Shown piece after piece: positions 1 to 64,000 of a stretch of DNA of 64,000 nt. Under the pieces are notes generated by a model. That model was not told the DNA's origin, searched no databases, and worked only from the letters and a program-made list of their open reading frames with translations. The stretch lies in assembly GCA_964019335.1 (NCBI GenBank), contig OZ025673.1:496001-560000 (forward strand), in the 5' to 3' direction. The DNA comes from Diplonema japonicum. Lineage: Eukaryota > Protista > Euglenozoa: Diplonemea. Positions within the stretch are counted from its first letter, which is position 1, and each line of letters opens with the position of its first letter. The translations under genes and the position numbers were made by a program.

Positions 1-283
1 GGGGGGGGGGTTTCAAGAAAACTTTTTGAATGGTTTTTTTTTTTTTTTTTTTTTTTCTTTCCCTCCCCCCTTTTTTTTTTCTTCTTCTTCTTCTGTCTGT
101 TCAATTGGCATTGGGCCCATACGCTCTGTTTTTATTTTTTTTATTTATTTTTTTTTTTGATATTTGTTTGTTTGTTTTGACTTTTTTCTTTTTTTCCTGT
201 TTTTTTTTTTTTTTTTTTTTTGATAAGCTAATCAAAGAAACGGAAATTTTTTGATTGAGAACAGAAAAATAATAAACAAGCTT

Positions 284-335
<52 letters not shown>

Positions 336-715
336 ATCCCGAGAAAAGGATAGAAAAAGAATTCGGTCGAGCGAAAAATTCACAAGCCACTTCCTTTCTT
401 CAAAATAAATCTGATTCCTTTTCTCTCTCTTTTTTCTTTTGATGGACTTCTTCATTGATCCCACCCTTGTATATCAGGGAGTGAAGTGCAAAAAAAAAAG
501 CGTTTTTTTTTTTTTTTTTTTTTTTTTCGTACGTACCTTGCTTCTTTTCCTTCCTTCGCATTCATTTTCACTGTCCTTTTGTTTTGTTTCTCACTTTCAC
601 GTTTTTTTCTTCTTTTTTCTCCTTCTTGGTCTTTGTTTCTTCTACCAATTTTTTTTTTTTTTTTTTGCGGTTTGCCTTTGCCCCCCTTTCGATTTTTTTC
701 TTCTTTTTTCTTCAT

Positions 716-1545
716 TTAAATATGGCTCCACTCGCATTCTCCTCCCTTTGAACACCCACCTCGTTGATGGTACTTGCATTGCACCTCTCCCTTGGGCGGA
801 AGGTTCACAGGGACCTGCACCGGGGCTCTATCATGCTGAGGAGAGAAAAAAATTTTTCTTTTTAATTTTTTTCAAAAAGATATCATACCCCCTGGTACCC
901 TGGGTGGCTCCACTCGCAGGTCATACCCTTGTCGCACTGGCCGCTAGCGTAGTACTTACACACAACCTGGTCTTTTGGGATCTTTCCGTTCTGGCCGACC
1001 ATCATGTTTGTAGCCGGTGTCATCGGCACCATGGGTGTCATGGCCCCCATACCACTCACGTTCATGCCGGCCATGGGGAGCCCTCCCGCAGCAGGCATTT
1101 GGAGGTTCTGCATGGGATTGACTGCAAGGCCTGGGGCGATCAGCTGCGCGAGGTTAGCCACCTGTAGAAAAATTTAACTCCCCCACCCTGCCCCCCTGCA
1201 GCATACGTAATCAGCAAGATTGGTCTGGCCCTCTGGGGTGTGGCTGTACTCACAGTTTGCGCCCTTGGCGCACCGGCCAACAGCTGCGTATTTGCAGATC
1301 TGTTGGCCTTTCCCACCAAGACCCTTTCCGCCTTTGTTGCCCTTGCTGCCTTTTCCTTTTCCGCCGGCGACCCTGCCCTTACCGCCGGTTGGGTTAGTAG
1401 CAGGGGTCACGTGCATCCACACACAGTCGTCCCCCTTATCACAGGAGCCCTGTGCGTAAAACTTGCAAGGCGTTTGGTCCTTCGGTGCCTGCACCTTGGA
1501 CCTCCCACGGTTGCCTTTTCCGTACGGTGCAAAACGCTCACTCAT
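716..1545 (-). CDS. Tandem CCCH zinc-finger RNA-binding protein (4 fingers), 3 exons: 1545-1207, 1161-889, 835-716
   Basis: Four C-x7-C-x5-C-x3-H fingers (CKFYAQGSCDKGDDCVWMH, CKYAAVGRCAKGANCEYSH, CKYYASGQCDKGMTCEWSH, CKYHQRGGCSKGGECEWSH). They join in frame across GTATGC..CTACAG (1162-1206) and GTATGA..CCTCAG (836-888) introns. TAA at 716-718. Confidence 0.88.
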
Positions 1546-2238
1546 TTTTTTTAAAATTTATTTCCCCTTTGCGTTCGTTCCTTTTCTTATCTTCTTGCAG
1601 GCAGTAAGGAACGAAGAAAAATAAAAGAAAAAAAAGAACAAAGGCAGAAGGAGGGGGGGGGGGGGGGGGGGAGAGGGAAGGAATCGGGGAAAGGGGGGGG
1701 GGGGGTGCAGGGAAGCAACGAGGAGTAAAATAGCAAAAAAAGAGGGAGGGGTAGTGGAGCAAGGGCAATAGAGGTTTTGCAGGTGTCTGGTCCCCCCCCC
1801 CCCCCCCCCCCCCTTTGCTGCGTAATCACGTTTCAATGGTTTTTTTTTTTGTTTCTTCTTCTTTTTTTTTCCGCTGTGCTCATAGCCACGGGGGATGGGA
1901 AGGAGGTGGGATGAGCCGCTTCCCTTTTAGATCAATCTTCTCTCTCACTCTCAAGATTCCCTCCTGGAACTTTTTTGTGTATGAAAATAAAAAAATGGAA
2001 GAAAAGGTGGACAGGGAAAAAAAAAGAATTCCTTCCCTATCCCTCTCCCCCCTTTTTTTTACTGTATTCTCTTTTCTCAAAAAATAAAAAAACAACCCCC
2101 CCCCTTTCACAAACCCAAGAAAAAAAAACACTAGAAAAATACTAAACTTCACCCCCCCATATTTATTTTCATTTCTTTTTTTGCCGACACTGAAGTTTTC
2201 TCCCCCCCCCCCCCCTCCCCTTCTCATTCTCGACATTC

Positions 2239-3070
2239 TCAAATGAGGGAATCGCACAGCAGCGAACGAAGCTCGTCGTACCCTCCCTTAACAATGAGGG
2301 TCAACGAGACGGAGCCAGATTGAGTAAGGGCGATCTACGGGTTTTGTTTTTTTTGGGGGGGTATGTATTTAAATAGTATACCTTTGCCTTGATCAAGATA
2401 TCTTCAGGGGGCGCGAAGCACACCTGACCTGAGAGGTGGAGGGTGTGCGACAGGGTACCGGCTTCTGTCGGGACATCGCCGGTGCCATCGCATGCCGTGA
2501 AAGAGTAGAAGTCCTGGACCTCGTTGCAGGCTGTCTGGAGGTTCTTCATGGTGTCCAGCTCGTAGGTCACTTCGGTGGCCTCTTCATCGGGGAACTTGTC
2601 CCATTCCTCTGCGAAGGTGACGTGCCTGCCCTTCATGTAGTCCGACAGGTTGAAAGTAACCTCTTCAGGTAGCGGGTACTCGTCCACCTCCTCGTCCTTG
2701 TCCATCGAGAACAACAAAGTTGCGGAGCACGAGCCCATTGCGTAGCCCTCGTCAGGGTCCCTCTTCAGGCACACGTAGCATGACGCATCCGAGTTCGGCT
2801 CGATCACTTCTGCTGGGATTGCGAACAGGGGCTGCATGGAGGCAAGGTCCTCGTCCTCCTCCACCGCGACCTTCACCTGCACATTGTAGAAGGCTTGGTC
2901 CTCAAGTGTGTTGTTGATCTTGAAATGCAGCACCATGTTCTCGTTGTAGCAATGCTTCACGCACGTCACCACGTACTCCACATCCTTCTCCGTGAGCGAC
3001 ATCGGCTCCGACGACGCGAACGGCTTCCCAAGCTTCTTGAACTGTGGGATGGCTTCCAGTTCTTTAGCCT

Positions 3071-3110
<40 letters not shown>

Positions 3111-4930
3111 TGGTGAATTTCAATTAATCATACCCATTTGCTCTCTTCTTCGGGGATGAACGAGACAGCGGCAAGCAGGCCACCAGCGGCCTCGGGTGCT
3201 GGTGGTGCTTCGCCGGATGATGTGGCGGTGGGCACGGCGGTCTTGACCTCCTTCTCGACTTCCTCGACGAACGTCTCGGCCAGCTCCTTGTCGTCGAAGC
3301 TCAGCATGGTGATGTAAAAGATGGCCCTGTCCCTGACCTCGTCGTCGTTGTCCATTGCTGCACGTTGCAGCAGGATGAGGATCGACTCGCGCAGCGACTC
3401 GCATTTCGTGGCGAACTTCGCGAGCGTGCTGACAGCAGCAGCCCTCACAGAAGGCGCCTCCAGAAGCACCCTGTTGTAGATAAATCTGACAAATTTGCTG
3501 GGAGTGGCGTTAGCAGGACCTTCCTGTCCCAGCAGGGAGAGCACCCTCTGGGAGATCTTGGTGTACTCGCAGTCCTCAATAAGCTCACACAGCATCATAA
3601 GGCCCTCCTCTTTGGCAGTGGGGCTTGTCTCCACAAGGTTTGCGATGGTTTCGACGATGGACATCTTGTACTCGAAGCCGCCCTCTTCCTTCAGGGCGTC
3701 GTTCAGGAACTGCAGCAGCACGGGGTGCTTGTGGGGGAACTTCCTGCCCAAGACCTTCATGCTCTCGATGACCACGGACTTGAACTCGTCGGCAATGTCG
3801 GAGAGGAACTTCGAGATCTGCTTCATGAGCCTGTCGATGCTGTACTCGCTGCCCGTCATCAGGATCGTGGTGATGGCCAGTGTCGCAATGTTCCTGTTGC
3901 TGTCCGTGAAGAGTGTCTCCATGTCGATGGAGCAGGACGTGACGGCAAGGGGGTGCGTCGCAGCCATCTTGTTCAGCAGCCTCAGTGCGGCGAACTTCAA
4001 GACCGGTTTGTGGAATGAGAGATACAGCTGGAGCACCAACACAACCTGGCCCAGCTCCTTAGGGGTAAGGTCGCGCAGGGAGCAGATTGACTTTGCGGCT
4101 TCAAACACAACGACCTCGTTGCCGTGACGCAGCGAGTCGCGCACGAACTGGTACAGCTCCTGGTTGCCGGAGAAGTCATCCTGAAGGATGTCAGTGCACA
4201 TCCTGATGAGGAGACAGATGGCCCCAGCACTCCTGATGGGGATAGTCTGAACGGACTGCACCTGCTTCAAGACGAAGAGGCGGTTGTTCTTCTTCAGTTT
4301 CTGAAGAAGCCCCAGGGCGTGGTACTGCACCATGCTGTTGCGCTGCTTGAGTGCTTCGCTGACTTCGTTGCTCCACTTCTTCACCAGCTCGGGAGCATCC
4401 TTCATGAGGTGGATGCCGGTGACAAGTGCGGCGGAGCTGACGTTGGTGTTCTTGTCGACGACAGCCTGTTGGAGGTATCTCTCACCGGGCCCAAGCATGG
4501 AGATCTCAGTGGTTTTCCTGAGGGTACGGATGGCATTGGCCTTGTACATGTCGTTGGGGGAGTTGATGTCCTTGCACAGTGTGTGCGTTGCGATGAACAT
4601 CTGCTCGGCAGTGGTGGAGAGCTCCTTCATGAGGCAGTACACCTGCCTCCTGAGGTCCTGGTCCTCAGACTGGAAGAGCTTTGTCGTTGCGAAGAAGATG
4701 TCCGTTGACTCGGTGGGCGAGAGCAGTTCGCCCTGCGCCATGAGGTACAGCAACTTCACGGCGGCCACAAGGCAGTCCCTGCCCTTGATGTTGGGTGCAG
4801 CAAAGATCTTAGTCCCCTGCACCGCAGCGCTCTTCTCTAACCCCGCGAAGGGAAGAGGTTCCGGCAGCTCATCGGCGTACATCCCGGGCTGCAGCATCTC
4901 CGGCTGCTTGTCCCCCTGTACCTTCGTCAT
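2239..4930 (-). CDS. COPG: Coatomer subunit gamma (gamma-COP), 3 exons: 4930-3134, 3068-2382, 2334-2239
   Basis: Adaptin N-terminal motifs (IFFATTKLFQS, LCELIEDCEY, FVRFIYNRVLLE, DDEVRDRA) plus the appendage region (LTEKDVEYVVTCVKH, NNTLEDQ). GT-AG introns at 3069-3133 and 2335-2381 restore the frame. Confidence 0.95.
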
Positions 4931-4990
4931 ATTCGCGCACTACCTGTGGTGCCCGTGAAAATGTAAAGGAGGGAAACAAAAGAATTCTTT

Positions 4991-5926
4991 CTACTCCTCG
5001 TATCTCTCATGCTCCCCCGCGTATTTGAATCGCTTGCAATTCTTATTATCGTTCGTCAGTTTCCGTTTCGGCGCGTCGCTACGGTTGTACTTCTGTTTTA
5101 TTTTTTTTTTCTTCCTCTTTTTCCCTTTTTTTTTTTTCCTGCTGCCCTTAACTAGTCATACCTGCACAGCTTCATCGGCATGGTGTACGTCTGCTCGTTC
5201 AGGTTCAACGGGAGATTGTTTCCAAAGAGGCGTGCCTCTGGAAGGGTCGATATGCCTCGCCTTACCACACGGGTTGATGAAGTCCGGGTGGATGTACTTC
5301 ACAAGGTCTTTTTTGCGCAACCTCCGGACGACCGCCTTGCTCTCGCTACGGCTCTTGCACCGGATGACTGCTTCAGCGGGTGTGGGCTTTTGTATGGACT
5401 CACAGTGACCTTCGAGCCAGCCCGTAATAACCTCGATGGTGTGGTCCTCCGTCAGACACTGTAGTTTAACACAGCTCGGCTTAGGCTGGTAGTCTATTGG
5501 TGGAGCCTCATTCTCTTCTGTGTCCTCTGAGGGGTTTGCGAGTCTTCCCTGCAGCTTCTTGTATGTTTCCTCTCGCTTCTTCCATTCCTTGTAAGTGATC
5601 GCCCGTGTGTATCCTGGATCGTTGCTGATATTGACATTTATGCGTGAAACTGCTGCAGCAACTTCACCGGCTGCATATTTGTTTGTGATAAGCCCGGCCC
5701 ATGGGTACTTCTTCACGGCAGCCTGTGCTCCTTCCTCATCCTTCATCACTGCTACAGCGTAGCCCAATCCTTTGTCTTTGTCTGTTATAGTTACCGTGAT
5801 CTTCTCCGCCTCTGCCCCAGCCTCTTTCAGTTTTTCCCTTGCCGTGTCTTCGTCCCTCACCGGTTCGATGTAAATCGCTCTGTTTTCTTCACTGTTGCCA
5901 TTTGACTTTTGCGGCTCTGGAACCAT
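4991..5926 (-). CDS. Putative RRM-like RNA-binding protein, 2 exons: 5926-5162, 5092-4991
   Basis: RNP1-like KGLGYAVAVMKDEEGAQAAV. ATG follows a TTTCAG acceptor. A GTATGA..AAAACAG intron (5093-5161) gives an in-frame 34-codon last exon ending in TAG. Confidence 0.65.
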
Positions 5927-6002
5927 CGTCCCTGAAAGAGTTCTTGAGATGTGTGCAAAGAAAGGGGAAGAAAGAAACACTAAAAAAAAACGGACGGAAG
6001 GC

Positions 6003-6043
<41 letters not shown>

Positions 6044-6491
6044 AAGAAATATGTTTTTTTCTTACACCATCGCTTTTGCAGCTTTGCGGCTTGCTGCGTC
6101 TTTTCTGTTATGGTTACCGAATCTGTAGAAAATTGAGTTAGAAAAAAAAAATAATCAAAAAAAGCAAACATGTCTACCCCCAACTTCGAGCGACCGACAT
6201 AGACTTTCTCACCGGGGGTCCAGAGAAACTCTACCAAATGGAGTATAAAAAACCATCTCCAGGGAAAAGGCGACGCGGGGTTCTTGGACATGCGCATTAG
6301 AGTGGAACGACAGGACGGAAAAAAAGAAAAGAGGATCAGGATCCTGACCTCGAGACACCTCAACGCAAGTTGGATCTACAACAACTCCTATGTTGCCGAC
6401 GCACCGTGGCCACTGGGAAAAGAACCTCAAAACCAAAAACCACGCTAGGCGAAAAAAATAGTTTGGCCGCTTGAACAAGGAACGATAACCC

Positions 6492-9400
6492 TTAGAGCCA
6501 TTCTTCTTGTACATACCTCCCCTTGTTTTTATTAAGTATCGAGCGTCTCTTCTTGTCATCTCCAGTGGCCATTCTCTTGTTACTTTTCCCTTTGAATCCT
6601 CCTGTAGACTCTCCAGAGAGGGCACGGGGGAAGCCGTCCTTGCCGCCCTTGCCGCCCTTGCCTCCCTTGCTTCCTCGGTTGCCCTTGCCACCTTTACCGC
6701 CGGAAGAAGTGTCTTCTTCTTCTTCTTCTTCGTTTTCATCCGAGCTTTCTCCGTAGCCGCCCCATTCTTCATCACTGGGGCAGTCGAAGGACTCTTGAGG
6801 AGCAATCAGTTCGTTGTCTGGTGAGGTGTGTGTTGATTGGTTTCCTTTTTTTTTTTTTTTTTTTTTCTGTCAAACCAGCTTTCTTCATCGAGCTCTTTTC
6901 ATAGTTATGGGTGAGCATGCCCCTACGCTTCTTCTCCTCTTCCAAGGCGCCTCCTGGTATGTAGTCGCAGGTGTCGTCTGCTTCATCGTTGTACTCATAT
7001 GACTTTTGAGACCTGCATAGGGTGTGAAAGGGACATCATGCGCATACTCTATGATCCTTTCGCGCAGCATGTCGTCGAAAGCTGCGTCTTCATGCATTGC
7101 AGTCTTCTGCTTCTTCTTCAGCTCCGCGAAGTTCACAAATCGCTTCGGATCGCTCACCACAGTCACAGGCTTGCGTGGGGGTGACCTACGGTGCATCTCA
7201 TGCTTTGGAGACCCATCCGGCGACGCTGCCGCCAAAGGCGTCGTGTCCTCCTGCAGATGCGGTGGGAGGTTCCCATCAAATATCTCCGCCAACGCTCTCT
7301 CGGGGTTGTTGTCGTAAAACGCAAGAATCTGCACGTTTTTTTTTTTTTTTTTTTTTTTTTTTTCATAAGTGCAAACCTTAGCAGCATGCCCTAATGACTT
7401 AACGGCGTCCCCTGCCACCTGCTGTATCATCTCTGCCTCGGGAGGGTAACTATCCGGAGTCGGTGCTGCCGATGGCTTTAAAGCGGGGCTTCTCGTCATG
7501 AGCTGCTCTGCGATGGTCGCAATGGTGTCTACGTCCTCCGGGAGGAGCTTCCCCATGTTGGCAGCATCTTGGAGCAGCGTTTCGTCAAGTTGGTAGACCG
7601 CCATTAAGTCACATATGTAGCTCCCCTGCTTGCTCGACTCGGGCATGGAACCCCCACGGTCACGCCTCAGGTCCTCCGTGTGGTTGTGCAGCAGCGACAA
7701 CACCTCGGACATCATGAAGCTCTCCGCCCCTTCGTTGCCGTATGTCTTCTTTAGCAGTTCGCCCAATGTCGATGGCAGCCTGTCCATCCTCAGTGGGGAT
7801 ATCAACCCGAACCCACGCATTCCCTGCATCAACGCTGCTTCTATCTTGAGGTGCGGGAAGCCCACGTCTTGATCAGCCTCGCCCACCACAGGGAAGGGGT
7901 AGAACAAGATGATGAGTCGCATGATGTCGAGCAGTGCAGTGCACAGGTCGGCGCCCGCCTTGCCCTTCGTCCTGTCCAGCAGTGCCGCACAGGGCGTCTC
8001 GTACATTACAGCGAACAGTTTAGTCCAGTCGGAGATGGGCAGCATGCATCGCACCATGAACGGCGCTATTTTCAGCACACCCCACACGCCCTCTACGAGG
8101 CGCTTCCGCATCTGCTTGATGGCCATGGCGTCGTTGGGCCACGCTCTCTCGCCGCCAGAGCAGCAGTCATACACCACATCCCAACATTCCTTCTGCACGC
8201 CAGCAAGGTACGACCCAAAGGCGCCCTTGCTTCGAAGGCCACCGAAGTAGAAAGAGTGGCATGCAATGAGCACACAGCAAACAGCTTCTTTCAGGAGAGT
8301 GATGTGAGATGCATGCGCGGCCAGCTTGACGATCCCCTCCACAGAGAAGATGGAGTTGACAGGCGCGCAGAAGAGGGCGATGTACGACCTGATGCTGAAC
8401 TTGTTATCGACCCGCTCACCGTGGAAGGCTAGGCGTGCGACGAAGCGTGTGGCACCGTCGGCGTCAGCGGGCTTTCCACCGTCGAGCAGAGAGAACATCA
8501 CTCGGGAGGCCCATTCCCGTGCGAGGCTTGAAAAAGTTAGCAGACTCCAGAACATTTCCAGTGGCAGTGCCAGCAGAATGCTCACCTTTACGCTGTCAGT
8601 AAGGGCGGGGTCGTCCGACCTAAGGAAGTCCTCCAGGTTTTTTTGGTTAGGTGACACCTGGAAGACTTCGTCGATGGACGTACCGGATACGTTGCCGCCG
8701 GTCCATGATAGCTGCTCGTCTTTTTCTGTTTTCTTCTTGCGTTCTTCAATGCCTGCTGTCCACGCGGATTTTTGGGGAGGGGCGTGGCCGCCTTGGTTTG
8801 ATTTTGGCCCGCCGCGACCGCCAGAGGTCCATTCCCCTGACCTCCCTCCGGGGCCTGTCCACTTTCTGTTATCGTCGTCCATGCGGATGCCGTGCGAGCG
8901 CAGTTCGTCGCGAAGCGTGTCGGCCTTCTTGAAATCGCGTTCCCGCCGAGCATTCTGTCGCGCTTGGCAGAGGGCCGTTATTTCTTCATCAGTGGGAATA
9001 GATCTCTTCTGGTTGTCCCTACCCTTTCGAGGAGGGCTCTGTTTTTCTCTCTCTTGCTGTTTGGGCGGTGGTGGTGGCGATCTCGACTTCGCTTGTTGTT
9101 TTTGTGGAGCTGCCTTGTCCCATTCTGCTGTTCCCCCGTAGCAGTCAATGAAGTCCTCCTTTGTGTAGGTCTTCCCGTCTGAAGGGTCAATACGCCGCTC
9201 TTCCTTTGGAGCACTTTTGACAATTTCAGCCTTGCCCCACTCAACTGTGCCACCATAGCAGTCGATGAAATCTTGTTTGGTGTAGCACCTCCCGTCTGCA
9301 GGGTCCTTCCGTAGCTGTTCTTCTTGTTCCGGTGCCTGAGGTTTCTGTTTTGGTGGGGAATTGTCTCCTCGTCCTGACTGTTTTCCCACCCTTTTTGCTT

Positions 9401-9527
9401 TCTCCCATTCCTCTAGGCCTCCGTAGCAGTCTTGAAAGTCTGCTTGTGTGTACGCCTTCCCATCGGTTGGGTCTACTCTTCTTTCCGGTTCTCTCGTGGC
9501 TCCCTTTCCTTTTCCACCTTTTGTCAT
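6492..9527 (-). CDS. ASCC2/Cue3-like CUE-domain protein with extra N-terminal repeats; introns 7329-7376, 7013-7047, 6818-6875
   Basis: After splicing there is a CUE-like segment (IQQVAGDAVKSLGHAAKILAFYDNNPERALAEIFDGNLPPHL) followed by YEYNDEADDTCD, resembling ASCC2 YEDEYDDTYD, then an acidic and GGK-rich tail. The 3' end is uncertain because of a possible extra donor at ~6516. Confidence 0.7.
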
Positions 9528-10128
9528 CTTCTTTTTGTGTTTTTTCTTTTTTCTTTGGTGGCTTGAAGGTGGCTTATGTTGTGGACATAAAATACTTGAA
9601 ACAAGGAACAGAGATGGGGGGAAGCCAAAAGAAAATAAATAAAATAATTTAAAGAAACGGGGAAAGAAGGGGATAAAACACGGATTTCTTTATCTTCCGG
9701 TCCCTTTTTTTCTCTTCTTTCTTTGAATGACACAACAAGGAAAAGTAAAAATAAAGGATAACATAAAAAAGCGGGGGGTGATACTGGGCAGGTTTCTTTT
9801 TTTCTTCTTTTTTTCAAATTCTTCACAAAAAAACATCGATGCAACTAGCCCGATAAAAAACTTTCTTTTTTTCCGATTCTAAGTTTTCACTCGAGACAAA
9901 AAAGGAAAACATGGGAATTGCCATTCTTTAAAAAGGGCAGGGGGTGGGGAGGCGAAAAAGAGGATGGGGGTAATGCTAGCACACCCTCTTTCCCATTGTT
10001 CGTTGTTGACACTTTTCCTTCTCCCCCCCCCCCCCCCCCACCCCCCCAATCCGAACGGTCTATAGCTTTAAAAAAAAAAACGAAAAAAAAGGTTTTCTAA
10101 AAATACTACCACAATAAAAAAAAACAAT

Positions 10129-13100
10129 CTAAATAGCATTGAAGGTTCCATTCGGTGCGTTGCTGTAGTAAGGAGAGGCTGGTTGGTTGCCTACAGGCGA
10201 AGCAGGAGAAGGGTCAACATTGTAGTTCGGGGAAGTGGGCGACGCGGTAGGTTCAGGTAGATGGTAATCTTCTACTGGAGGCTGATCAGGAGCTGTGTCG
10301 TGAGGCGTCTGTATTGTCCGCTCCACCTGAGGTGTCGACTCGACTGCACCACCAGTGTCAGCAGGGGTTCGAACAGGGGATCTATGGTTATAAGGAGCCT
10401 GGTCCAGCGGGTTATCATTCTGGCTAGGGTACCCTCCGTACCGACTGCCTCTGTGTGGGTTCTCCTTGGGGTCCTCATTCCAATTGTTGTCTTGTTCTTG
10501 TGGTTCTTTGCCTAGTTCGTCACCGTTGTTGTTACGCTCGGTCTTTTTGCTTGACCACATAAACCACACGAACAAGGCTGTGAGGATCAAGCACAGCAGT
10601 ACCCCCATCACGATAGCGATGATCACACCGAACGCCAACCCGCTGCTGCTGCTGCTGCTGCTGCTGCCCGGCGATGGCGTGATGACCAAGGTGCTCCCTC
10701 CCCCCACCTTCGTCACCAGCTCAGGCGTGCTCAGCATAGCGCCTCCTTGGAACGATGCCGCCGCCGTGCTGTTCGTCAACAGCCTGTCGCGGAGCAGCGT
10801 TGCAACAGCATTCCCATCCTCCTCACCCACAATCTGGAAGTACACCAACGTGCCCCCATCCTTCGCTTCTGTTGCTATGATTTGAATGTTCGACTCAGGA
10901 ATGCCTGCTATCGACGCAGCGTTTGCCCGTGCAGCGTTCTGGTCCAACCCGCTCAGAGGCGTATTCAGGTGCAGGAGAGGGTACAGCAGAGAGTCTATGG
11001 GTGCTGCGAAGACGACATCCACGAATATGGAAGCAGAGTTGCCAACGAGGACAAGGTTCTGGTGTGTGAACCGCACGCTGAAGGTCCCCGGCGTGCCGAA
11101 GGAAAGGTCGCTGAAAATGGCCACCCCGCTGCTTGTCAAGCGTGACAGCGTCCCCTTCAAGGTTGACCCCGTCGAACCAACCGCTGTCACAGCTGCGTCC
11201 GCCACGCTCGTCAGCACATTCCCTCCCAAGTCCCTTACAGTCACCGACAAAGCGAATGTCCGGTCCGTGGTCACTTGGATGCTCCCCTCCAGCACCCTCA
11301 AGTGGTTGGCTGATCCTTCCCTGATGATCACTGTGTTCGTGACAGTGGTCATCAAGGGTGCTACCACCTCCAAAGCATACGTCCCTGGCGTGTCCAACCA
11401 TAGGTTCCTGAACCTCGCAATACCCTGCTGAGTGATAACCCCGCCAGACACTGCCTGACAAGTCCCCTGGGCAGAGCACAAGCTAGGGTCAGTGCTGTAC
11501 AGAGTGCCACCTGCGGGGGGTGCAGGGGTGCTTGCTATCCTGACGAAAAAGGTCGTCGGATTGCTCACGTAGAGCGTGTTGTTGCCCCAGTCCTCGACAC
11601 TGGCATCGATGGACAGCAAGGTGCCTGCTGTTACTGTCATCGCGTTGGCCCACTGCAGGCTGATGACTAGCGAGACGCCGCTGCCCGCTGTGACAACGAT
11701 GTCGATTTCCTTCGACTTGTACGTCACCATGTCACTGACGATGTCCACCCGCAGCCTGTAGCTTCCTGCCTTGTCGATCTGCAAGTCGCTCAGTGTGCCC
11801 AGTCCGTTGATGTTGGTGAGTCCAGTGGTCGTTCCCATCACCTGCCCCCCGATGGCGCTTGAGTCCAGCGCTGTCAGGACCAAGCTTGCAGCCCCATCTT
11901 GGATCTTCAGTGGGTTGTAGCCCTGGTCGACCAGCTGGTATGTCACAGTGAAACTATCACCACTGGAAAAGCTTGCTGACGACACTGTTGCCGCCACTGC
12001 CGAGACGTTGCCTTCCGAGACGAAGATGTCACTAGTTGTAGTGGTGAAGGTCTGTGACCCTCGCGTGTACGTCAGGAGTAGTGTGTGCACACCTGTTGTG
12101 CCCAGAGCTATCGAGAAATTCGTCTTGCCGTCTACTACTGTCTTCGACAAGCCCGCGTCCAAGGGGACAGGCACCCCGGGGCTGTTCTGGGCCGAGATGA
12201 CCATGGTGCCCCCGCTCTGCGCTACCACAGCACCCGACGCGTCCACTACTTGTGCGTAGATGACAAAGGCTTCCATAGACTCCACCGTAGCGGGCACAAC
12301 ACCTGTTACGGCAAGTCCAACCGCTACGCCAGTCACCTGAAACGGAGTAGCAAGTGCTCTGAAGCTAGTCGCACCGTTCAATCGATAGCACACTGTGTAC
12401 CAAGCAGGGGTTGTGAATGCCTGTGTCGTGAACGTAAGGCCCGAAAGGGATTGCTCAAATGCTGCCGAGGCGGCGTCATCGCATCCCTGGGTCTGCGGTA
12501 TGAGACGCACCTTGTCGGCATCTGTAATGTTGACACCCGTGAATGTCACTCGGTACGTCCCCGGCGATGGCACAGACTGCGGCGAAAAGCTGACAGGACC
12601 GCTGACAACCACCAAATAGGGAAGCGTGTAGTAGACAGTTGACGTGCCCTGCTTCGCGCACACTCTGAGGTAGCCGGGGTTGATGTCCGTTGTGTTGTAC
12701 GTGGCTTGTGCACCCGTGACGCCTAGCAGAGTGCTCTTCTGTGCTGCGGCGATAACAGTCGCGTCAGTAGGACATGCCTCGACACCCACGGACTCTGTAG
12801 CTGTGGTCTGTGCCCAGTACCAAATATCGGCCGAAGGAGTGGTAGTATTACTTGGTATGCTAAGAGTAGAGCCACTCACGGCTAGAGGCACCTCAACGGA
12901 GGCTGTGCGGTACATGCCAGTTGTGGTGACAACAGGGAGGGCCAACGAGCGAACCTGAGGCGTGTCATCGGGGTAGGTGTAGCAAAGCACGAAGTGTCCT
13001 GCCAAGTGGAATGTGGTGCGGAGGGTTGTTGAGGTAACTAGCTCAGCTGTTGCGATGCTGTTAGTCAGCCATACTGCTTCTATGCAGCCGTCGTCACTGG

Positions 13101-16100
13101 GCGCCCATCTCACTACTGACGAATCGGTCGACAAATTGGTCCCCGCTAGTGTCATGTCGTACTGTGTTCCTGCACTGAGCGTGAATGAAGTAGATGAGGC
13201 AGGCAGAGTTACGCTCGTGGGCCCATCGATAGTGATGACACCAGCACTGCCTATCGGTGTGGTAGGATCGTAGGCCGCACCTTGCACGATCATAGGAAGC
13301 GCCACGAAATCAGTGCCACTGACCGAGAAGCACACTTGAGCATCTCCTCCGAGGAGGGGATACACAGACACAGACCCCATGAATGTTGTATCATCCCCAG
13401 TGCTCAGGGGCACAGGCTGGGCCGAGTCGCCGTTGCGACAAAGCCTCACTGTGTAGGAGGTAGTGGCAACCAGATTGTCGAACCCCAGGTCAAGGAGCTG
13501 CCCGGCTGTTGTCTTCGTGGATGTTACCCAAAACCCAGACGGCCCCAAGAGCTCTAACTCACCAACTTCACCACCAGCGACACCGCCCAGGGGGGTCCCA
13601 ATGGGTATAAATGTGCCCGTTGGTCCGAGTGCATAGCACATAATGTACTTCCCGCCAGGCAGCTGAACAACTGGAGTGAGAACAGGGGAACCTGCAAGTA
13701 CTTGTGCATCAGCAATAGCAGGGATGTTACATGTGGTGGACCCCCCTGCTATGATTGGCGCTTTTACCCACCTGACCCTGTCGAAGCCTCCGTTGAGCCC
13801 CTGCCCGATGACCTGAAACTGGTGCTTGGCGCCCGCCTCAAAAGGGGTAGCAGTTGAAACGGGCGTTCGTGTGGTGGGCCCGAGAATGGTGAGCAGCGGA
13901 GTGAGGGCTATCCATCTGTTATCAGTCCACAGACAGACAGCACGGTTGGTGCCCCCTTGAAGCAGCGATGTTGTGTACACAAGAGTCGTGTTTGTTCCGG
14001 TGACGAAGGAAGGCGTGGAGGTGTCGGGGGCCGGCGTGGGGCATGTGCCCGAGGTGCTGATCAGGACCCTGTCTTGCAAGGGGTCGAGGCCCACACCGCT
14101 CAGAGTGATCGAAGCAGCATAGCTAACTTCGATGACGGTGGGTGAGAAAGAAGAGACGCCCTTCACGGTGAAGGTGTCGAAGTACGCATAGTCAGTGGCG
14201 CTCTGCAGCTTGTAGCAGAAATGGTAGGTACCAACGGCAGTGGCCGTGAAGATAGCAGTGAACGTAGCCGTCACGGCCTGCTGCGAAGCGAACACGGCTG
14301 CACCTGTGCACCCCGTACTGGGGTCCACTAGCTTCACGTTGTCTGTATTCGCCAGGCCCAAGCCTGTCATTGTAACAGTGGTGGCGACATTGGCGTAGAA
14401 GCTGTTGGGCGTCACAGTGCTAGGCCCAGAAACGGAGACGGAGTTGGGCATCAAGACAAAACCGCCCTCGAAGGGCCTGTAGCAGATGAAGAACAGACCC
14501 CCTTTCGCGGGCGAGATCACCACAGACCCTGCCGTGGCAATAGGTATCAATGGCACGCTTGCATCGGCACAGTTTTGTCCGCTGTCCACCAGCCTGAAGC
14601 TGTCCCTAGTGGACAGAGCAAGCCCTGTAAAAGTCAACGCCGTACTGACTCCGAAATTGACGGCTGTGGGTGTAAATCCTATGGGGCCTTTCACAGACAG
14701 TAACGGGTTCAGGGGAAGCGCAGGACCACCACTAACCGTGTAGCACATCAGAAACTGCCCGCCACTGCTGAAAACAATGCCACCGCTGCTGACCAAACTC
14801 GGAGATACGACCGTCAGGGCAGGGACAGGGAGTACATGGGTGCCACTGCAGCCAGCAGCAGTGTTCTGTACCACTGAAAGCAAATCCAGGGCACCCAGAA
14901 GACTGCCTTCAAGCTCAAAAGTGACAGCAGAACCCACAGCAGCTACCACAGGGGCGAACGGGGAGAGCTTTCTAACTCCCTTCACTGTAACGGTAGCAGA
15001 GGCCGTGAAGGTCGGCCCCCCTCCAAGGTTGTAGCACAGTGTGAAGACACCACCGTACGGCACTGTGACGGTGAACTGCCCTGCAGACGAGGTGGCTACC
15101 ACTGTGCCATGGGTTGCAAAAGCCGGCGTGCAGTCCTCGGTAGCTTGGTCGACGAGCTTCATCTGGTCGCTGGTTCCGATATTAGTCCCCGTAACAGTAA
15201 TGATCTCCGACACCCCTGCAATGAGCGTCGTAGGGGAGATGGACTGTGCCCCCGACACGACAAGGGGTTCTGTCATCATGAACTCTGCGCCTCCGAAGGG
15301 CGTGAAGCAGACTCTGTAGTTTCCACTTGTCGCTAGAGTTGTCGTTGATGTTATTGCGGCTGTCCCCTGCGTGGTGCTCGACACTGTCCACACCAGGGCC
15401 GTTGCTGCAGCAGAGCCGCATGCAGAACCATCAGGCACAACACTGATCGCATCCCCTGCATTCAGAAGCGCGCCTGTGACACTAAGCGACCCCACGAAGA
15501 ACTGGGGGACGACCGTGGGGACAAAAGAGGCAGCGCCTGCCACCTCGAAGATGGGGCTGAGGGGCTGGTATTCACCGGCAAGCGTCGATTTATAACACAT
15601 TGTGAAAGTACCACCTTCAGTGATGACTACGTCTATAGTGAGACTCGTGACACCTGACACCGAAGCAGGTGTGAACTGAGGGGCACCAGGGATACCGCCA
15701 ACGAACACTGCAGTGCCCATCAAACAGTCAGTGCCTTTTACGAGCTTTGCACTATCGCCGACTGATGTTGAGTCAAGGTTGACGCCGGTGAAAGTGACAG
15801 GCACAGTGCCAGCACCTGGCGCCGTTGTGGGGGCGAAAGATGTTGCACCAGACACCGTGAGTGTGTTGCTCATTGTGTAGTACGTGGTGGCTGTAGCACC
15901 AGCGTGCAACGAGGCAACCCTGTAGCACACTGCGTAGTTGTTCCCAGGCGTCAGAACGGTCGCATCGAAGGTAGGGTTACCGCCCATGGGGGTCAAGTTG
16001 TCGCTTGCAGCCACGACGTTGGTGTCATCGCAGACGCCGGCTGAAGCAATCATAATGCGGTCGCCTGCAGCACCAGTTGTGAGGTCGTGGCCATCGACTG

Positions 16101-16818
16101 TCAGGGTAAAACTGCCCACAGGGACAATGGTGGGGGCGAAGCCTGTGGGGCCGCTCATGGCAAGTTGTCCAATTGACTGGTGCACTGTACCGCGCCCTGC
16201 CTCGTATGACCTGTAGCAGATGGTGAAAAGACCCCCGTAGGGGAGTGGGGAGGGCGTGTACGTGACACTCGTTGCTGTTCCGGCGATTTTCAAGGCGGCA
16301 GTCGCACAGCAGAGGTCGACAGCTGTTGCAGTGGTGCAGTCAGCGTTCATGCCGACGACAATTTTAGCGTCATCGCGCCCTGCCGCAGGGTCCATCCCAA
16401 CACCAGCGAAGGTCAAGACGAGACTGCCTGCGAGGGATGTTAGCCCTGCAGCATTAGGTGTCACGCCCGTCGGTCCTGTGACCGTGACTGTAATCTGCGA
16501 TGCAGGCTGTCCGGTTTCTGTGTAGCATATGATGTAGTCTGCTGCGTCTGCGAAGGTGATGCTGACCGTCACCGTGCTCCCTGTTATTGTGGGTGTGCCC
16601 ACCACAGCCGGGGCCGCCGCCACTGCTGCACACGTCCCTGCCGTCGTTGATACTGCGATTACATCGGTCGCCGTGAAGGTCCCCACCGGCACTGTTGCTG
16701 TTATTGTTGCGCTGCTCCCTTTAGTGGGGACAGCAGGGTTGGACACCAAAGTGGCGCCTTGCGCACACCACATGAAGAGTGGTATTAGAAGACATGTTTT
16801 AATCATTGTATGTTCCAT
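10129..16818 (-). CDS. Giant (~2230 aa) type I membrane/surface protein with tandem ~95-aa Cys-containing Ig-like repeats
   Basis: Uninterrupted 6.7-kb ORF. Signal peptide MIKTCLLIPLFMWCAQG. About 15 repeats of GP..F.P..G.GL..D..C..G.Y..CY, then beta-sandwich-like repeats, a TM helix (FGVIIAIVMGVLLCLILTALFVWFMW) and a Pro-rich tail. Start is probably 16818 or 16806, after a CCAG acceptor. Confidence 0.85.
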   Translation of the reverse strand: MEHTMIKTCLLIPLFMWCAQGATLVSNPAVPTKGSSATITATVPVGTFTATDVIAVSTTAGTCAAVAAAPAVVGTPTITGSTVTVSITFADAADYIICYTETGQPASQITVTVTGPTGVTPNAAGLTSLAGSLVLTFAGVGMDPAAGRDDAKIVVGMNADCTTATAVDLCCATAALKIAGTATSVTYTPSPLPYGGLFTICYRSYEAGRGTVHQSIGQLAMSGPTGFAPTIVPVGSFTLTVDGHDLTTGAAGDRIMIASAGVCDDTNVVAASDNLTPMGGNPTFDATVLTPGNNYAVCYRVASLHAGATATTYYTMSNTLTVSGATSFAPTTAPGAGTVPVTFTGVNLDSTSVGDSAKLVKGTDCLMGTAVFVGGIPGAPQFTPASVSGVTSLTIDVVITEGGTFTMCYKSTLAGEYQPLSPIFEVAGAASFVPTVVPQFFVGSLSVTGALLNAGDAISVVPDGSACGSAAATALVWTVSSTTQGTAAITSTTTLATSGNYRVCFTPFGGAEFMMTEPLVVSGAQSISPTTLIAGVSEIITVTGTNIGTSDQMKLVDQATEDCTPAFATHGTVVATSSAGQFTVTVPYGGVFTLCYNLGGGPTFTASATVTVKGVRKLSPFAPVVAAVGSAVTFELEGSLLGALDLLSVVQNTAAGCSGTHVLPVPALTVVSPSLVSSGGIVFSSGGQFLMCYTVSGGPALPLNPLLSVKGPIGFTPTAVNFGVSTALTFTGLALSTRDSFRLVDSGQNCADASVPLIPIATAGSVVISPAKGGLFFICYRPFEGGFVLMPNSVSVSGPSTVTPNSFYANVATTVTMTGLGLANTDNVKLVDPSTGCTGAAVFASQQAVTATFTAIFTATAVGTYHFCYKLQSATDYAYFDTFTVKGVSSFSPTVIEVSYAASITLSGVGLDPLQDRVLISTSGTCPTPAPDTSTPSFVTGTNTTLVYTTSLLQGGTNRAVCLWTDNRWIALTPLLTILGPTTRTPVSTATPFEAGAKHQFQVIGQGLNGGFDRVRWVKAPIIAGGSTTCNIPAIADAQVLAGSPVLTPVVQLPGGKYIMCYALGPTGTFIPIGTPLGGVAGGEVGELELLGPSGFWVTSTKTTAGQLLDLGFDNLVATTSYTVRLCRNGDSAQPVPLSTGDDTTFMGSVSVYPLLGGDAQVCFSVSGTDFVALPMIVQGAAYDPTTPIGSAGVITIDGPTSVTLPASSTSFTLSAGTQYDMTLAGTNLSTDSSVVRWAPSDDGCIEAVWLTNSIATAELVTSTTLRTTFHLAGHFVLCYTYPDDTPQVRSLALPVVTTTGMYRTASVEVPLAVSGSTLSIPSNTTTPSADIWYWAQTTATESVGVEACPTDATVIAAAQKSTLLGVTGAQATYNTTDINPGYLRVCAKQGTSTVYYTLPYLVVVSGPVSFSPQSVPSPGTYRVTFTGVNITDADKVRLIPQTQGCDDAASAAFEQSLSGLTFTTQAFTTPAWYTVCYRLNGATSFRALATPFQVTGVAVGLAVTGVVPATVESMEAFVIYAQVVDASGAVVAQSGGTMVISAQNSPGVPVPLDAGLSKTVVDGKTNFSIALGTTGVHTLLLTYTRGSQTFTTTTSDIFVSEGNVSAVAATVSSASFSSGDSFTVTYQLVDQGYNPLKIQDGAASLVLTALDSSAIGGQVMGTTTGLTNINGLGTLSDLQIDKAGSYRLRVDIVSDMVTYKSKEIDIVVTAGSGVSLVISLQWANAMTVTAGTLLSIDASVEDWGNNTLYVSNPTTFFVRIASTPAPPAGGTLYSTDPSLCSAQGTCQAVSGGVITQQGIARFRNLWLDTPGTYALEVVAPLMTTVTNTVIIREGSANHLRVLEGSIQVTTDRTFALSVTVRDLGGNVLTSVADAAVTAVGSTGSTLKGTLSRLTSSGVAIFSDLSFGTPGTFSVRFTHQNLVLVGNSASIFVDVVFAAPIDSLLYPLLHLNTPLSGLDQNAARANAASIAGIPESNIQIIATEAKDGGTLVYFQIVGEEDGNAVATLLRDRLLTNSTAAASFQGGAMLSTPELVTKVGGGSTLVITPSPGSSSSSSSSGLAFGVIIAIVMGVLLCLILTALFVWFMWSSKKTERNNNGDELGKEPQEQDNNWNEDPKENPHRGSRYGGYPSQNDNPLDQAPYNHRSPVRTPADTGGAVESTPQVERTIQTPHDTAPDQPPVEDYHLPEPTASPTSPNYNVDPSPASPVGNQPASPYYSNAPNGTFNAI

Positions 16819-16882
16819 CACATTCCTGGAGTATGTTGTAACTGGTGTACTCATGCAAAGATAAGGCACTGTATATAACATG

Positions 16883-18082
16883 CTAGGCGTAAACTGTGCT
16901 CAGCTCGTGCCTGATCTTCTCGATGCGATGTGCCTGGCGGTTGTTGCCAGCCACGATGGTGTTACGCTTCTCGAGCTTCTGCGCGTCTGTCTTCTTAGAA
17001 GTCTCTAGGACATGAAGGCTGCGTGCGAGGTGGCGCGTTTGCGTGAAGGCAGAGCCGTTGACAAGATGCTGGTGCCGGATGTGCTGGTGCATCCTACAGC
17101 TCACCAGATTGGAGCGTCTGCCGGATGATAACAGCGAAGATCCTCTGCGGCTTTCCAAAGCTCGCAGTTTCCCGTTTCTGTCTTCTCTTGTTTTCACCAA
17201 AGCTCTTTGCAGCACGTCAACACTTCTGTCGGCCTTCCTTCCGGCCACCACGTCCCTGCCTGCCCCCAACAGAGTGTTCCAGTACGCCTCAAAGGCCTCT
17301 ACTACACTGTTTAAATCTGTCTCGCGGCACATCGCCTCGTACTCCGCAACGCATTCATCGAGTAGTGTCTTCTGCTGTGCTTCTACTCTGCCAACGGGGC
17401 ATCGCTTTGTCACCATGTATGCCGCCCACCTGTTTTTGTGCTTCCGCATCACTTTCTTGTGGTTCTCCTCCACGTACACCATCGTCCCACATAGTTCTGT
17501 GAGGTCGATTCCCTTCTTTAAAAGTACTAGCACGCTCCTTGGGCTGTTCAGGAGCTGTGGGGGGTTCAACGCCGACTCGGGGACCCACCGCCCTCGAACC
17601 GCTGTTGATTCTTCTTTAAAAGTAGGCAGGGTGAGAGGGGAGAAGCTTTTCAGCGTGTTGAGGGTGGACGGCTTTGTGATACGAAACGGGCGGGGCTTTT
17701 GCCTCGTATTTATGAACGAAGTAGCAGGAGCCAGCCACCGGAGATTGATGTGCTTCAAAAAGGCGGTTTGACAAGGTGCTGGCGCCGTGGATACCTTGCT
17801 GAAAGGAGTGATAAGAAACGCCAGAGCACGCCAGTCGGAAAAATCACACTTTTTCCTCTCTCCTTTGTACCCTATGGGTTTTATAGACACCTCGCAGCTC
17901 TTTATTTCTTCTTGTTCGTTGTTGTCTTTCATCCACCATCTTGCTACGGGGCTGAGGCTGGCGGTACTGCTCTTTTCACAGTCGTGGGCGGTTTCCTCTA
18001 TGTCGCATTCATCGGGGCTGAGTGTCAGAGTGTTCTGCTTTGGTGTCCAGACGATTTCCAATTCTTCTTCTTCCTCAAGCAT
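16883..18082 (-). CDS. Hypothetical protein, C-terminal coiled-coil (399 aa)
   Basis: Long ORF of coding-like composition on the same strand as its neighbours; no family recognised. Confidence 0.7.
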   Translation of the reverse strand: MLEEEEELEIVWTPKQNTLTLSPDECDIEETAHDCEKSSTASLSPVARWWMKDNNEQEEIKSCEVSIKPIGYKGERKKCDFSDWRALAFLITPFSKVSTAPAPCQTAFLKHINLRWLAPATSFINTRQKPRPFRITKPSTLNTLKSFSPLTLPTFKEESTAVRGRWVPESALNPPQLLNSPRSVLVLLKKGIDLTELCGTMVYVEENHKKVMRKHKNRWAAYMVTKRCPVGRVEAQQKTLLDECVAEYEAMCRETDLNSVVEAFEAYWNTLLGAGRDVVAGRKADRSVDVLQRALVKTREDRNGKLRALESRRGSSLLSSGRRSNLVSCRMHQHIRHQHLVNGSAFTQTRHLARSLHVLETSKKTDAQKLEKRNTIVAGNNRQAHRIEKIRHELSTVYA

Positions 18083-19516
18083 TTCCCCCCTCTTTTTTTT
18101 TTTCTCCTAATTTCTTGTTTTTTTCCTCCCCCCGCCGCGTTCTTCACCAACCTATGTGACATTGAAGAGAGGACAAAGAACACAGTTCTCGTGGCTATAT
18201 ATAATTTTTTTTTTTTTTTGCATAAAAGATAAAGATGATTTATAAAGCTTGTATTTATTTTTTTTCTCCATTGTGCTGAGTGAGGATGTACTTTTTTTTT
18301 TCCCAAGGCTTTTTGCCCTTTTTTGTGTGGTTTTCTTTTTTTTTTTATTGTCGTTGTTCTTCCTTCACGTGCAGCAGAAAAGAAAAAGAAGAAGAAAAAC
18401 CAGCAAACAACAAGATTTACCAAATTTATTTTTTTTTACAAATTTCTTTTGTTTTTTATTGAGAAGGGGTTGGGAAACGGAAAAAAAAGGGGGGGGGGAA
18501 GCTGGTTGGGAGGGGGCGGGGTACGGGTGAAAGTAAAAAGAAAAAAAGGGAGGAGAGTGTGAGTGGGGGGGGGTTTTTTTTATAACAATTTTTTTTGTTT
18601 CTTTTTTTTTTTTTTTCAATTCAAATCCTCACTTTTTTTTTTGTATGTTGCTACATAGTTGTTTTCCCCCCTTTCGTTCCCTCCCCCCTCAAATAAAAAA
18701 ATATTCAAAGGCAGAAGTATGGGCAACAAAAATAAAAAGGTGTATGTCCTCTTTAATAAAAAAAAGAGAGAGGGGGCAGGGGCTGGGTATCACAACATAA
18801 CCAGAGAAGTAGACCTTCTCCTTATCCCGCCTACTTGTCTATGCACTTCCATACCTTTGTGCACTTATAAGGCAGAGGGGGGAACAAAAAAAGGGGGGAA
18901 ATAATAAAATAACACATAAGCAAACATATTAAATCAGCGGAAACGCCCCCTATCGCCGAGCGACGGGAAGGGGGGGGGCCGCGCACTGAGCAACAGAAGG
19001 GAAGTAAGACAGAGGGTAACGGGATTGCGATACTTATGGTGTTCTTATTCTCTTCTTTTCTTTTTTTTTTCTTTTCTTTCTTTTGATGAAAAAAAGAAGG
19101 GGAAAAAAAAAAAAGAAAGAAAGAAAGAAAAGAACCAGTCACCTGATTCATACCGCTTTGCTGAAGTTTCTCAGCAGTGCCAAAAGAAAAAAGAAGAAAT
19201 GAAAAAAAAAATAATCGAAGCCCAGAAAGCAGCACGCTTACGCGACATCAAGGCAGGCAATTGAAGAAGTTTAGCAAAAAAAAAAAAAAAAAAAAAAAAC
19301 TAGGAAGACGAAAATCTGCGCTTGGGACGCAGAAAAAGGTTCTAACATCAGCTTGTCAGAGTTAACTAACAAGAATCATGGTCACTTGACCTAATACTTT
19401 AAAAATAGTAGGAAAAAATGGTGTCTGTTACAAGTGAAGATAATGGGACCAGGTTCTGAGACAGCTGATGTTTTGATTTTTTTTATTTATTTGTTCCAAT
19501 TATTTCCCAACACACC

Positions 19517-20677
19517 TTAAATATCATCATCATCAGCCTCCTTCGCGGCGAGGTCGTTCATCTCAGCGTCAACGTCGAACTTCTCGTACTTCTGGTTGTT
19601 CTTCTTTGCCTCGATCTCGTTCTTGTTCTTGTGGAGGGAGTATCCGAGGACGCCGAGGCAGAGGGCCATGAGGAGCCAGAGGAGGAGGAAGACCCAGAGG
19701 GACATGCAGAGGGATCCGATCTTGAGGCCCTCGCAGCACTCTCCGTCGCTGGTGGTTCCGAAGGGTCCCCTCCCCAGCTTGAAGGTGTAGTCCCTCTCGG
19801 TCACCCCAGAGTTGTGGTTCGCCACCTCCTGCCACACGGTCTCTCCGTCCTTCCCGGGGAGAACTGTCTTCTTGCAGAGCCTGTAGAAGGTCTCCGGCTC
19901 CGTTTCCTCTCCCGTCTCCATCATGGTGATCCCGCTGAAGGTGACCTCCGACATCCCCCTGTTCGCCCCGCCGTTGTTCTCCCTCCACCCGCTCAAGAAC
20001 ACTCCCTTCTTGCAGACAGCAGAGGCGTTCGCGCTCGTCCCCTCTCCCCACCCGAGCGCAACCACAGGCTCGTCAACCCCGTTCGTGAACCTGCACTCAT
20101 CCGAGATCTCAGGGAACTTCGCTCCCATCTTCTCGCAGCTCGTCTCGTTCTGCACGTTGTCGTTGTAGTAGGCGGGGATCACCACGTACTCGTCGTCAGC
20201 GTTGTTCCCGCACCCGATCAGCGTCAGCGAGAACTTCTTCTCCACCGTCGGCTCGTTCGGGAAGGTTGTGAACATGCGAGGGCCCGAGGGGTAGCACTCC
20301 TTCCGCGACGCGATCACCTCCCCGCAGTCCGCCACCTGCCCCGTCTGGTCCCTGCACACGCACGGGAACTCAGTCCTCCCTCCAGCCCCGCTCGTGCACG
20401 ACCCGTACTGGCCCTCCTTCCCGCTGCACCCGAAGTAAGGGAAGTCCTTCCCAGCAGAGCACTCGCTCCCCGCTCGACCGTTGCTGCACCTCCCCGCCCC
20501 GTCCATGAAGTACCCCTCCGCACAAGCCGCGCAAGCCTCCCCGGCCGTCGAGTTCATGTACCCCTGGTGGCACACGCAGCACCCGTCCGCTCCCACGTAC
20601 GCTCGGTTCTCGTTCACAGGGCACTGTCCCTGAACCGATGCCGCCAAACACACTAAACCGAATAGCAGTTTGTTCAT
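19517..20677 (-). CDS. Cys-rich type I membrane surface protein, copy 1 of 5 (386 aa)
   Basis: Signal peptide MNKLLFGLVCLAASVQG, EGF/laminin-like Cys cluster, one Ig-like repeat, TM helix (LWVFLLLWLLMALCLGVLGY), charged tail; strong GC3 codon bias. Confidence 0.9.
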   Translation of the reverse strand: MNKLLFGLVCLAASVQGQCPVNENRAYVGADGCCVCHQGYMNSTAGEACAACAEGYFMDGAGRCSNGRAGSECSAGKDFPYFGCSGKEGQYGSCTSGAGGRTEFPCVCRDQTGQVADCGEVIASRKECYPSGPRMFTTFPNEPTVEKKFSLTLIGCGNNADDEYVVIPAYYNDNVQNETSCEKMGAKFPEISDECRFTNGVDEPVVALGWGEGTSANASAVCKKGVFLSGWRENNGGANRGMSEVTFSGITMMETGEETEPETFYRLCKKTVLPGKDGETVWQEVANHNSGVTERDYTFKLGRGPFGTTSDGECCEGLKIGSLCMSLWVFLLLWLLMALCLGVLGYSLHKNKNEIEAKKNNQKYEKFDVDAEMNDLAAKEADDDDI

Positions 20678-20889
20678 TGTTCTTGTTTTTTTTTTTTTTT
20701 TTTTTTTTTAGAAAATAAAATGTGTTTCGTTTGTGTTCCCTTTCTGAGATAAGTTTGTTTGGTTTTGTTTTCTTTGTTTTCAAGTTTTCTTCTTTTTGTC
20801 TTGGTTTTGAAAGAGAAAAAAAAAAAACCCCCCTCCATAACACGGGCTGAAGAACAAAAGGGGCGTGTTCCTTCTTCTTGTGCAGGTCA

Positions 20890-20986
20890 TCATGTCATCC
20901 AAGTAAAGTTAAGGTAGAATGGTTGTTGGTATCAAGAGACACGAAATGCCTTCAAGCCAAATGCCAAGGTTGATAATCACTCATGA
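20890..20986 (-). ncRNA. Box C/D snoRNA variant a (predicted guide for LSU rRNA equivalent of yeast Am2280, snR13-like)
   Basis: Terminal stem TCATG/CATGA, C box GTGATTA, D' TTGA, D ATGA. The D' guide GGCATTTGGC is antisense to the conserved LSU sequence GCCAAAUGCC. Confidence 0.8.
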
Positions 20987-21015
20987 GGCCAGAAAGCAAA
21001 AACAACAGCTGCAAA

Positions 21016-21109
21016 GACTCATCCAAGAAATGTTAAGGTAGAATGGTTGCTGGTATCAAGAAACAAGAATTGCCTTCAAGCCAAATGCCAAAGTTGATAA
21101 TCATCGGTC
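21016..21109 (-). ncRNA. Box C/D snoRNA variant b
   Basis: GAC/GTC terminal stem, C box ATGATTA, the same D' guide, D box ATGA. Confidence 0.8.
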
Positions 21110-21141
21110 CTCTTGAAACAAAGGTGGTATACAGCTTGCAG

Positions 21142-21475
21142 GTCTCTCGGGCTATGAGGTGGCAGCTAGACGTACAAAAAAAACTCAAATTAACATGCAA
21201 ACTCCCAGAGCGAAAGCCGCATGCCCTAAAAAGGGAGGGGGTATGGTCAGTACTAGGTATCTCTCAGTTTCGATCTAATCTTGCGACTCCTCCAAGTGCT
21301 GATCTCTTCAGGCAAGAAGCACCCTTCATTGGCTCCCACAGCGTCCCAGCAGGTTTGGAGAGTACTTTTCCCGACCACGGTCTCCGCATTCGCTCTGTGG
21401 ACAAGGCTATGGAGAGCCAGGTCCTTAGTGGCTCCTGCGCGAAAAAAAAAAGGAATAGCTGTGTTATACATCCCT
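21142..21475 (-). pseudogene. AGA-box (H/ACA-like) snoRNA interrupted by a 258-bp insertion in its poly(U) loop
   Basis: Both halves match the intact unit at 21776-21843; the insertion sits inside the A-run. Confidence 0.75.
21184..21441 (-). mobile_element. 5'-truncated non-LTR retrotransposon fragment (CRE-like REL-endonuclease C-terminus plus 3' UTR)
   Basis: Absent from the paralogous unit at 31218-31285 and flanked by A8 and A10 runs. With one frameshift it reads LRTWLSIA-VHRANAETV, resembling the CRE-clade C-terminal RLS(V/I)A(L/V)QRGNA motif, then TAG at 21253-21255. Confidence 0.6.
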
Positions 21476-21523
21476 GTGAGACACAATCCACCGCACACCC
21501 CCCACTATGGGTCGTAAGGGTGC

Positions 21524-21620
21524 TCATGTCATCCAAGTAAAGTTAAGGTAGAATGGTTGTTGGTATCAAGAGACACGAAATGCCTTCAAGCCAAATGCCA
21601 AGGTTGATAATCACTCATGA
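21524..21620 (-). ncRNA. Box C/D snoRNA variant a
   Basis: Copy of 20890-20986. Confidence 0.8.
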
Positions 21621-21649
21621 GGCCAGAAAGCAAAAACAACAGCTGCAAA

Positions 21650-21743
21650 GACTCATCCAAGAAATGTTAAGGTAGAATGGTTGCTGGTATCAAGAAACAA
21701 GAATTGCCTTCAAGCCAAATGCCAAAGTTGATAATCATCGGTC
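21650..21743 (-). ncRNA. Box C/D snoRNA variant b
   Basis: Copy of 21016-21109. Confidence 0.8.
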
Positions 21744-21775
21744 CTCTTGAAACAAAGGTGGTATACAGCTTGCAA

Positions 21776-21843
21776 GTCTCTCGGGCTATGAGGTGGCAGC
21801 TAGACGTACAAAAAAAAAAGGAATAGCTGTGTTATACATCCCT
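21776..21843 (-). ncRNA. Single-hairpin AGA-box (H/ACA-like) pseudouridylation guide snoRNA
   Basis: 68 nt. Lower stem GGGATG/CAT..CCC, pocket TATAACA / CCACCT, upper stem CAGCTA/TAGCTG. The AGA box lies 15 nt from the upper stem and 3 nt from the end, the trypanosomatid/Euglena architecture. Confidence 0.75.
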
Positions 21844-21891
21844 GTGAGACACAATCCACCGCACACCCCCCACTATGGGTCGTAAGGGTGC

Positions 21892-21988
21892 TCATGTCAT
21901 CCAAGTAAAGTTAAGGTAGAATGGTTGTTGGTATCAAGAGACACGAAATGCCTTCAAGCCAAATGCCAAGGTTGATAATCACTCATGA
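21892..21988 (-). ncRNA. Box C/D snoRNA variant a
   Basis: Copy of 20890-20986. Confidence 0.8.
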
Positions 21989-22028
21989 TCAGCCGCAAAA
22001 GGGAAAACGTTCGTATCATTCTTCCTCT

Positions 22029-22097
22029 GTCTCTCGGGCTATGAGGTGGCAGCTAGACGTACAAAGAAAAAGGAATAGCTGTGTTATATACATCCCT
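22029..22097 (-). ncRNA. AGA-box snoRNA, variant with 2-nt longer 5' pocket
   Basis: Same stems and AGA box as 21776-21843. Confidence 0.72.
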
Positions 22098-22149
22098 GAG
22101 CAAGACAAACGGACCCTTGTTTCTATCATCAATTGAAAGAACAGCCAAA

Positions 22150-22243
22150 GACTCATCCAAGAATAATTAAGGTAGAATGGTTGTTTGGTATCAATAAACA
22201 CGAATGTCTTCAAGCCAAATGCCAAAGTTGATAATCATCGGTC
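22150..22243 (-). ncRNA. Box C/D snoRNA variant c
   Basis: Boxes, D' guide and CCATTCTACCTTAA are conserved while the internal sequence has diverged. Confidence 0.78.
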
Positions 22244-22265
22244 TTTTCTCCTTTCACTAAAGTTT

Positions 22266-22335
22266 GGCTCTCGGGCTATGAGGTGGCAGCTAGACGTACA
22301 AAAAAAAAAGGAATAGCTGTGTTATATACATCCCT
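22266..22335 (-). ncRNA. AGA-box snoRNA
   Basis: Same stems and AGA box. Confidence 0.72.
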
Positions 22336-22366
22336 GCACACAGAACACTATGGGTCGTAAGGGTGC

Positions 22367-22463
22367 TCATGTCATCCAAGTAAAGTTAAGGTAGAATGGT
22401 TGTTGGTATCAAGAGACACGAAATGCCTTCAAGCCAAATGCCAAAGTTGATAATCACTCATGA
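22367..22463 (-). ncRNA. Box C/D snoRNA variant a
   Basis: Near-identical to 20890-20986. Confidence 0.78.
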
Positions 22464-22847
22464 TACCGGTAAATGGCAAAAACACCGGCCGCAAAGGGAA
22501 CCATAAAGGGCAGCAAGAGGCGTATAATAATAGAAATAATAATAAAAAAATAGTGAAAAAAGAGGTGGTGGGGGTGGTCGGAAGGGAAAAAAAAAAAAAT
22601 CCATTATTTTCCTATTCCCTTTTGTTCCCATTAGCCACTTCCGGCACTTGGGGTTTCGTCTTCTGCTCCCCTTAATTCTTATTTTGTTACAGTAGCCCCA
22701 TATTTTTGCATGTCTTTCGCCTTGAGAAAGCAAAAGAAATAGAGGGAATAAAGAAAGAAGACTTGAAACACAGCACAGAGTCCCTACTCAAGTCCGCTAT
22801 ATCACGAGGAAGAAGAGCGAGCAAGGAATGGATATGTGGTTGGGAAA

Positions 22848-22883
<36 letters not shown>

Positions 22884-23617
22884 AAAAGAAAAAAGAGAGG
22901 GAAATGAAAATAAAAGGGTTCAGCAGGCAAATTAATGTAGCTATTCCCTGAGTAAAACAGGAAGGGAAATATAAAAAAATATAAAAAAACGAGATACAGA
23001 CAAAACGAGGGGGAAAAAAAAAAGAAAATAGATTTTCACCAGCCATTTTTTCTTTAAACATTATAATTTAACATTAACAAAGAAAGGGGGGGGGGGGTAA
23101 TGAATAAAAATAATGAGGGATGGGTGGGGGGAAACAGAATTGCTGATTCAAAATAAAAAAAAGGGGGGAAATAAAATCGCTTGCAACGGAATGGGCGGAT
23201 ATTCAACTGGGAAAATATTATTTTCTTCATAAATACCCCCCTTTTTTTTCTCCAATCCTCTTCGACTCCTGCTTGAAGTCTTGAAAGAATTGCATCCAAA
23301 AAATAAAGCAAGGCACCCCTCTGTTCTTAAAAGATTTTTTTTGATCGTAGCAAGAAGGGGTGGTCTGTGGGGAACGGTGAACAAAGACAATAAGGAACTG
23401 ATTTTAAAAAAAGGAGGGGGGAAAGGGAGAAATGGCATGGGTGGGGGGGGGGGGGGGGGGGGTAGTTTGGAAATGGTTCATCTCCTAGGGGGTTTATATT
23501 CCGTTTTTACGATCCAACTTTAGCATGCACTTTATATAAAAATAAAATAAAAGTGAATCCCATCATCAGATTCTGTGTAAGATTCGCCCTTGCTAGCAAG
23601 GGATTCAGTGCATGTAC

Positions 23618-24778
23618 CTAAATGTCATCATCATCAGCCTCCTTCGCGGCGAGGTCGTTCATCTCAGCGTCAACGTCGAACTTCTCGTACTTCTGGTTGT
23701 TCTTCTTTGCCTCGATCTCGTTCTTGTTCTTGTGGAGGGAGTATCCGAGGACGCCGAGGCAGAGGGCCATGAGGAGCCAGAGGAGGAGGAAGACCCAGAG
23801 GGACATGCAGAGGGATCCGATCTTGAGGCCCTCGCAGCACTCTCCGTCGCTGGTGGTTCCGAAGGGTCCCCTCCCCAGCTTGAAGGTGTAGTCCCTCTCG
23901 GTCACCCCAGAGTTGTGGTTCGCCACCTCCTGCCACACGGTCTCTCCGTCCTTCCCGGGGAGAACTGTCTTCTTGCAGAGCCTGTAGAAGGTCTCCGGCT
24001 CCGTTTCCTCTCCCGTCTCCATCATGGTGATCCCGCTGAAGGTGACCTCCGACATCCCCCTGTTCGCCCCGCCGTTGTTCTCCCTCCACCCGCTCAAGAA
24101 CACTCCCTTCTTGCAGACAGCAGAGGCGTTCGCGCTCGTCCCCTCTCCCCACCCGAGCGCAACCACAGGCTCGTCAACCCCGTTCGTGAACCTGCACTCA
24201 TCCGAGATCTCAGGGAACTTCGCTCCCATCTTCTCGCAGCTCGTCTCGTTCTGCACGTTGTCGTTGTAGTAGGCGGGGATCACCACGTACTCGTCGTCAG
24301 CGTTGTTCCCGCACCCGATCAGCGTCAGCGAGAACTTCTTCTCCACCGTCGGCTCGTTCGGGAAGGTTGTGAACATGCGAGGGCCCGAGGGGTAGCACTC
24401 CTTCCGCGACGCGATCACCTCCCCGCAGTCCGCCACCTGCCCCGTCTGGTCCCTGCACACGCACGGGAACTCAGTCCTCCCTCCAGCCCCGCTCGTGCAC
24501 GACCCGTACTGGCCCTCCTTCCCGCTGCACCCGAAGTAAGGGAAGTCCTTCCCAGCAGAGCACTCGCTCCCCGCTCGACCGTTGCTGCACCTCCCCGCCC
24601 CGTCCATGAAGTACCCCTCCGCACAAGCCGCGCAAGCCTCCCCGGCCGTCGAGTTCATGTACCCCTGGTGGCACACGCAGCACCCGTCCGCTCCCACGTA
24701 CGCTCGGTTCTCGTTCACAGGGCACTGTCCCTGAACCGATGCCGCCAAACACACTAAACCGAATAGCAGTTTGTTCAT
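23618..24778 (-). CDS. Cys-rich type I membrane surface protein, copy 2 of 5
   Basis: Identical protein to copy 1; TAG stop; unique 5' flank. Confidence 0.9.
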   Translation of the reverse strand: MNKLLFGLVCLAASVQGQCPVNENRAYVGADGCCVCHQGYMNSTAGEACAACAEGYFMDGAGRCSNGRAGSECSAGKDFPYFGCSGKEGQYGSCTSGAGGRTEFPCVCRDQTGQVADCGEVIASRKECYPSGPRMFTTFPNEPTVEKKFSLTLIGCGNNADDEYVVIPAYYNDNVQNETSCEKMGAKFPEISDECRFTNGVDEPVVALGWGEGTSANASAVCKKGVFLSGWRENNGGANRGMSEVTFSGITMMETGEETEPETFYRLCKKTVLPGKDGETVWQEVANHNSGVTERDYTFKLGRGPFGTTSDGECCEGLKIGSLCMSLWVFLLLWLLMALCLGVLGYSLHKNKNEIEAKKNNQKYEKFDVDAEMNDLAAKEADDDDI

Positions 24779-24859
24779 TTTGTTAAAAAGATGAAAAGAT
24801 AAAGGTATGATAGACCTGTGTGTCATGAAAAGACGAGCATGATGAAACAGGGGGGAAAG

Positions 24860-27800
24860 CTAAGCGGCAGAAAGTACGGAGATATCTGAATCGTGCTGGA
24901 GAGCAGGAAGGTGAGGGAGGAGAATGGGGGCTGTGTTCGGGTGCTCGAGGATGAAAGACTTCGTGAGGAGGGCTTGGGGGATGTGAGGGACAATGGCGGG
25001 CGTGAGGGCGAGAGCTTGTGCTGTGAATGGTGGGTGGTGCTGCAAGGCGAGGGAGGCTGCGCGGTACACCGCAACGGAAGAAGGGCTCCGCATGTTTTTC
25101 ATGGCGAAAAGCAGCAGCTCCTCGTCATCTGTGTAGTACGTGGTGACGACGTCTAGAACACTCTTCACCCAACACGCACCTAGCTCGATGGCCTTCAGCA
25201 CAACATCTCTGTCCTTCTGCAAGGCCTCGGGCAGCATTCGGAACACGCCGGCGATGACGTTCACCTGTTCACAGTTCGCCAGTATCTGCGCAACGACCTC
25301 TTTGTCCTCCAACAGCGTCCTCGGTATGACTTTGGTAAAGTTCAACAATGGAACCTTAGTAGGGCGAGCAAGCAACCGCATTACAGTGTACTTGGTCATA
25401 GGAGGCTTGCAGGGCACATGCGAGAGAAGGAGCTGTGTTGTGTTACTGTTCTGCAGTGCTGCGAAGATGACTTCGTCGTGAGTTTGCATCGGAGGGGGGA
25501 GGCTGAGGTAGACGGCCAACGTGTCGGACTGCGAGCATCTTGAAACAGCGACAACAACCGTTGCAGGGGCAACGTCGGGGAGGAGAAGCGTGAGGATCAC
25601 AGGCACGCACCGCGCAGACACAATTTTAAGTACCCCCTCTAACACGCCGCGACCGAGACGCGAGACCAGCGTCGCAACGTCGCTCCCAGGGAGGTTGCGC
25701 AACAAGGCGGCTATAAGCCCCACGTTATCAGGAGTTCCCGAAAGAACATCTTTGACAAAACCCACCTTCTTATCAGTGTGATGGATCCGATCGGCAACAT
25801 ATATAACCTCCTCCGCGCTGAGAGTCAACAACACCGACAGCACCGGGTCCGCACCCGTGGCACACGGCCGCATGGTACGTTTGTTCAGATAGCTGATTAG
25901 GTTTTCAGGGTGGCGTTGCTGCTCAGGAGTTAACGTCGCTTCAAAACCAACATCCAAAAGCTCCTCCCCGAGGCTCGTGAGGAACATAATGGTGTGGTCG
26001 TCGGGTACTCTTGCGACGCGGTTCAAAAAGGTGGCGGCGTATGGGCTGTCTTGTAACAACCGTAGAATGCTGCATGTATAAGAAGGGTTGTCAAGGATCG
26101 CTGCGGGGATCTTCCGCACGTCGAATGGGAAGAAACGGATCTGCCTGTCCAGTGCCGCGCGGACCACGTCCGTGTTGTGCTTCACGTTGCTCGGCATTGC
26201 TTGGAAGACGCCCTTCAGAAACTCTTCTGATGTGTTGCTGACCGCGATTATCGCCAGCGACACGGTTGCAGAGGTTGCTTCCGATGAAGCAAATAGTTTC
26301 GTGACGATGCCGCCCCGTTCATCGTTTTCCACGAATTTTTCGTTCACACGTTTGTTTTTCAGTTCTTGGGGTACAATATCCCACAGCTCCTGTACCTCGT
26401 TCGTCTCACTTGCCTTCTCCACCAAGACGTCAAGAATTTTCCCGCTATTTTTCAACACGTCTGGCAGGTCCTGGAAAACCAACGCCGTGCTGAAGCACCT
26501 CTCGACGGCAACCCGGTGCTGCACGGCCGCAATAAGGCAGGGATCTGTTTTTTCGCTCGGTTGGAGGGATTTCAAAAGACTATGAAACGTCAGAGGAGGG
26601 CTGTCTGCGAGCGACGCAGCTATGAAAGGACCCGACGACAGGAATGCGTTCCCCCTTCCTCTGGATGGGCGCAGGAGCTCGTCGGTTTTTGTGGTTTTTT
26701 TGCGGAAACCGCACGATAGAAGAAGCGGGCTGGTTTGCAGCTCTACAGAAACATGTCGAAAATACTCAATAAAAACCCCCGCAGGAAGACCCTCTGACAC
26801 ATCTAAAACAGTCTCTAAATCAGACACAAATCTTTTCGGAAGCTTCTTAACCACCACGTCGATGGTGGTGCCCTGCACGCTCAGCGCCTGCAACGCCGAC
26901 TTGACGTCCCATTGCGCTTCAGAAGGGATCGTTTCCAACGTTTTTACAGATAACCCAACATCGTCTTGCAGCAATGTGGCAACCATTGAAAAAACTGCGT
27001 CGGGCTGTACCTGAACCTCCAAAGGGAGGGATTCATACAGCCCGATACGGTTAGCGGGTGAAAGGTGCGACAGAACCTTCACAGTTGTTTCGGGGTACAT
27101 TTTGATCTTTTCAACCAGCTTCGTCTCGACACCGTCATCAAGCACTTTTCTGCGTTCTAGGAACGACAGGAAGACCCCGGGCCTGTTCCAATACTCTTCT
27201 GGTATTCTATCGAACATCGATACTGCACCGTGATCGCAGGCGCATGCTACCAGCTCATCGCTCAGTATCCCGCACACATAATGCACAGCAGCATCGTTCC
27301 ACTTCCATTGATTCAAAACTGTTATGACAATTTGTTCGGTTATTTTGAAGGTGGTTCCGTAGGCTTCGAGGAATGCCCAGCCTCCTTTGTTGCAGCATTG
27401 CAAGACATTGCCGGGGTGTTCCCTCCATGTCTGCGGGGACCGGTTCCAAATATCCAAGACGAGGTCTGGACTGGAAACAGCGTCGAGAACGGTGGAGAAA
27501 AACCCCTCAGGAGGATCACTTAGAGTCCCGAGCACACTTAACGAGAGGTTGCCTGAGAAGGATAGTATGGTTTGTACCATTGTGTTGGTTAGCTGTTCCG
27601 GTTTAACGTTGTGCATTGTGTTGTAGATTTCCACTGTTTTTTGAGGTGAGATTCTGGGAAATGTTTGAACGCACACGTTGTGAGGGGCTTGCAAGATGAA
27701 CACGGTGGGAAGGGCCTCCACAACATCATCGGATACCTTTTGCAGCAGGAAGCACAGGATCGCACCGTCAGCCAAGGAGGTGTCCGGTATTTTCGCCAGA

Positions 27801-28282
27801 GTCTCGTTAACACCCTCCGACGGGACAGTTGCGAGAACCGTTTTGCAGAACGACTGGTCTTCAAAAACACTTTTTGGAACGGCACGGAGCAGGTCCATAG
27901 ACCGCGACTTCAAACAGGTTTCGAACACATGCGATGCGAGCGAGACCTCTTCTTGCAAAGCTGGTGAGAATGCTTTATAGGTCTCTATTGCGTTGTGGGC
28001 GGAGGTTTTTACCTTAAATATCGCGTCCTTCACCTTGTTCTCCCATTCTGCCGAGCGGAGTAACTCTAAAGTGCTGCCGAGACCTCCTGCCGAGCAGCAG
28101 CACTCTGAAGCTATCCAGCAATCTTCCAATTCTTCCTCCGCGCCTTCGTTCCGTAGGGCAGCCATCTCCCGCCTGATGCCCGTCTGGTTTTCAACTTCGC
28201 AGAGCAGCATCGCAATTGTATCATGCTCCTTGACATCCACCCACACGGTGTCACCACCTGGTAGCTTGATGCAAATATCCAT
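24860..28282 (-). CDS. Ubiquitin-like N-terminal domain plus DUF4116-like helical repeat protein (~1140 aa)
   Basis: Ubiquitin-like start MDICIKLPGGDTVWVDVKEHDTIAMLLCEVENQTGI. Recurrent 'lPeelqkDrdVVlkAi' repeats (LPEALQKDRDVVLKAIE, MPSNVKHNTDVVRAAL). Confidence 0.75.
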   Translation of the reverse strand: MDICIKLPGGDTVWVDVKEHDTIAMLLCEVENQTGIRREMAALRNEGAEEELEDCWIASECCCSAGGLGSTLELLRSAEWENKVKDAIFKVKTSAHNAIETYKAFSPALQEEVSLASHVFETCLKSRSMDLLRAVPKSVFEDQSFCKTVLATVPSEGVNETLAKIPDTSLADGAILCFLLQKVSDDVVEALPTVFILQAPHNVCVQTFPRISPQKTVEIYNTMHNVKPEQLTNTMVQTILSFSGNLSLSVLGTLSDPPEGFFSTVLDAVSSPDLVLDIWNRSPQTWREHPGNVLQCCNKGGWAFLEAYGTTFKITEQIVITVLNQWKWNDAAVHYVCGILSDELVACACDHGAVSMFDRIPEEYWNRPGVFLSFLERRKVLDDGVETKLVEKIKMYPETTVKVLSHLSPANRIGLYESLPLEVQVQPDAVFSMVATLLQDDVGLSVKTLETIPSEAQWDVKSALQALSVQGTTIDVVVKKLPKRFVSDLETVLDVSEGLPAGVFIEYFRHVSVELQTSPLLLSCGFRKKTTKTDELLRPSRGRGNAFLSSGPFIAASLADSPPLTFHSLLKSLQPSEKTDPCLIAAVQHRVAVERCFSTALVFQDLPDVLKNSGKILDVLVEKASETNEVQELWDIVPQELKNKRVNEKFVENDERGGIVTKLFASSEATSATVSLAIIAVSNTSEEFLKGVFQAMPSNVKHNTDVVRAALDRQIRFFPFDVRKIPAAILDNPSYTCSILRLLQDSPYAATFLNRVARVPDDHTIMFLTSLGEELLDVGFEATLTPEQQRHPENLISYLNKRTMRPCATGADPVLSVLLTLSAEEVIYVADRIHHTDKKVGFVKDVLSGTPDNVGLIAALLRNLPGSDVATLVSRLGRGVLEGVLKIVSARCVPVILTLLLPDVAPATVVVAVSRCSQSDTLAVYLSLPPPMQTHDEVIFAALQNSNTTQLLLSHVPCKPPMTKYTVMRLLARPTKVPLLNFTKVIPRTLLEDKEVVAQILANCEQVNVIAGVFRMLPEALQKDRDVVLKAIELGACWVKSVLDVVTTYYTDDEELLLFAMKNMRSPSSVAVYRAASLALQHHPPFTAQALALTPAIVPHIPQALLTKSFILEHPNTAPILLPHLPALQHDSDISVLSAA

Positions 28283-29592
28283 TTTCTCCCCTTTTTTTCT
28301 TCTTTTTTTTGGTTGTGTTAAAGAAGTTTTTTGTTGAGCTGAATAGAAAGAAAAAAAAAAAGTGAAATGTGCTTGGGAAAGAGTTTTCAAAGGGCGGGAA
28401 GAAAGGAAAAAAGAAAACAAAAATAGGGGGGGGACGGGGGGAGGAGGAGTAGATGTGGGTTTATTGGGAATAATAATAAGAATTATAGAAAGTCATGGAA
28501 GAGTACGGGGCGCGGGGTGATAATAAAAAAAAAGTGGGGGGGGGAGAGAAGAAAGGTGCGTAGGCAGTGTCTTGGAGTAGAAACTGAATGAACAGGGGAA
28601 AGGAAGCACATATGTTATATGTTACAAATGAAAAAAAAAGGGGGAGTGAGGGGAGTGAGAGGTGAAGAAGAGGGAGAGGGTTCCTGTTTTCCTGCTCTAA
28701 GCAGTCCGACAGATGCGACAGGCTTCGATGAGACGTAGTTCTTCTTTGAAATTTCTCTTCAAGACGCTAATCTTCTTCCCTTTCTTTGTGTGGTCTTCTC
28801 TTCTTTTTTTTCGTTTTTTTTTTTAATAAATAGAATAATAAGGGGGGGGAGGGGACTATCGTTCTTGTTTTTTTTTACCAAGGAAAAAAAAAGAGAGAGC
28901 AGTAAAGCTTCTTTTTTATTCATTTTCCATTTTCTTTTTTTTTTTTTCCACTCGTTTCTTAAATTTTTTTTTTCCCCTTATCCACGACGGGAAAAAAAAG
29001 AAAACAAAACAAAACAAAAAAAAAAAAGAAAAAGAATATTGGCACGTTAGCTGATCCATCTCCCCTCCCTTCCCTTCCCTTCCCTCCACACCTTTCGTTT
29101 TTTTTTTTTTTTTTTTTGTTTTTCCTTTTTTTTTTTTTTTTTTTTTTCCTTCCTGTGTGCTGAAGTTTCTCCCTCACATCAGTGGTTGTTTTCTTTTTTT
29201 TTTTTTTTCTTCATCTTCTTTTTTTGTTGCAGCAGAGAGAAAGAGGAGAACAAAGCAAAGCAAGAAGATATTACAGGGAAACATCAAATGATAAAAAGAA
29301 AGCGGAATAAAAGGAAAAAAAAAGAATAAAATGCACGTTGCGCACAAAACCATTCTTTTTTCTCTTGCGTTTATTCACTTCTTTTACGCTTTCACTTGGT
29401 CCCCCTTTCTTCTTTTCCCTTTTTTCTTTTTTTTTTCTTTTGCTTCTTATTATTTTTCCCGCCTCTTCTTCTTTTTTTTTAATTGTAGCTTTGCGGTACC
29501 ACTTGCATAACACTCTGCACTAGTTCTCTGTAACGATTTTATCACACCATCACCACCGTGCTGTCTGCTTCTTTCTTTCTTCTCGTCAGCGC

Positions 29593-30753
29593 TTAAATGT
29601 CATCATCATCAGCCTCCTTCGCGGCGAGGTCGTTCATCTCAGCGTCAACGTCGAACTTCTCGTACTTCTGGTTGTTCTTCTTTGCCTCGATCTCGTTCTT
29701 GTTCTTGTGGAGGGAGTATCCGAGGACGCCGAGGCAGAGGGCCATGAGGAGCCAGAGGAGGAGGAAGACCCAGAGGGACATGCAGAGGGATCCGATCTTG
29801 AGGCCCTCGCAGCACTCTCCGTCGCTGGTGGTTCCGAAGGGTCCCCTCCCCAGCTTGAAGGTGTAGTCCCTCTCGGTCACCCCAGAGTTGTGGTTCGCCA
29901 CCTCCTGCCACACGGTCTCTCCGTCCTTCCCGGGGAGAACTGTCTTCTTGCAGAGCCTGTAGAAGGTCTCCGGCTCCGTTTCCTCTCCCGTCTCCATCAT
30001 GGTGATCCCGCTGAAGGTGACCTCCGACATCCCCCTGTTCGCCCCGCCGTTGTTCTCCCTCCACCCGCTCAAGAACACTCCCTTCTTGCAGACAGCAGAG
30101 GCGTTCGCGCTCGTCCCCTCTCCCCACCCGAGCGCAACCACAGGCTCGTCAACCCCGTTCGTGAACCTGCACTCATCCGAGATCTCAGGGAACTTCGCTC
30201 CCATCTTCTCGCAGCTCGTCTCGTTCTGCACGTTGTCGTTGTAGTAGGCGGGGATCACCACGTACTCGTCGTCAGCGTTGTTCCCGCACCCGATCAGCGT
30301 CAGCGAGAACTTCTTCTCCACCGTCGGCTCGTTCGGGAAGGTTGTGAACATGCGAGGGCCCGAGGGGTAGCACTCCTTCCGCGACGCGATCACCTCCCCG
30401 CAGTCCGCCACCTGCCCCGTCTGGTCCCTGCACACGCACGGGAACTCAGTCCTCCCTCCAGCCCCGCTCGTGCACGACCCGTACTGGCCCTCCTTCCCGC
30501 TGCACCCGAAGTAAGGGAAGTCCTTCCCAGCAGAGCACTCGCTCCCCGCTCGACCGTTGCTGCACCTCCCCGCCCCGTCCATGAAGTACCCCTCCGCACA
30601 AGCCGCGCAAGCCTCCCCGGCCGTCGAGTTCATGTACCCCTGGTGGCACACGCAGCACCCGTCCGCTCCCACGTACGCTCGGTTCTCGTTCACAGGGCAC
30701 TGTCCCTGAACCGATGCCGCCAAACACACTAAACCGAATAGCAGTTTGTTCAT
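29593..30753 (-). CDS. Cys-rich type I membrane surface protein, copy 3 of 5
   Basis: Identical protein; shares its 5' flank and snoRNA array with copy 1. Confidence 0.9.
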   Translation of the reverse strand: MNKLLFGLVCLAASVQGQCPVNENRAYVGADGCCVCHQGYMNSTAGEACAACAEGYFMDGAGRCSNGRAGSECSAGKDFPYFGCSGKEGQYGSCTSGAGGRTEFPCVCRDQTGQVADCGEVIASRKECYPSGPRMFTTFPNEPTVEKKFSLTLIGCGNNADDEYVVIPAYYNDNVQNETSCEKMGAKFPEISDECRFTNGVDEPVVALGWGEGTSANASAVCKKGVFLSGWRENNGGANRGMSEVTFSGITMMETGEETEPETFYRLCKKTVLPGKDGETVWQEVANHNSGVTERDYTFKLGRGPFGTTSDGECCEGLKIGSLCMSLWVFLLLWLLMALCLGVLGYSLHKNKNEIEAKKNNQKYEKFDVDAEMNDLAAKEADDDDI

Positions 30754-30965
30754 TGTTCTTGTTTTTTTTTTTTTTTTTTTTTTTTAGAAAATAAAATGTG
30801 TTTCGTTTGTGTTCCCTTTCTGAGATAAGTTTGTTTGGTTTTGTTTTCTTTGTTTTCAAGTTTTCTTCTTTTTGTCTTGGTTTTGAAAGAGAAAAAAAAA
30901 AAACCCCCCTCCATAACACGGGCTGAAGAACAAAAGGGGCGTGTTCCTTCTTCTTGTGCAGGTCA

Positions 30966-31776
30966 TCATGTCATCCAAGTAAAGTTAAGGTAGAATGGTT
31001 GTTGGTATCAAGAGACACGAAATGCCTTCAAGCCAAATGCCAAGGTTGATAATCACTCATGAGGCCAGAAAGCAAAAACAACAGCTGCAAAGACTCATCC
31101 AAGAAATGTTAAGGTAGAATGGTTGCTGGTATCAAGAAACAAGAATTGCCTTCAAGCCAAATGCCAAAGTTGATAATCATCGGTCCTCTTGAAACAAAGG
31201 TGGTATACAGCTTGCAGGTCTCTCGGGCTATGAGGTGGCAGCTAGACGTACAAAAAAAAAAGGAATAGCTGTGTTATACATCCCTGTGAGACACAATCCA
31301 CCGCACACCCCCCACTATGGGTCGTAAGGGTGCTCATGTCATCCAAGTAAAGTTAAGGTAGAATGGTTGTTGGTATCAAGAGACACGAAATGCCTTCAAG
31401 CCAAATGCCAAGGTTGATAATCACTCATGATCAGCCGCAAAAGGGAAAACGTTCGTATCATTCTTCCTCTGTCTCTCGGGCTATGAGGTGGCAGCTAGAC
31501 GTACAAAGAAAAAGGAATAGCTGTGTTATATACATCCCTGAGCAAGACAAACGGACCCTTGTTTCTATCATCAATTGAAAGAACAGCCAAAGACTCATCC
31601 AAGAATAATTAAGGTAGAATGGTTGTTTGGTATCAATAAACACGAATGTCTTCAAGCCAAATGCCAAAGTTGATAATCATCGGTCTTTTCTCCTTTCACT
31701 AAAGTTTGGCTCTCGGGCTATGAGGTGGCAGCTAGACGTACAAAGAAAAAGGAATAGCTGTGTTATATACATCCCT
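30966..31776 (-). ncRNA. Tandem snoRNA array B: C/D at 30966-31062, 31092-31185, 31334-31430, 31592-31685; AGA-box at 31218-31285, 31471-31539, 31708-31776
   Basis: Same units as array A, with no retro-insertion. Confidence 0.8.
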
Positions 31777-31812
31777 GAGCAAGACGAACAGTTCCCCTTC
31801 TTACAGCAAGGC

Positions 31813-31935
31813 AGATCTATGGGTGGAAACTAAGAACAGCGGTATCAAAGGTGCGGAGTGATGATCACAATAGCACCACCACTGGGGGCTGTGCTCTATG
31901 AGGCCACTCCTACCGCAGCACTACTCAAACCAACC
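31813..31935 (-). ncRNA. Candidate long AGA-terminated hairpin RNA at the head of array B
   Basis: Nested stems GCGGTA/TACCGC, GGAGTG/CACTCC, TCATA/TGTGA and AGCAC/GTGCT; ends CCCAT-AGA-TCT. Confidence 0.45.
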
Positions 31936-33422
31936 AGAAATTAAAACTCGAAACAAAAGGGAAAACGTACACCCCGACCCCCGACCCCCCCCTCATTCAA
32001 CATCCTTTATAAGGGACGTAATTTTTTTGGATTGAGATGAGATGAGTTCCCGTAATGGAACTCAGGCGGGTTTCTGGTCCACGACAGATATTTCGGTGGT
32101 TCACTTCGGAAGTACAGGTAATATAACAAAGAAAAAAAAAAAAAAATACCATCGTGTTTTTTTTCTTCTTTTTTTTAACGAATAAGAAAGGGAAATGGGA
32201 GGAGAAAAAAAAAGGGGGGAGGACTGCCTGTGCCCTTTAACTGTACTATGTTTGTATTACAGGAGGGGGGGGGGGGGGGGGGGGGGGGCTTAGAAGAACA
32301 AAAATTGACAATAAAAAAAGAGCATATAGAAAGTGAAAGTGAGAGATAGAGAGGGCTGTAGTAGTTGTCAATTCTTAACACAGAGTGATCAGAGAAATCC
32401 ACAGGTTGTATTGGCCTCAGCTTTCTTGGTCGTGTTGGTAATATGAGAGGCCGGCGCTCTCCTTTACTCAAGAAAAGAGCACTGAAGAAAAAAAAGGGGG
32501 GGGTGCATTTCCGTGTGAAAAAACCTTTTTAGAAGGAGTGAAGTTCCAGCGGAAGGGGGGGGTAAGGTGTAAAATTAAAAAAACCCCTTCCATCGATTTC
32601 CCCACCTTCTTCTTTCTCTTCTTCTTTGCTTCTTTTGACCTTTATATCATTAGAACAAAACTGCAGTCTTTTACATGAAAATCAGTCCAGATTTTCACTT
32701 CTTGGATGTGAATAATTTTATATAAAAAAAAAGGAGGAGAAATGAAAAAAAAAGGAAAATAAGTCGTAGATGAAAACTGAGCCTGAGCGGGTAATAAAGG
32801 GGGGGGGGGGGGGGGGGGGGTCACTTCACGGAGTGGAACTGTATCTAGCTTCTGAGGCCATTCCAACCCTTAAAAGTGGGAACAAAGTGCTTAACTTCAC
32901 CTTCATCTACCCCGGCAGTTTTTCCGCCTATGTGCCCATCGGCTTCCTTGTGTGGGCTCTGGTCCAAGTACTGTAAGGAACTGCACACCTTGAGGTGCCG
33001 TGAGCGGAGATGAATGATTGGGTGAAATATATATTAAAAAAAAACTTTTTCTCCCGTGTAATAAAAATAGCTCATTCCTTTTTTCTTTTTTTTCTTTTTT
33101 CCCCACTCGCCTTCTTCTCCTCTCCCCTCCCCAAGAAAAAGTGAAAATTCTTTGCTCGGCACTAAAGAATGACAATTTTTTTGTTTTGTTTTGTTTTGGA
33201 TTCACTTTTTTTTTTTTTTTTTTTTTTTCCTCTTTTGCTAAGAATTCAAAGCAGATGTACCATTGGTTCTTTTTGTGTATTTTTTTTTTTTTTTGCTTTT
33301 TTTTTTCTTTTTTTTTTTTCCCTTCCCTCCCAACCCATCCTTTTTCTGTTCTTCCCCCTCCCCTCCCCTTTTCTTTCAAAGGAGCTAAAGAAAACTTCTT
33401 TTTGCCACTAACATTGTGTTAA

Positions 33423-33459
<37 letters not shown>

Positions 33460-34095
33460 ATACATCACGTAGTCAAGAAGTAGCGAATAAAACGCAACTC
33501 GAAGATGTACATGGGGACACAAGGTGAATAATTATAGACATTAAGAGAAAACTAAATGAAAATGAACGGGAAAAAAAAAGGGAGGAGAAGTTAACGGAAG
33601 GGAAAAGTGACACACCGTGGTGTTTTCCATCATATTAACTTTTTAGCCCCCTTGCAGTTTTCTTTTTTTTTTTTCTTTTTCTTTTTTGCGAGATGTTGGG
33701 GAGGGTGAGAGTAAACAGTTTTCGTTGCAAGAAAAAAGCAACGGAGAGGGAGGGGGGACGAAAAAAAAAAAAAGAATTCATAACGAGCAATACCTTCGAG
33801 ACACGGGTGGGAAAGAGGGAATAAAATATAGGGTCCAAACCTTGGCCTGTCATAGATCTTAGGCTCATACGTGTCTTCCCCTTCCCCCCTTTTTTCTTCT
33901 TCTTTGGGTTTTTGTGGATATTTTTGGTACTATAAGGATAGGATACCCCCCAGTACCATTGTTTGCTCGAATAACGAAGAGCTAAGCTCTAGCCTCTTGC
34001 CAAGTGGGATTCTACTTGTGCAAAAGCATTTCATCTCGCAAGGATAAAAATAGTTAAAAGCAGGGGGATGGTTTAGTCAGTCTAGTCGCAATTTT

Positions 34096-35256
34096 TTAAA
34101 TGTCATCATCATCAGCCTCCTTCGCGGCGAGGTCGTTCATCTCAGCGTCAACGTCGAACTTCTCGTACTTCTGGTTGTTCTTCTTTGCCTCGATCTCGTT
34201 CTTGTTCTTGTGGAGGGAGTATCCGAGGACGCCGAGGCAGAGGGCCATGAGGAGCCAGAGGAGGAGGAAGACCCAGAGGGACATGCAGAGGGATCCGATC
34301 TTGAGGCCCTCGCAGCACTCTCCGTCGCTGGTGGTTCCGAAGGGTCCCCTCCCCAGCTTGAAGGTGTAGTCCCTCTCGGTCACCCCAGAGTTGTGGTTCG
34401 CCACCTCCTGCCACACGGTCTCTCCGTCCTTCCCGGGGAGAACTGTCTTCTTGCAGAGCCTGTAGAAGGTCTCCGGCTCCGTTTCCTCTCCCGTCTCCAT
34501 CATGGTGATCCCGCTGAAGGTGACCTCCGACATCCCCCTGTTCGCCCCGCCGTTGTTCTCCCTCCACCCGCTCAAGAACACTCCCTTCTTGCAGACAGCA
34601 GAGGCGTTCGCGCTCGTCCCCTCTCCCCACCCGAGCGCAACCACAGGCTCGTCAACCCCGTTCGTGAACCTGCACTCATCCGAGATCTCAGGGAACTTCG
34701 CTCCCATCTTCTCGCAGCTCGTCTCGTTCTGCACGTTGTCGTTGTAGTAGGCGGGGATCACCACGTACTCGTCGTCAGCGTTGTTCCCGCACCCGATCAG
34801 CGTCAGCGAGAACTTCTTCTCCACCGTCGGCTCGTTCGGGAAGGTTGTGAACATGCGAGGGCCCGAGGGGTAGCACTCCTTCCGCGACGCGATCACCTCC
34901 CCGCAGTCCGCCACCTGCCCCGTCTGGTCCCTGCACACGCACGGGAACTCAGTCCTCCCTCCAGCCCCGCTCGTGCACGACCCGTACTGGCCCTCCTTCC
35001 CGCTGCACCCGAAGTAAGGGAAGTCCTTCCCAGCAGAGCACTCGCTCCCCGCTCGACCGTTGCTGCACCTCCCCGCCCCGTCCATGAAGTACCCCTCCGC
35101 ACAAGCCGCGCAAGCCTCCCCGGCCGTCGAGTTCATGTACCCCTGGTGGCACACGCAGCACCCGTCCGCTCCCACGTACGCTCGGTTCTCGTTCACAGGG
35201 CACTGTCCCTGAACCGATGCCGCCAAACACACTAAACCGAATAGCAGTTTGTTCAT
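34096..35256 (-). CDS. Cys-rich type I membrane surface protein, copy 4 of 5
   Basis: Identical protein; both flanks unique. Confidence 0.9.
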   Translation of the reverse strand: MNKLLFGLVCLAASVQGQCPVNENRAYVGADGCCVCHQGYMNSTAGEACAACAEGYFMDGAGRCSNGRAGSECSAGKDFPYFGCSGKEGQYGSCTSGAGGRTEFPCVCRDQTGQVADCGEVIASRKECYPSGPRMFTTFPNEPTVEKKFSLTLIGCGNNADDEYVVIPAYYNDNVQNETSCEKMGAKFPEISDECRFTNGVDEPVVALGWGEGTSANASAVCKKGVFLSGWRENNGGANRGMSEVTFSGITMMETGEETEPETFYRLCKKTVLPGKDGETVWQEVANHNSGVTERDYTFKLGRGPFGTTSDGECCEGLKIGSLCMSLWVFLLLWLLMALCLGVLGYSLHKNKNEIEAKKNNQKYEKFDVDAEMNDLAAKEADDDDI

Positions 35257-35393
35257 TGTTCTTTTTTTAACCAAGACACTGAGGTCATTAAAGGTACAAG
35301 AAGTGGGCAAATAAGAATAAAAATCCAAGAACACCCATCGAGCCAAAGAAGAAAAAAAGAAAGGAACCAAAAAAAAAGAACCCATAGAGAATG

Positions 35394-35426
<33 letters not shown>

Positions 35427-35652
35427 GTACTCCTTTTTGTTGGCGTAGCGCTTTTGGGAAAAGCTAAAGGAAAAAAAGAAAAAAGGGGGGGAGACAAAGG
35501 GGGCGAAAAGAAAAAGAAAAAAAAGGGGGGGATAAAAAAAATAAACGTTCACATAAAAAAAAAAGAAACACTAACTCTTTTTTTTTTTTTTTTAAAATTT
35601 TTTTTATGCTAATTTATTTTTTATTTTATTTTTTTTTTTTTTTAAATTCTGT

Positions 35653-36285
35653 TCAAGCCTGGAGCTGGGACAGAATGGCGACACGCTGGGCCCACCACTG
35701 CTTGAGCTCGGCCTTCATGCTCTTGCCCTTCATGTTGGAAAGGCGTGTGAACTGCTTGGAAATCTCATCAGCTCCCTTTGCCTTCATCTTGGCAATGTAC
35801 TCCTTCTCCTTCTCAGAGCAGCCCTCACCGTCGGCAACCTGTAAACATTATTTTTCCCCCTTTTTTTTTTTTTTTTTTTTTTTTTTTCCCATTACCTGAC
35901 ACTTGACCTCAAGGTTCTCCTCAACAAAGGACTTCATGGCATCGTAACTCCTGCCGCTGTTGTACTCCTGGGCCTCAGTGCCCGTTGCTTGTGTGAAGTA
36001 TTTCAGGGTGGGGTATCCCTGGACTCCGTACTTTGAGCCGAGTTCACTGTGGATAGTGGCATCCACATCACCGATCACCACAGAGCTGGAAGACGCGTAC
36101 TCCTCGCCAAGCTTCTCGTAGTCAGGGGCCATGTTCTTGCAGTGGCCGCACCACGGGGCGTAGAACTTCACAAGAACATTCTTGCCGGAGTTGAAGACGA
36201 TCTCCTCGAAGTTGTCAGCCGTCAGTACCACAGACCCTGCAGAGGCCATCGCCACACACATGCTCAGAACAGCAAGACGCGCCAT
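35653..36285 (-). CDS. Single-thioredoxin-domain protein disulfide isomerase with helical C-terminus, 2 exons (intron 35839-35895)
   Basis: Signal peptide, VKFYAPWCGHCK, GVQGYPTLKYF; a GTAATG..TTACAG intron gives an in-frame helical C-terminus. Confidence 0.92.
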
Positions 36286-36497
36286 TTTTTTTTTTTTTTT
36301 CCCTTCGTTCCTTTTTTTTTTTTTTGGTTGAAATTTAAAAAAAATAAATAAATAAATAAAGGAGGGGGGGGGGGAGAAAACTAAAATTTGATGTAAAAGA
36401 GAAGAAAAAAAAAAGTAAAAAAAATAATAATAATTCACGGGGGGGAAAAAGAAAGTTTCTAGATTCTTTTCATCTTCTTTTTTTTTTCTTTTTTTTG

Positions 36498-36697
36498 NNN
36501 NNNNNNNNNNNNNNNNNNNNNNNNNNNNNNNNNNNNNNNNNNNNNNNNNNNNNNNNNNNNNNNNNNNNNNNNNNNNNNNNNNNNNNNNNNNNNNNNNNNN
36601 NNNNNNNNNNNNNNNNNNNNNNNNNNNNNNNNNNNNNNNNNNNNNNNNNNNNNNNNNNNNNNNNNNNNNNNNNNNNNNNNNNNNNNNNNNNNNNNNN
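36498..36697. other. Assembly gap (200 N)
   Basis: Run of N. Confidence 1.
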
Positions 36698-37390
36698 TTG
36701 GGAAAGAACTTTGGGGAGTGACTGGGACTGAACCCCACCAGTTGAGAAAGGGGTTCCTGCAGGTTGCAGCATTATGCCCAACTTTTCTGCAGTTGCTGCA
36801 CATATTCTTCCCCTCCCCCTCACTCCGCTTCCTCTTCGCCGGCCTGCCTATTTGTGACTTTGTCACGATTGGTGCCTGAGGCCATCCTTCACGTTTTCAC
36901 AGGCAGAAGGGGGGCGGGGGGGGGGGGGGGGGGGGGGTGGAGAAGTACATCAGACGCCATGCAGAGACCTTGAGGTACTCTGCGACTGGTCTGATGTGTC
37001 TTTTGAAACCTTGCGGGCCACAGTGCAGATGTGGACACAAGGTATACCCAAATACCGAAAATGCAAAAAAAATTCAAAATTTCGAAAAACTAAAAATAGG
37101 AAGGTTACTAACTATAGAAAGGTTTCATGGGAGAGTGGAAAAAAAGTTCAGGGTTACCGTGGGTGGCGGAAAAAAAAGTTATAGGTTACCGTACTTGGTG
37201 GAAAAAAAGTTCCAACATACATGGTTTAGGGGAAATAAGATTAGGTTACCGTGGACAGTGGAAACTTTATTAAAAAAAAACCGTTTTGGTGGAAAAAAAA
37301 GTTCCAAGTTACCGTGAATAGAGGTAAAAATTCTGCTTACAGTACTTGGTGGAAAAAAGTTATTTGCTCACCGTGAACGGTGGTTTTCTC
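36698..37390 (-). mobile_element. Degenerate Mutator-like (MULE) DNA transposon: transposase C-terminal remnant plus TIR/subterminal repeats
   Basis: SWIM-finger-like GIPCVH and a GRP..K/R-rich..CSNCRKVGHNAATC zinc knuckle, frameshifted. 37100-37390 is built from GGTTACCGT and GGTGGAAAAAAAGTT repeats. The terminus reads GAGAAAACC on the minus strand, next to a T-run. Confidence 0.7.
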
Positions 37391-37444
37391 TTTTTTTTTT
37401 TCTTCCCCCACTCCTCTTCCTGTTATTCGTTCTCAACCGATCAA

Positions 37445-37483
<39 letters not shown>

Positions 37484-39412
37484 AAGTACTCCGCATAATT
37501 CAACTACAGCATAAAACTCTTTAAAGCTTTATCCACCTACCCCCCTCCTCCCCTATTTTTCTTGCATGCGAATAATAAATAAAGAATACATTCCCTTTTT
37601 AACCATCAAAGCAACTACCCAGTAATTTTATTTTTGACCCCACGAACTGCGACCAAGGAAGAAAAAAAAAATCAGATTTTCTTTTACCAGCTGGTGCTAC
37701 AGTAAAAAAGAAATTGGGAGGGGTGTGACCAAACCAGACAGCTCTCAGTTTCAGTCAAAGTAAAGGGAAAAAAAAAAAAAAATAGTTGCCAAATGGTTAG
37801 AAGTAAGAAGAAGAAAGAAAGAAAACCCGAATAAAGAAGAAGAAGCATCTAAACAAACTGCAGGGGGGGGGGGGGGGGGGGACAAAGAATACCCGTGTTT
37901 CAAATAAATAAGCTATGGGGGGGAAAATTATTTTTTGTCTCCTGATACTGCAAAAAGAAAAGATGTGGAAGGGGGTGGGGGGGAGTGAGATTGTACACAA
38001 CACTTTCGCCTTACCAATGCGTGAGTTTTTTTTTTTTTTTTCCGCCAGCCTTTTTTTTTCCCCCCCCTTTTTTTTTTTCTGTATTTCGTCAGGATGCCGA
38101 ATTTTTAAAGTTTCTTTTTTTTTCTTGCCAGGCAAGGGGGGGTTTTTTTTTGTTTCCTTTTTTTTTTTTTTTTTTTTTTTTTTTTCTTCCTAACTTTTCC
38201 TCAATTCAGGCTAGATTTGTAACAAAAAAAAACCCCCCTCCACCAAAAAAAAAAAGAAGGAAAAAAGATCACTGAGAAAGGAGTGCATGTAGATACACCG
38301 CAAAAAAAAAAAAAAAAAGAAGAGCTTTTTATTATTATTATTTTTAAAAGGAGGCGCAGAAGGCAGTCACCCTTTGTTGCTTTTTTTTTCTCTTTTTTTT
38401 TATATTATTGTTGTAATTCTCAATCGCAAAAAGCATATCAGCCCCCTCCCCCCTTGCTCCACCACTAGACACAAGAATTCACTATGACAGAAAACAGCGT
38501 GTTAAAAGATTTTAGAGGACACAGCACCAGGGGGCTGCGAGTGATCATTTCGCAGAACAGTCCTGCTGCAGTAATGGCCGTGTTTTAAAGAGGGGGGGTA
38601 AAAAAAAAGAACCCCCATTTTCTTCTTATTTTCCGCCTCTTTCGCCGCCTTCAAGAGCAAGACACACACAGAAATTTCAATGTAGCTAACAATGGAGTGA
38701 AGGAGGGGGGGGGGTATGGTGTGACACGGCATATTCTTTGTAGTGCTTCGGACACTTTCTTGTTTTTTTTTCTTTTTTCCTTTTTTTTTTCCCCCCTCAC
38801 CCCCCTCCTCCACCCCCTTTTTCTTTTTTTGGTATCGACATACCCGCCAGCTCCAAGAAATTTCTCACAGCAAGCAGTCCGACTGTACCAAGGGAGGGAA
38901 CCACCCAGAAAAAAAAGGGGAGGGGGGGGGGGGGGGGGGGAACACAAAAAATTTAAAAAAAAAAAAAAAAAAAGTGCGAAGTGCGTTGAAGTGTGTTAAA
39001 TGATGCGCATGCACCAACTGAAAAAAAAAAAAACTAACCTGCCGACTGCTAGAGACAAAGGACGGAAACACTCTGGATCAGCGCGATTAGTTGTTTCTCT
39101 GTTTTGAAAAAAAAAAAAAAAAAAGTTGGCGTCCACAAGCGTTTCAGCAGGTGGGTCTGCAGAAAGGCCTTGCTTTGCCAACCGTAAAAAACAAAACAAA
39201 AAAAAAAAAAGAGGAGGGGTGTGTCCAAGAAAAAAAAAAAAAAAAGGAATATATGGGCACCCACGAAAATATAGAAAGATTAGGAAGAAAGATAAGGCTC
39301 GACTGCATTGGTTATTATCCGTGTTGCAGCACAAAAAATTGAATTAATCACGCTTTTGAGAAGAAAGAAAGCAGGACAAATCAGGCCAGTTTGACACACA
39401 CCAATTATGAAC

Positions 39413-39469
<57 letters not shown>

Positions 39470-40556
39470 AGAATAACTACAAACACGGCAAACAAATGAG
39501 ATTTGGACTTTTTTTTCAAAAATTGAAAAATTCAAAATCCGGGACTGAGTTTGTAGGTTTTTTTTTCTCTTTTTTTTTTTTTTTCTCTTATTCTTTCCCC
39601 CCTTAACATATTGCGTTGTGGGCCCTGACCATCTCCTGTCCTGTTCTCCTCCCAAAGGGGAAATATAAAATTAAAAAAAAAAAAAAAGGAAAAAGAAAGG
39701 CTGTGATAATCTCAGAGGAGGAAAATCCCTTCTTCCCCTCCCTTTGACGATAAGACGAGCCCTTATATGGTTTTTTTTTTTTTTTTTTTTTTCTTTTTCT
39801 TTTTTAAATAATGACAACAGACCAGAACAAGGCCTTCCCTTATTACCTGAAAGTAAATAAGAAGAAGAAATACGAATTTAAAAGAAAATTTTATTAGCCA
39901 CACAAATTCAAATCATTGCATTCATTGTGTGCTCAAAGGGGGGGGGGGGGGGGGATAAGGAGAGGAAGGGATGTTAGATACAATTAGTACTTTCTTCGTT
40001 AAATAGTTAGATAAACCTACTTCTTTTAGTTTCTTCTTTTCTTTCTTTTGCCCCCTCCCCCCATCTTCTCTTTCAGTCCTGCACCTGAAAATTCAGAAAC
40101 CTTAAAGAAGATTTAGAATTTTATTTTTCGAATGAAATACCGTTGCAAAGAAATGTTTGAAATTTCCAAAAAAAAAAAAAAAAAAAAAAAGAAAAAAAAA
40201 CCTTTAATGTACTGAGTTTCTTTTTTTTTTTTTTTTTTTTTCCATAGCTTTACTATTTTGATTATTCTCAATACCGTTAGGGAAAAGCAAACAGGAAACG
40301 AATATAATCGACTTTCTGCATGTGGGGGGGGGGGGGGGGGGGGGGGTTGTGTTTTGTGTGTTTTTTCAATTCTCTTTTTATTTCCTTTTTTAAAAAAAAA
40401 GCCCCCCTCTTCCACCAAGAAGAGGGAAAATAGAAATGGTGCCCTCCTCAAAGGCACTTTACTAAGGGCTTTTATAATTATTCTTTTTTTTTTCCCTTTT
40501 TTTTTTTTTATCCAGACTGTTGAAAAATTCTCGATGCAAAAGGAGAAGACAGAGGG

Positions 40557-40594
<38 letters not shown>

Positions 40595-41442
40595 CATCAC
40601 TTTCTTAAAGGATGTGACCAACACAAGGGGATTTTCTTTTTTTCTCCCTCTCAAGGTCAGGACTGCTAATCATAAAGATGAGGAGAAAAAAAAGGGGGGA
40701 GGGGGAGTAGGGTGGAGAAAGAGACAAGAAAAAAAAAGAATTGCGTATAACTGTCCCCCTTCTATTTTTTATTCTTTTCCTTTTTTTCTTCTTCTTCTTT
40801 TTTTTTTTTTACTCGGGCTCTCTTCCTGTAAGTTTTGTACTTTCGCATTAATTGGACTGCCGCCATTCAGGGAACAAGGGACGGGGGAGAGGGGTAAGGA
40901 GGAAAACATAGAAATCAGTAGAAGACAGAAAAAAGAGAGAAGAAAAAAAAAAGGGCAAACAAGAAAAAAACAAGCTGCAAACAAAAAAAAACCTACAGGG
41001 GACCTAAAATCGGCGAATTTTCCCCTGACTTTTTCGATTTTTTTTTTTTTTTTTTTTTTTTTTTCCCGTTCCCTCTTCAGTTTTCTTTTTTGTTTTCTCT
41101 CTTCTGTCTTCTAATTTTCTGTTGTGTTTTTTTTCTTCTTTTTTTTTCTTTTACAGTTTTCTTTTTCGTTAATTGTCTTGTATGTGGTGTGGAAAGAAAA
41201 AAAAGAACAAAAAGAAAAAGAAAAAAAAAGAAAGAAAATGGGGATTTGATTGCAACACTAGGTGGCGTTAAGTGTGCAATGAAGCACGAACTACCTACTT
41301 GATTACAGGGGGCGCTCCTCGGCCGAGCAGTAGAAAAAAAAGGGGGGAGGAGAGTGGGGGAGGGAAGAGAGGGAGAATAAGAAAAAGTAGACAAGAAATA
41401 AAGAAAAGTAATACACGCTCACAACTCGGAGAACACAAAGGG

Positions 41443-41484
<42 letters not shown>

Positions 41485-41568
41485 CTTTAATAAATTTTTT
41501 TGGTTTCTTGACCCTTTTTTTTTTTTCTTTTCTTTCCTTCTTTTTTTTTTTTTTTTTTTTTTTCCAAC

Positions 41569-42711
41569 TCACAAAACATGAGGCAACGGCGCCCATGCCT
41601 GGGGCTGTGTCAAAGCCCCAGTAAGCTGTGCGGAATACCACAAAGGGTTCACATGGATGAGGTGGCAATCAACTTTGTTGCGGCAGCCTTTAGCCGATAG
41701 GTGGTTTGGGCAAACATTCACCTGCGCGGGTACGGGGTGGCCATGGTAGCAGGCAAGACCTGCTGTGGGCTCGAGGCACTCCTTAGGAAGAAGGACGCCT
41801 GTCTGTGAGAACAACATAGGAAGCGGTGCCTTCACGGGGACAGGGGACCCCAGGTCGTCCAAGTTGAGCCCTCTGCAGAGGTGCACACCATCACAGTTAA
41901 CATTCATCTTACAGTACCCATCAATGTGGTACTTGCACAGGCTAGTGGTCTGCACCGTGACCTGGCCAGAGGATGCTTTAGCCAGCGCCCGAAGTCCTTT
42001 AGTGACGATGACCCTGTCGCTGGGCACAGGGCTGCCCCCCACTACCAGCTCACGTTCCCAAGGCATGGTCACAGGGATGGCCAAGTGATGGTTGCAGCAC
42101 CCTTGCTTGCGCCACTGTTCGTGCTTCACATGGATGTTGGGGCACCTCCGTCTCCGTGTGCACCCCTTAGGGGACAGATACGAGCTGCAGTACTCCGGCA
42201 TCACCTTCTCCTCGTCATCTGATCCCGTCACCACTGCAAGCTGTCTGTACTGGTCCCGTCCAAGAGTGTCCTCCGTGTGTCCGAACTTCACGCCCACCTT
42301 CTTCTTGGTGACCGGGTCGACGGCGTGCACCACCTTGATGAAGCCCTTCGGTTCTGCCCCGTTCTTGATTGCAGCGTCCCTGTACCCCTGCAGCACACCG
42401 GGCCTCACGTGGATCTGATTGCAGACCGTGCCCAGCGTGCATCCGCTCTTGGCTCCCGTCTTGGAGTCCATCGGGTGGTTGTCGTTGCACAGGATTGCCT
42501 TCCTCTTCACTGCGTAGTTTGCAAGCCCCTCCGTCATCTCCAGCTCCCGGGACTGCATCTTGATACGCACATTGAGCACAGGGTCGTGCACGTCCACATC
42601 GTCGGGGATCCCGACACGCGGGCTCACCTCAGGCGACAGCAGCTGGGGGGGACCTTCGAAGTCCTCGTCAAAGTCAAGAGCAAGTGTGTGCATGGTGAGC
42701 TCAGGGACCAT
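41569..42711 (-). CDS. Multi-CCCH zinc-finger protein (380 aa)
   Basis: CTLGTVCNQIH, CSSYLSPKGCTRRRRCPNIH, CKYHIDGYCKMNVNCDGVH, CPNHLSAKGCRNKVDCHLIH. Confidence 0.85.
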   Translation of the reverse strand: MVPELTMHTLALDFDEDFEGPPQLLSPEVSPRVGIPDDVDVHDPVLNVRIKMQSRELEMTEGLANYAVKRKAILCNDNHPMDSKTGAKSGCTLGTVCNQIHVRPGVLQGYRDAAIKNGAEPKGFIKVVHAVDPVTKKKVGVKFGHTEDTLGRDQYRQLAVVTGSDDEEKVMPEYCSSYLSPKGCTRRRRCPNIHVKHEQWRKQGCCNHHLAIPVTMPWERELVVGGSPVPSDRVIVTKGLRALAKASSGQVTVQTTSLCKYHIDGYCKMNVNCDGVHLCRGLNLDDLGSPVPVKAPLPMLFSQTGVLLPKECLEPTAGLACYHGHPVPAQVNVCPNHLSAKGCRNKVDCHLIHVNPLWYSAQLTGALTQPQAWAPLPHVL

Positions 42712-42769
42712 TGTAACTGTGGGATATTCGCTTGAGAAAAGGGAAGCTGAAATGTAAGAAAAAAGGAAT

Positions 42770-44248
42770 TTACAGCACTACCTCCACGGAAGTAGGAGGG
42801 GGTGCGGGCGAGCCCACCGTGCTTTCATCCTCACATTTTATCAGCAGCTGGCGCAGCTTGGAGACCTGCTGTGTGGGTGTCGTGTTGTAGGAGAGCAGCG
42901 GCGAGAGCACCAGCTGCGCCTCGTTCTGGACCTGCTTCCCGTGGTTGTTGACATTCTTCCAGCAGCTCTCTAAGTTAGAAACCAGCATGTTGTGCCTGTG
43001 ATGTCTTTGGACCGCTTTGCTTCGCATCATGTTTTCCTTGTGTTCCTGCCTCTTTCTAGCCCGTGCTGCTTTGACCACCTTCTGTGTGTTGTTGTGAGCC
43101 AACATGTCTAGGCTTTCCTGCTTCGACCGTGTCACCACGTCCTGGTGGTCCTTGCTGAACTGGTCGGAGATGTCGTTGAACATCTCCTGCTGGTCCCGCT
43201 CTTTCCGCACTAGCTCTTCGTACCTCTCGAGCACTCCACGTCGCCTGCCTTCAGCGGCTACCTGCGACTCATTGATGTCCTCGTTTGCTGCATGCAGGCC
43301 TGACCGCCACATGTGGTACTTCACATTTTGCTCTGACAGTTTTTGCAACACCTTTTCTCTTCTTGTTTCCGTTATTATGTGTGCCTTCTCTTTGATATGC
43401 TCGGCGTGGGCCTGTTTGTGGCAGGATTTCGCTGTTGTCGTCTCCAATCGACGCTTCTCAAGCGTCAGCACCTTCTTCCTTCTCTCTGTCTCGTTCTTTT
43501 CGCTGTCCGCAACACTCCGTTCATGGCTGTCGTTCACAAGCTCCTTCCCTTTCTGATTCGCACGCAAGGATTCGTTAAAGGTTTCCGCCATCGCCTTCAC
43601 CTTTTCTGCGAGAATCCCGTTTCGCCTTCTGTGTCCCGCCCGACGGCGTTCCTCCTGTGTCTTAGCTCTCTCCTCTTTGAGGCTTGCAACTTGGTCTCTG
43701 TGCTTCTGCATCTGTTCTAGATACTTGGCACGATTCGTGAGGTTGGTTTTACGCCTCTCGTCTGCCTCCCTCCGTTTCTTGTTAGCCTCCGAGAGGCGCT
43801 GGTACCGCTCTTGAAGAACCTGCGAGTCGTGCGACATCTTTGCATTGTGGTCTTTGATCTCCGCTGTCTTCTTTGCAATGATCAGTGCTAAGGTGTGCCT
43901 CACGCAAGCCTTCTTTGAGGCGATCCGGTTCTCAGCAATGTCCCGCAGCGTCAGGCGCTCCTTTTCCCTCCTCCGCAACTCTTCTGCCTTCTTTTGCTCT
44001 TCATTCTCGAGTTTTGCAGCCTCTTCATCTAGTTGCGACAACAGCCCGAGGCGAGTCCTCTCCCGCAGCGCCATTCTTCGCTGTATCACGTCCTCTGGCA
44101 GCTTTCTGCTCTCAACGTCACTCCTCTTAACAGGCCGCAGTTCATCCTTATGAATCCCCAAGCGCAGCATCGCCTCACGCAGCACTCTCGGCTCGTGCAC
44201 CTTCACCTTTGGCGATGGGGGGTGTGGAATGAGCACTCCATTTTCCAT
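42770..44248 (-). CDS. Coiled-coil protein of unknown function (492 aa)
   Basis: Long E/K/R-rich ORF. Confidence 0.75.
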   Translation of the reverse strand: MENGVLIPHPPSPKVKVHEPRVLREAMLRLGIHKDELRPVKRSDVESRKLPEDVIQRRMALRERTRLGLLSQLDEEAAKLENEEQKKAEELRRREKERLTLRDIAENRIASKKACVRHTLALIIAKKTAEIKDHNAKMSHDSQVLQERYQRLSEANKKRREADERRKTNLTNRAKYLEQMQKHRDQVASLKEERAKTQEERRRAGHRRRNGILAEKVKAMAETFNESLRANQKGKELVNDSHERSVADSEKNETERRKKVLTLEKRRLETTTAKSCHKQAHAEHIKEKAHIITETRREKVLQKLSEQNVKYHMWRSGLHAANEDINESQVAAEGRRRGVLERYEELVRKERDQQEMFNDISDQFSKDHQDVVTRSKQESLDMLAHNNTQKVVKAARARKRQEHKENMMRSKAVQRHHRHNMLVSNLESCWKNVNNHGKQVQNEAQLVLSPLLSYNTTPTQQVSKLRQLLIKCEDESTVGSPAPPPTSVEVVL

Positions 44249-44289
44249 TTTTGCCTTTCTGCTTAGAGCTCTGTTCAGAAAATGTAATA

Positions 44290-45714
44290 CTACTGTAACT
44301 GCGTTTCAAGGTCACTGAAAGCCGTACGTAAGTGGGCCATCACCTCTTCGTGCTGCACCCTGTAAGAGCCCCCTTCGTGGGGTATCATGTGGTAGGTAAG
44401 CGCAAGGCGTGCGGAAGTCGTGTAGTAGCAGAGGTTGGCCTTGTGGTAGGGGATCATTTCAATGACATGTGCAGGGGGCGACATGAAGAGGATGTTGGCG
44501 AGGTTGGCACCGTGGGGGCCAAAGACAGTCCCGGAGGTGCGAAAAAGGTGGAGCTGCTTGAGGACAGGCAGCCCAAGGTGGACCTTGAAGGTCTTGTGCT
44601 GGAAGGTTTTCGTTACGTTTAAAAGTACTTCCCTGTAGTTTGAGGGCATCCTGCTGTTGTGTTTGCGCTCAGCAAGCACGACTCTGTCGGCTTTGGTGGT
44701 TTCCTGCGGCAGCGGGCTTAGACCATCGAACACCACCCGCCTTAAGATGAAGAGGGTGCCCGTGAAGACGTTCCCACAGCGCTGGGGTTGTGGGAAATAC
44801 AACTTTTTGAAGAGGTAGTTGCCTGGTTTCAAGATCTGCTCTTTGCCGACGCCTAGAATCTCGAGAAACCTCATTTGGAAGGAGCTCTTGACAGGAAGAA
44901 CTAGTTTGGCATCTCTGTTGTGCTTGAGAACAGCAGCAACAAGTGCCACACGAGGGAGATGCTCGTGCGTCCAATGGAAGTACCCCCCACACCATGAATC
45001 GCACACGACAGCCCCTTGGTCATACGTCACCCATGTCGAAGGTGGTTTCCTGGGTGCCTCCCATAGACAAGCGCCAGTACCATATGTTCTATTGCACATC
45101 ACAGCATACCCTTTCTGCACCCAAGCGTTGCGAAAAACAGCAACATATGAAGGCGGCTGCCAAGGGAGCCTCTGGGCATGGGACACCACAGTGCTGGTGT
45201 TGACTGTGGGGACAAAGGCGGCTTTCCACCCTCCGAAAGGCTTTGTGATGTCGAACCGCGTGTTGTATGAGATTGGGATGTCCGTGCGCACCTCGGCACT
45301 CTCTTCCGATAAACGCACCACTTCTACCGAAGGGTCAGCTTCCAGTGTCTCTAGAAACCTCTTTGTCGTCACCTCTCCAGGCCGTGGCTTCCTGTGGTTG
45401 TACTCGATGCGTTTCATTTTTACACCATCTGGGCATGTCCCCTCTTCGTGCCACGTCACTTCTGGTGCAAGGAACTTCTTGAACGGCTGAAGCAAGTCAA
45501 CTTTTTCTCTCAGCTCCTTTGCCACATGTCTTTTTAACTTTACTTTTACCTCGCTATGCAAACGCTGTCTTCCCACTAAACCCTGTCCCCTGACCACTGA
45601 ACCTTGTCTCCTCACTACTAAGTCCTGTCCCCCCACCGCGAACAGCATCAGCACCGCAAGCCCCACACCGAGCGTGCCGAGTAACAGCGTTGCCAATAGG
45701 CATCTTACCCTCAT
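44290..45714 (-). CDS. Glycosyltransferase family 61 (DUF563), type II membrane protein
   Basis: N-terminal TM anchor; YFHWTHEHLPR and GPHGANLANILFM..VIEMIP motifs. Confidence 0.88.
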   Translation of the reverse strand: MRVRCLLATLLLGTLGVGLAVLMLFAVGGQDLVVRRQGSVVRGQGLVGRQRLHSEVKVKLKRHVAKELREKVDLLQPFKKFLAPEVTWHEEGTCPDGVKMKRIEYNHRKPRPGEVTTKRFLETLEADPSVEVVRLSEESAEVRTDIPISYNTRFDITKPFGGWKAAFVPTVNTSTVVSHAQRLPWQPPSYVAVFRNAWVQKGYAVMCNRTYGTGACLWEAPRKPPSTWVTYDQGAVVCDSWCGGYFHWTHEHLPRVALVAAVLKHNRDAKLVLPVKSSFQMRFLEILGVGKEQILKPGNYLFKKLYFPQPQRCGNVFTGTLFILRRVVFDGLSPLPQETTKADRVVLAERKHNSRMPSNYREVLLNVTKTFQHKTFKVHLGLPVLKQLHLFRTSGTVFGPHGANLANILFMSPPAHVIEMIPYHKANLCYYTTSARLALTYHMIPHEGGSYRVQHEEVMAHLRTAFSDLETQLQ

Positions 45715-45854
45715 ACAAAGGTGTGTAATCCTTCGGTGGTTGTGTTTTCCCTCTTTCTTAGAGATGGCAGTAGGTCGCTGAGCGTTTTTATTTTCTTTCT
45801 AATGTGTTTACGTTCTTTCTGTTAGTGCACTCTAAAATACAGTCATCATCTAAA

Positions 45855-47626
45855 TCAACTGGGCTGCTGGGTAACATGCTCAGACTCTGCCCACAAGGCG
45901 AACCAGTCAGTCCTGTCACTGCCAGCTAGCGTGCGCAGAAGCTCGATGGAAGCCTTGTCATGATGGAAGAGGGCGAACTCATCCCGGAGTGCAATGGAGG
46001 CGACAGAAGAGTCATTGTGATTGAGCTGTATGAGTTGTGTGACCTCCTTTTCATCATACATTTGCAAGCTGGATCCCTACATCGGTGTACCGCTGCTCGA
46101 CCAGCTGCGCGACAGTTGTGTTACACTCGGCAGCCACCCTTTCGTACCCTGCCTTGAAGGCCGGATGCCACGCTGCGGTGTACGGTCCTGGGATGCACTC
46201 TATCAATGGTAAGAAGTCCTGTTGCGTGAGTATGATAATCACATTTTGCACATACATGGTTCAAGGCGTGTCGCTTCAGCACAGCTACAGTGCAAGATAT
46301 GTTATCAGTGCTGCCTGCCTTGAGTGCCTCGTCGCACAGCCGTGCCGCGGCAACAGCAGGGTCCTCGATGCACTGCACGACCGTAGCCATGACACTTTCA
46401 TTGTCCAGTCTATCGAACACCCCGTCGCATCCTATCACCACAATGTCGCCCTCTTCGCAGCGCACCGTTGTTACATCGGGCACCGCCACCAGACCCAGCT
46501 GCTTCTCGTTCCCATCCCCGAAAGCCCTGCTGACAGCCAGCCCGTCTATCCGCTCACCGGTCCACAGGCCCGCTTTCTCCAGTCGTTCTTTCTCTTTCCC
46601 CTCCCCAGGCTTGTGGTCGATTGTGTAGAAGATGATGCGACCAAGCCGCCTGCTCCACACCAATGCCCTGCTGTCTCCTATGTTCCCAATTTGCACGGAG
46701 TACGTGTTGGACGGGATCCCGTCGTAGCTCACCAGCGCCATGCACGCCGTGCTCCCTCCCTGCTCAGACGACTGCAGGATGATGTCGTCCACGTCAGTGC
46801 ACTGCATCACTATCTCCTCCTCTGTCATAGGCCATTCGTATTTTTCAATCTCGGCAGGGAGGATGGTGCTCACTGCCACGGCGACGTCAGAACCCCCGTG
46901 CCCGTCGCACACGAGCAGCATTCCCTTCTGCGTCATGGCGTGTGCGTCCTCCATGGTGCAGCGCCAGCCCTGCATTGCTGACAGGCCAGACACAAAGGAG
47001 CTGGTGAACATGCGGTGGATGGTTTTGCATGTGTTAGCTCGCGGCATGAAAATATCGCCGAGGCCCGCACCCGCAGGCTTCAAACTTTTGGGCGACTCCC
47101 ACTTTCCATCGACAAAAGGTGACACAGAGGCAATCTGCCGCCTGGGCGAAACGGGCTCTTCGATAAGCAGCGTGTCGGTGATAACGACTTTTGCGAGTGC
47201 CCACTGCCCACTCTTGACCATGTCCCAGGAGGGCACCTGGTGTGGGAGGCTCATTCCCTGGTGTGAAGTACTGGATGAAACAGCACCTTTGTTGAGTGGC
47301 ACCTTGGCTGGGTCGTCAGCTAGCATCCACCACCCGCTTGCTGTGCTGTACAGCACGTTGGCGCCACACCGCCATGTGGGCATCCCGTTCACGTTCTCAT
47401 GTACTTTATACATCCCGTCGTAGAGTGCCTCTTCTTCGCATGAGACCCACACGCGCGGTGGCACGTACTGCTTGCTGGGATCCATCTTGCTCTTCAGATA
47501 CCTCAGTATCCATTTCCCTGGGTTCAGCGGCCTCACCTCGCTGTGGAGCATCCTCCGCATCATTTCATCGAAGAGTTGCGGGATCTCTTTCTCCGCCAGG
47601 TACGCGACGTTTTCCTCGCTATCCAT
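45855..47626 (-). CDS. PP2C/PPM phosphatase with N-terminal RIIa/Dpy-30-like docking domain; introns 46219-46255 and 46047-46080
   Basis: MQGWRCTMEDAH, CDGHGG, NIGDSRA, DHKP, LAVSRAFGD, GCDGVFD, GSTDNIS. N-terminus YLAEKEIPQLFDEMMRRML..RPLNP. The spliced C-terminal extension stays in frame. Confidence 0.9.
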
Positions 47627-47743
47627 CACCTGCGTGCGTGCGGTGGAGCAGAGTAATAGGTGCAACGGCACATTGGATCATCATGATCATAAGAAGAAAT
47701 AGAACATGTAAGAAATGGAGAGAAGAAAAAAAAGGGAACATCG

Positions 47744-49855
47744 CTACGGTGCTGCCTTCAACCAGCACGCGACGTCGTGCAGGTCTTCGTAGAATCGCAG
47801 CGGCCGTTCCCAGACATCGGCGTCCTCAGGTTCCCTGTTGCCCATCCAGTCACGGAAGGACTCGTTCACTGTGGGGGTTGCTCTGAACGGCCGCACGTCG
47901 GTATAATCCCATTGTGCTTCGCACAGCTCATTGTACTTCTCCTCTGTAATTGACTCATCTGCGTCGGCTGTGTTTACCCACGTCAAAGGGACGAATACTC
48001 GCACAGGGAGAGCCCTGGTGTGCACGATGAGCTCCCCTTCCTTCATCTCCCAACTATGTGGGTCGCCGTTCGCACTGCACACATGGCTCACTGACATCGA
48101 GGCACCTTCCTTAGGCCGTAGCAGCACGCATTCCGTTCCGTAGGTATGTTCGCCAACAGGTTCCCACTCGCACGTCACTTCGCGCCCCGTCTCACGTGCT
48201 ATAACTGCTGGTCCCATGCCCTCCCACAACATCGTCCACTGCTCGAAGATGTATTGCAGATGCAGCACGATTGCATACACACAGCCAACTCTGAAGTCAT
48301 ACTCGAGCTGCGCATACTTAAAGGGCACTGCCCCCGCCAGCGACGCTTGTGCATAATACGCCTCTAGACAGTCCTTTGCAGGGAGGGGCTCTTCATCCTT
48401 CAGCCAGCAAGAGTACCAGGCATATGCCAACTCACCGGCAGGGTGCGAGGTACTCCACTCTGCAAAATCATAGAAAATTATCTCGTTTCCGTGCATGAAG
48501 GAGTTCCACAAGTGACAGTCGCCTCTGCAAACAGTGCGCACCTCCGACATCCTGCCCACGTAGGCAGGGAGGTTTTGGAAAAGTTTGTCGTACTCACGCA
48601 AGTAGGCTTCAGGCACCTTCTGGAACCTTACAAATCTGGCGAGTCCATGCCGCAGCTTTGCGACAACGCTCTCCGTGAGCGGCCCCTTCCAATGGGGTGC
48701 CCCTGCGAAAGGACCGAAGGTCCACACAGCATGTGGCCTGCCGCTATTCACAAGTAAGTCAGGCTCTAGCGGGTAATTTGGCCACCACTGAGGCACCTTG
48801 TGAGGCTTCTGTGCGAAGAACACCGAGTGCAGTCTTGCCAACGCCGTGTACATGACCTCCCAGTCGGAGGATTGCGTGCCGCGCACGTCGTGCATTGTCA
48901 TGTTCTCGAGGAGAACATTCCCGTGTTTGTCTTTGCAACCACCCCAGTACATCACGGGAACACGCACTGCGCCCTTCAGGAGCGGCGCCACCTCACGGTA
49001 GAACCATATCTCCCTCGCCGCAACTCCCACATCCTCCGACCAGTCGCTGGGGCCGCACGCCTTCAGGATGAGGCTCTCAGGGACGTGCTCCTTGGAGTGT
49101 GTCTGGATGCTGTAGACGGTGCTTTGTGCACCTTGTTCTGCAATGGGGAAGAAGTCGATGTCCATCTTGAGAGGGCTGCCGGCGAAGGAGCCTACCCTTC
49201 GCGATGGTGAGAAAGAAGAGGCCCGCCTGAGGTAGACCTCGTCGAACACGGTGCTGGTGGTGCGGGACCGCAAGGGGGATGTGTGGCTGGGTTCGGTGTC
49301 GACGCTGATGTGTGTGAGGTTGGTACGCAGACCGCTCTGCTTGAGGACGTCTGAGACCCAGCCGGCGGTGATGTCGGCGGGAATAATAACAACTGGGATG
49401 TCGGTGTCGGCGATGACCTCGGACAAGGTGTCCACGTTGGTGGCTGCGAAGGAGGTGTCCGTCCATGCGCCACGATGCTCCCTCTTCGAAGCGACGGTCT
49501 TGCAGGGAGGTATGACAACGCCTTTGATAGTGCAGTGGTCCTGCGAAAAGTGGTCGGCAAGGAACCTGAGAGGCTCCTCAGGACGCACCTCAAGGAGGCA
49601 GCGCAGGGCAGTGTCGATGGTGCCTCGAAGAGCAACGCGCTCCATGTAGCCCTGTGCCGTCTCGCCCTCAAGATGGGGACTGCACGGCGGCTCCATGATC
49701 TGGGAGTCGGGTGAATGAGATGCAAGTTCAAAGAAGGCCGAGAGGAAAGACCGCACGCCAGGAGGCCGGTGGCGGGTGAGGTGTTGGACAGCAGTGTTCA
49801 TAAAGGTGTGCACATCATGGGAACGGAGATACTCGCAGTGGGGGTGCATCGCCAT
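47744..49855 (-). CDS. Ecdysteroid-kinase/APH-like small-molecule kinase with two N-terminal RIIa/Dpy-30-like domains
   Basis: REIWFYRE, LLENM, LARLHS, CRGDCHLWN, FYDF motifs; N-terminal YL..H.V...RPP.V..FL and LLEVRPEEPLRFLADHF. Confidence 0.8.
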   Translation of the reverse strand: MAMHPHCEYLRSHDVHTFMNTAVQHLTRHRPPGVRSFLSAFFELASHSPDSQIMEPPCSPHLEGETAQGYMERVALRGTIDTALRCLLEVRPEEPLRFLADHFSQDHCTIKGVVIPPCKTVASKREHRGAWTDTSFAATNVDTLSEVIADTDIPVVIIPADITAGWVSDVLKQSGLRTNLTHISVDTEPSHTSPLRSRTTSTVFDEVYLRRASSFSPSRRVGSFAGSPLKMDIDFFPIAEQGAQSTVYSIQTHSKEHVPESLILKACGPSDWSEDVGVAAREIWFYREVAPLLKGAVRVPVMYWGGCKDKHGNVLLENMTMHDVRGTQSSDWEVMYTALARLHSVFFAQKPHKVPQWWPNYPLEPDLLVNSGRPHAVWTFGPFAGAPHWKGPLTESVVAKLRHGLARFVRFQKVPEAYLREYDKLFQNLPAYVGRMSEVRTVCRGDCHLWNSFMHGNEIIFYDFAEWSTSHPAGELAYAWYSCWLKDEEPLPAKDCLEAYYAQASLAGAVPFKYAQLEYDFRVGCVYAIVLHLQYIFEQWTMLWEGMGPAVIARETGREVTCEWEPVGEHTYGTECVLLRPKEGASMSVSHVCSANGDPHSWEMKEGELIVHTRALPVRVFVPLTWVNTADADESITEEKYNELCEAQWDYTDVRPFRATPTVNESFRDWMGNREPEDADVWERPLRFYEDLHDVACWLKAAP

Positions 49856-49910
49856 ATGCTTCGTGTCCTGTTGTGACTGAAGGGGAGGAATTCTAAAGAC
49901 AAGCAAAAGG

Positions 49911-50117
49911 TCACTTTCCCATGTCCTTCCTCATCTGGTTGGTTCTGGAGTGGTGGAGGTCCATCGCATCACGATCCGCCATCTTCGCGTCTATCAGCCC
50001 CTTCCGTTCCCTCTCCAGCCCCTCCACTAGGCTCGGATACCTCATCCCCTGTAGCTTCCAGAACCCGTTGATGACAGTGGCGCCCAACATACAGCTCGTC
50101 ATCAAGTAGACAGACAT
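49911..50117 (-). CDS. Small (68 aa) protein with one hydrophobic segment, unknown function
   Basis: GC3-rich codon usage; ATG follows a CAG acceptor; same strand as its neighbours. Confidence 0.6.
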   Translation of the reverse strand: MSVYLMTSCMLGATVINGFWKLQGMRYPSLVEGLERERKGLIDAKMADRDAMDLHHSRTNQMRKDMGK

Positions 50118-50950
50118 CTGGTGCTGGTCGATCTGTGGGCGTATTTATTCTTTTTTTTTTCCGTTTTCTTTTTTTTTCTCCCTCCTCATACCAGCGAGCT
50201 GGACCCTTTCCCCTTGCGGTAGCGTCTTGCAAATGGTTGCAGCATTTTGATTAGCGATTCCATCTTTCCTCCCTCCCCCCCCCACCTTTTTGTTTGTTGT
50301 CATTGTGGAGCCCCCCACCCATAGCATAGACATGCTGTGTGGATTTCCTGTCCTTGCAGGGCGCTGTTCTGAAGATGCGACAGTGAACAATGATGTACTA
50401 ACTCGAGTAAAATCAAAGTTTCCTGACTGGTTGGGGTTGAAGCTGGTTCACCTGTTGGCTTCGGCGAGGCTCGCAGGCATTTTGCCGCAGAATCTGCCAC
50501 CATTCTGAGGGGTTTCGCAAAGAGCATGTTGTCGACATTTGATCACTTCGTCGCTAAGGATTCAGCGCTTCCCGAAGACACCGCGAACCTGCCGGGCAGC
50601 AATGACTACATTGAGGGGTATCACGGTACTGTAAGCACTGTGTACCGCCGCCTCCCGAGCAGCAAGCATTGCCCAGAATAAGCCAACAAGGCAGCTATGA
50701 CAAGGGCAATGTGCCTCTGCTTCCTCGTTAAAATGGCAAAAAATGACCCCCGGTCAGCAAAAAAACCTCCAGAAGGGGGAAAAAATAAAGAAAACAAAAA
50801 AAAAAAGGGAAAAAAAACAACTTATACAGATCATACAAGCATGTGAGGGGGTAAGGGGGGAATGTAAGTGGAGAACAAACAGTTACCAAAAACCGCATTC
50901 AGCCTTTATTCTTTTTTTCTTCTTTTTTTTTTTTTTTTTTCTTCCTTCCC

Positions 50951-51364
50951 TCACCAACCTTCTTCACTGAGATACTCCGCAAGGCCTTCCGTAACCATAT
51001 TGCACTCACCGCCCGTCATGCCTTTGCTGTAGATACCTATCACGATGGTGGAGCCGGTGCGCGAGATGCAGCATCCTGCGGGGCCGAGTTTACCGTAAAC
51101 AAGGCCGTCGTCTAGTTGTGCTCTCAAGGTGATGTATTTAGCACCGCTGATGATGATGCCTGTGCTCTGAAAGGCGCTGGCAGCCTCCTCTTCGGGGAGT
51201 GCAAAGGAGTTGGCGATGAAGTTCATCTCAGCCTGGCTTAGGTTCGAGAGGTTCGCGCTGTACGCAAAGATGGCCCCTTCATGTCCTATTATAATACCGG
51301 CCGAGCATTTCCCGCTCCCCACCAAGATGTCGTCGACAAAAGGCTGCCATGGCCCCACTGGCAT
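50951..51364 (-). CDS. Profilin
   Basis: WQPFVDDILVGSG..AGIIIGHEGAIFA, GIIISGAKY, IVIGIY, CNMVTEGLAEYL. Confidence 0.93.
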   Translation of the reverse strand: MPVGPWQPFVDDILVGSGKCSAGIIIGHEGAIFAYSANLSNLSQAEMNFIANSFALPEEEAASAFQSTGIIISGAKYITLRAQLDDGLVYGKLGPAGCCISRTGSTIVIGIYSKGMTGGECNMVTEGLAEYLSEEGW

Positions 51365-51550
51365 CTCTCTCTATTTCTTTTCTTTTTTTTTTTTTGGTTT
51401 ATCCACCCCTCCCTCCTCCTTACCTTTGTGCTGGTTGAACGGGACAAAAAAAAAAAAAATGGGGCTTTGGTTGCAACACTATTTGGAGTTTAGTGTGCAG
51501 CGTGGTGGAGGGCCTATCTTGTGTTGTTACTCTTCTGCGTCGCTGCATTT

Positions 51551-52354
51551 TTATCGGGATTCTTCGGGTAGGTTCGAGGTAGGTCGGTATGAATTTGTTG
51601 TTCCAGTCGTCTCTCCCCGGTGAACCGGTTGCGGGTCGCTTCGTTGAGTTCGAGGATGAAGCGCACCTTGTCGCACGATGCGAATGTGGTTCTGCGGGAA
51701 TACCCTCGGAATCCGTTTGTTTGCACCAATGGATCGGAGGGAGGATGTCAAGAAGGGTTTCAAAAAAAAAAAAAAAAAAAGAAAACAAAATCATTTTTTG
51801 AACTTATCGTTCACCTGATCCCTCCAGTCTCCATACCCAACACGGGTTGATGCCCGGTTCTGTACAGTGTCCAGGTACACCCCGGACAGATTTTCACTGT
51901 TGTTAATTGTCCGTAACATGGGCCACCCAGAGATTACCTGGCCGATGTGGGCGTAGCTTGGGGTTGTTGGATAATCGACGTGATCCCTGAGGAGGATGTG
52001 GAGCGCAGAGTTAGTGACAAGGACAGAGCCCAAAGGGAGGAAGGGCGTTGTGTGGCTTTGGGGGAGATCAAAGAGTTTGGGGTTCAGTTCCACAGCACAC
52101 TTGTCCCATCGCCTCACAGCTAGCCTGGTTTCAGGCTTGCGAAACTCATCCGCATTGGGCAGTGTTGAAACAAGATCACATAGGGCCTGCCCCTCTTTGA
52201 GCTCCCGAAAAACCTCTACCCCCAGCACACCAGTCTCGCCCCTTACAGTGCTAAAGCTTAATTCTACTATCTGGTTGCGCGTGTTAACTGCCTGTGCAGG
52301 CCAACCTTTTCCAATCTTAAATGCTAACTTTCTAAAATTCCGGGGTAACACCAT
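51551..52354 (-). CDS. Divergent cyclophilin-fold protein, 2 exons (intron ~51761-51814)
   Basis: GVLGVEVFRE, HIGQVISGWPMLRTIN and FPQNHIRIVRQGAL resemble cyclophilin strands; catalytic motifs are absent and the acceptor is atypical. Confidence 0.6.
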
Positions 52355-54129
52355 GATGGGTCTTCTCTTCTTTTTTTTTTTTGTTTTTTTTTTTCCCCCA
52401 TCCACAAAATCAACCAAAAAAAAGAACGAGAAAAAAAAAAAAAAAAACCGAGAGGGATAATAATAAAAAATAAATGAATAAAAAAAAAGTTGGGGAAAAG
52501 AAACTGGGGGGGGGGGATAAAAAGAAAAAAAGGAGAGGAAATGCAAGAGAGGAAAAAAAAAGAAAACAGGGGATAAAAAAGAGGGGGGGAAGAGAGCGAG
52601 CAAAGCCCCTTATATTATACAAGGCCTAATTCTGGTAGAGAAAAATAGTAGGGATAGGGGGGGGGGGGGGGAAATATAAGGAAGCCGGCGGCGGAGTGGA
52701 GTAAAAAAAAAAAATGAAAACCCAGCTTCGGGCCTGTGTGTGTATTTCTTTTTCCGTCATTTTCGTTTGTTTTTTTTTTCTTACATTCTCTACTTCCCTC
52801 CGTTGAGTTCCTTCTATTTAGTTGCTTTTTTTTTTTAATTTATTTCATTTGTTTTTACCCTTCTTTTCAGAAAAAAAAAGAAGAGGGAGGGGAGGGGGGG
52901 GTTCAAGATCTAAAGACGAACGCGGGGCTTCCTTGTTATTTCGGTGTTTCACCAACTTTCTTTTAATGTTTCTTCTTTTTTTTTTTAAAGTTTTTTTTTC
53001 CCCTTCTTTCCTTCTTACTTCATAAAAATATAAAGAAGAAGGAAATAAAGAAAATTTTTAAAAAAAAATAAAATCTGAGAAGCCACAGCAAAAAGGAGAA
53101 AAAAAAAACTTTCGGAAAAGAAAAAAAAAGGGGGGGCACCACAAAAAGCGTAGTTGAAGGGGAAAAAAATAAAAGAATGCATGGTTTGGAAAAAAGAAAA
53201 AAAAAAAGCGCCTTTGTTTGGAGGGAGAGAAAAGAAAAACAGGACGTATGGGTCCACATAAGAGAGAAAAAAAAATTGCACTGTTTTGCCTTTTTCACAC
53301 CTTTATTTTCTTTTCTTTCCTCCTCCAGCCACAAACCTGTTGCTTCTATTAACCTTCCTTTCTCTTCTTTTCTCGTCTGCAAAAAAAAATCTTTCCCTTT
53401 TCTTCAGTATGAACACCTAGTGCCTGCGTGGAATATCGCTAAAACCAGCAAAAAGGAAAAAAAAGCGAAGAGAGAAAAAAGAAAAAAAAAACGTCTTGTA
53501 GTTTTTTTTCTTTTTTTTTTTTTCCCCTCTCCCTTTTTTTTCATTTTCTATGTAAAAAGTAGAGTTTATAAGGGGACACAAGAAGAAAGTATTTTTTTTC
53601 TTTTCTTTTTTTTTTTTTTTTTTCTTTCCCCTGGAAAAAGAATACTGAAACAAACAAACAAAAAAAAAAAAAGTTCGCCAAATGCAATCAGGGGGAACTA
53701 AACAAGAAGAGAGGCAACTAACAAAAAGGGGGGAAACAAAGCATGGCAGGTGTAATTCTTATACTTAATTTCTCCACTTATTACAGCAGGAAGCACGTGC
53801 AAAGTCGAAGTCAGTGAAAAAAGACAGGCAGAGCCCAGGCAAACAAAACGTCAATTCTTTTTTTTCTCTACTTTTTTATTTCCTTCCTTATTTCCTTTAA
53901 AGAAGGCCACCTCCATAGCTGACACACCGGAGGTGAAGGAGAGGGATCACCGCAAAGTCGAAAAGCGGAGCGACAAGAACAAGCTGAAGACAAGATACGC
54001 ATTTTGGGTAGTGCAGCACTTTATATTAAAAAATGTTTGTTAAGGTAAATAAAATAAAATAAAAGTGAATCCCATCATCAGATTCTGTGTAAGATTCGCC
54101 CTTGCTAGCAAGGGATTCAGTGCATGTAC

Positions 54130-55290
54130 CTAAATGTCATCATCATCAGCCTCCTTCGCGGCGAGGTCGTTCATCTCAGCGTCAACGTCGAACTTCTCGT
54201 ACTTCTGGTTGTTCTTCTTTGCCTCGATCTCGTTCTTGTTCTTGTGGAGGGAGTATCCGAGGACGCCGAGGCAGAGGGCCATGAGGAGCCAGAGGAGGAG
54301 GAAGACCCAGAGGGACATGCAGAGGGATCCGATCTTGAGGCCCTCGCAGCACTCTCCGTCGCTGGTGGTTCCGAAGGGTCCCCTCCCCAGCTTGAAGGTG
54401 TAGTCCCTCTCGGTCACCCCAGAGTTGTGGTTCGCCACCTCCTGCCACACGGTCTCTCCGTCCTTCCCGGGGAGAACTGTCTTCTTGCAGAGCCTGTAGA
54501 AGGTCTCCGGCTCCGTTTCCTCTCCCGTCTCCATCATGGTGATCCCGCTGAAGGTGACCTCCGACATCCCCCTGTTCGCCCCGCCGTTGTTCTCCCTCCA
54601 CCCGCTCAAGAACACTCCCTTCTTGCAGACAGCAGAGGCGTTCGCGCTCGTCCCCTCTCCCCACCCGAGCGCAACCACAGGCTCGTCAACCCCGTTCGTG
54701 AACCTGCACTCATCCGAGATCTCAGGGAACTTCGCTCCCATCTTCTCGCAGCTCGTCTCGTTCTGCACGTTGTCGTTGTAGTAGGCGGGGATCACCACGT
54801 ACTCGTCGTCAGCGTTGTTCCCGCACCCGATCAGCGTCAGCGAGAACTTCTTCTCCACCGTCGGCTCGTTCGGGAAGGTTGTGAACATGCGAGGGCCCGA
54901 GGGGTAGCACTCCTTCCGCGACGCGATCACCTCCCCGCAGTCCGCCACCTGCCCCGTCTGGTCCCTGCACACGCACGGGAACTCAGTCCTCCCTCCAGCC
55001 CCGCTCGTGCACGACCCGTACTGGCCCTCCTTCCCGCTGCACCCGAAGTAAGGGAAGTCCTTCCCAGCAGAGCACTCGCTCCCCGCTCGACCGTTGCTGC
55101 ACCTCCCCGCCCCGTCCATGAAGTACCCCTCCGCACAAGCCGCGCAAGCCTCCCCGGCCGTCGAGTTCATGTACCCCTGGTGGCACACGCAGCACCCGTC
55201 CGCTCCCACGTACGCTCGGTTCTCGTTCACAGGGCACTGTCCCTGAACCGATGCCGCCAAACACACTAAACCGAATAGCAGTTTGTTCAT
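54130..55290 (-). CDS. Cys-rich type I membrane surface protein, copy 5 of 5
   Basis: Identical protein; TAG stop; shares its proximal 3' flank with copy 2. Confidence 0.9.
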   Translation of the reverse strand: MNKLLFGLVCLAASVQGQCPVNENRAYVGADGCCVCHQGYMNSTAGEACAACAEGYFMDGAGRCSNGRAGSECSAGKDFPYFGCSGKEGQYGSCTSGAGGRTEFPCVCRDQTGQVADCGEVIASRKECYPSGPRMFTTFPNEPTVEKKFSLTLIGCGNNADDEYVVIPAYYNDNVQNETSCEKMGAKFPEISDECRFTNGVDEPVVALGWGEGTSANASAVCKKGVFLSGWRENNGGANRGMSEVTFSGITMMETGEETEPETFYRLCKKTVLPGKDGETVWQEVANHNSGVTERDYTFKLGRGPFGTTSDGECCEGLKIGSLCMSLWVFLLLWLLMALCLGVLGYSLHKNKNEIEAKKNNQKYEKFDVDAEMNDLAAKEADDDDI

Positions 55291-55412
55291 TTTAATGGTT
55301 GAGAAAACGAAAGAAGTAAAAAAAGGGAGAGAAAGGTGTGTCTGTTGAGATGCAAAAGAGAAAAAAGCAAAAAGCAGAATAGAGACAACTGAGGCCTGCT
55401 CCTGTAAAAGAG

Positions 55413-57758
55413 CTACAGAGTGACCCTTGTAGTGAGAGGGGTAAACGCAAGGGAAGGGAGAGTAATCGGTTTCTTGTGTCTGTTCTCCCTCCTAACAATG
55501 GCGGTGTGCGAGGGTGGCTGCCGCTGACGTCGTTTCACCTGCCTGCCCTGCTTGGGGGGGGTTTGCGGTGGTGAAGGGGTGAACTGAGGCATGCGAGCCA
55601 GAGCCACATCTTTGTCGAAGAGCATAACTTCTTTGGTGAGGGCCGCGATCTCACGTGGGAGGGGGTGCTTCTTGGAAGCATCTGGTGTGCTACGCGGCTC
55701 AGAGAAGGAGAGCGCTGTACTTTCCTGTGCTTGCAACCTCATGTGAAGCTTCTGATAAGAAGCTAACAGCTTGCTCAGAGTGTCCACACGCACAAAGGAA
55801 TCACGAAGAGAGCAACGCAGCTGTGTGATGACGTACTCGGCGCCTTCCGAAGTGATGACCTGGTCAGGGACCACTTCATCCTCTTGGTTATCGATGCAAA
55901 TGTATTGTACCTCTGAGTACGCCTTTGAGGCAGCGCTGTGTTTGCTCTGCGCCAAGCAGAAAGTTGATATGGTGGTCGTCATGCCATCCACGTGTCCAGG
56001 CCACACGTCGAAGTCTGTGTTGCAGCCAGTTTCTTCTTTTGCGGGTCCTGTCGCTATGTCGATGACTGCTATGACGTCTGTTTGTGTCATTTGAGTGGCG
56101 TAATCGAAGTCAACAGTTTGCACCTCACGTGTCACCCCGGTGTAGTTCTCCGCCACTGTGAGCTTTAGATTCCTCCGTGCGTACTTGTCGGTTTGCATGC
56201 TGCTGTCGATCAGCAACGCCGTGTTTGTATGGAAACTGCGCATCGGCTGCAGTGCTTGTTTGATCATTGTCTCTACCTCTGTTGTTGCCATGTGCGGTGT
56301 GTTCGTCGCGGCGTCTCTTGTCGGAACAGAGGTGCATGGCAACCATGTACCCACCTCCACCTCTTCCATAGGTTCCTGCTCCGTGCCGTCAGGCTGTGCG
56401 ATTTTTAGCTTCCTTTCGAAGAGGTTTCTTTCCAGTGTCAGCTGCTTCTCGAGCATGGCTGTCTTCGACTTCAGCTTGTTCATCTCCCACTCCGCCACCT
56501 GTTTGTAGTCTTTCTGGTTTGTTTCGAGGGTTGCGTGAGCTTTTAGTTTCGCGTTCGCCGCGCACATTTCTTGTTCGTGTGTTTTGCTCGTTGCGAGGAT
56601 CTCCTTAACGAGGTTATTGACGACTGTGTACACTTCCTGGAGTCTGCTCGTGATCTCGGACAGTACAGCCTCACTGTTCACGGTAAGGTTCTGCGTTGCG
56701 AGACGTGAGTATGTGTTGGGCGTCGTTCTGACAGCACCGGAGACGGACTCGGGCCATTCAATCTCTGCTAAATACCTTTTGTGCTGATCGTAGAAAAGGT
56801 CGAAAGCTGTTAGGATGGACACGGGGTGCGCTGCGGATGAGAGCACACTCTGAGCCATCTGTCCAATGAGCTGCTTGACGCGTTCTAGACTCACAACATT
56901 ATCGTTGACAACGTTAACCACAGTGCTCTTGATGGAGAGCAGTGATGATTTGATGCTCTGGATGTTCACAGCCACTAACCGCGTGAAGTTGTTCGAAGGT
57001 GCCTTGGTAAGCTTGTTCAGCTTCTTGTTCATGACTGTGTCCTGCTTGTACGCGTCGTACATGTTTTCGATATGTGTTTTCATCTCTGTCGTGTGGTGTT
57101 CGCGCTGCACGGCACCGTGGCTTATCAACTCCAGTCGTTGACGCAAGTTGTGTACAATCCCTGCCGTGACCATCTCCTTCCTTTTTTGCAAGGGGATTTT
57201 CCCCCACCCGTCCTTCAGGCCTCTGTTTTCGGTAGGCTGGCTGAGTACTTTGAGGCATCCCTTGCAGAAATGGATTTCTTCACGGCTGCTGCCTGACAAC
57301 CTGTCGATTTCTTTTTCAATCTCGCGCAAGGTAGAGGCGTCTGTCTCCATCTGATCCAGGAGGAGGTTCTCCTGTGCATATACAACTTTCATGTTTGCCT
57401 CCCTGAGCTCTGCTTTGAGATCGGTGACCATCTTGTAATAGCGTACTGACTCGTCCTGCTTTTCCGTTAGCACGCTGCGCATCTTTGACAGAGCAGTGTT
57501 CTTATCTGCCATGTTGTTCTGCATCAGCTCACGAAGTTTCTCCAGCCGCGACTTGTCCTTCACGCGTGTGTACAGCAGCAGCCTTTCATAACACCGTTTG
57601 ATCAGCCCCTTCTCGAACGTTGTCTGCAACAACCCCGCCACACTGTTCTCTTGCATTCCTTGCTGTATCCCCGTGATTTTCTTCTCCGTCCTCTTGGCCA
57701 TGTAGTCGAGAGTCGCTGCCACTTCATCTGAGCCCGCATGTTCCCCATCCTTCCCCAT
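55413..57758 (-). CDS. Coiled-coil protein with TQT/QT-like motifs (781 aa), unknown function
   Basis: Long ORF; SMQTD, EVQTV and TQMTQTD resemble dynein-light-chain-binding motifs. Confidence 0.75.
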   Translation of the reverse strand: MGKDGEHAGSDEVAATLDYMAKRTEKKITGIQQGMQENSVAGLLQTTFEKGLIKRCYERLLLYTRVKDKSRLEKLRELMQNNMADKNTALSKMRSVLTEKQDESVRYYKMVTDLKAELREANMKVVYAQENLLLDQMETDASTLREIEKEIDRLSGSSREEIHFCKGCLKVLSQPTENRGLKDGWGKIPLQKRKEMVTAGIVHNLRQRLELISHGAVQREHHTTEMKTHIENMYDAYKQDTVMNKKLNKLTKAPSNNFTRLVAVNIQSIKSSLLSIKSTVVNVVNDNVVSLERVKQLIGQMAQSVLSSAAHPVSILTAFDLFYDQHKRYLAEIEWPESVSGAVRTTPNTYSRLATQNLTVNSEAVLSEITSRLQEVYTVVNNLVKEILATSKTHEQEMCAANAKLKAHATLETNQKDYKQVAEWEMNKLKSKTAMLEKQLTLERNLFERKLKIAQPDGTEQEPMEEVEVGTWLPCTSVPTRDAATNTPHMATTEVETMIKQALQPMRSFHTNTALLIDSSMQTDKYARRNLKLTVAENYTGVTREVQTVDFDYATQMTQTDVIAVIDIATGPAKEETGCNTDFDVWPGHVDGMTTTISTFCLAQSKHSAASKAYSEVQYICIDNQEDEVVPDQVITSEGAEYVITQLRCSLRDSFVRVDTLSKLLASYQKLHMRLQAQESTALSFSEPRSTPDASKKHPLPREIAALTKEVMLFDKDVALARMPQFTPSPPQTPPKQGRQVKRRQRQPPSHTAIVRRENRHKKPITLPSLAFTPLTTRVTL

Positions 57759-57992
57759 CCGACCCTGCAGTGTGCGCTGGACGGTAATAAAGGCAATGAG
57801 AATATCTACGACAAAAAAAAGGGAAATACTAAAATAAAACTAAGAGAGTCACCAGGCAGGTGAAGGCTCCGCTTAAAAAGAAAAATCTAAAGCACATTTA
57901 GAAATATGCGTTGTCATTATGAAAAAAAGGGGGGGGGGGGTAAAGTAGAAAAGAAGAAAAACTGAACTAAACAAAAGGTGCAGAAAGCGGTG

Positions 57993-60158
57993 TCAAGAGG
58001 TTTGCCAGAGCTTTGCGTTGCGTGAGAGGAAATCTTTCGAGTAAGGCGGCGGGGAGGGATGAGGGGGCGTGGAGGCGAAGGAAGGTTCAAAGGAGGAACC
58101 TGAGTCGGGCGACATGTCTGAAAGGCACGAGGAGAGCGTGTCACTGTCGGAGACCTGCGCTTCGGTATCGGTGGTGTCCAACGAAGAGGAGCACGCGATG
58201 GAGTGATCCACAGACATGCTGATGCTCCTCTCCTCTTTCAGACCCGACAAGCGCCCAACGTCAATGTCAGACTTTTTGCTGGGGCTGCTGCTGCTCGGGT
58301 TCGGGGAGTACCCGCCCTGTATCCACCCATCCCCGTTCACGACCGGCTCTGTCGGGGGCTCAAATCTCACTTCCACTGCGGCTCGTGTCGCCTCCTCCGT
58401 CGCCACCTCTCGCGGCTCCTCCATTGGCATCGTTTCTGTCATCTCAGCAGGGGCTTCTTTTGCTTCATGTCTTGGCACAGCAGTGAACAGCTGCTGCAAT
58501 CGTTCCTGCAGGCCCTTGATGTCCACCCGCAGCGAAGCCATCTTCTGCGACGTAGTCTTGAACGGGTCGTCTTTGGCACCTTCGTCGCAGCTCTCCAGCA
58601 CATCAGGGTCGGTGACGAGGGTGGCGTCAGGCTCCGAAGAGTTGTCGGCGGGCTCGTGCTGGATGGGCGCAGGAGTTGAAGGCTCGTCTGGCTGAACTTC
58701 GATATCAGCTGTAGTTTCAACCTCTGTTTCTACCACAGGCATTGTAAGTACGGGTTGTGGTTCGAGGCCCTGCTCTGGAGCGAGGAGCGTTCCGATTTCA
58801 GGGTTAGAGACGGAAAGGTGCTCAGGCACCGGGTGCTCTATTTTCGATTCCTGCGGTACTGGCAGGTAGACCTGTTGAGGGGCAATAGGAGCAGGGGCGG
58901 GGGCGGGAGTGGGCGCAGGAGAAAGCTGAGGAGAGAGAGAAGACGATGGCTCAGCTACGTAGCATGGTAGGGCAACTTCATGCTGCTGGCCAGACAGCTC
59001 GAACAGCTCTCGCAAGTGCTGGCTTACCTCTTCAGCACCTACAACGTCCTTAAGCTGCCTTCCGTTCTTTGCCTGAAGCACAGCAGTGTCGTTGCCCTTC
59101 TTCGTGTGATGCGTCACGTCGCTCAGCTTCCAGTCCAGGTCGGGGCGTATGAAGGTCTTCTCGAAGTCCTGTTGAAGTTGCGTCTCTAGCCTACTTGTCT
59201 TTCGCATCTGCGACTGCTGGTACTCTACGTGGCGACATTCGACTGTCAAATTAGTAATCTTCTCCCGGCGCTCCTTCCGCTTTGCTAGAGCCATCTCGAT
59301 GACGGTCTCCTTCTCCTCTTCCTCTATTTCATTTGCTTGCTTGATTTCATAAGCACGCTGCTTCTCGAGCTCCTTAAATTCTCTCAGCTTTTTCTTCTCG
59401 GCTTCTCTTAATTTTCGTGTTGCTTCCGCTTCTTTCTTTGCTTGCACAGTGGCACTCGGCACACCTTGCTTGTCCGGTGCCACGTTCCCCCACACCTCGC
59501 AAGCACCACCTTCCGAGGGGTAGGCCGCTGCCTTGCCCGAGACCAAGATCTTGTGGTACCCTGATGTCTTGTAATCATCAACTCTCAAAGGCTTGCTGTT
59601 TTTCATAAGTTGCAAGCCAACAGGGCGCACTGCAGCTTGGCTCTGCGCGTTGCGCAAAAGCTGCTCTTCCTTCTGAGTTCTTTTGTGGTGGGTGGCAACT
59701 GCAGAGTGCGACCTGGAAGACTCTGTCGCAGCAACACGTGCTCTTCTGTCGCTTGCGTCTCGGAACTTCTCCTGCTTGTCTTCCCGCACCTTTCTAACTG
59801 AAAGAAGTGATTTGTTGAAGCAGGACGCGTGCACCTTGTGTCTAGCCTCCCACGCGGTGTGGCTGTTCTCTGCGCGTGCCTGCAACGCTGTTGTCGACGC
59901 CTTCGCATCTCTGTGCGCTTTCCCCGTCGCTTCTGCCGCGTCACTGGCCTTCTTCCGCGCTACCGTCACTTCTTCCTCATGGATCACCTGCCACTTACTT
60001 TCCATCATTTTCTTGCACTTCATCTCGTGGAGCACAGCTGCGGCAGCTGCTTTTTCTCTTTGCTCGGCAGCACGGTCCTTCTCCATCTTGCGGACGGCCT
60101 TCAATCTTTCAATCTGACGCTCCTTCGCACGAGTCTTGCGCCACTCCTCGACGTACAT
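57993..60158 (-). CDS. CEP295/Ana1-like centriolar coiled-coil protein (721 aa)
   Basis: N-terminus RQIERLKAVRKMEK..W..GKAHRDAK parallels the CEP295 N-terminal RKLRLLQVREQER..W..GEGHRQAK pattern (by eye). Confidence 0.55.
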   Translation of the reverse strand: MYVEEWRKTRAKERQIERLKAVRKMEKDRAAEQREKAAAAAVLHEMKCKKMMESKWQVIHEEEVTVARKKASDAAEATGKAHRDAKASTTALQARAENSHTAWEARHKVHASCFNKSLLSVRKVREDKQEKFRDASDRRARVAATESSRSHSAVATHHKRTQKEEQLLRNAQSQAAVRPVGLQLMKNSKPLRVDDYKTSGYHKILVSGKAAAYPSEGGACEVWGNVAPDKQGVPSATVQAKKEAEATRKLREAEKKKLREFKELEKQRAYEIKQANEIEEEEKETVIEMALAKRKERREKITNLTVECRHVEYQQSQMRKTSRLETQLQQDFEKTFIRPDLDWKLSDVTHHTKKGNDTAVLQAKNGRQLKDVVGAEEVSQHLRELFELSGQQHEVALPCYVAEPSSSLSPQLSPAPTPAPAPAPIAPQQVYLPVPQESKIEHPVPEHLSVSNPEIGTLLAPEQGLEPQPVLTMPVVETEVETTADIEVQPDEPSTPAPIQHEPADNSSEPDATLVTDPDVLESCDEGAKDDPFKTTSQKMASLRVDIKGLQERLQQLFTAVPRHEAKEAPAEMTETMPMEEPREVATEEATRAAVEVRFEPPTEPVVNGDGWIQGGYSPNPSSSSPSKKSDIDVGRLSGLKEERSISMSVDHSIACSSSLDTTDTEAQVSDSDTLSSCLSDMSPDSGSSFEPSFASTPPHPSPPPYSKDFLSRNAKLWQTS

Positions 60159-60216
60159 ATTGCTGTATTATTGTATCCTGTAGAAGGTAGGTAGTGCTAG
60201 CACGGGCATGCTGTAA

Positions 60217-60822
60217 CTAGTTGGAGTCCATTGTCTTCACAAAGTCATCGTACGTCACAACACCATCGCAGTTGAAGTCTGCCTGTTCAAGTGCTTCGAG
60301 GAGCTCCTCAGGCCGGAACGGGTTCATGTTCAGCGTGGCAAGGACCGCAGAGAGATCAGAAGCAGAGAGGATGCCGTCGCTGTTAGTGTCCATGATCCGC
60401 CAGACGGCCTGCAGCTCGTTGTCTTTGTCCTCCGCACCCCCAAGGGTCATCCCAAGGATCTCTAAGAAGTAAGGAAAGCTGATGTAAACTTGCTCGGGTT
60501 TGCCCTTATCCTGCTCCTGTTGCTCTTCCAACCTCGCCCCCATCGCCTGTTCGTTCCGTTTCACTACGCTCGGTGTCTGCAACAATCTGAACACCAGGTC
60601 CTTCACCTGGTTTACAGTATGTTCGTACCCAATGTCACTCAGCAGGGCCTTCACTTGTGCAATAGTAAGTCCTTTTTCAGGGACCGGTTCGTAAGCCTGG
60701 TACAGCTCCATCGCCTGGTTGACGATGGCATCCGACAGCACTGGGTGCCGTGCCTTCTCGAGACGTTGCTTTGATTGCGTTCGACGTGACGTGAGGCTCA
60801 CTGTCTCGGGGTCGTCGGCCAT
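60217..60822 (-). CDS. EF-hand (calmodulin/centrin-like) protein
   Basis: DTNSDGILSASDL and DFNCDGVVTYDDF loops. Confidence 0.88.
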   Translation of the reverse strand: MADDPETVSLTSRRTQSKQRLEKARHPVLSDAIVNQAMELYQAYEPVPEKGLTIAQVKALLSDIGYEHTVNQVKDLVFRLLQTPSVVKRNEQAMGARLEEQQEQDKGKPEQVYISFPYFLEILGMTLGGAEDKDNELQAVWRIMDTNSDGILSASDLSAVLATLNMNPFRPEELLEALEQADFNCDGVVTYDDFVKTMDSN

Positions 60823-60908
60823 CGTGTACCTTGGATACTTTGCAGTGGAAGGGTGGTTGAATAACTACATTGATGACTGATACGTGTGGTAAATAAATCT
60901 GTGCAATG

Positions 60909-62629
60909 TCACGCAGACGAGAAGAGGTTCTTAATGAGGGCGTCGACCATGGGGGGGACGTCCTGGGGGTCGGGGGCAGCGTAGCCCACGAGTTTCTGGT
61001 GGGGTTCAAAATTCAATTTTCTCGCCTTGGAACGACGCTTGTCGACGAGCAGCCTGCTGGGGTCCTTCGCACGTCGCTGTGCCTCCGCAAGGTCCCCTGC
61101 ATCCGCGATCTTCGCGTCAGAGCAACTGTGATGTATATTATATTACCCACCTGAAATAAGCATACTTGTGCATGTAATCCGTCAGCAGCCACGAATAGAA
61201 GTCGCTGTCGTCGTAGATATGCTCATCGTGGACGTACTCCATTGACTGTGTGGTGGTGGTGGGTGATTCTCTTTTTTTTTTCCAGATTGATACCTGCATG
61301 AGCTTGGGGTTCTTCTTAATTTCCTCGGTGCTGGGATGGCCATACGGCAGCTGGCCTGTTCGGTTTTTCTGTGACTTTCTCTTGAGCCGTTCCGAGTCTC
61401 GTTTCAGCATGTCCTGAACCTGCTTTGCGGCCGACGACCCTGAGGTGAGGCTCGACTCCCCACCCGACTGTGCCCCGGTGAGCTGGGCACGGGCATGCCA
61501 TTGATCGAGAACTTCATCGATGTTCACCATCGAGTTGGATGCGACGCAGAGGCGCCAGTACTTTTCCAAGTCAACACCTCTGGCCGCGCCGTGCTGTTTT
61601 TTTGTGTTGTGGGGGGGAAAGAGAAAATAAATCATACCTTAGGCGCAGGACTATAGCTTTGCGCTTTCACAGCTTTGTTCTGGTTCAGCATCTCAATGCG
61701 CAGCGAGTGGAGCTCGTCCATAACCTCACCAAGCCCCTGCTTCACAGAGGAGATGGCAGAAGCAATCTCTGCAGAGTTGCGGTACTCCGATGCGTAGTGC
61801 TGGGGCAGCCTCGCAGCGAAGGACAGTGGTTGCTGCAGGTGAATACGGCACGCAACGAGCTGTGTTAGTTTTATTTATTTATTTATATATTCTTGTTTAC
61901 CTTGCTCCATATTTTGTATTGGTTTTTCGTGTCGATTGATTTTTTACTGTCTGTCTCGATGACGCTCATGATATTTTTTGAGGATTTTTCTGTTGCGGCC
62001 TTCAGCTCTGCAAGCTGGCGGGCATTGTCGGCCTCCTCGTCGGACTCCATGTCGGAGCCTTCTTCAAAGTCATCTCTGTTCCGTTTCAAGTTGATGCGCT
62101 TCGGTGTCTTCTTTCCTGTGTCTGTCTTGTTGGACGCCAGGAAGTCTTCGTATGTCTCGCCTTCTTCTTCTTGCCCGCTTTCATCGTCAAGATCGCCGAA
62201 GATGTTGTCCATTTTAGCAGAAATGGCGGCTTCGTTGATGTTCTCGTTGCCGATCAGCTTGTCGTAGGCAGCGAAGTCGTCTGATGAATAGTCTGTGCCG
62301 TAGCCAGGGTCCTTTTCGTCTTGCTCTTCGCTGTCTCCTTCCTCTTCTTCTTCTTCGGGGTTTTCATCTTCTCTGTTGCCAAAGGCGTTTTCTGCGTTTA
62401 CTACTTTCCCCTTATATGTGCCCTCTGTGAAGGCTCCTCCTAGATCACCCCTCAGTCTCATGCCCCCGCCTTTTTCCATACCCACGGAACTCAATAGCTC
62501 GTCTTCCCACGCTGTGCCCTCCACCGCCTCTCCTTCGTCTTCAGCGTCTACTTCTTTTGGTGCCCTTGCGTCCAGCAGCTCTAGCATCTCGTCTGCGAAC
62601 CCTTTTTTTTTTTTCATTTTTACCGGCAT
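60909..62629 (-). CDS. BFR2: AATF/Bfr2 (SSU processome factor); introns 61860-61900, 61594-61637, 61246-61293, 61126-61165
   Basis: Acidic N-terminus, Q..IWSKLVACRIHLQ, IYDDSDFYSWLL and VDKRRSKARKLNFEPHQKLVGY, matching the AATF C-terminal motifs. All four GT-AG introns keep the frame. Confidence 0.85.
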
Positions 62630-62921
62630 TTTTCTTTTTCTTTTTTGTTAAAGGGGTGTCTTGTATTATTATTTTTTTTTAATATAGTAGTGGTGAATTT
62701 GTGGGGGGGAAATGAGTACAAAAAAAAAAGAAGAAAAAAATTGACAAATAAACTTTTTTTTTTCTGATTGAAAGGGTATAAAAAAAAAAGAGGGGACGTA
62801 AAAAAAAAAAAAAAAAAAAGTAGAGGGGAGGGGATGAAGTGTGGGTGTGTATTGATAAAAAGAATGAATATTGGAGAGAAATGAAATAAAAAAGAAAAGA
62901 AAGAAGCCCGATTTTTTTTTC

Positions 62922-64000
62922 TTACTCCTCGTCCGCCTCTCCCATTCGCGCGTTGACGAAGTCGATGGCTCGTTGCTTGACATACTCGACCCTGTCAGGA
63001 GAGCCCCGCTCCTTCTCAAAGGTCATGTAGCGAGTCATGAAATACTGCATTTTCTTGCTGGAGAGAGGCATCGAAGTCACACGGTCAAATACGTTTCTTA
63101 TCCTGTTTTTTTTTTTTTTTTTTTTTTTTTTTTTCTTCTTTTTTTTTTCCCCCTCCACACCTTGTAAGGTCGTCCAATTTCGGCAGCACCACCTGTTCCA
63201 TATCCAGATACACCGACCACAAATCCGTTCTCTTAGGGTACTTCACAAGCAGACCCTCAAAGATGGTCCTCCCCTTGTCGATGCTACCTTGCCGGTATTG
63301 CAAGCATCCCACCTGTTGGTTGTTTTTTTCTCTTTTTTTTTTTCTGTTCTTTATTATACCTTGAGCAAGAAATCGACCTGTTGCTTCTGCGTGATCGATG
63401 GGTTGTTGAGGAGCCTCTTCTGCAGCTTATTGATGTCATCCTGCTGCCCCCTGCCAAGCAGGTACGAGGCATAGTCCACCCAGGGTTTAATCTGTATTTT
63501 TTTCCCCCAAAAAATTATATATTCATAGACATACCGAGTTGTGCCCGAACTTCTTCAAGATGCTTTGGTATGTTTTATCGACCAAGACGTGGTGGTTGGC
63601 GGCCTTACCGATTTCAACGAGTGCGTTGTATGACTTGAGGGGGTCGTCGGAGTGCTGCACGAAGCGCATGAAGACTGCGTGGAGGGACTCGGGTGTTCCG
63701 TACCCGTTCTCAAGATTGAGGTATGCCACCCACACGTTGAAAAGCTCGTCGCTCTCACGGTAGTTGATGGTCTTCAGGGCTCGCTCTGCCACCAGCCTTG
63801 CCTGCTCGTACTCTCGCTGTGCCACGTGGTAGGCCATGTATTGGCACCACACATAACTCGAGTGCGGGGAGCCCATCACCAGCCGCTCGAAGTCCTCCTT
63901 CGTCTTAGGCGTCTCGTCGTTCAGCCTGCTCCTCTCCACTTCGTCGATTAACAGCTCGTTCTCTTCGTCCTTCTTCTTCCTCTTCTTTTTCTTGTTTTCC
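62922..64000 (-). CDS. RRP5: RRP5/PDCD11 C-terminal HAT-repeat region (5' partial); introns 63492-63534, 63313-63359, 63103-63160
   Basis: DFERLVMGSPHSSYVWCQYMAY, ARLVAERALKTINYRE, NVWVAYLNLENGYG, GRTIFEGLL..YPKRTDLWSVYLDME. Confidence 0.93.

Follow-up and report, generated by a model that had tools for sequence, protein, structure and literature searches.

The DNA analyzed here (hereafter the window) is a 64,000-nt stretch of the genome of the diplonemid Diplonema japonicum (assembly GCA_964019335.1, contig OZ025673.1, positions 496,001 to 560,000). Within about 36 kb of the window, an intronless 1161-bp ORF encoding a 386-aa protein is present five times, always on the minus strand and in one same-strand gene run. 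The copies, the flanks that matter for the argument, an assembly gap, and two neighboring genes are listed below, numbered from the first base of the window.

19517-20677, minus strand, copy 1: stop TAA, penultimate Asp codon GAT
20678-22463, minus strand, 5' flank of copy 1: first 506 nt identical to that of copy 3, then a repeated small-RNA-like array
23539-23617, minus strand, shared 79-nt 3' flank at copy 2: found at copies 2 and 5 only
23618-24778, minus strand, copy 2: stop TAG, ORF extending to an in-frame upstream ATG at 24826
24860-28420, minus strand, unrelated gene (1186 aa) located between copies 2 and 3: stop codon 82 nt before the ATG of copy 2
29593-30753, minus strand, copy 3: stop TAA
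30754-31790, minus strand, 5' flank of copy 3: duplicate of the flank and array of copy 1, 99.6-100% identical
34096-35256, minus strand, copy 4: stop TAA, ORF extending upstream to 35385
36498-36697, no strand, assembly gap of 200 N: intergenic, with copies 1-4 on one side and copy 5 on the other
54051-54129, minus strand, shared 79-nt 3' flank at copy 5: same element as at copy 2
54130-55290, minus strand, copy 5: stop TAG, beyond the scaffold gap
55413-57758, minus strand, unrelated 781-aa gene: ends 123 nt before the ATG of copy 5

As assessed by base-by-base comparison of the five copies, only two of the 1161 CDS positions are variable, both no more than 7 nt from the stop, and the remaining 1159 are invariant, synonymous sites included. 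The first variable site (plus-strand offset 1) is the third base of the stop codon, which is TAA in copies 1, 3, and 4 and TAG in copies 2 and 5. The second (offset 7) is GAT in copy 1 versus GAC in copies 2-5, and copies 3 and 4 are thus identical throughout the CDS. These are exactly the two differences reported in the first-pass annotation of this DNA. Homologues of the protein begin at the ATG common to the copies and not at the upstream ATG of copy 2. A search of the whole assembly (132 contigs) identified exactly five copies, together with one diverged paralogue on another chromosome. The CDS has a GC3 of 0.855, compared with 0.60-0.72 for most neighbors, 0.81 for one neighbor, and 0.88 for beta-tubulin, in agreement with the high value noted initially. 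GC-biased gene conversion could account for this as well as high expression could.

The encoded protein is predicted to be a type I membrane glycoprotein, with a putative location at the cell surface. Its predicted parts are a signal peptide, an EGF-like Cys-rich N terminus, and a β-rich ectodomain, followed by a strongly conserved module comprising a juxtamembrane CCEGLKIG motif, a transmembrane segment, and a cytoplasmic tail with YEKF and an acidic C terminus. Nine full-length homologues, 38-68% identical, have kept the invariant cysteines and the whole CCEGLKIG-TM-tail module. One source is known by name (D. papillatum), the others being transcriptome or ENA proteins, including the closest orthologue (68% aa identity), which is known as a transcriptome protein. 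The family profile has 37 matches among 1.84 billion cluster representatives at E ≤ 0.001. The protein belongs to a small membrane-protein family whose sole named source is a diplonemid. A match to Pfam WBP-1 (PF11669) was discarded, as it is restricted to residues 311-365 (TM and tail) and scores 20.6 bits against a cut-off of 28.1 bits. An AlphaFold2 model built from a 10-sequence alignment has a mean pLDDT of 62 and, when compared with the PDB using Foldseek, returned nothing (best TM-score 0.18), which is why no fold was assigned. The membrane-anchor and tail module is also found in giant ORFs of about 13,000 aa. Finally, a VSG-like archive for antigenic variation was rejected because all five copies encode the same protein and the whole genome has a single further paralogue.

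Outside the CDS, the picture is very different, as the sharp ends of the identity had suggested at first reading. Setting aside the sides shared by copies 1/3 (5') and 2/5 (3'), exact identity between copy pairs reaches 1-7 nt past the ATG and 0-1 nt past the stop. BLAST adds a stretch of about 13 nt immediately upstream of the ATG that copy 4 has in common with copies 1/3, so that the limits of identity lie 0-13 nt from the ATG and 0-1 nt from the stop. For the other pairs of 600-nt flanks, Smith-Waterman scores correspond to low-complexity matches only. Both flank pairings proposed in the first-pass annotation were found. Copies 1 and 3 have a common 5' flank over 506 nt and then the RNA-gene array (19516-21183 equals 29592-31259 at 99.94%, and 21524-22336 equals 30966-31777 at 99.6%), but they differ at GAT/GAC and in their 3' flanks. 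The 5' flank of copy 1 contains an extra 258-bp piece (21184-21441) that is missing in copy 3. No Rfam family reached its gathering score between 18000 and 56500, the two arrays included, and the arrays therefore carry no family name. Copies 2 and 5, whose 5' flanks are not shared, have in common the TAG stop and, linked to it, the 79 nt that follow on the 3' side. An interpretation of this 79-nt element as a regulatory or mobile sequence dispersed in the genome was rejected, since it is present at these two copies only and shows no significant fold (z = -1.9). Copy 4, previously described as unique on both sides, is so overall, except for the 13 nt before its ATG. Similarly, of the four 5' and four 3' contexts originally counted, the four 5' classes stand, as do four proximal 3' classes, but there are five 3' contexts overall because the flanks of copies 2 and 5 part after 79 nt.

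Identity of this kind might be produced by the assembly, either by collapse of divergent copies to a consensus or by chimeric junctions. There is indeed a scaffold gap inside the region, and 69 joins/mis-joins were corrected by manual curation across this assembly, which is reported to have 121 nuclear scaffolds and mitochondrial contigs listed up to MT11 (PMC13598402). However, the gap, which is upstream of a thioredoxin-domain gene and 1241 bp from copy 4, touches no copy, and the ORFs called across it (e.g. 35848-36738) are read-through artifacts. Because of the gap, how far copy 5 lies from copies 1-4, and its linkage to them, rest on scaffolding. Moreover, the assembly was made with hifiasm from 102x PacBio HiFi reads, far longer than the 1.16-kb repeat, and the word "polish" is absent from the paper (PMC13598402), i.e. 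no polishing step is described. Both variant sites have been kept and they covary with flank class (TAG with the 79-nt flank), and the same pattern is seen in tubulin genes on many chromosomes (see below). We therefore regard an artifact as very unlikely.

When neighboring genes were compared for paralogy, none was found, and the genes lying between the copies show no mutual relationship and are not duplicated. This bears out the earlier statement that the copies are separated by unrelated genes, and it led us to reject an old segmental duplication. Unrelated neighbors and unduplicated intervening genes would also fit a recent copying of a CDS-sized cassette with no ongoing conversion, whether by LINE retroposition of a processed mRNA or by templated insertion during break repair, as would a gene with no intron and tubulin copies scattered on many chromosomes. 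Nevertheless, copies 2, 4, and 5 have no leader-like or UTR sequence in common in their 5' flanks, either with one another or with copies 1/3. Inspection of the borders and alignment of the flanks revealed neither a poly(A) remnant nor a target-site duplication common to the copies, and processed retrocopies were consequently rejected. In any case, it would be very improbable for breakpoints to hit the ATG and the stop exactly in five independent events. Furthermore, the mosaic flanks, and the way in which tubulin divergence depends on distance, suggest that resident copies recombine with each other, which makes recent copying of a cassette an unlikely explanation.

The tubulin genes of the same genome provide a parallel. 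On one contig (C58), there are seven copies of beta-tubulin with 0-4 differences in 1341 bp, whose identity stops 1-18 nt from the ATG or the stop and whose flanks are shared as a mosaic. Six of them are clustered and differ by 0-1 bases, whereas the seventh, about 140 kb off, differs by 3-4. Within the cluster, 250539-259150 equals 257782-266392 (99.988% over 8612 bp). This duplication has the structure CDS-X-CDS-X-CDS and ends at CDS edges, which is the signature expected of unequal crossing-over inside the CDS. On another contig (C12), two beta-tubulin copies about 509 kb apart have 8 differences, and copies on other chromosomes have 27-60, almost all synonymous. Alpha-tubulin has 15 copies on 13 chromosomes, with 17-101 differences in 1356 bases and unrelated flanks, and the sole identical pair is 23 kb apart. 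Taken together, tubulin copies that are nearer on the chromosome are nearer in sequence: copies of one contig separated by up to about 175 kb have 0-4 differences, those about 509 kb apart have 8, and those on separate chromosomes have 17-101 (a divergence of 1-7%). There is one exception, an alpha-tubulin copy that lies about 620 kb from its partners on the same chromosome and shows 50 differences. The tubulins resemble the membrane-protein copies in their CDS-limited identity, mosaic flanks, and high GC3, but they are spread over many chromosomes, whereas the five membrane-protein copies are all on one chromosome and identical. The first-pass annotation had proposed a special CDS-restricted gene-conversion system serving the surface protein. 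Because beta- and alpha-tubulin show the same pattern, this idea was abandoned; homogenization between copies is a general habit of paralogue recombination in this genome, not a device specific to the membrane protein.

The explanation that we consider probable is concerted evolution, in which ectopic gene conversion and unequal crossing-over keep the five copies identical. From the distribution of identity, we infer the following scenario. Ectopic homologous recombination (non-allelic gene conversion and unequal crossing-over) would hold the copies identical, each exchange beginning and finishing inside the CDS because the CDS alone is still homologous between copies. The flanks, which are unconstrained and rich in homopolymers, would have drifted or been replaced, and exchanges ending within the CDS would recombine them, hence the mosaic pattern first described as "combinatorial." Several findings are in line with this. 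The CDSs are near-identical at synonymous sites too, the sequence outside the tract has diverged, and copies 1/3 and 2/5 are mosaics with end-points inside the tract. Both CDS differences sit at the 3' edge of homology, where conversion is least efficient, and homogenization, as measured on the tubulins, is stronger between close copies (the alpha-tubulin exception aside). The claim that homogenization is limited to coding sequence is upheld by the contrast between identical CDSs and unalignable flanks, which, together with the invariant synonymous sites, also means that selection on the protein alone cannot explain the copies. On the other hand, identity ends at the ATG more exactly than simple erosion of an edge predicts, and the non-paralogous neighbors and unduplicated intervening genes are a counterpoint as well.

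In other euglenozoans, similar systems have been described, and the analogy with trypanosomatid arrays made in the first-pass annotation is apt (PMC1533823). At three beta-tubulin loci of Leishmania, ectopic gene conversion may be what has left the coding regions "conserved and concerted," with non-coding sequence particular to each locus (Jackson, Vaughan & Gull 2006, PMC1533823). As in D. japonicum, these are dispersed paralogues with concerted CDSs in a euglenozoan with post-transcriptional control, and their locus-distinct non-coding regions were taken to give different expression. In contrast, the D. japonicum gene encodes a lineage-specific membrane protein of a free-living diplonemid and is present in five copies in about 36 kb, with complete identity that breaks off at most a few bases from the ATG and stop. 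In trypanosomatid tandem arrays, multiple copies are regarded as a way to high transcript dosage under polycistronic transcription, copies are homogenized by crossing-over and conversion, and UTRs differ mainly at array ends (PMC4413820; tubulin arrays, PMC1621084). The internal intergenic spacers of such arrays are concerted too, whereas most spacers between the D. japonicum copies are unrelated and hold other genes, indicating that only the CDS is homogenized. A third case is that of duplicated Leishmania ribosomal-protein genes, which encode the same protein with predominantly divergent UTRs and are suspected of distinct regulation (PMC11098316), but these are two-copy housekeeping genes, and that paper does not deal with how they are homogenized.

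Producing one protein from several transcripts with different UTRs would presumably raise dosage, and the several UTR contexts may allow copy-specific post-transcriptional control. Going further, each 5'/3' UTR pairing could represent a different expression program, e.g. trophic versus swimming, conversion merely keeping the protein constant. This adaptive regulatory diversification, which would add to concerted evolution, is a plausible but tentative proposal. It is favored by the number of distinct flanks, four 5' and four to five 3', and by what is known of related organisms. In D. papillatum, the median 3' UTR length is about 800 nt, and these long UTRs have been proposed to be platforms for regulatory proteins (PMC10161547). 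Among trypanosomatid paralogues, expression differs most where the 3' UTRs are dissimilar (PMC4413820), and the life cycle of D. japonicum is complex (PMC5845003). However, tubulin copies are equally diverse in their flanks, and recombination and drift are thus enough to generate such diversity as a side effect, selection not being required. Simple dosage in same-strand gene runs explains multiple copies equally well, and the absence of a significant fold in the 79-nt 3' element speaks against a regulatory role.

CDS-limited concerted evolution is already known from trypanosomatid parasites, and by comparison the D. japonicum case would be an instance of a known phenomenon, although no report of it in diplonemid nuclear genes was found in the literature searched. 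What the present case adds is that it is probably also at work in a free-living diplonemid, where it is unusually sharp and acts on dispersed as well as tandem copies. More speculatively, and we think doubtfully, diplonemid genomes may homogenize dispersed paralogues genome-wide with borders coinciding with the CDS, even between chromosomes, in which case the membrane-protein copies would be stage- or condition-specific isoform genes for a single unchanging surface protein, and CDS-sized copies could initially have dispersed by an undescribed route, possibly connected with spliced-leader-bearing retroelements of the genome. If so, any protein could come under several sets of UTRs while itself remaining unchanged. 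In practical terms, RNA-seq quantification and gene models of D. japonicum will be confounded by CDSs that are identical while their UTRs are unique. Conversely, these unique UTRs are handles for gauging the extent of post-transcriptional regulation in diplonemids, and the anchor and tail module may serve as a marker of the diplonemid surface proteome.

Five minus-strand ORFs in the window contain the same 386-aa protein, and a base-by-base comparison of the 1161-bp copies (n = 5) showed that they vary at two positions only: the third stop-codon base and a synonymous GAT/GAC site six bases further inward.

Copies of the 1161-bp CDS (window positions)
19517, minus strand: copy 1, GAT, stop codon TAA
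23618, minus strand: copy 2, GAC, stop codon TAG
29593, minus strand: copy 3, GAC, stop codon TAA
34096, minus strand: copy 4, GAC, stop codon TAA
54130, minus strand: copy 5, GAC, stop codon TAG

The repeat finder and a window self-BLAST concur with this comparison, in agreement with the first-pass annotation, which had described five near-identical CDS differing by these two changes only. Such a pattern is far beyond chance. As assessed by a whole-genome DNA search of the D. japonicum assembly (G000), there are exactly five full copies, all of them in the window.

Exact identity among the copies reaches 1-7 nt past the ATG and 0-1 nt past the stop codon, confirming the earlier claim that it stops almost exactly at these codons. 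There are two exceptions, both also correctly recognized in the first reading. Copies 1 and 3 have 506 nt of 5′ flank in common, followed by most of a repeated small-RNA-like array, and copies 2 and 5 have 79 nt in common after the stop codon.

Matching blocks of copies 1 and 3 (window self-comparison)
19516-21183 = 29592-31259
21524-22336 = 30966-31777

The array upstream of copy 1 includes a 258-bp piece (21184-21441) that the flank of copy 3, identical in other respects, lacks. Copy 4 had been described as unique on both sides, which holds except for ∼13 nt before the ATG in common with copies 1 and 3; the remaining flank pairs gave low-complexity local alignments only. Similarly, the proposed four 5′ contexts stand, while the 3′ contexts, also put at four, count four to five. 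The copy borders showed no relics of a leader, a poly(A) tract, or a target-site duplication.

Copies collapsed during assembly, or chimeric junctions, might produce a similar picture. The published D. japonicum assembly (62.30 Mb, 121 nuclear scaffolds, mitochondrial contigs listed up to MT11) was generated from 102-fold PacBio HiFi reads using hifiasm and Hi-C scaffolding, and the word "polish" is absent from the corresponding paper (PMC13598402). The genome that we searched has 62.5 Mb in 132 contigs. Because a 1.16-kb repeat with unique flanks fits well inside single HiFi reads, and because both retained variants co-vary with flank class, such an artefact is unlikely. The only N run in the window (36498-36697) lies in homopolymer-rich intergenic DNA outside all five copies, at distances of 1241 bp (copy 4) and 17.4 kb (copy 5), and ORFs that span it in the ORF list read through X. 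Since copies 1-4 lie on one side of this gap and copy 5 on the other, only the distance and linkage of copy 5 depend on scaffolding.

The gap sits upstream of a minus-strand thioredoxin-domain gene with one intron (GT start at ∼35899), whose exon 1 (∼35902-36285), searched alone with exons not joined, matches Pfam PF00085 (E = 6.5e-29). A CCHC zinc knuckle (C-x2-C-x4-H-x4-C) closes a short minus-strand ORF fragment (36699-36866) that the gap truncates; the fragment matches no Pfam family and is possibly the last part of a transposase or gag-like gene. Inside a minus-strand gene run that is elsewhere tightly packed, the ∼5 kb at 36700-41560 contain no long credible ORF; their G+C is low (37-38%), and homopolymers are long, with T54 at 39415-39468 and a T-rich 119 nt at 41445-41563. 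All ORFs of at least 200 aa that match a Pfam family or have in-family homologues are on the minus strand. Plus-strand ORFs this long overlap them in most cases and look like antisense artefacts. Those of 341-381 aa overlapping all five copies (19631-20656, 23612-24757, 29707-30732, 34210-35235, and 54124-55269) are most likely a by-product of GC3-rich codon usage rather than genes. The spacers before copies 2 and 5 are 82 and 123 nt, respectively. Elsewhere, consecutive minus-strand ORFs are separated by 1 nt (16881-16883), 58 nt (42711-42770), and 41 nt (44248-44290), which leaves scant space for signals of polyadenylation and trans-splicing. No paralogy was found among the genes neighbouring the copies, and those between copies are not duplicated.

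The 386-aa protein is predicted to have a signal peptide, 24 cysteines (most in the ectodomain), N-glycosylation sequons at N42, N177, and N217, a single transmembrane (TM) helix at ∼323-346, and a 40-residue tail with a YEKF sequence (YxxPhi-type motif) and a C-terminal DDDDI, making "surface protein" a reasonable prediction. Pfam gave only a sub-threshold WBP-1 match over the TM and tail region, and the AlphaFold2 model is poor (pLDDT 62), with no Foldseek match. A word-based search identified nine homologues, i.e. one from D. papillatum, the only named source, six unnamed EukProt transcriptome proteins, and two unnamed ENA-contig proteins. Among 1.84 billion cluster representatives searched with a profile, only 37 matched at E ≤ 0.001, the weakest of which align to residues ∼16-71 and bear laminin-type or EGF-like Pfam domains, suggesting that the N terminus is EGF-like. 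In the homologue alignment, the ectodomain is much less conserved than the module made up of the "CCEGLKIG" juxtamembrane stretch, TM, and tail. The whole-genome DNA search also returned a 192-203-nt stretch at 83-84% identity on contig C5. A protein search showed the C5 locus to be the single diverged paralogue (G000:C5:487861-488846, L012; 34-45% aa identity), whose nucleotide identity to the five copies, 84%, is confined to the TM and tail part. Between its N- and C-terminal halves, near residue 160, the frame of the match changes, which could mean an intron or a frameshift. In this genome, the module, as "ECCEGLK(I/L)G" plus TM and cytoplasmic tail, also terminates open frames of about 8,500-13,000 aa, and diplonemid surface proteins, giant ones included, seem to have it in common as a membrane anchor and sorting tail.

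Modules ending giant ORFs (loci L013-L023)
C5:5849-6043
C64:174928-175119
C61:489379-489570
C63:8957-9148
C63:409148-409342
C111:71659-71853
C111:117041-117235
C11:804448-804648

We used the tubulin genes of the same genome as a control for whether the pattern is special to the membrane protein. Pfam Tubulin matches 49 places on many contigs, and 13 of 14 fetched loci contain a standard 446-aa beta-tubulin gene.

Six-gene beta-tubulin cluster
G000:C58:244941-280787 (loci L040-L046, L066-L070)

The six copies in this cluster (245-281 kb) show 0-1 base differences per 1341, and a seventh ∼140 kb away shows 3-4. Two copies on C12, ∼509 kb apart on opposite strands, show 8, and copies on different chromosomes 27-60, nearly all synonymous. 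In most pairs, exact identity reaches 3-18 nt upstream of the ATG and 0-3 nt downstream of the stop codon. Flank sharing is mosaic, with a 5′ flank common to L042, L043, and L044, a 3′ flank common to L040, L041, and L043, and 60 nt of 3′ flank common to L044 and L046. Within 50 kb of joined C58 sequence, 250539-259150 equals 257782-266392 (99.988% over 8612 bp) in a CDS-X-CDS-X-CDS layout, the 7243-bp unit having both ends at CDS edges; this is the arrangement that unequal crossing-over within a CDS classically produces. The spacer at ∼253.1-256.8 kb holds a degenerate internal tandem array (78-88% identity between repeats) that recurs at 260.3-264.0 and 274.8-278.5 kb. Alpha-tubulin has at least 15 full copies, all 451 aa, on 13 chromosomes, a dispersal unusual for a euglenozoan. 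These show 17-101 differences per 1356 bases and unrelated flanks; the only identical pair, 23 kb apart on C1, has 367 nt of 3′ flank in common and only 3 nt of 5′ flank. CDS-limited identity with unlike flanks is therefore not special to the membrane protein, and the dedicated CDS-restricted conversion system proposed for it was not upheld, since beta- and alpha-tubulin show the same pattern.

Purifying selection alone cannot explain the pattern and was rejected, because synonymous-site identity is complete while adjoining flanks are unalignable. Instead, the location of both differences at the extreme 3′ edge of homology, the mosaic flanks, the greater divergence of tubulin copies with distance, and the tubulin duplication ending at CDS edges point to ectopic homologous recombination among resident copies. 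Gene conversion and unequal crossing-over would keep the five CDS identical, with exchange tracts confined to the CDS because it is the sole part still homologous.

The nearest described case is that of the Leishmania beta-tubulin loci, where conserved coding regions evolve in concert, perhaps through ectopic gene conversion, and the non-coding regions differ (PMC1533823). By contrast, D. japonicum belongs to a free-living diplonemid lineage, and its gene encodes a lineage-specific membrane protein, with sharply bordered copies interspersed among unrelated genes. The D. papillatum genome paper makes no mention of such a pattern (PMC10161547), and our literature search turned up no paper on concerted nuclear-gene evolution in diplonemids. 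The five copies probably represent a known kind of concerted evolution, in a new lineage and gene. As previously claimed, the CDS is GC3-rich (0.855 versus 0.60-0.72 in most neighbours; one reaches 0.81, and beta-tubulin 0.88), which fits high expression and, equally well, GC-biased conversion in multi-copy genes. By analogy with trypanosomatid arrays, in which multiple copies have been argued to be a dosage device (PMC1621084, PMC4413820), the simplest reading is that the five copies would serve dosage. Copy-specific regulation through these flanking contexts (four on the 5′ side, four to five on the 3′ side), for which analogies come from PMC1533823, PMC4413820, and PMC10161547, is plausible.
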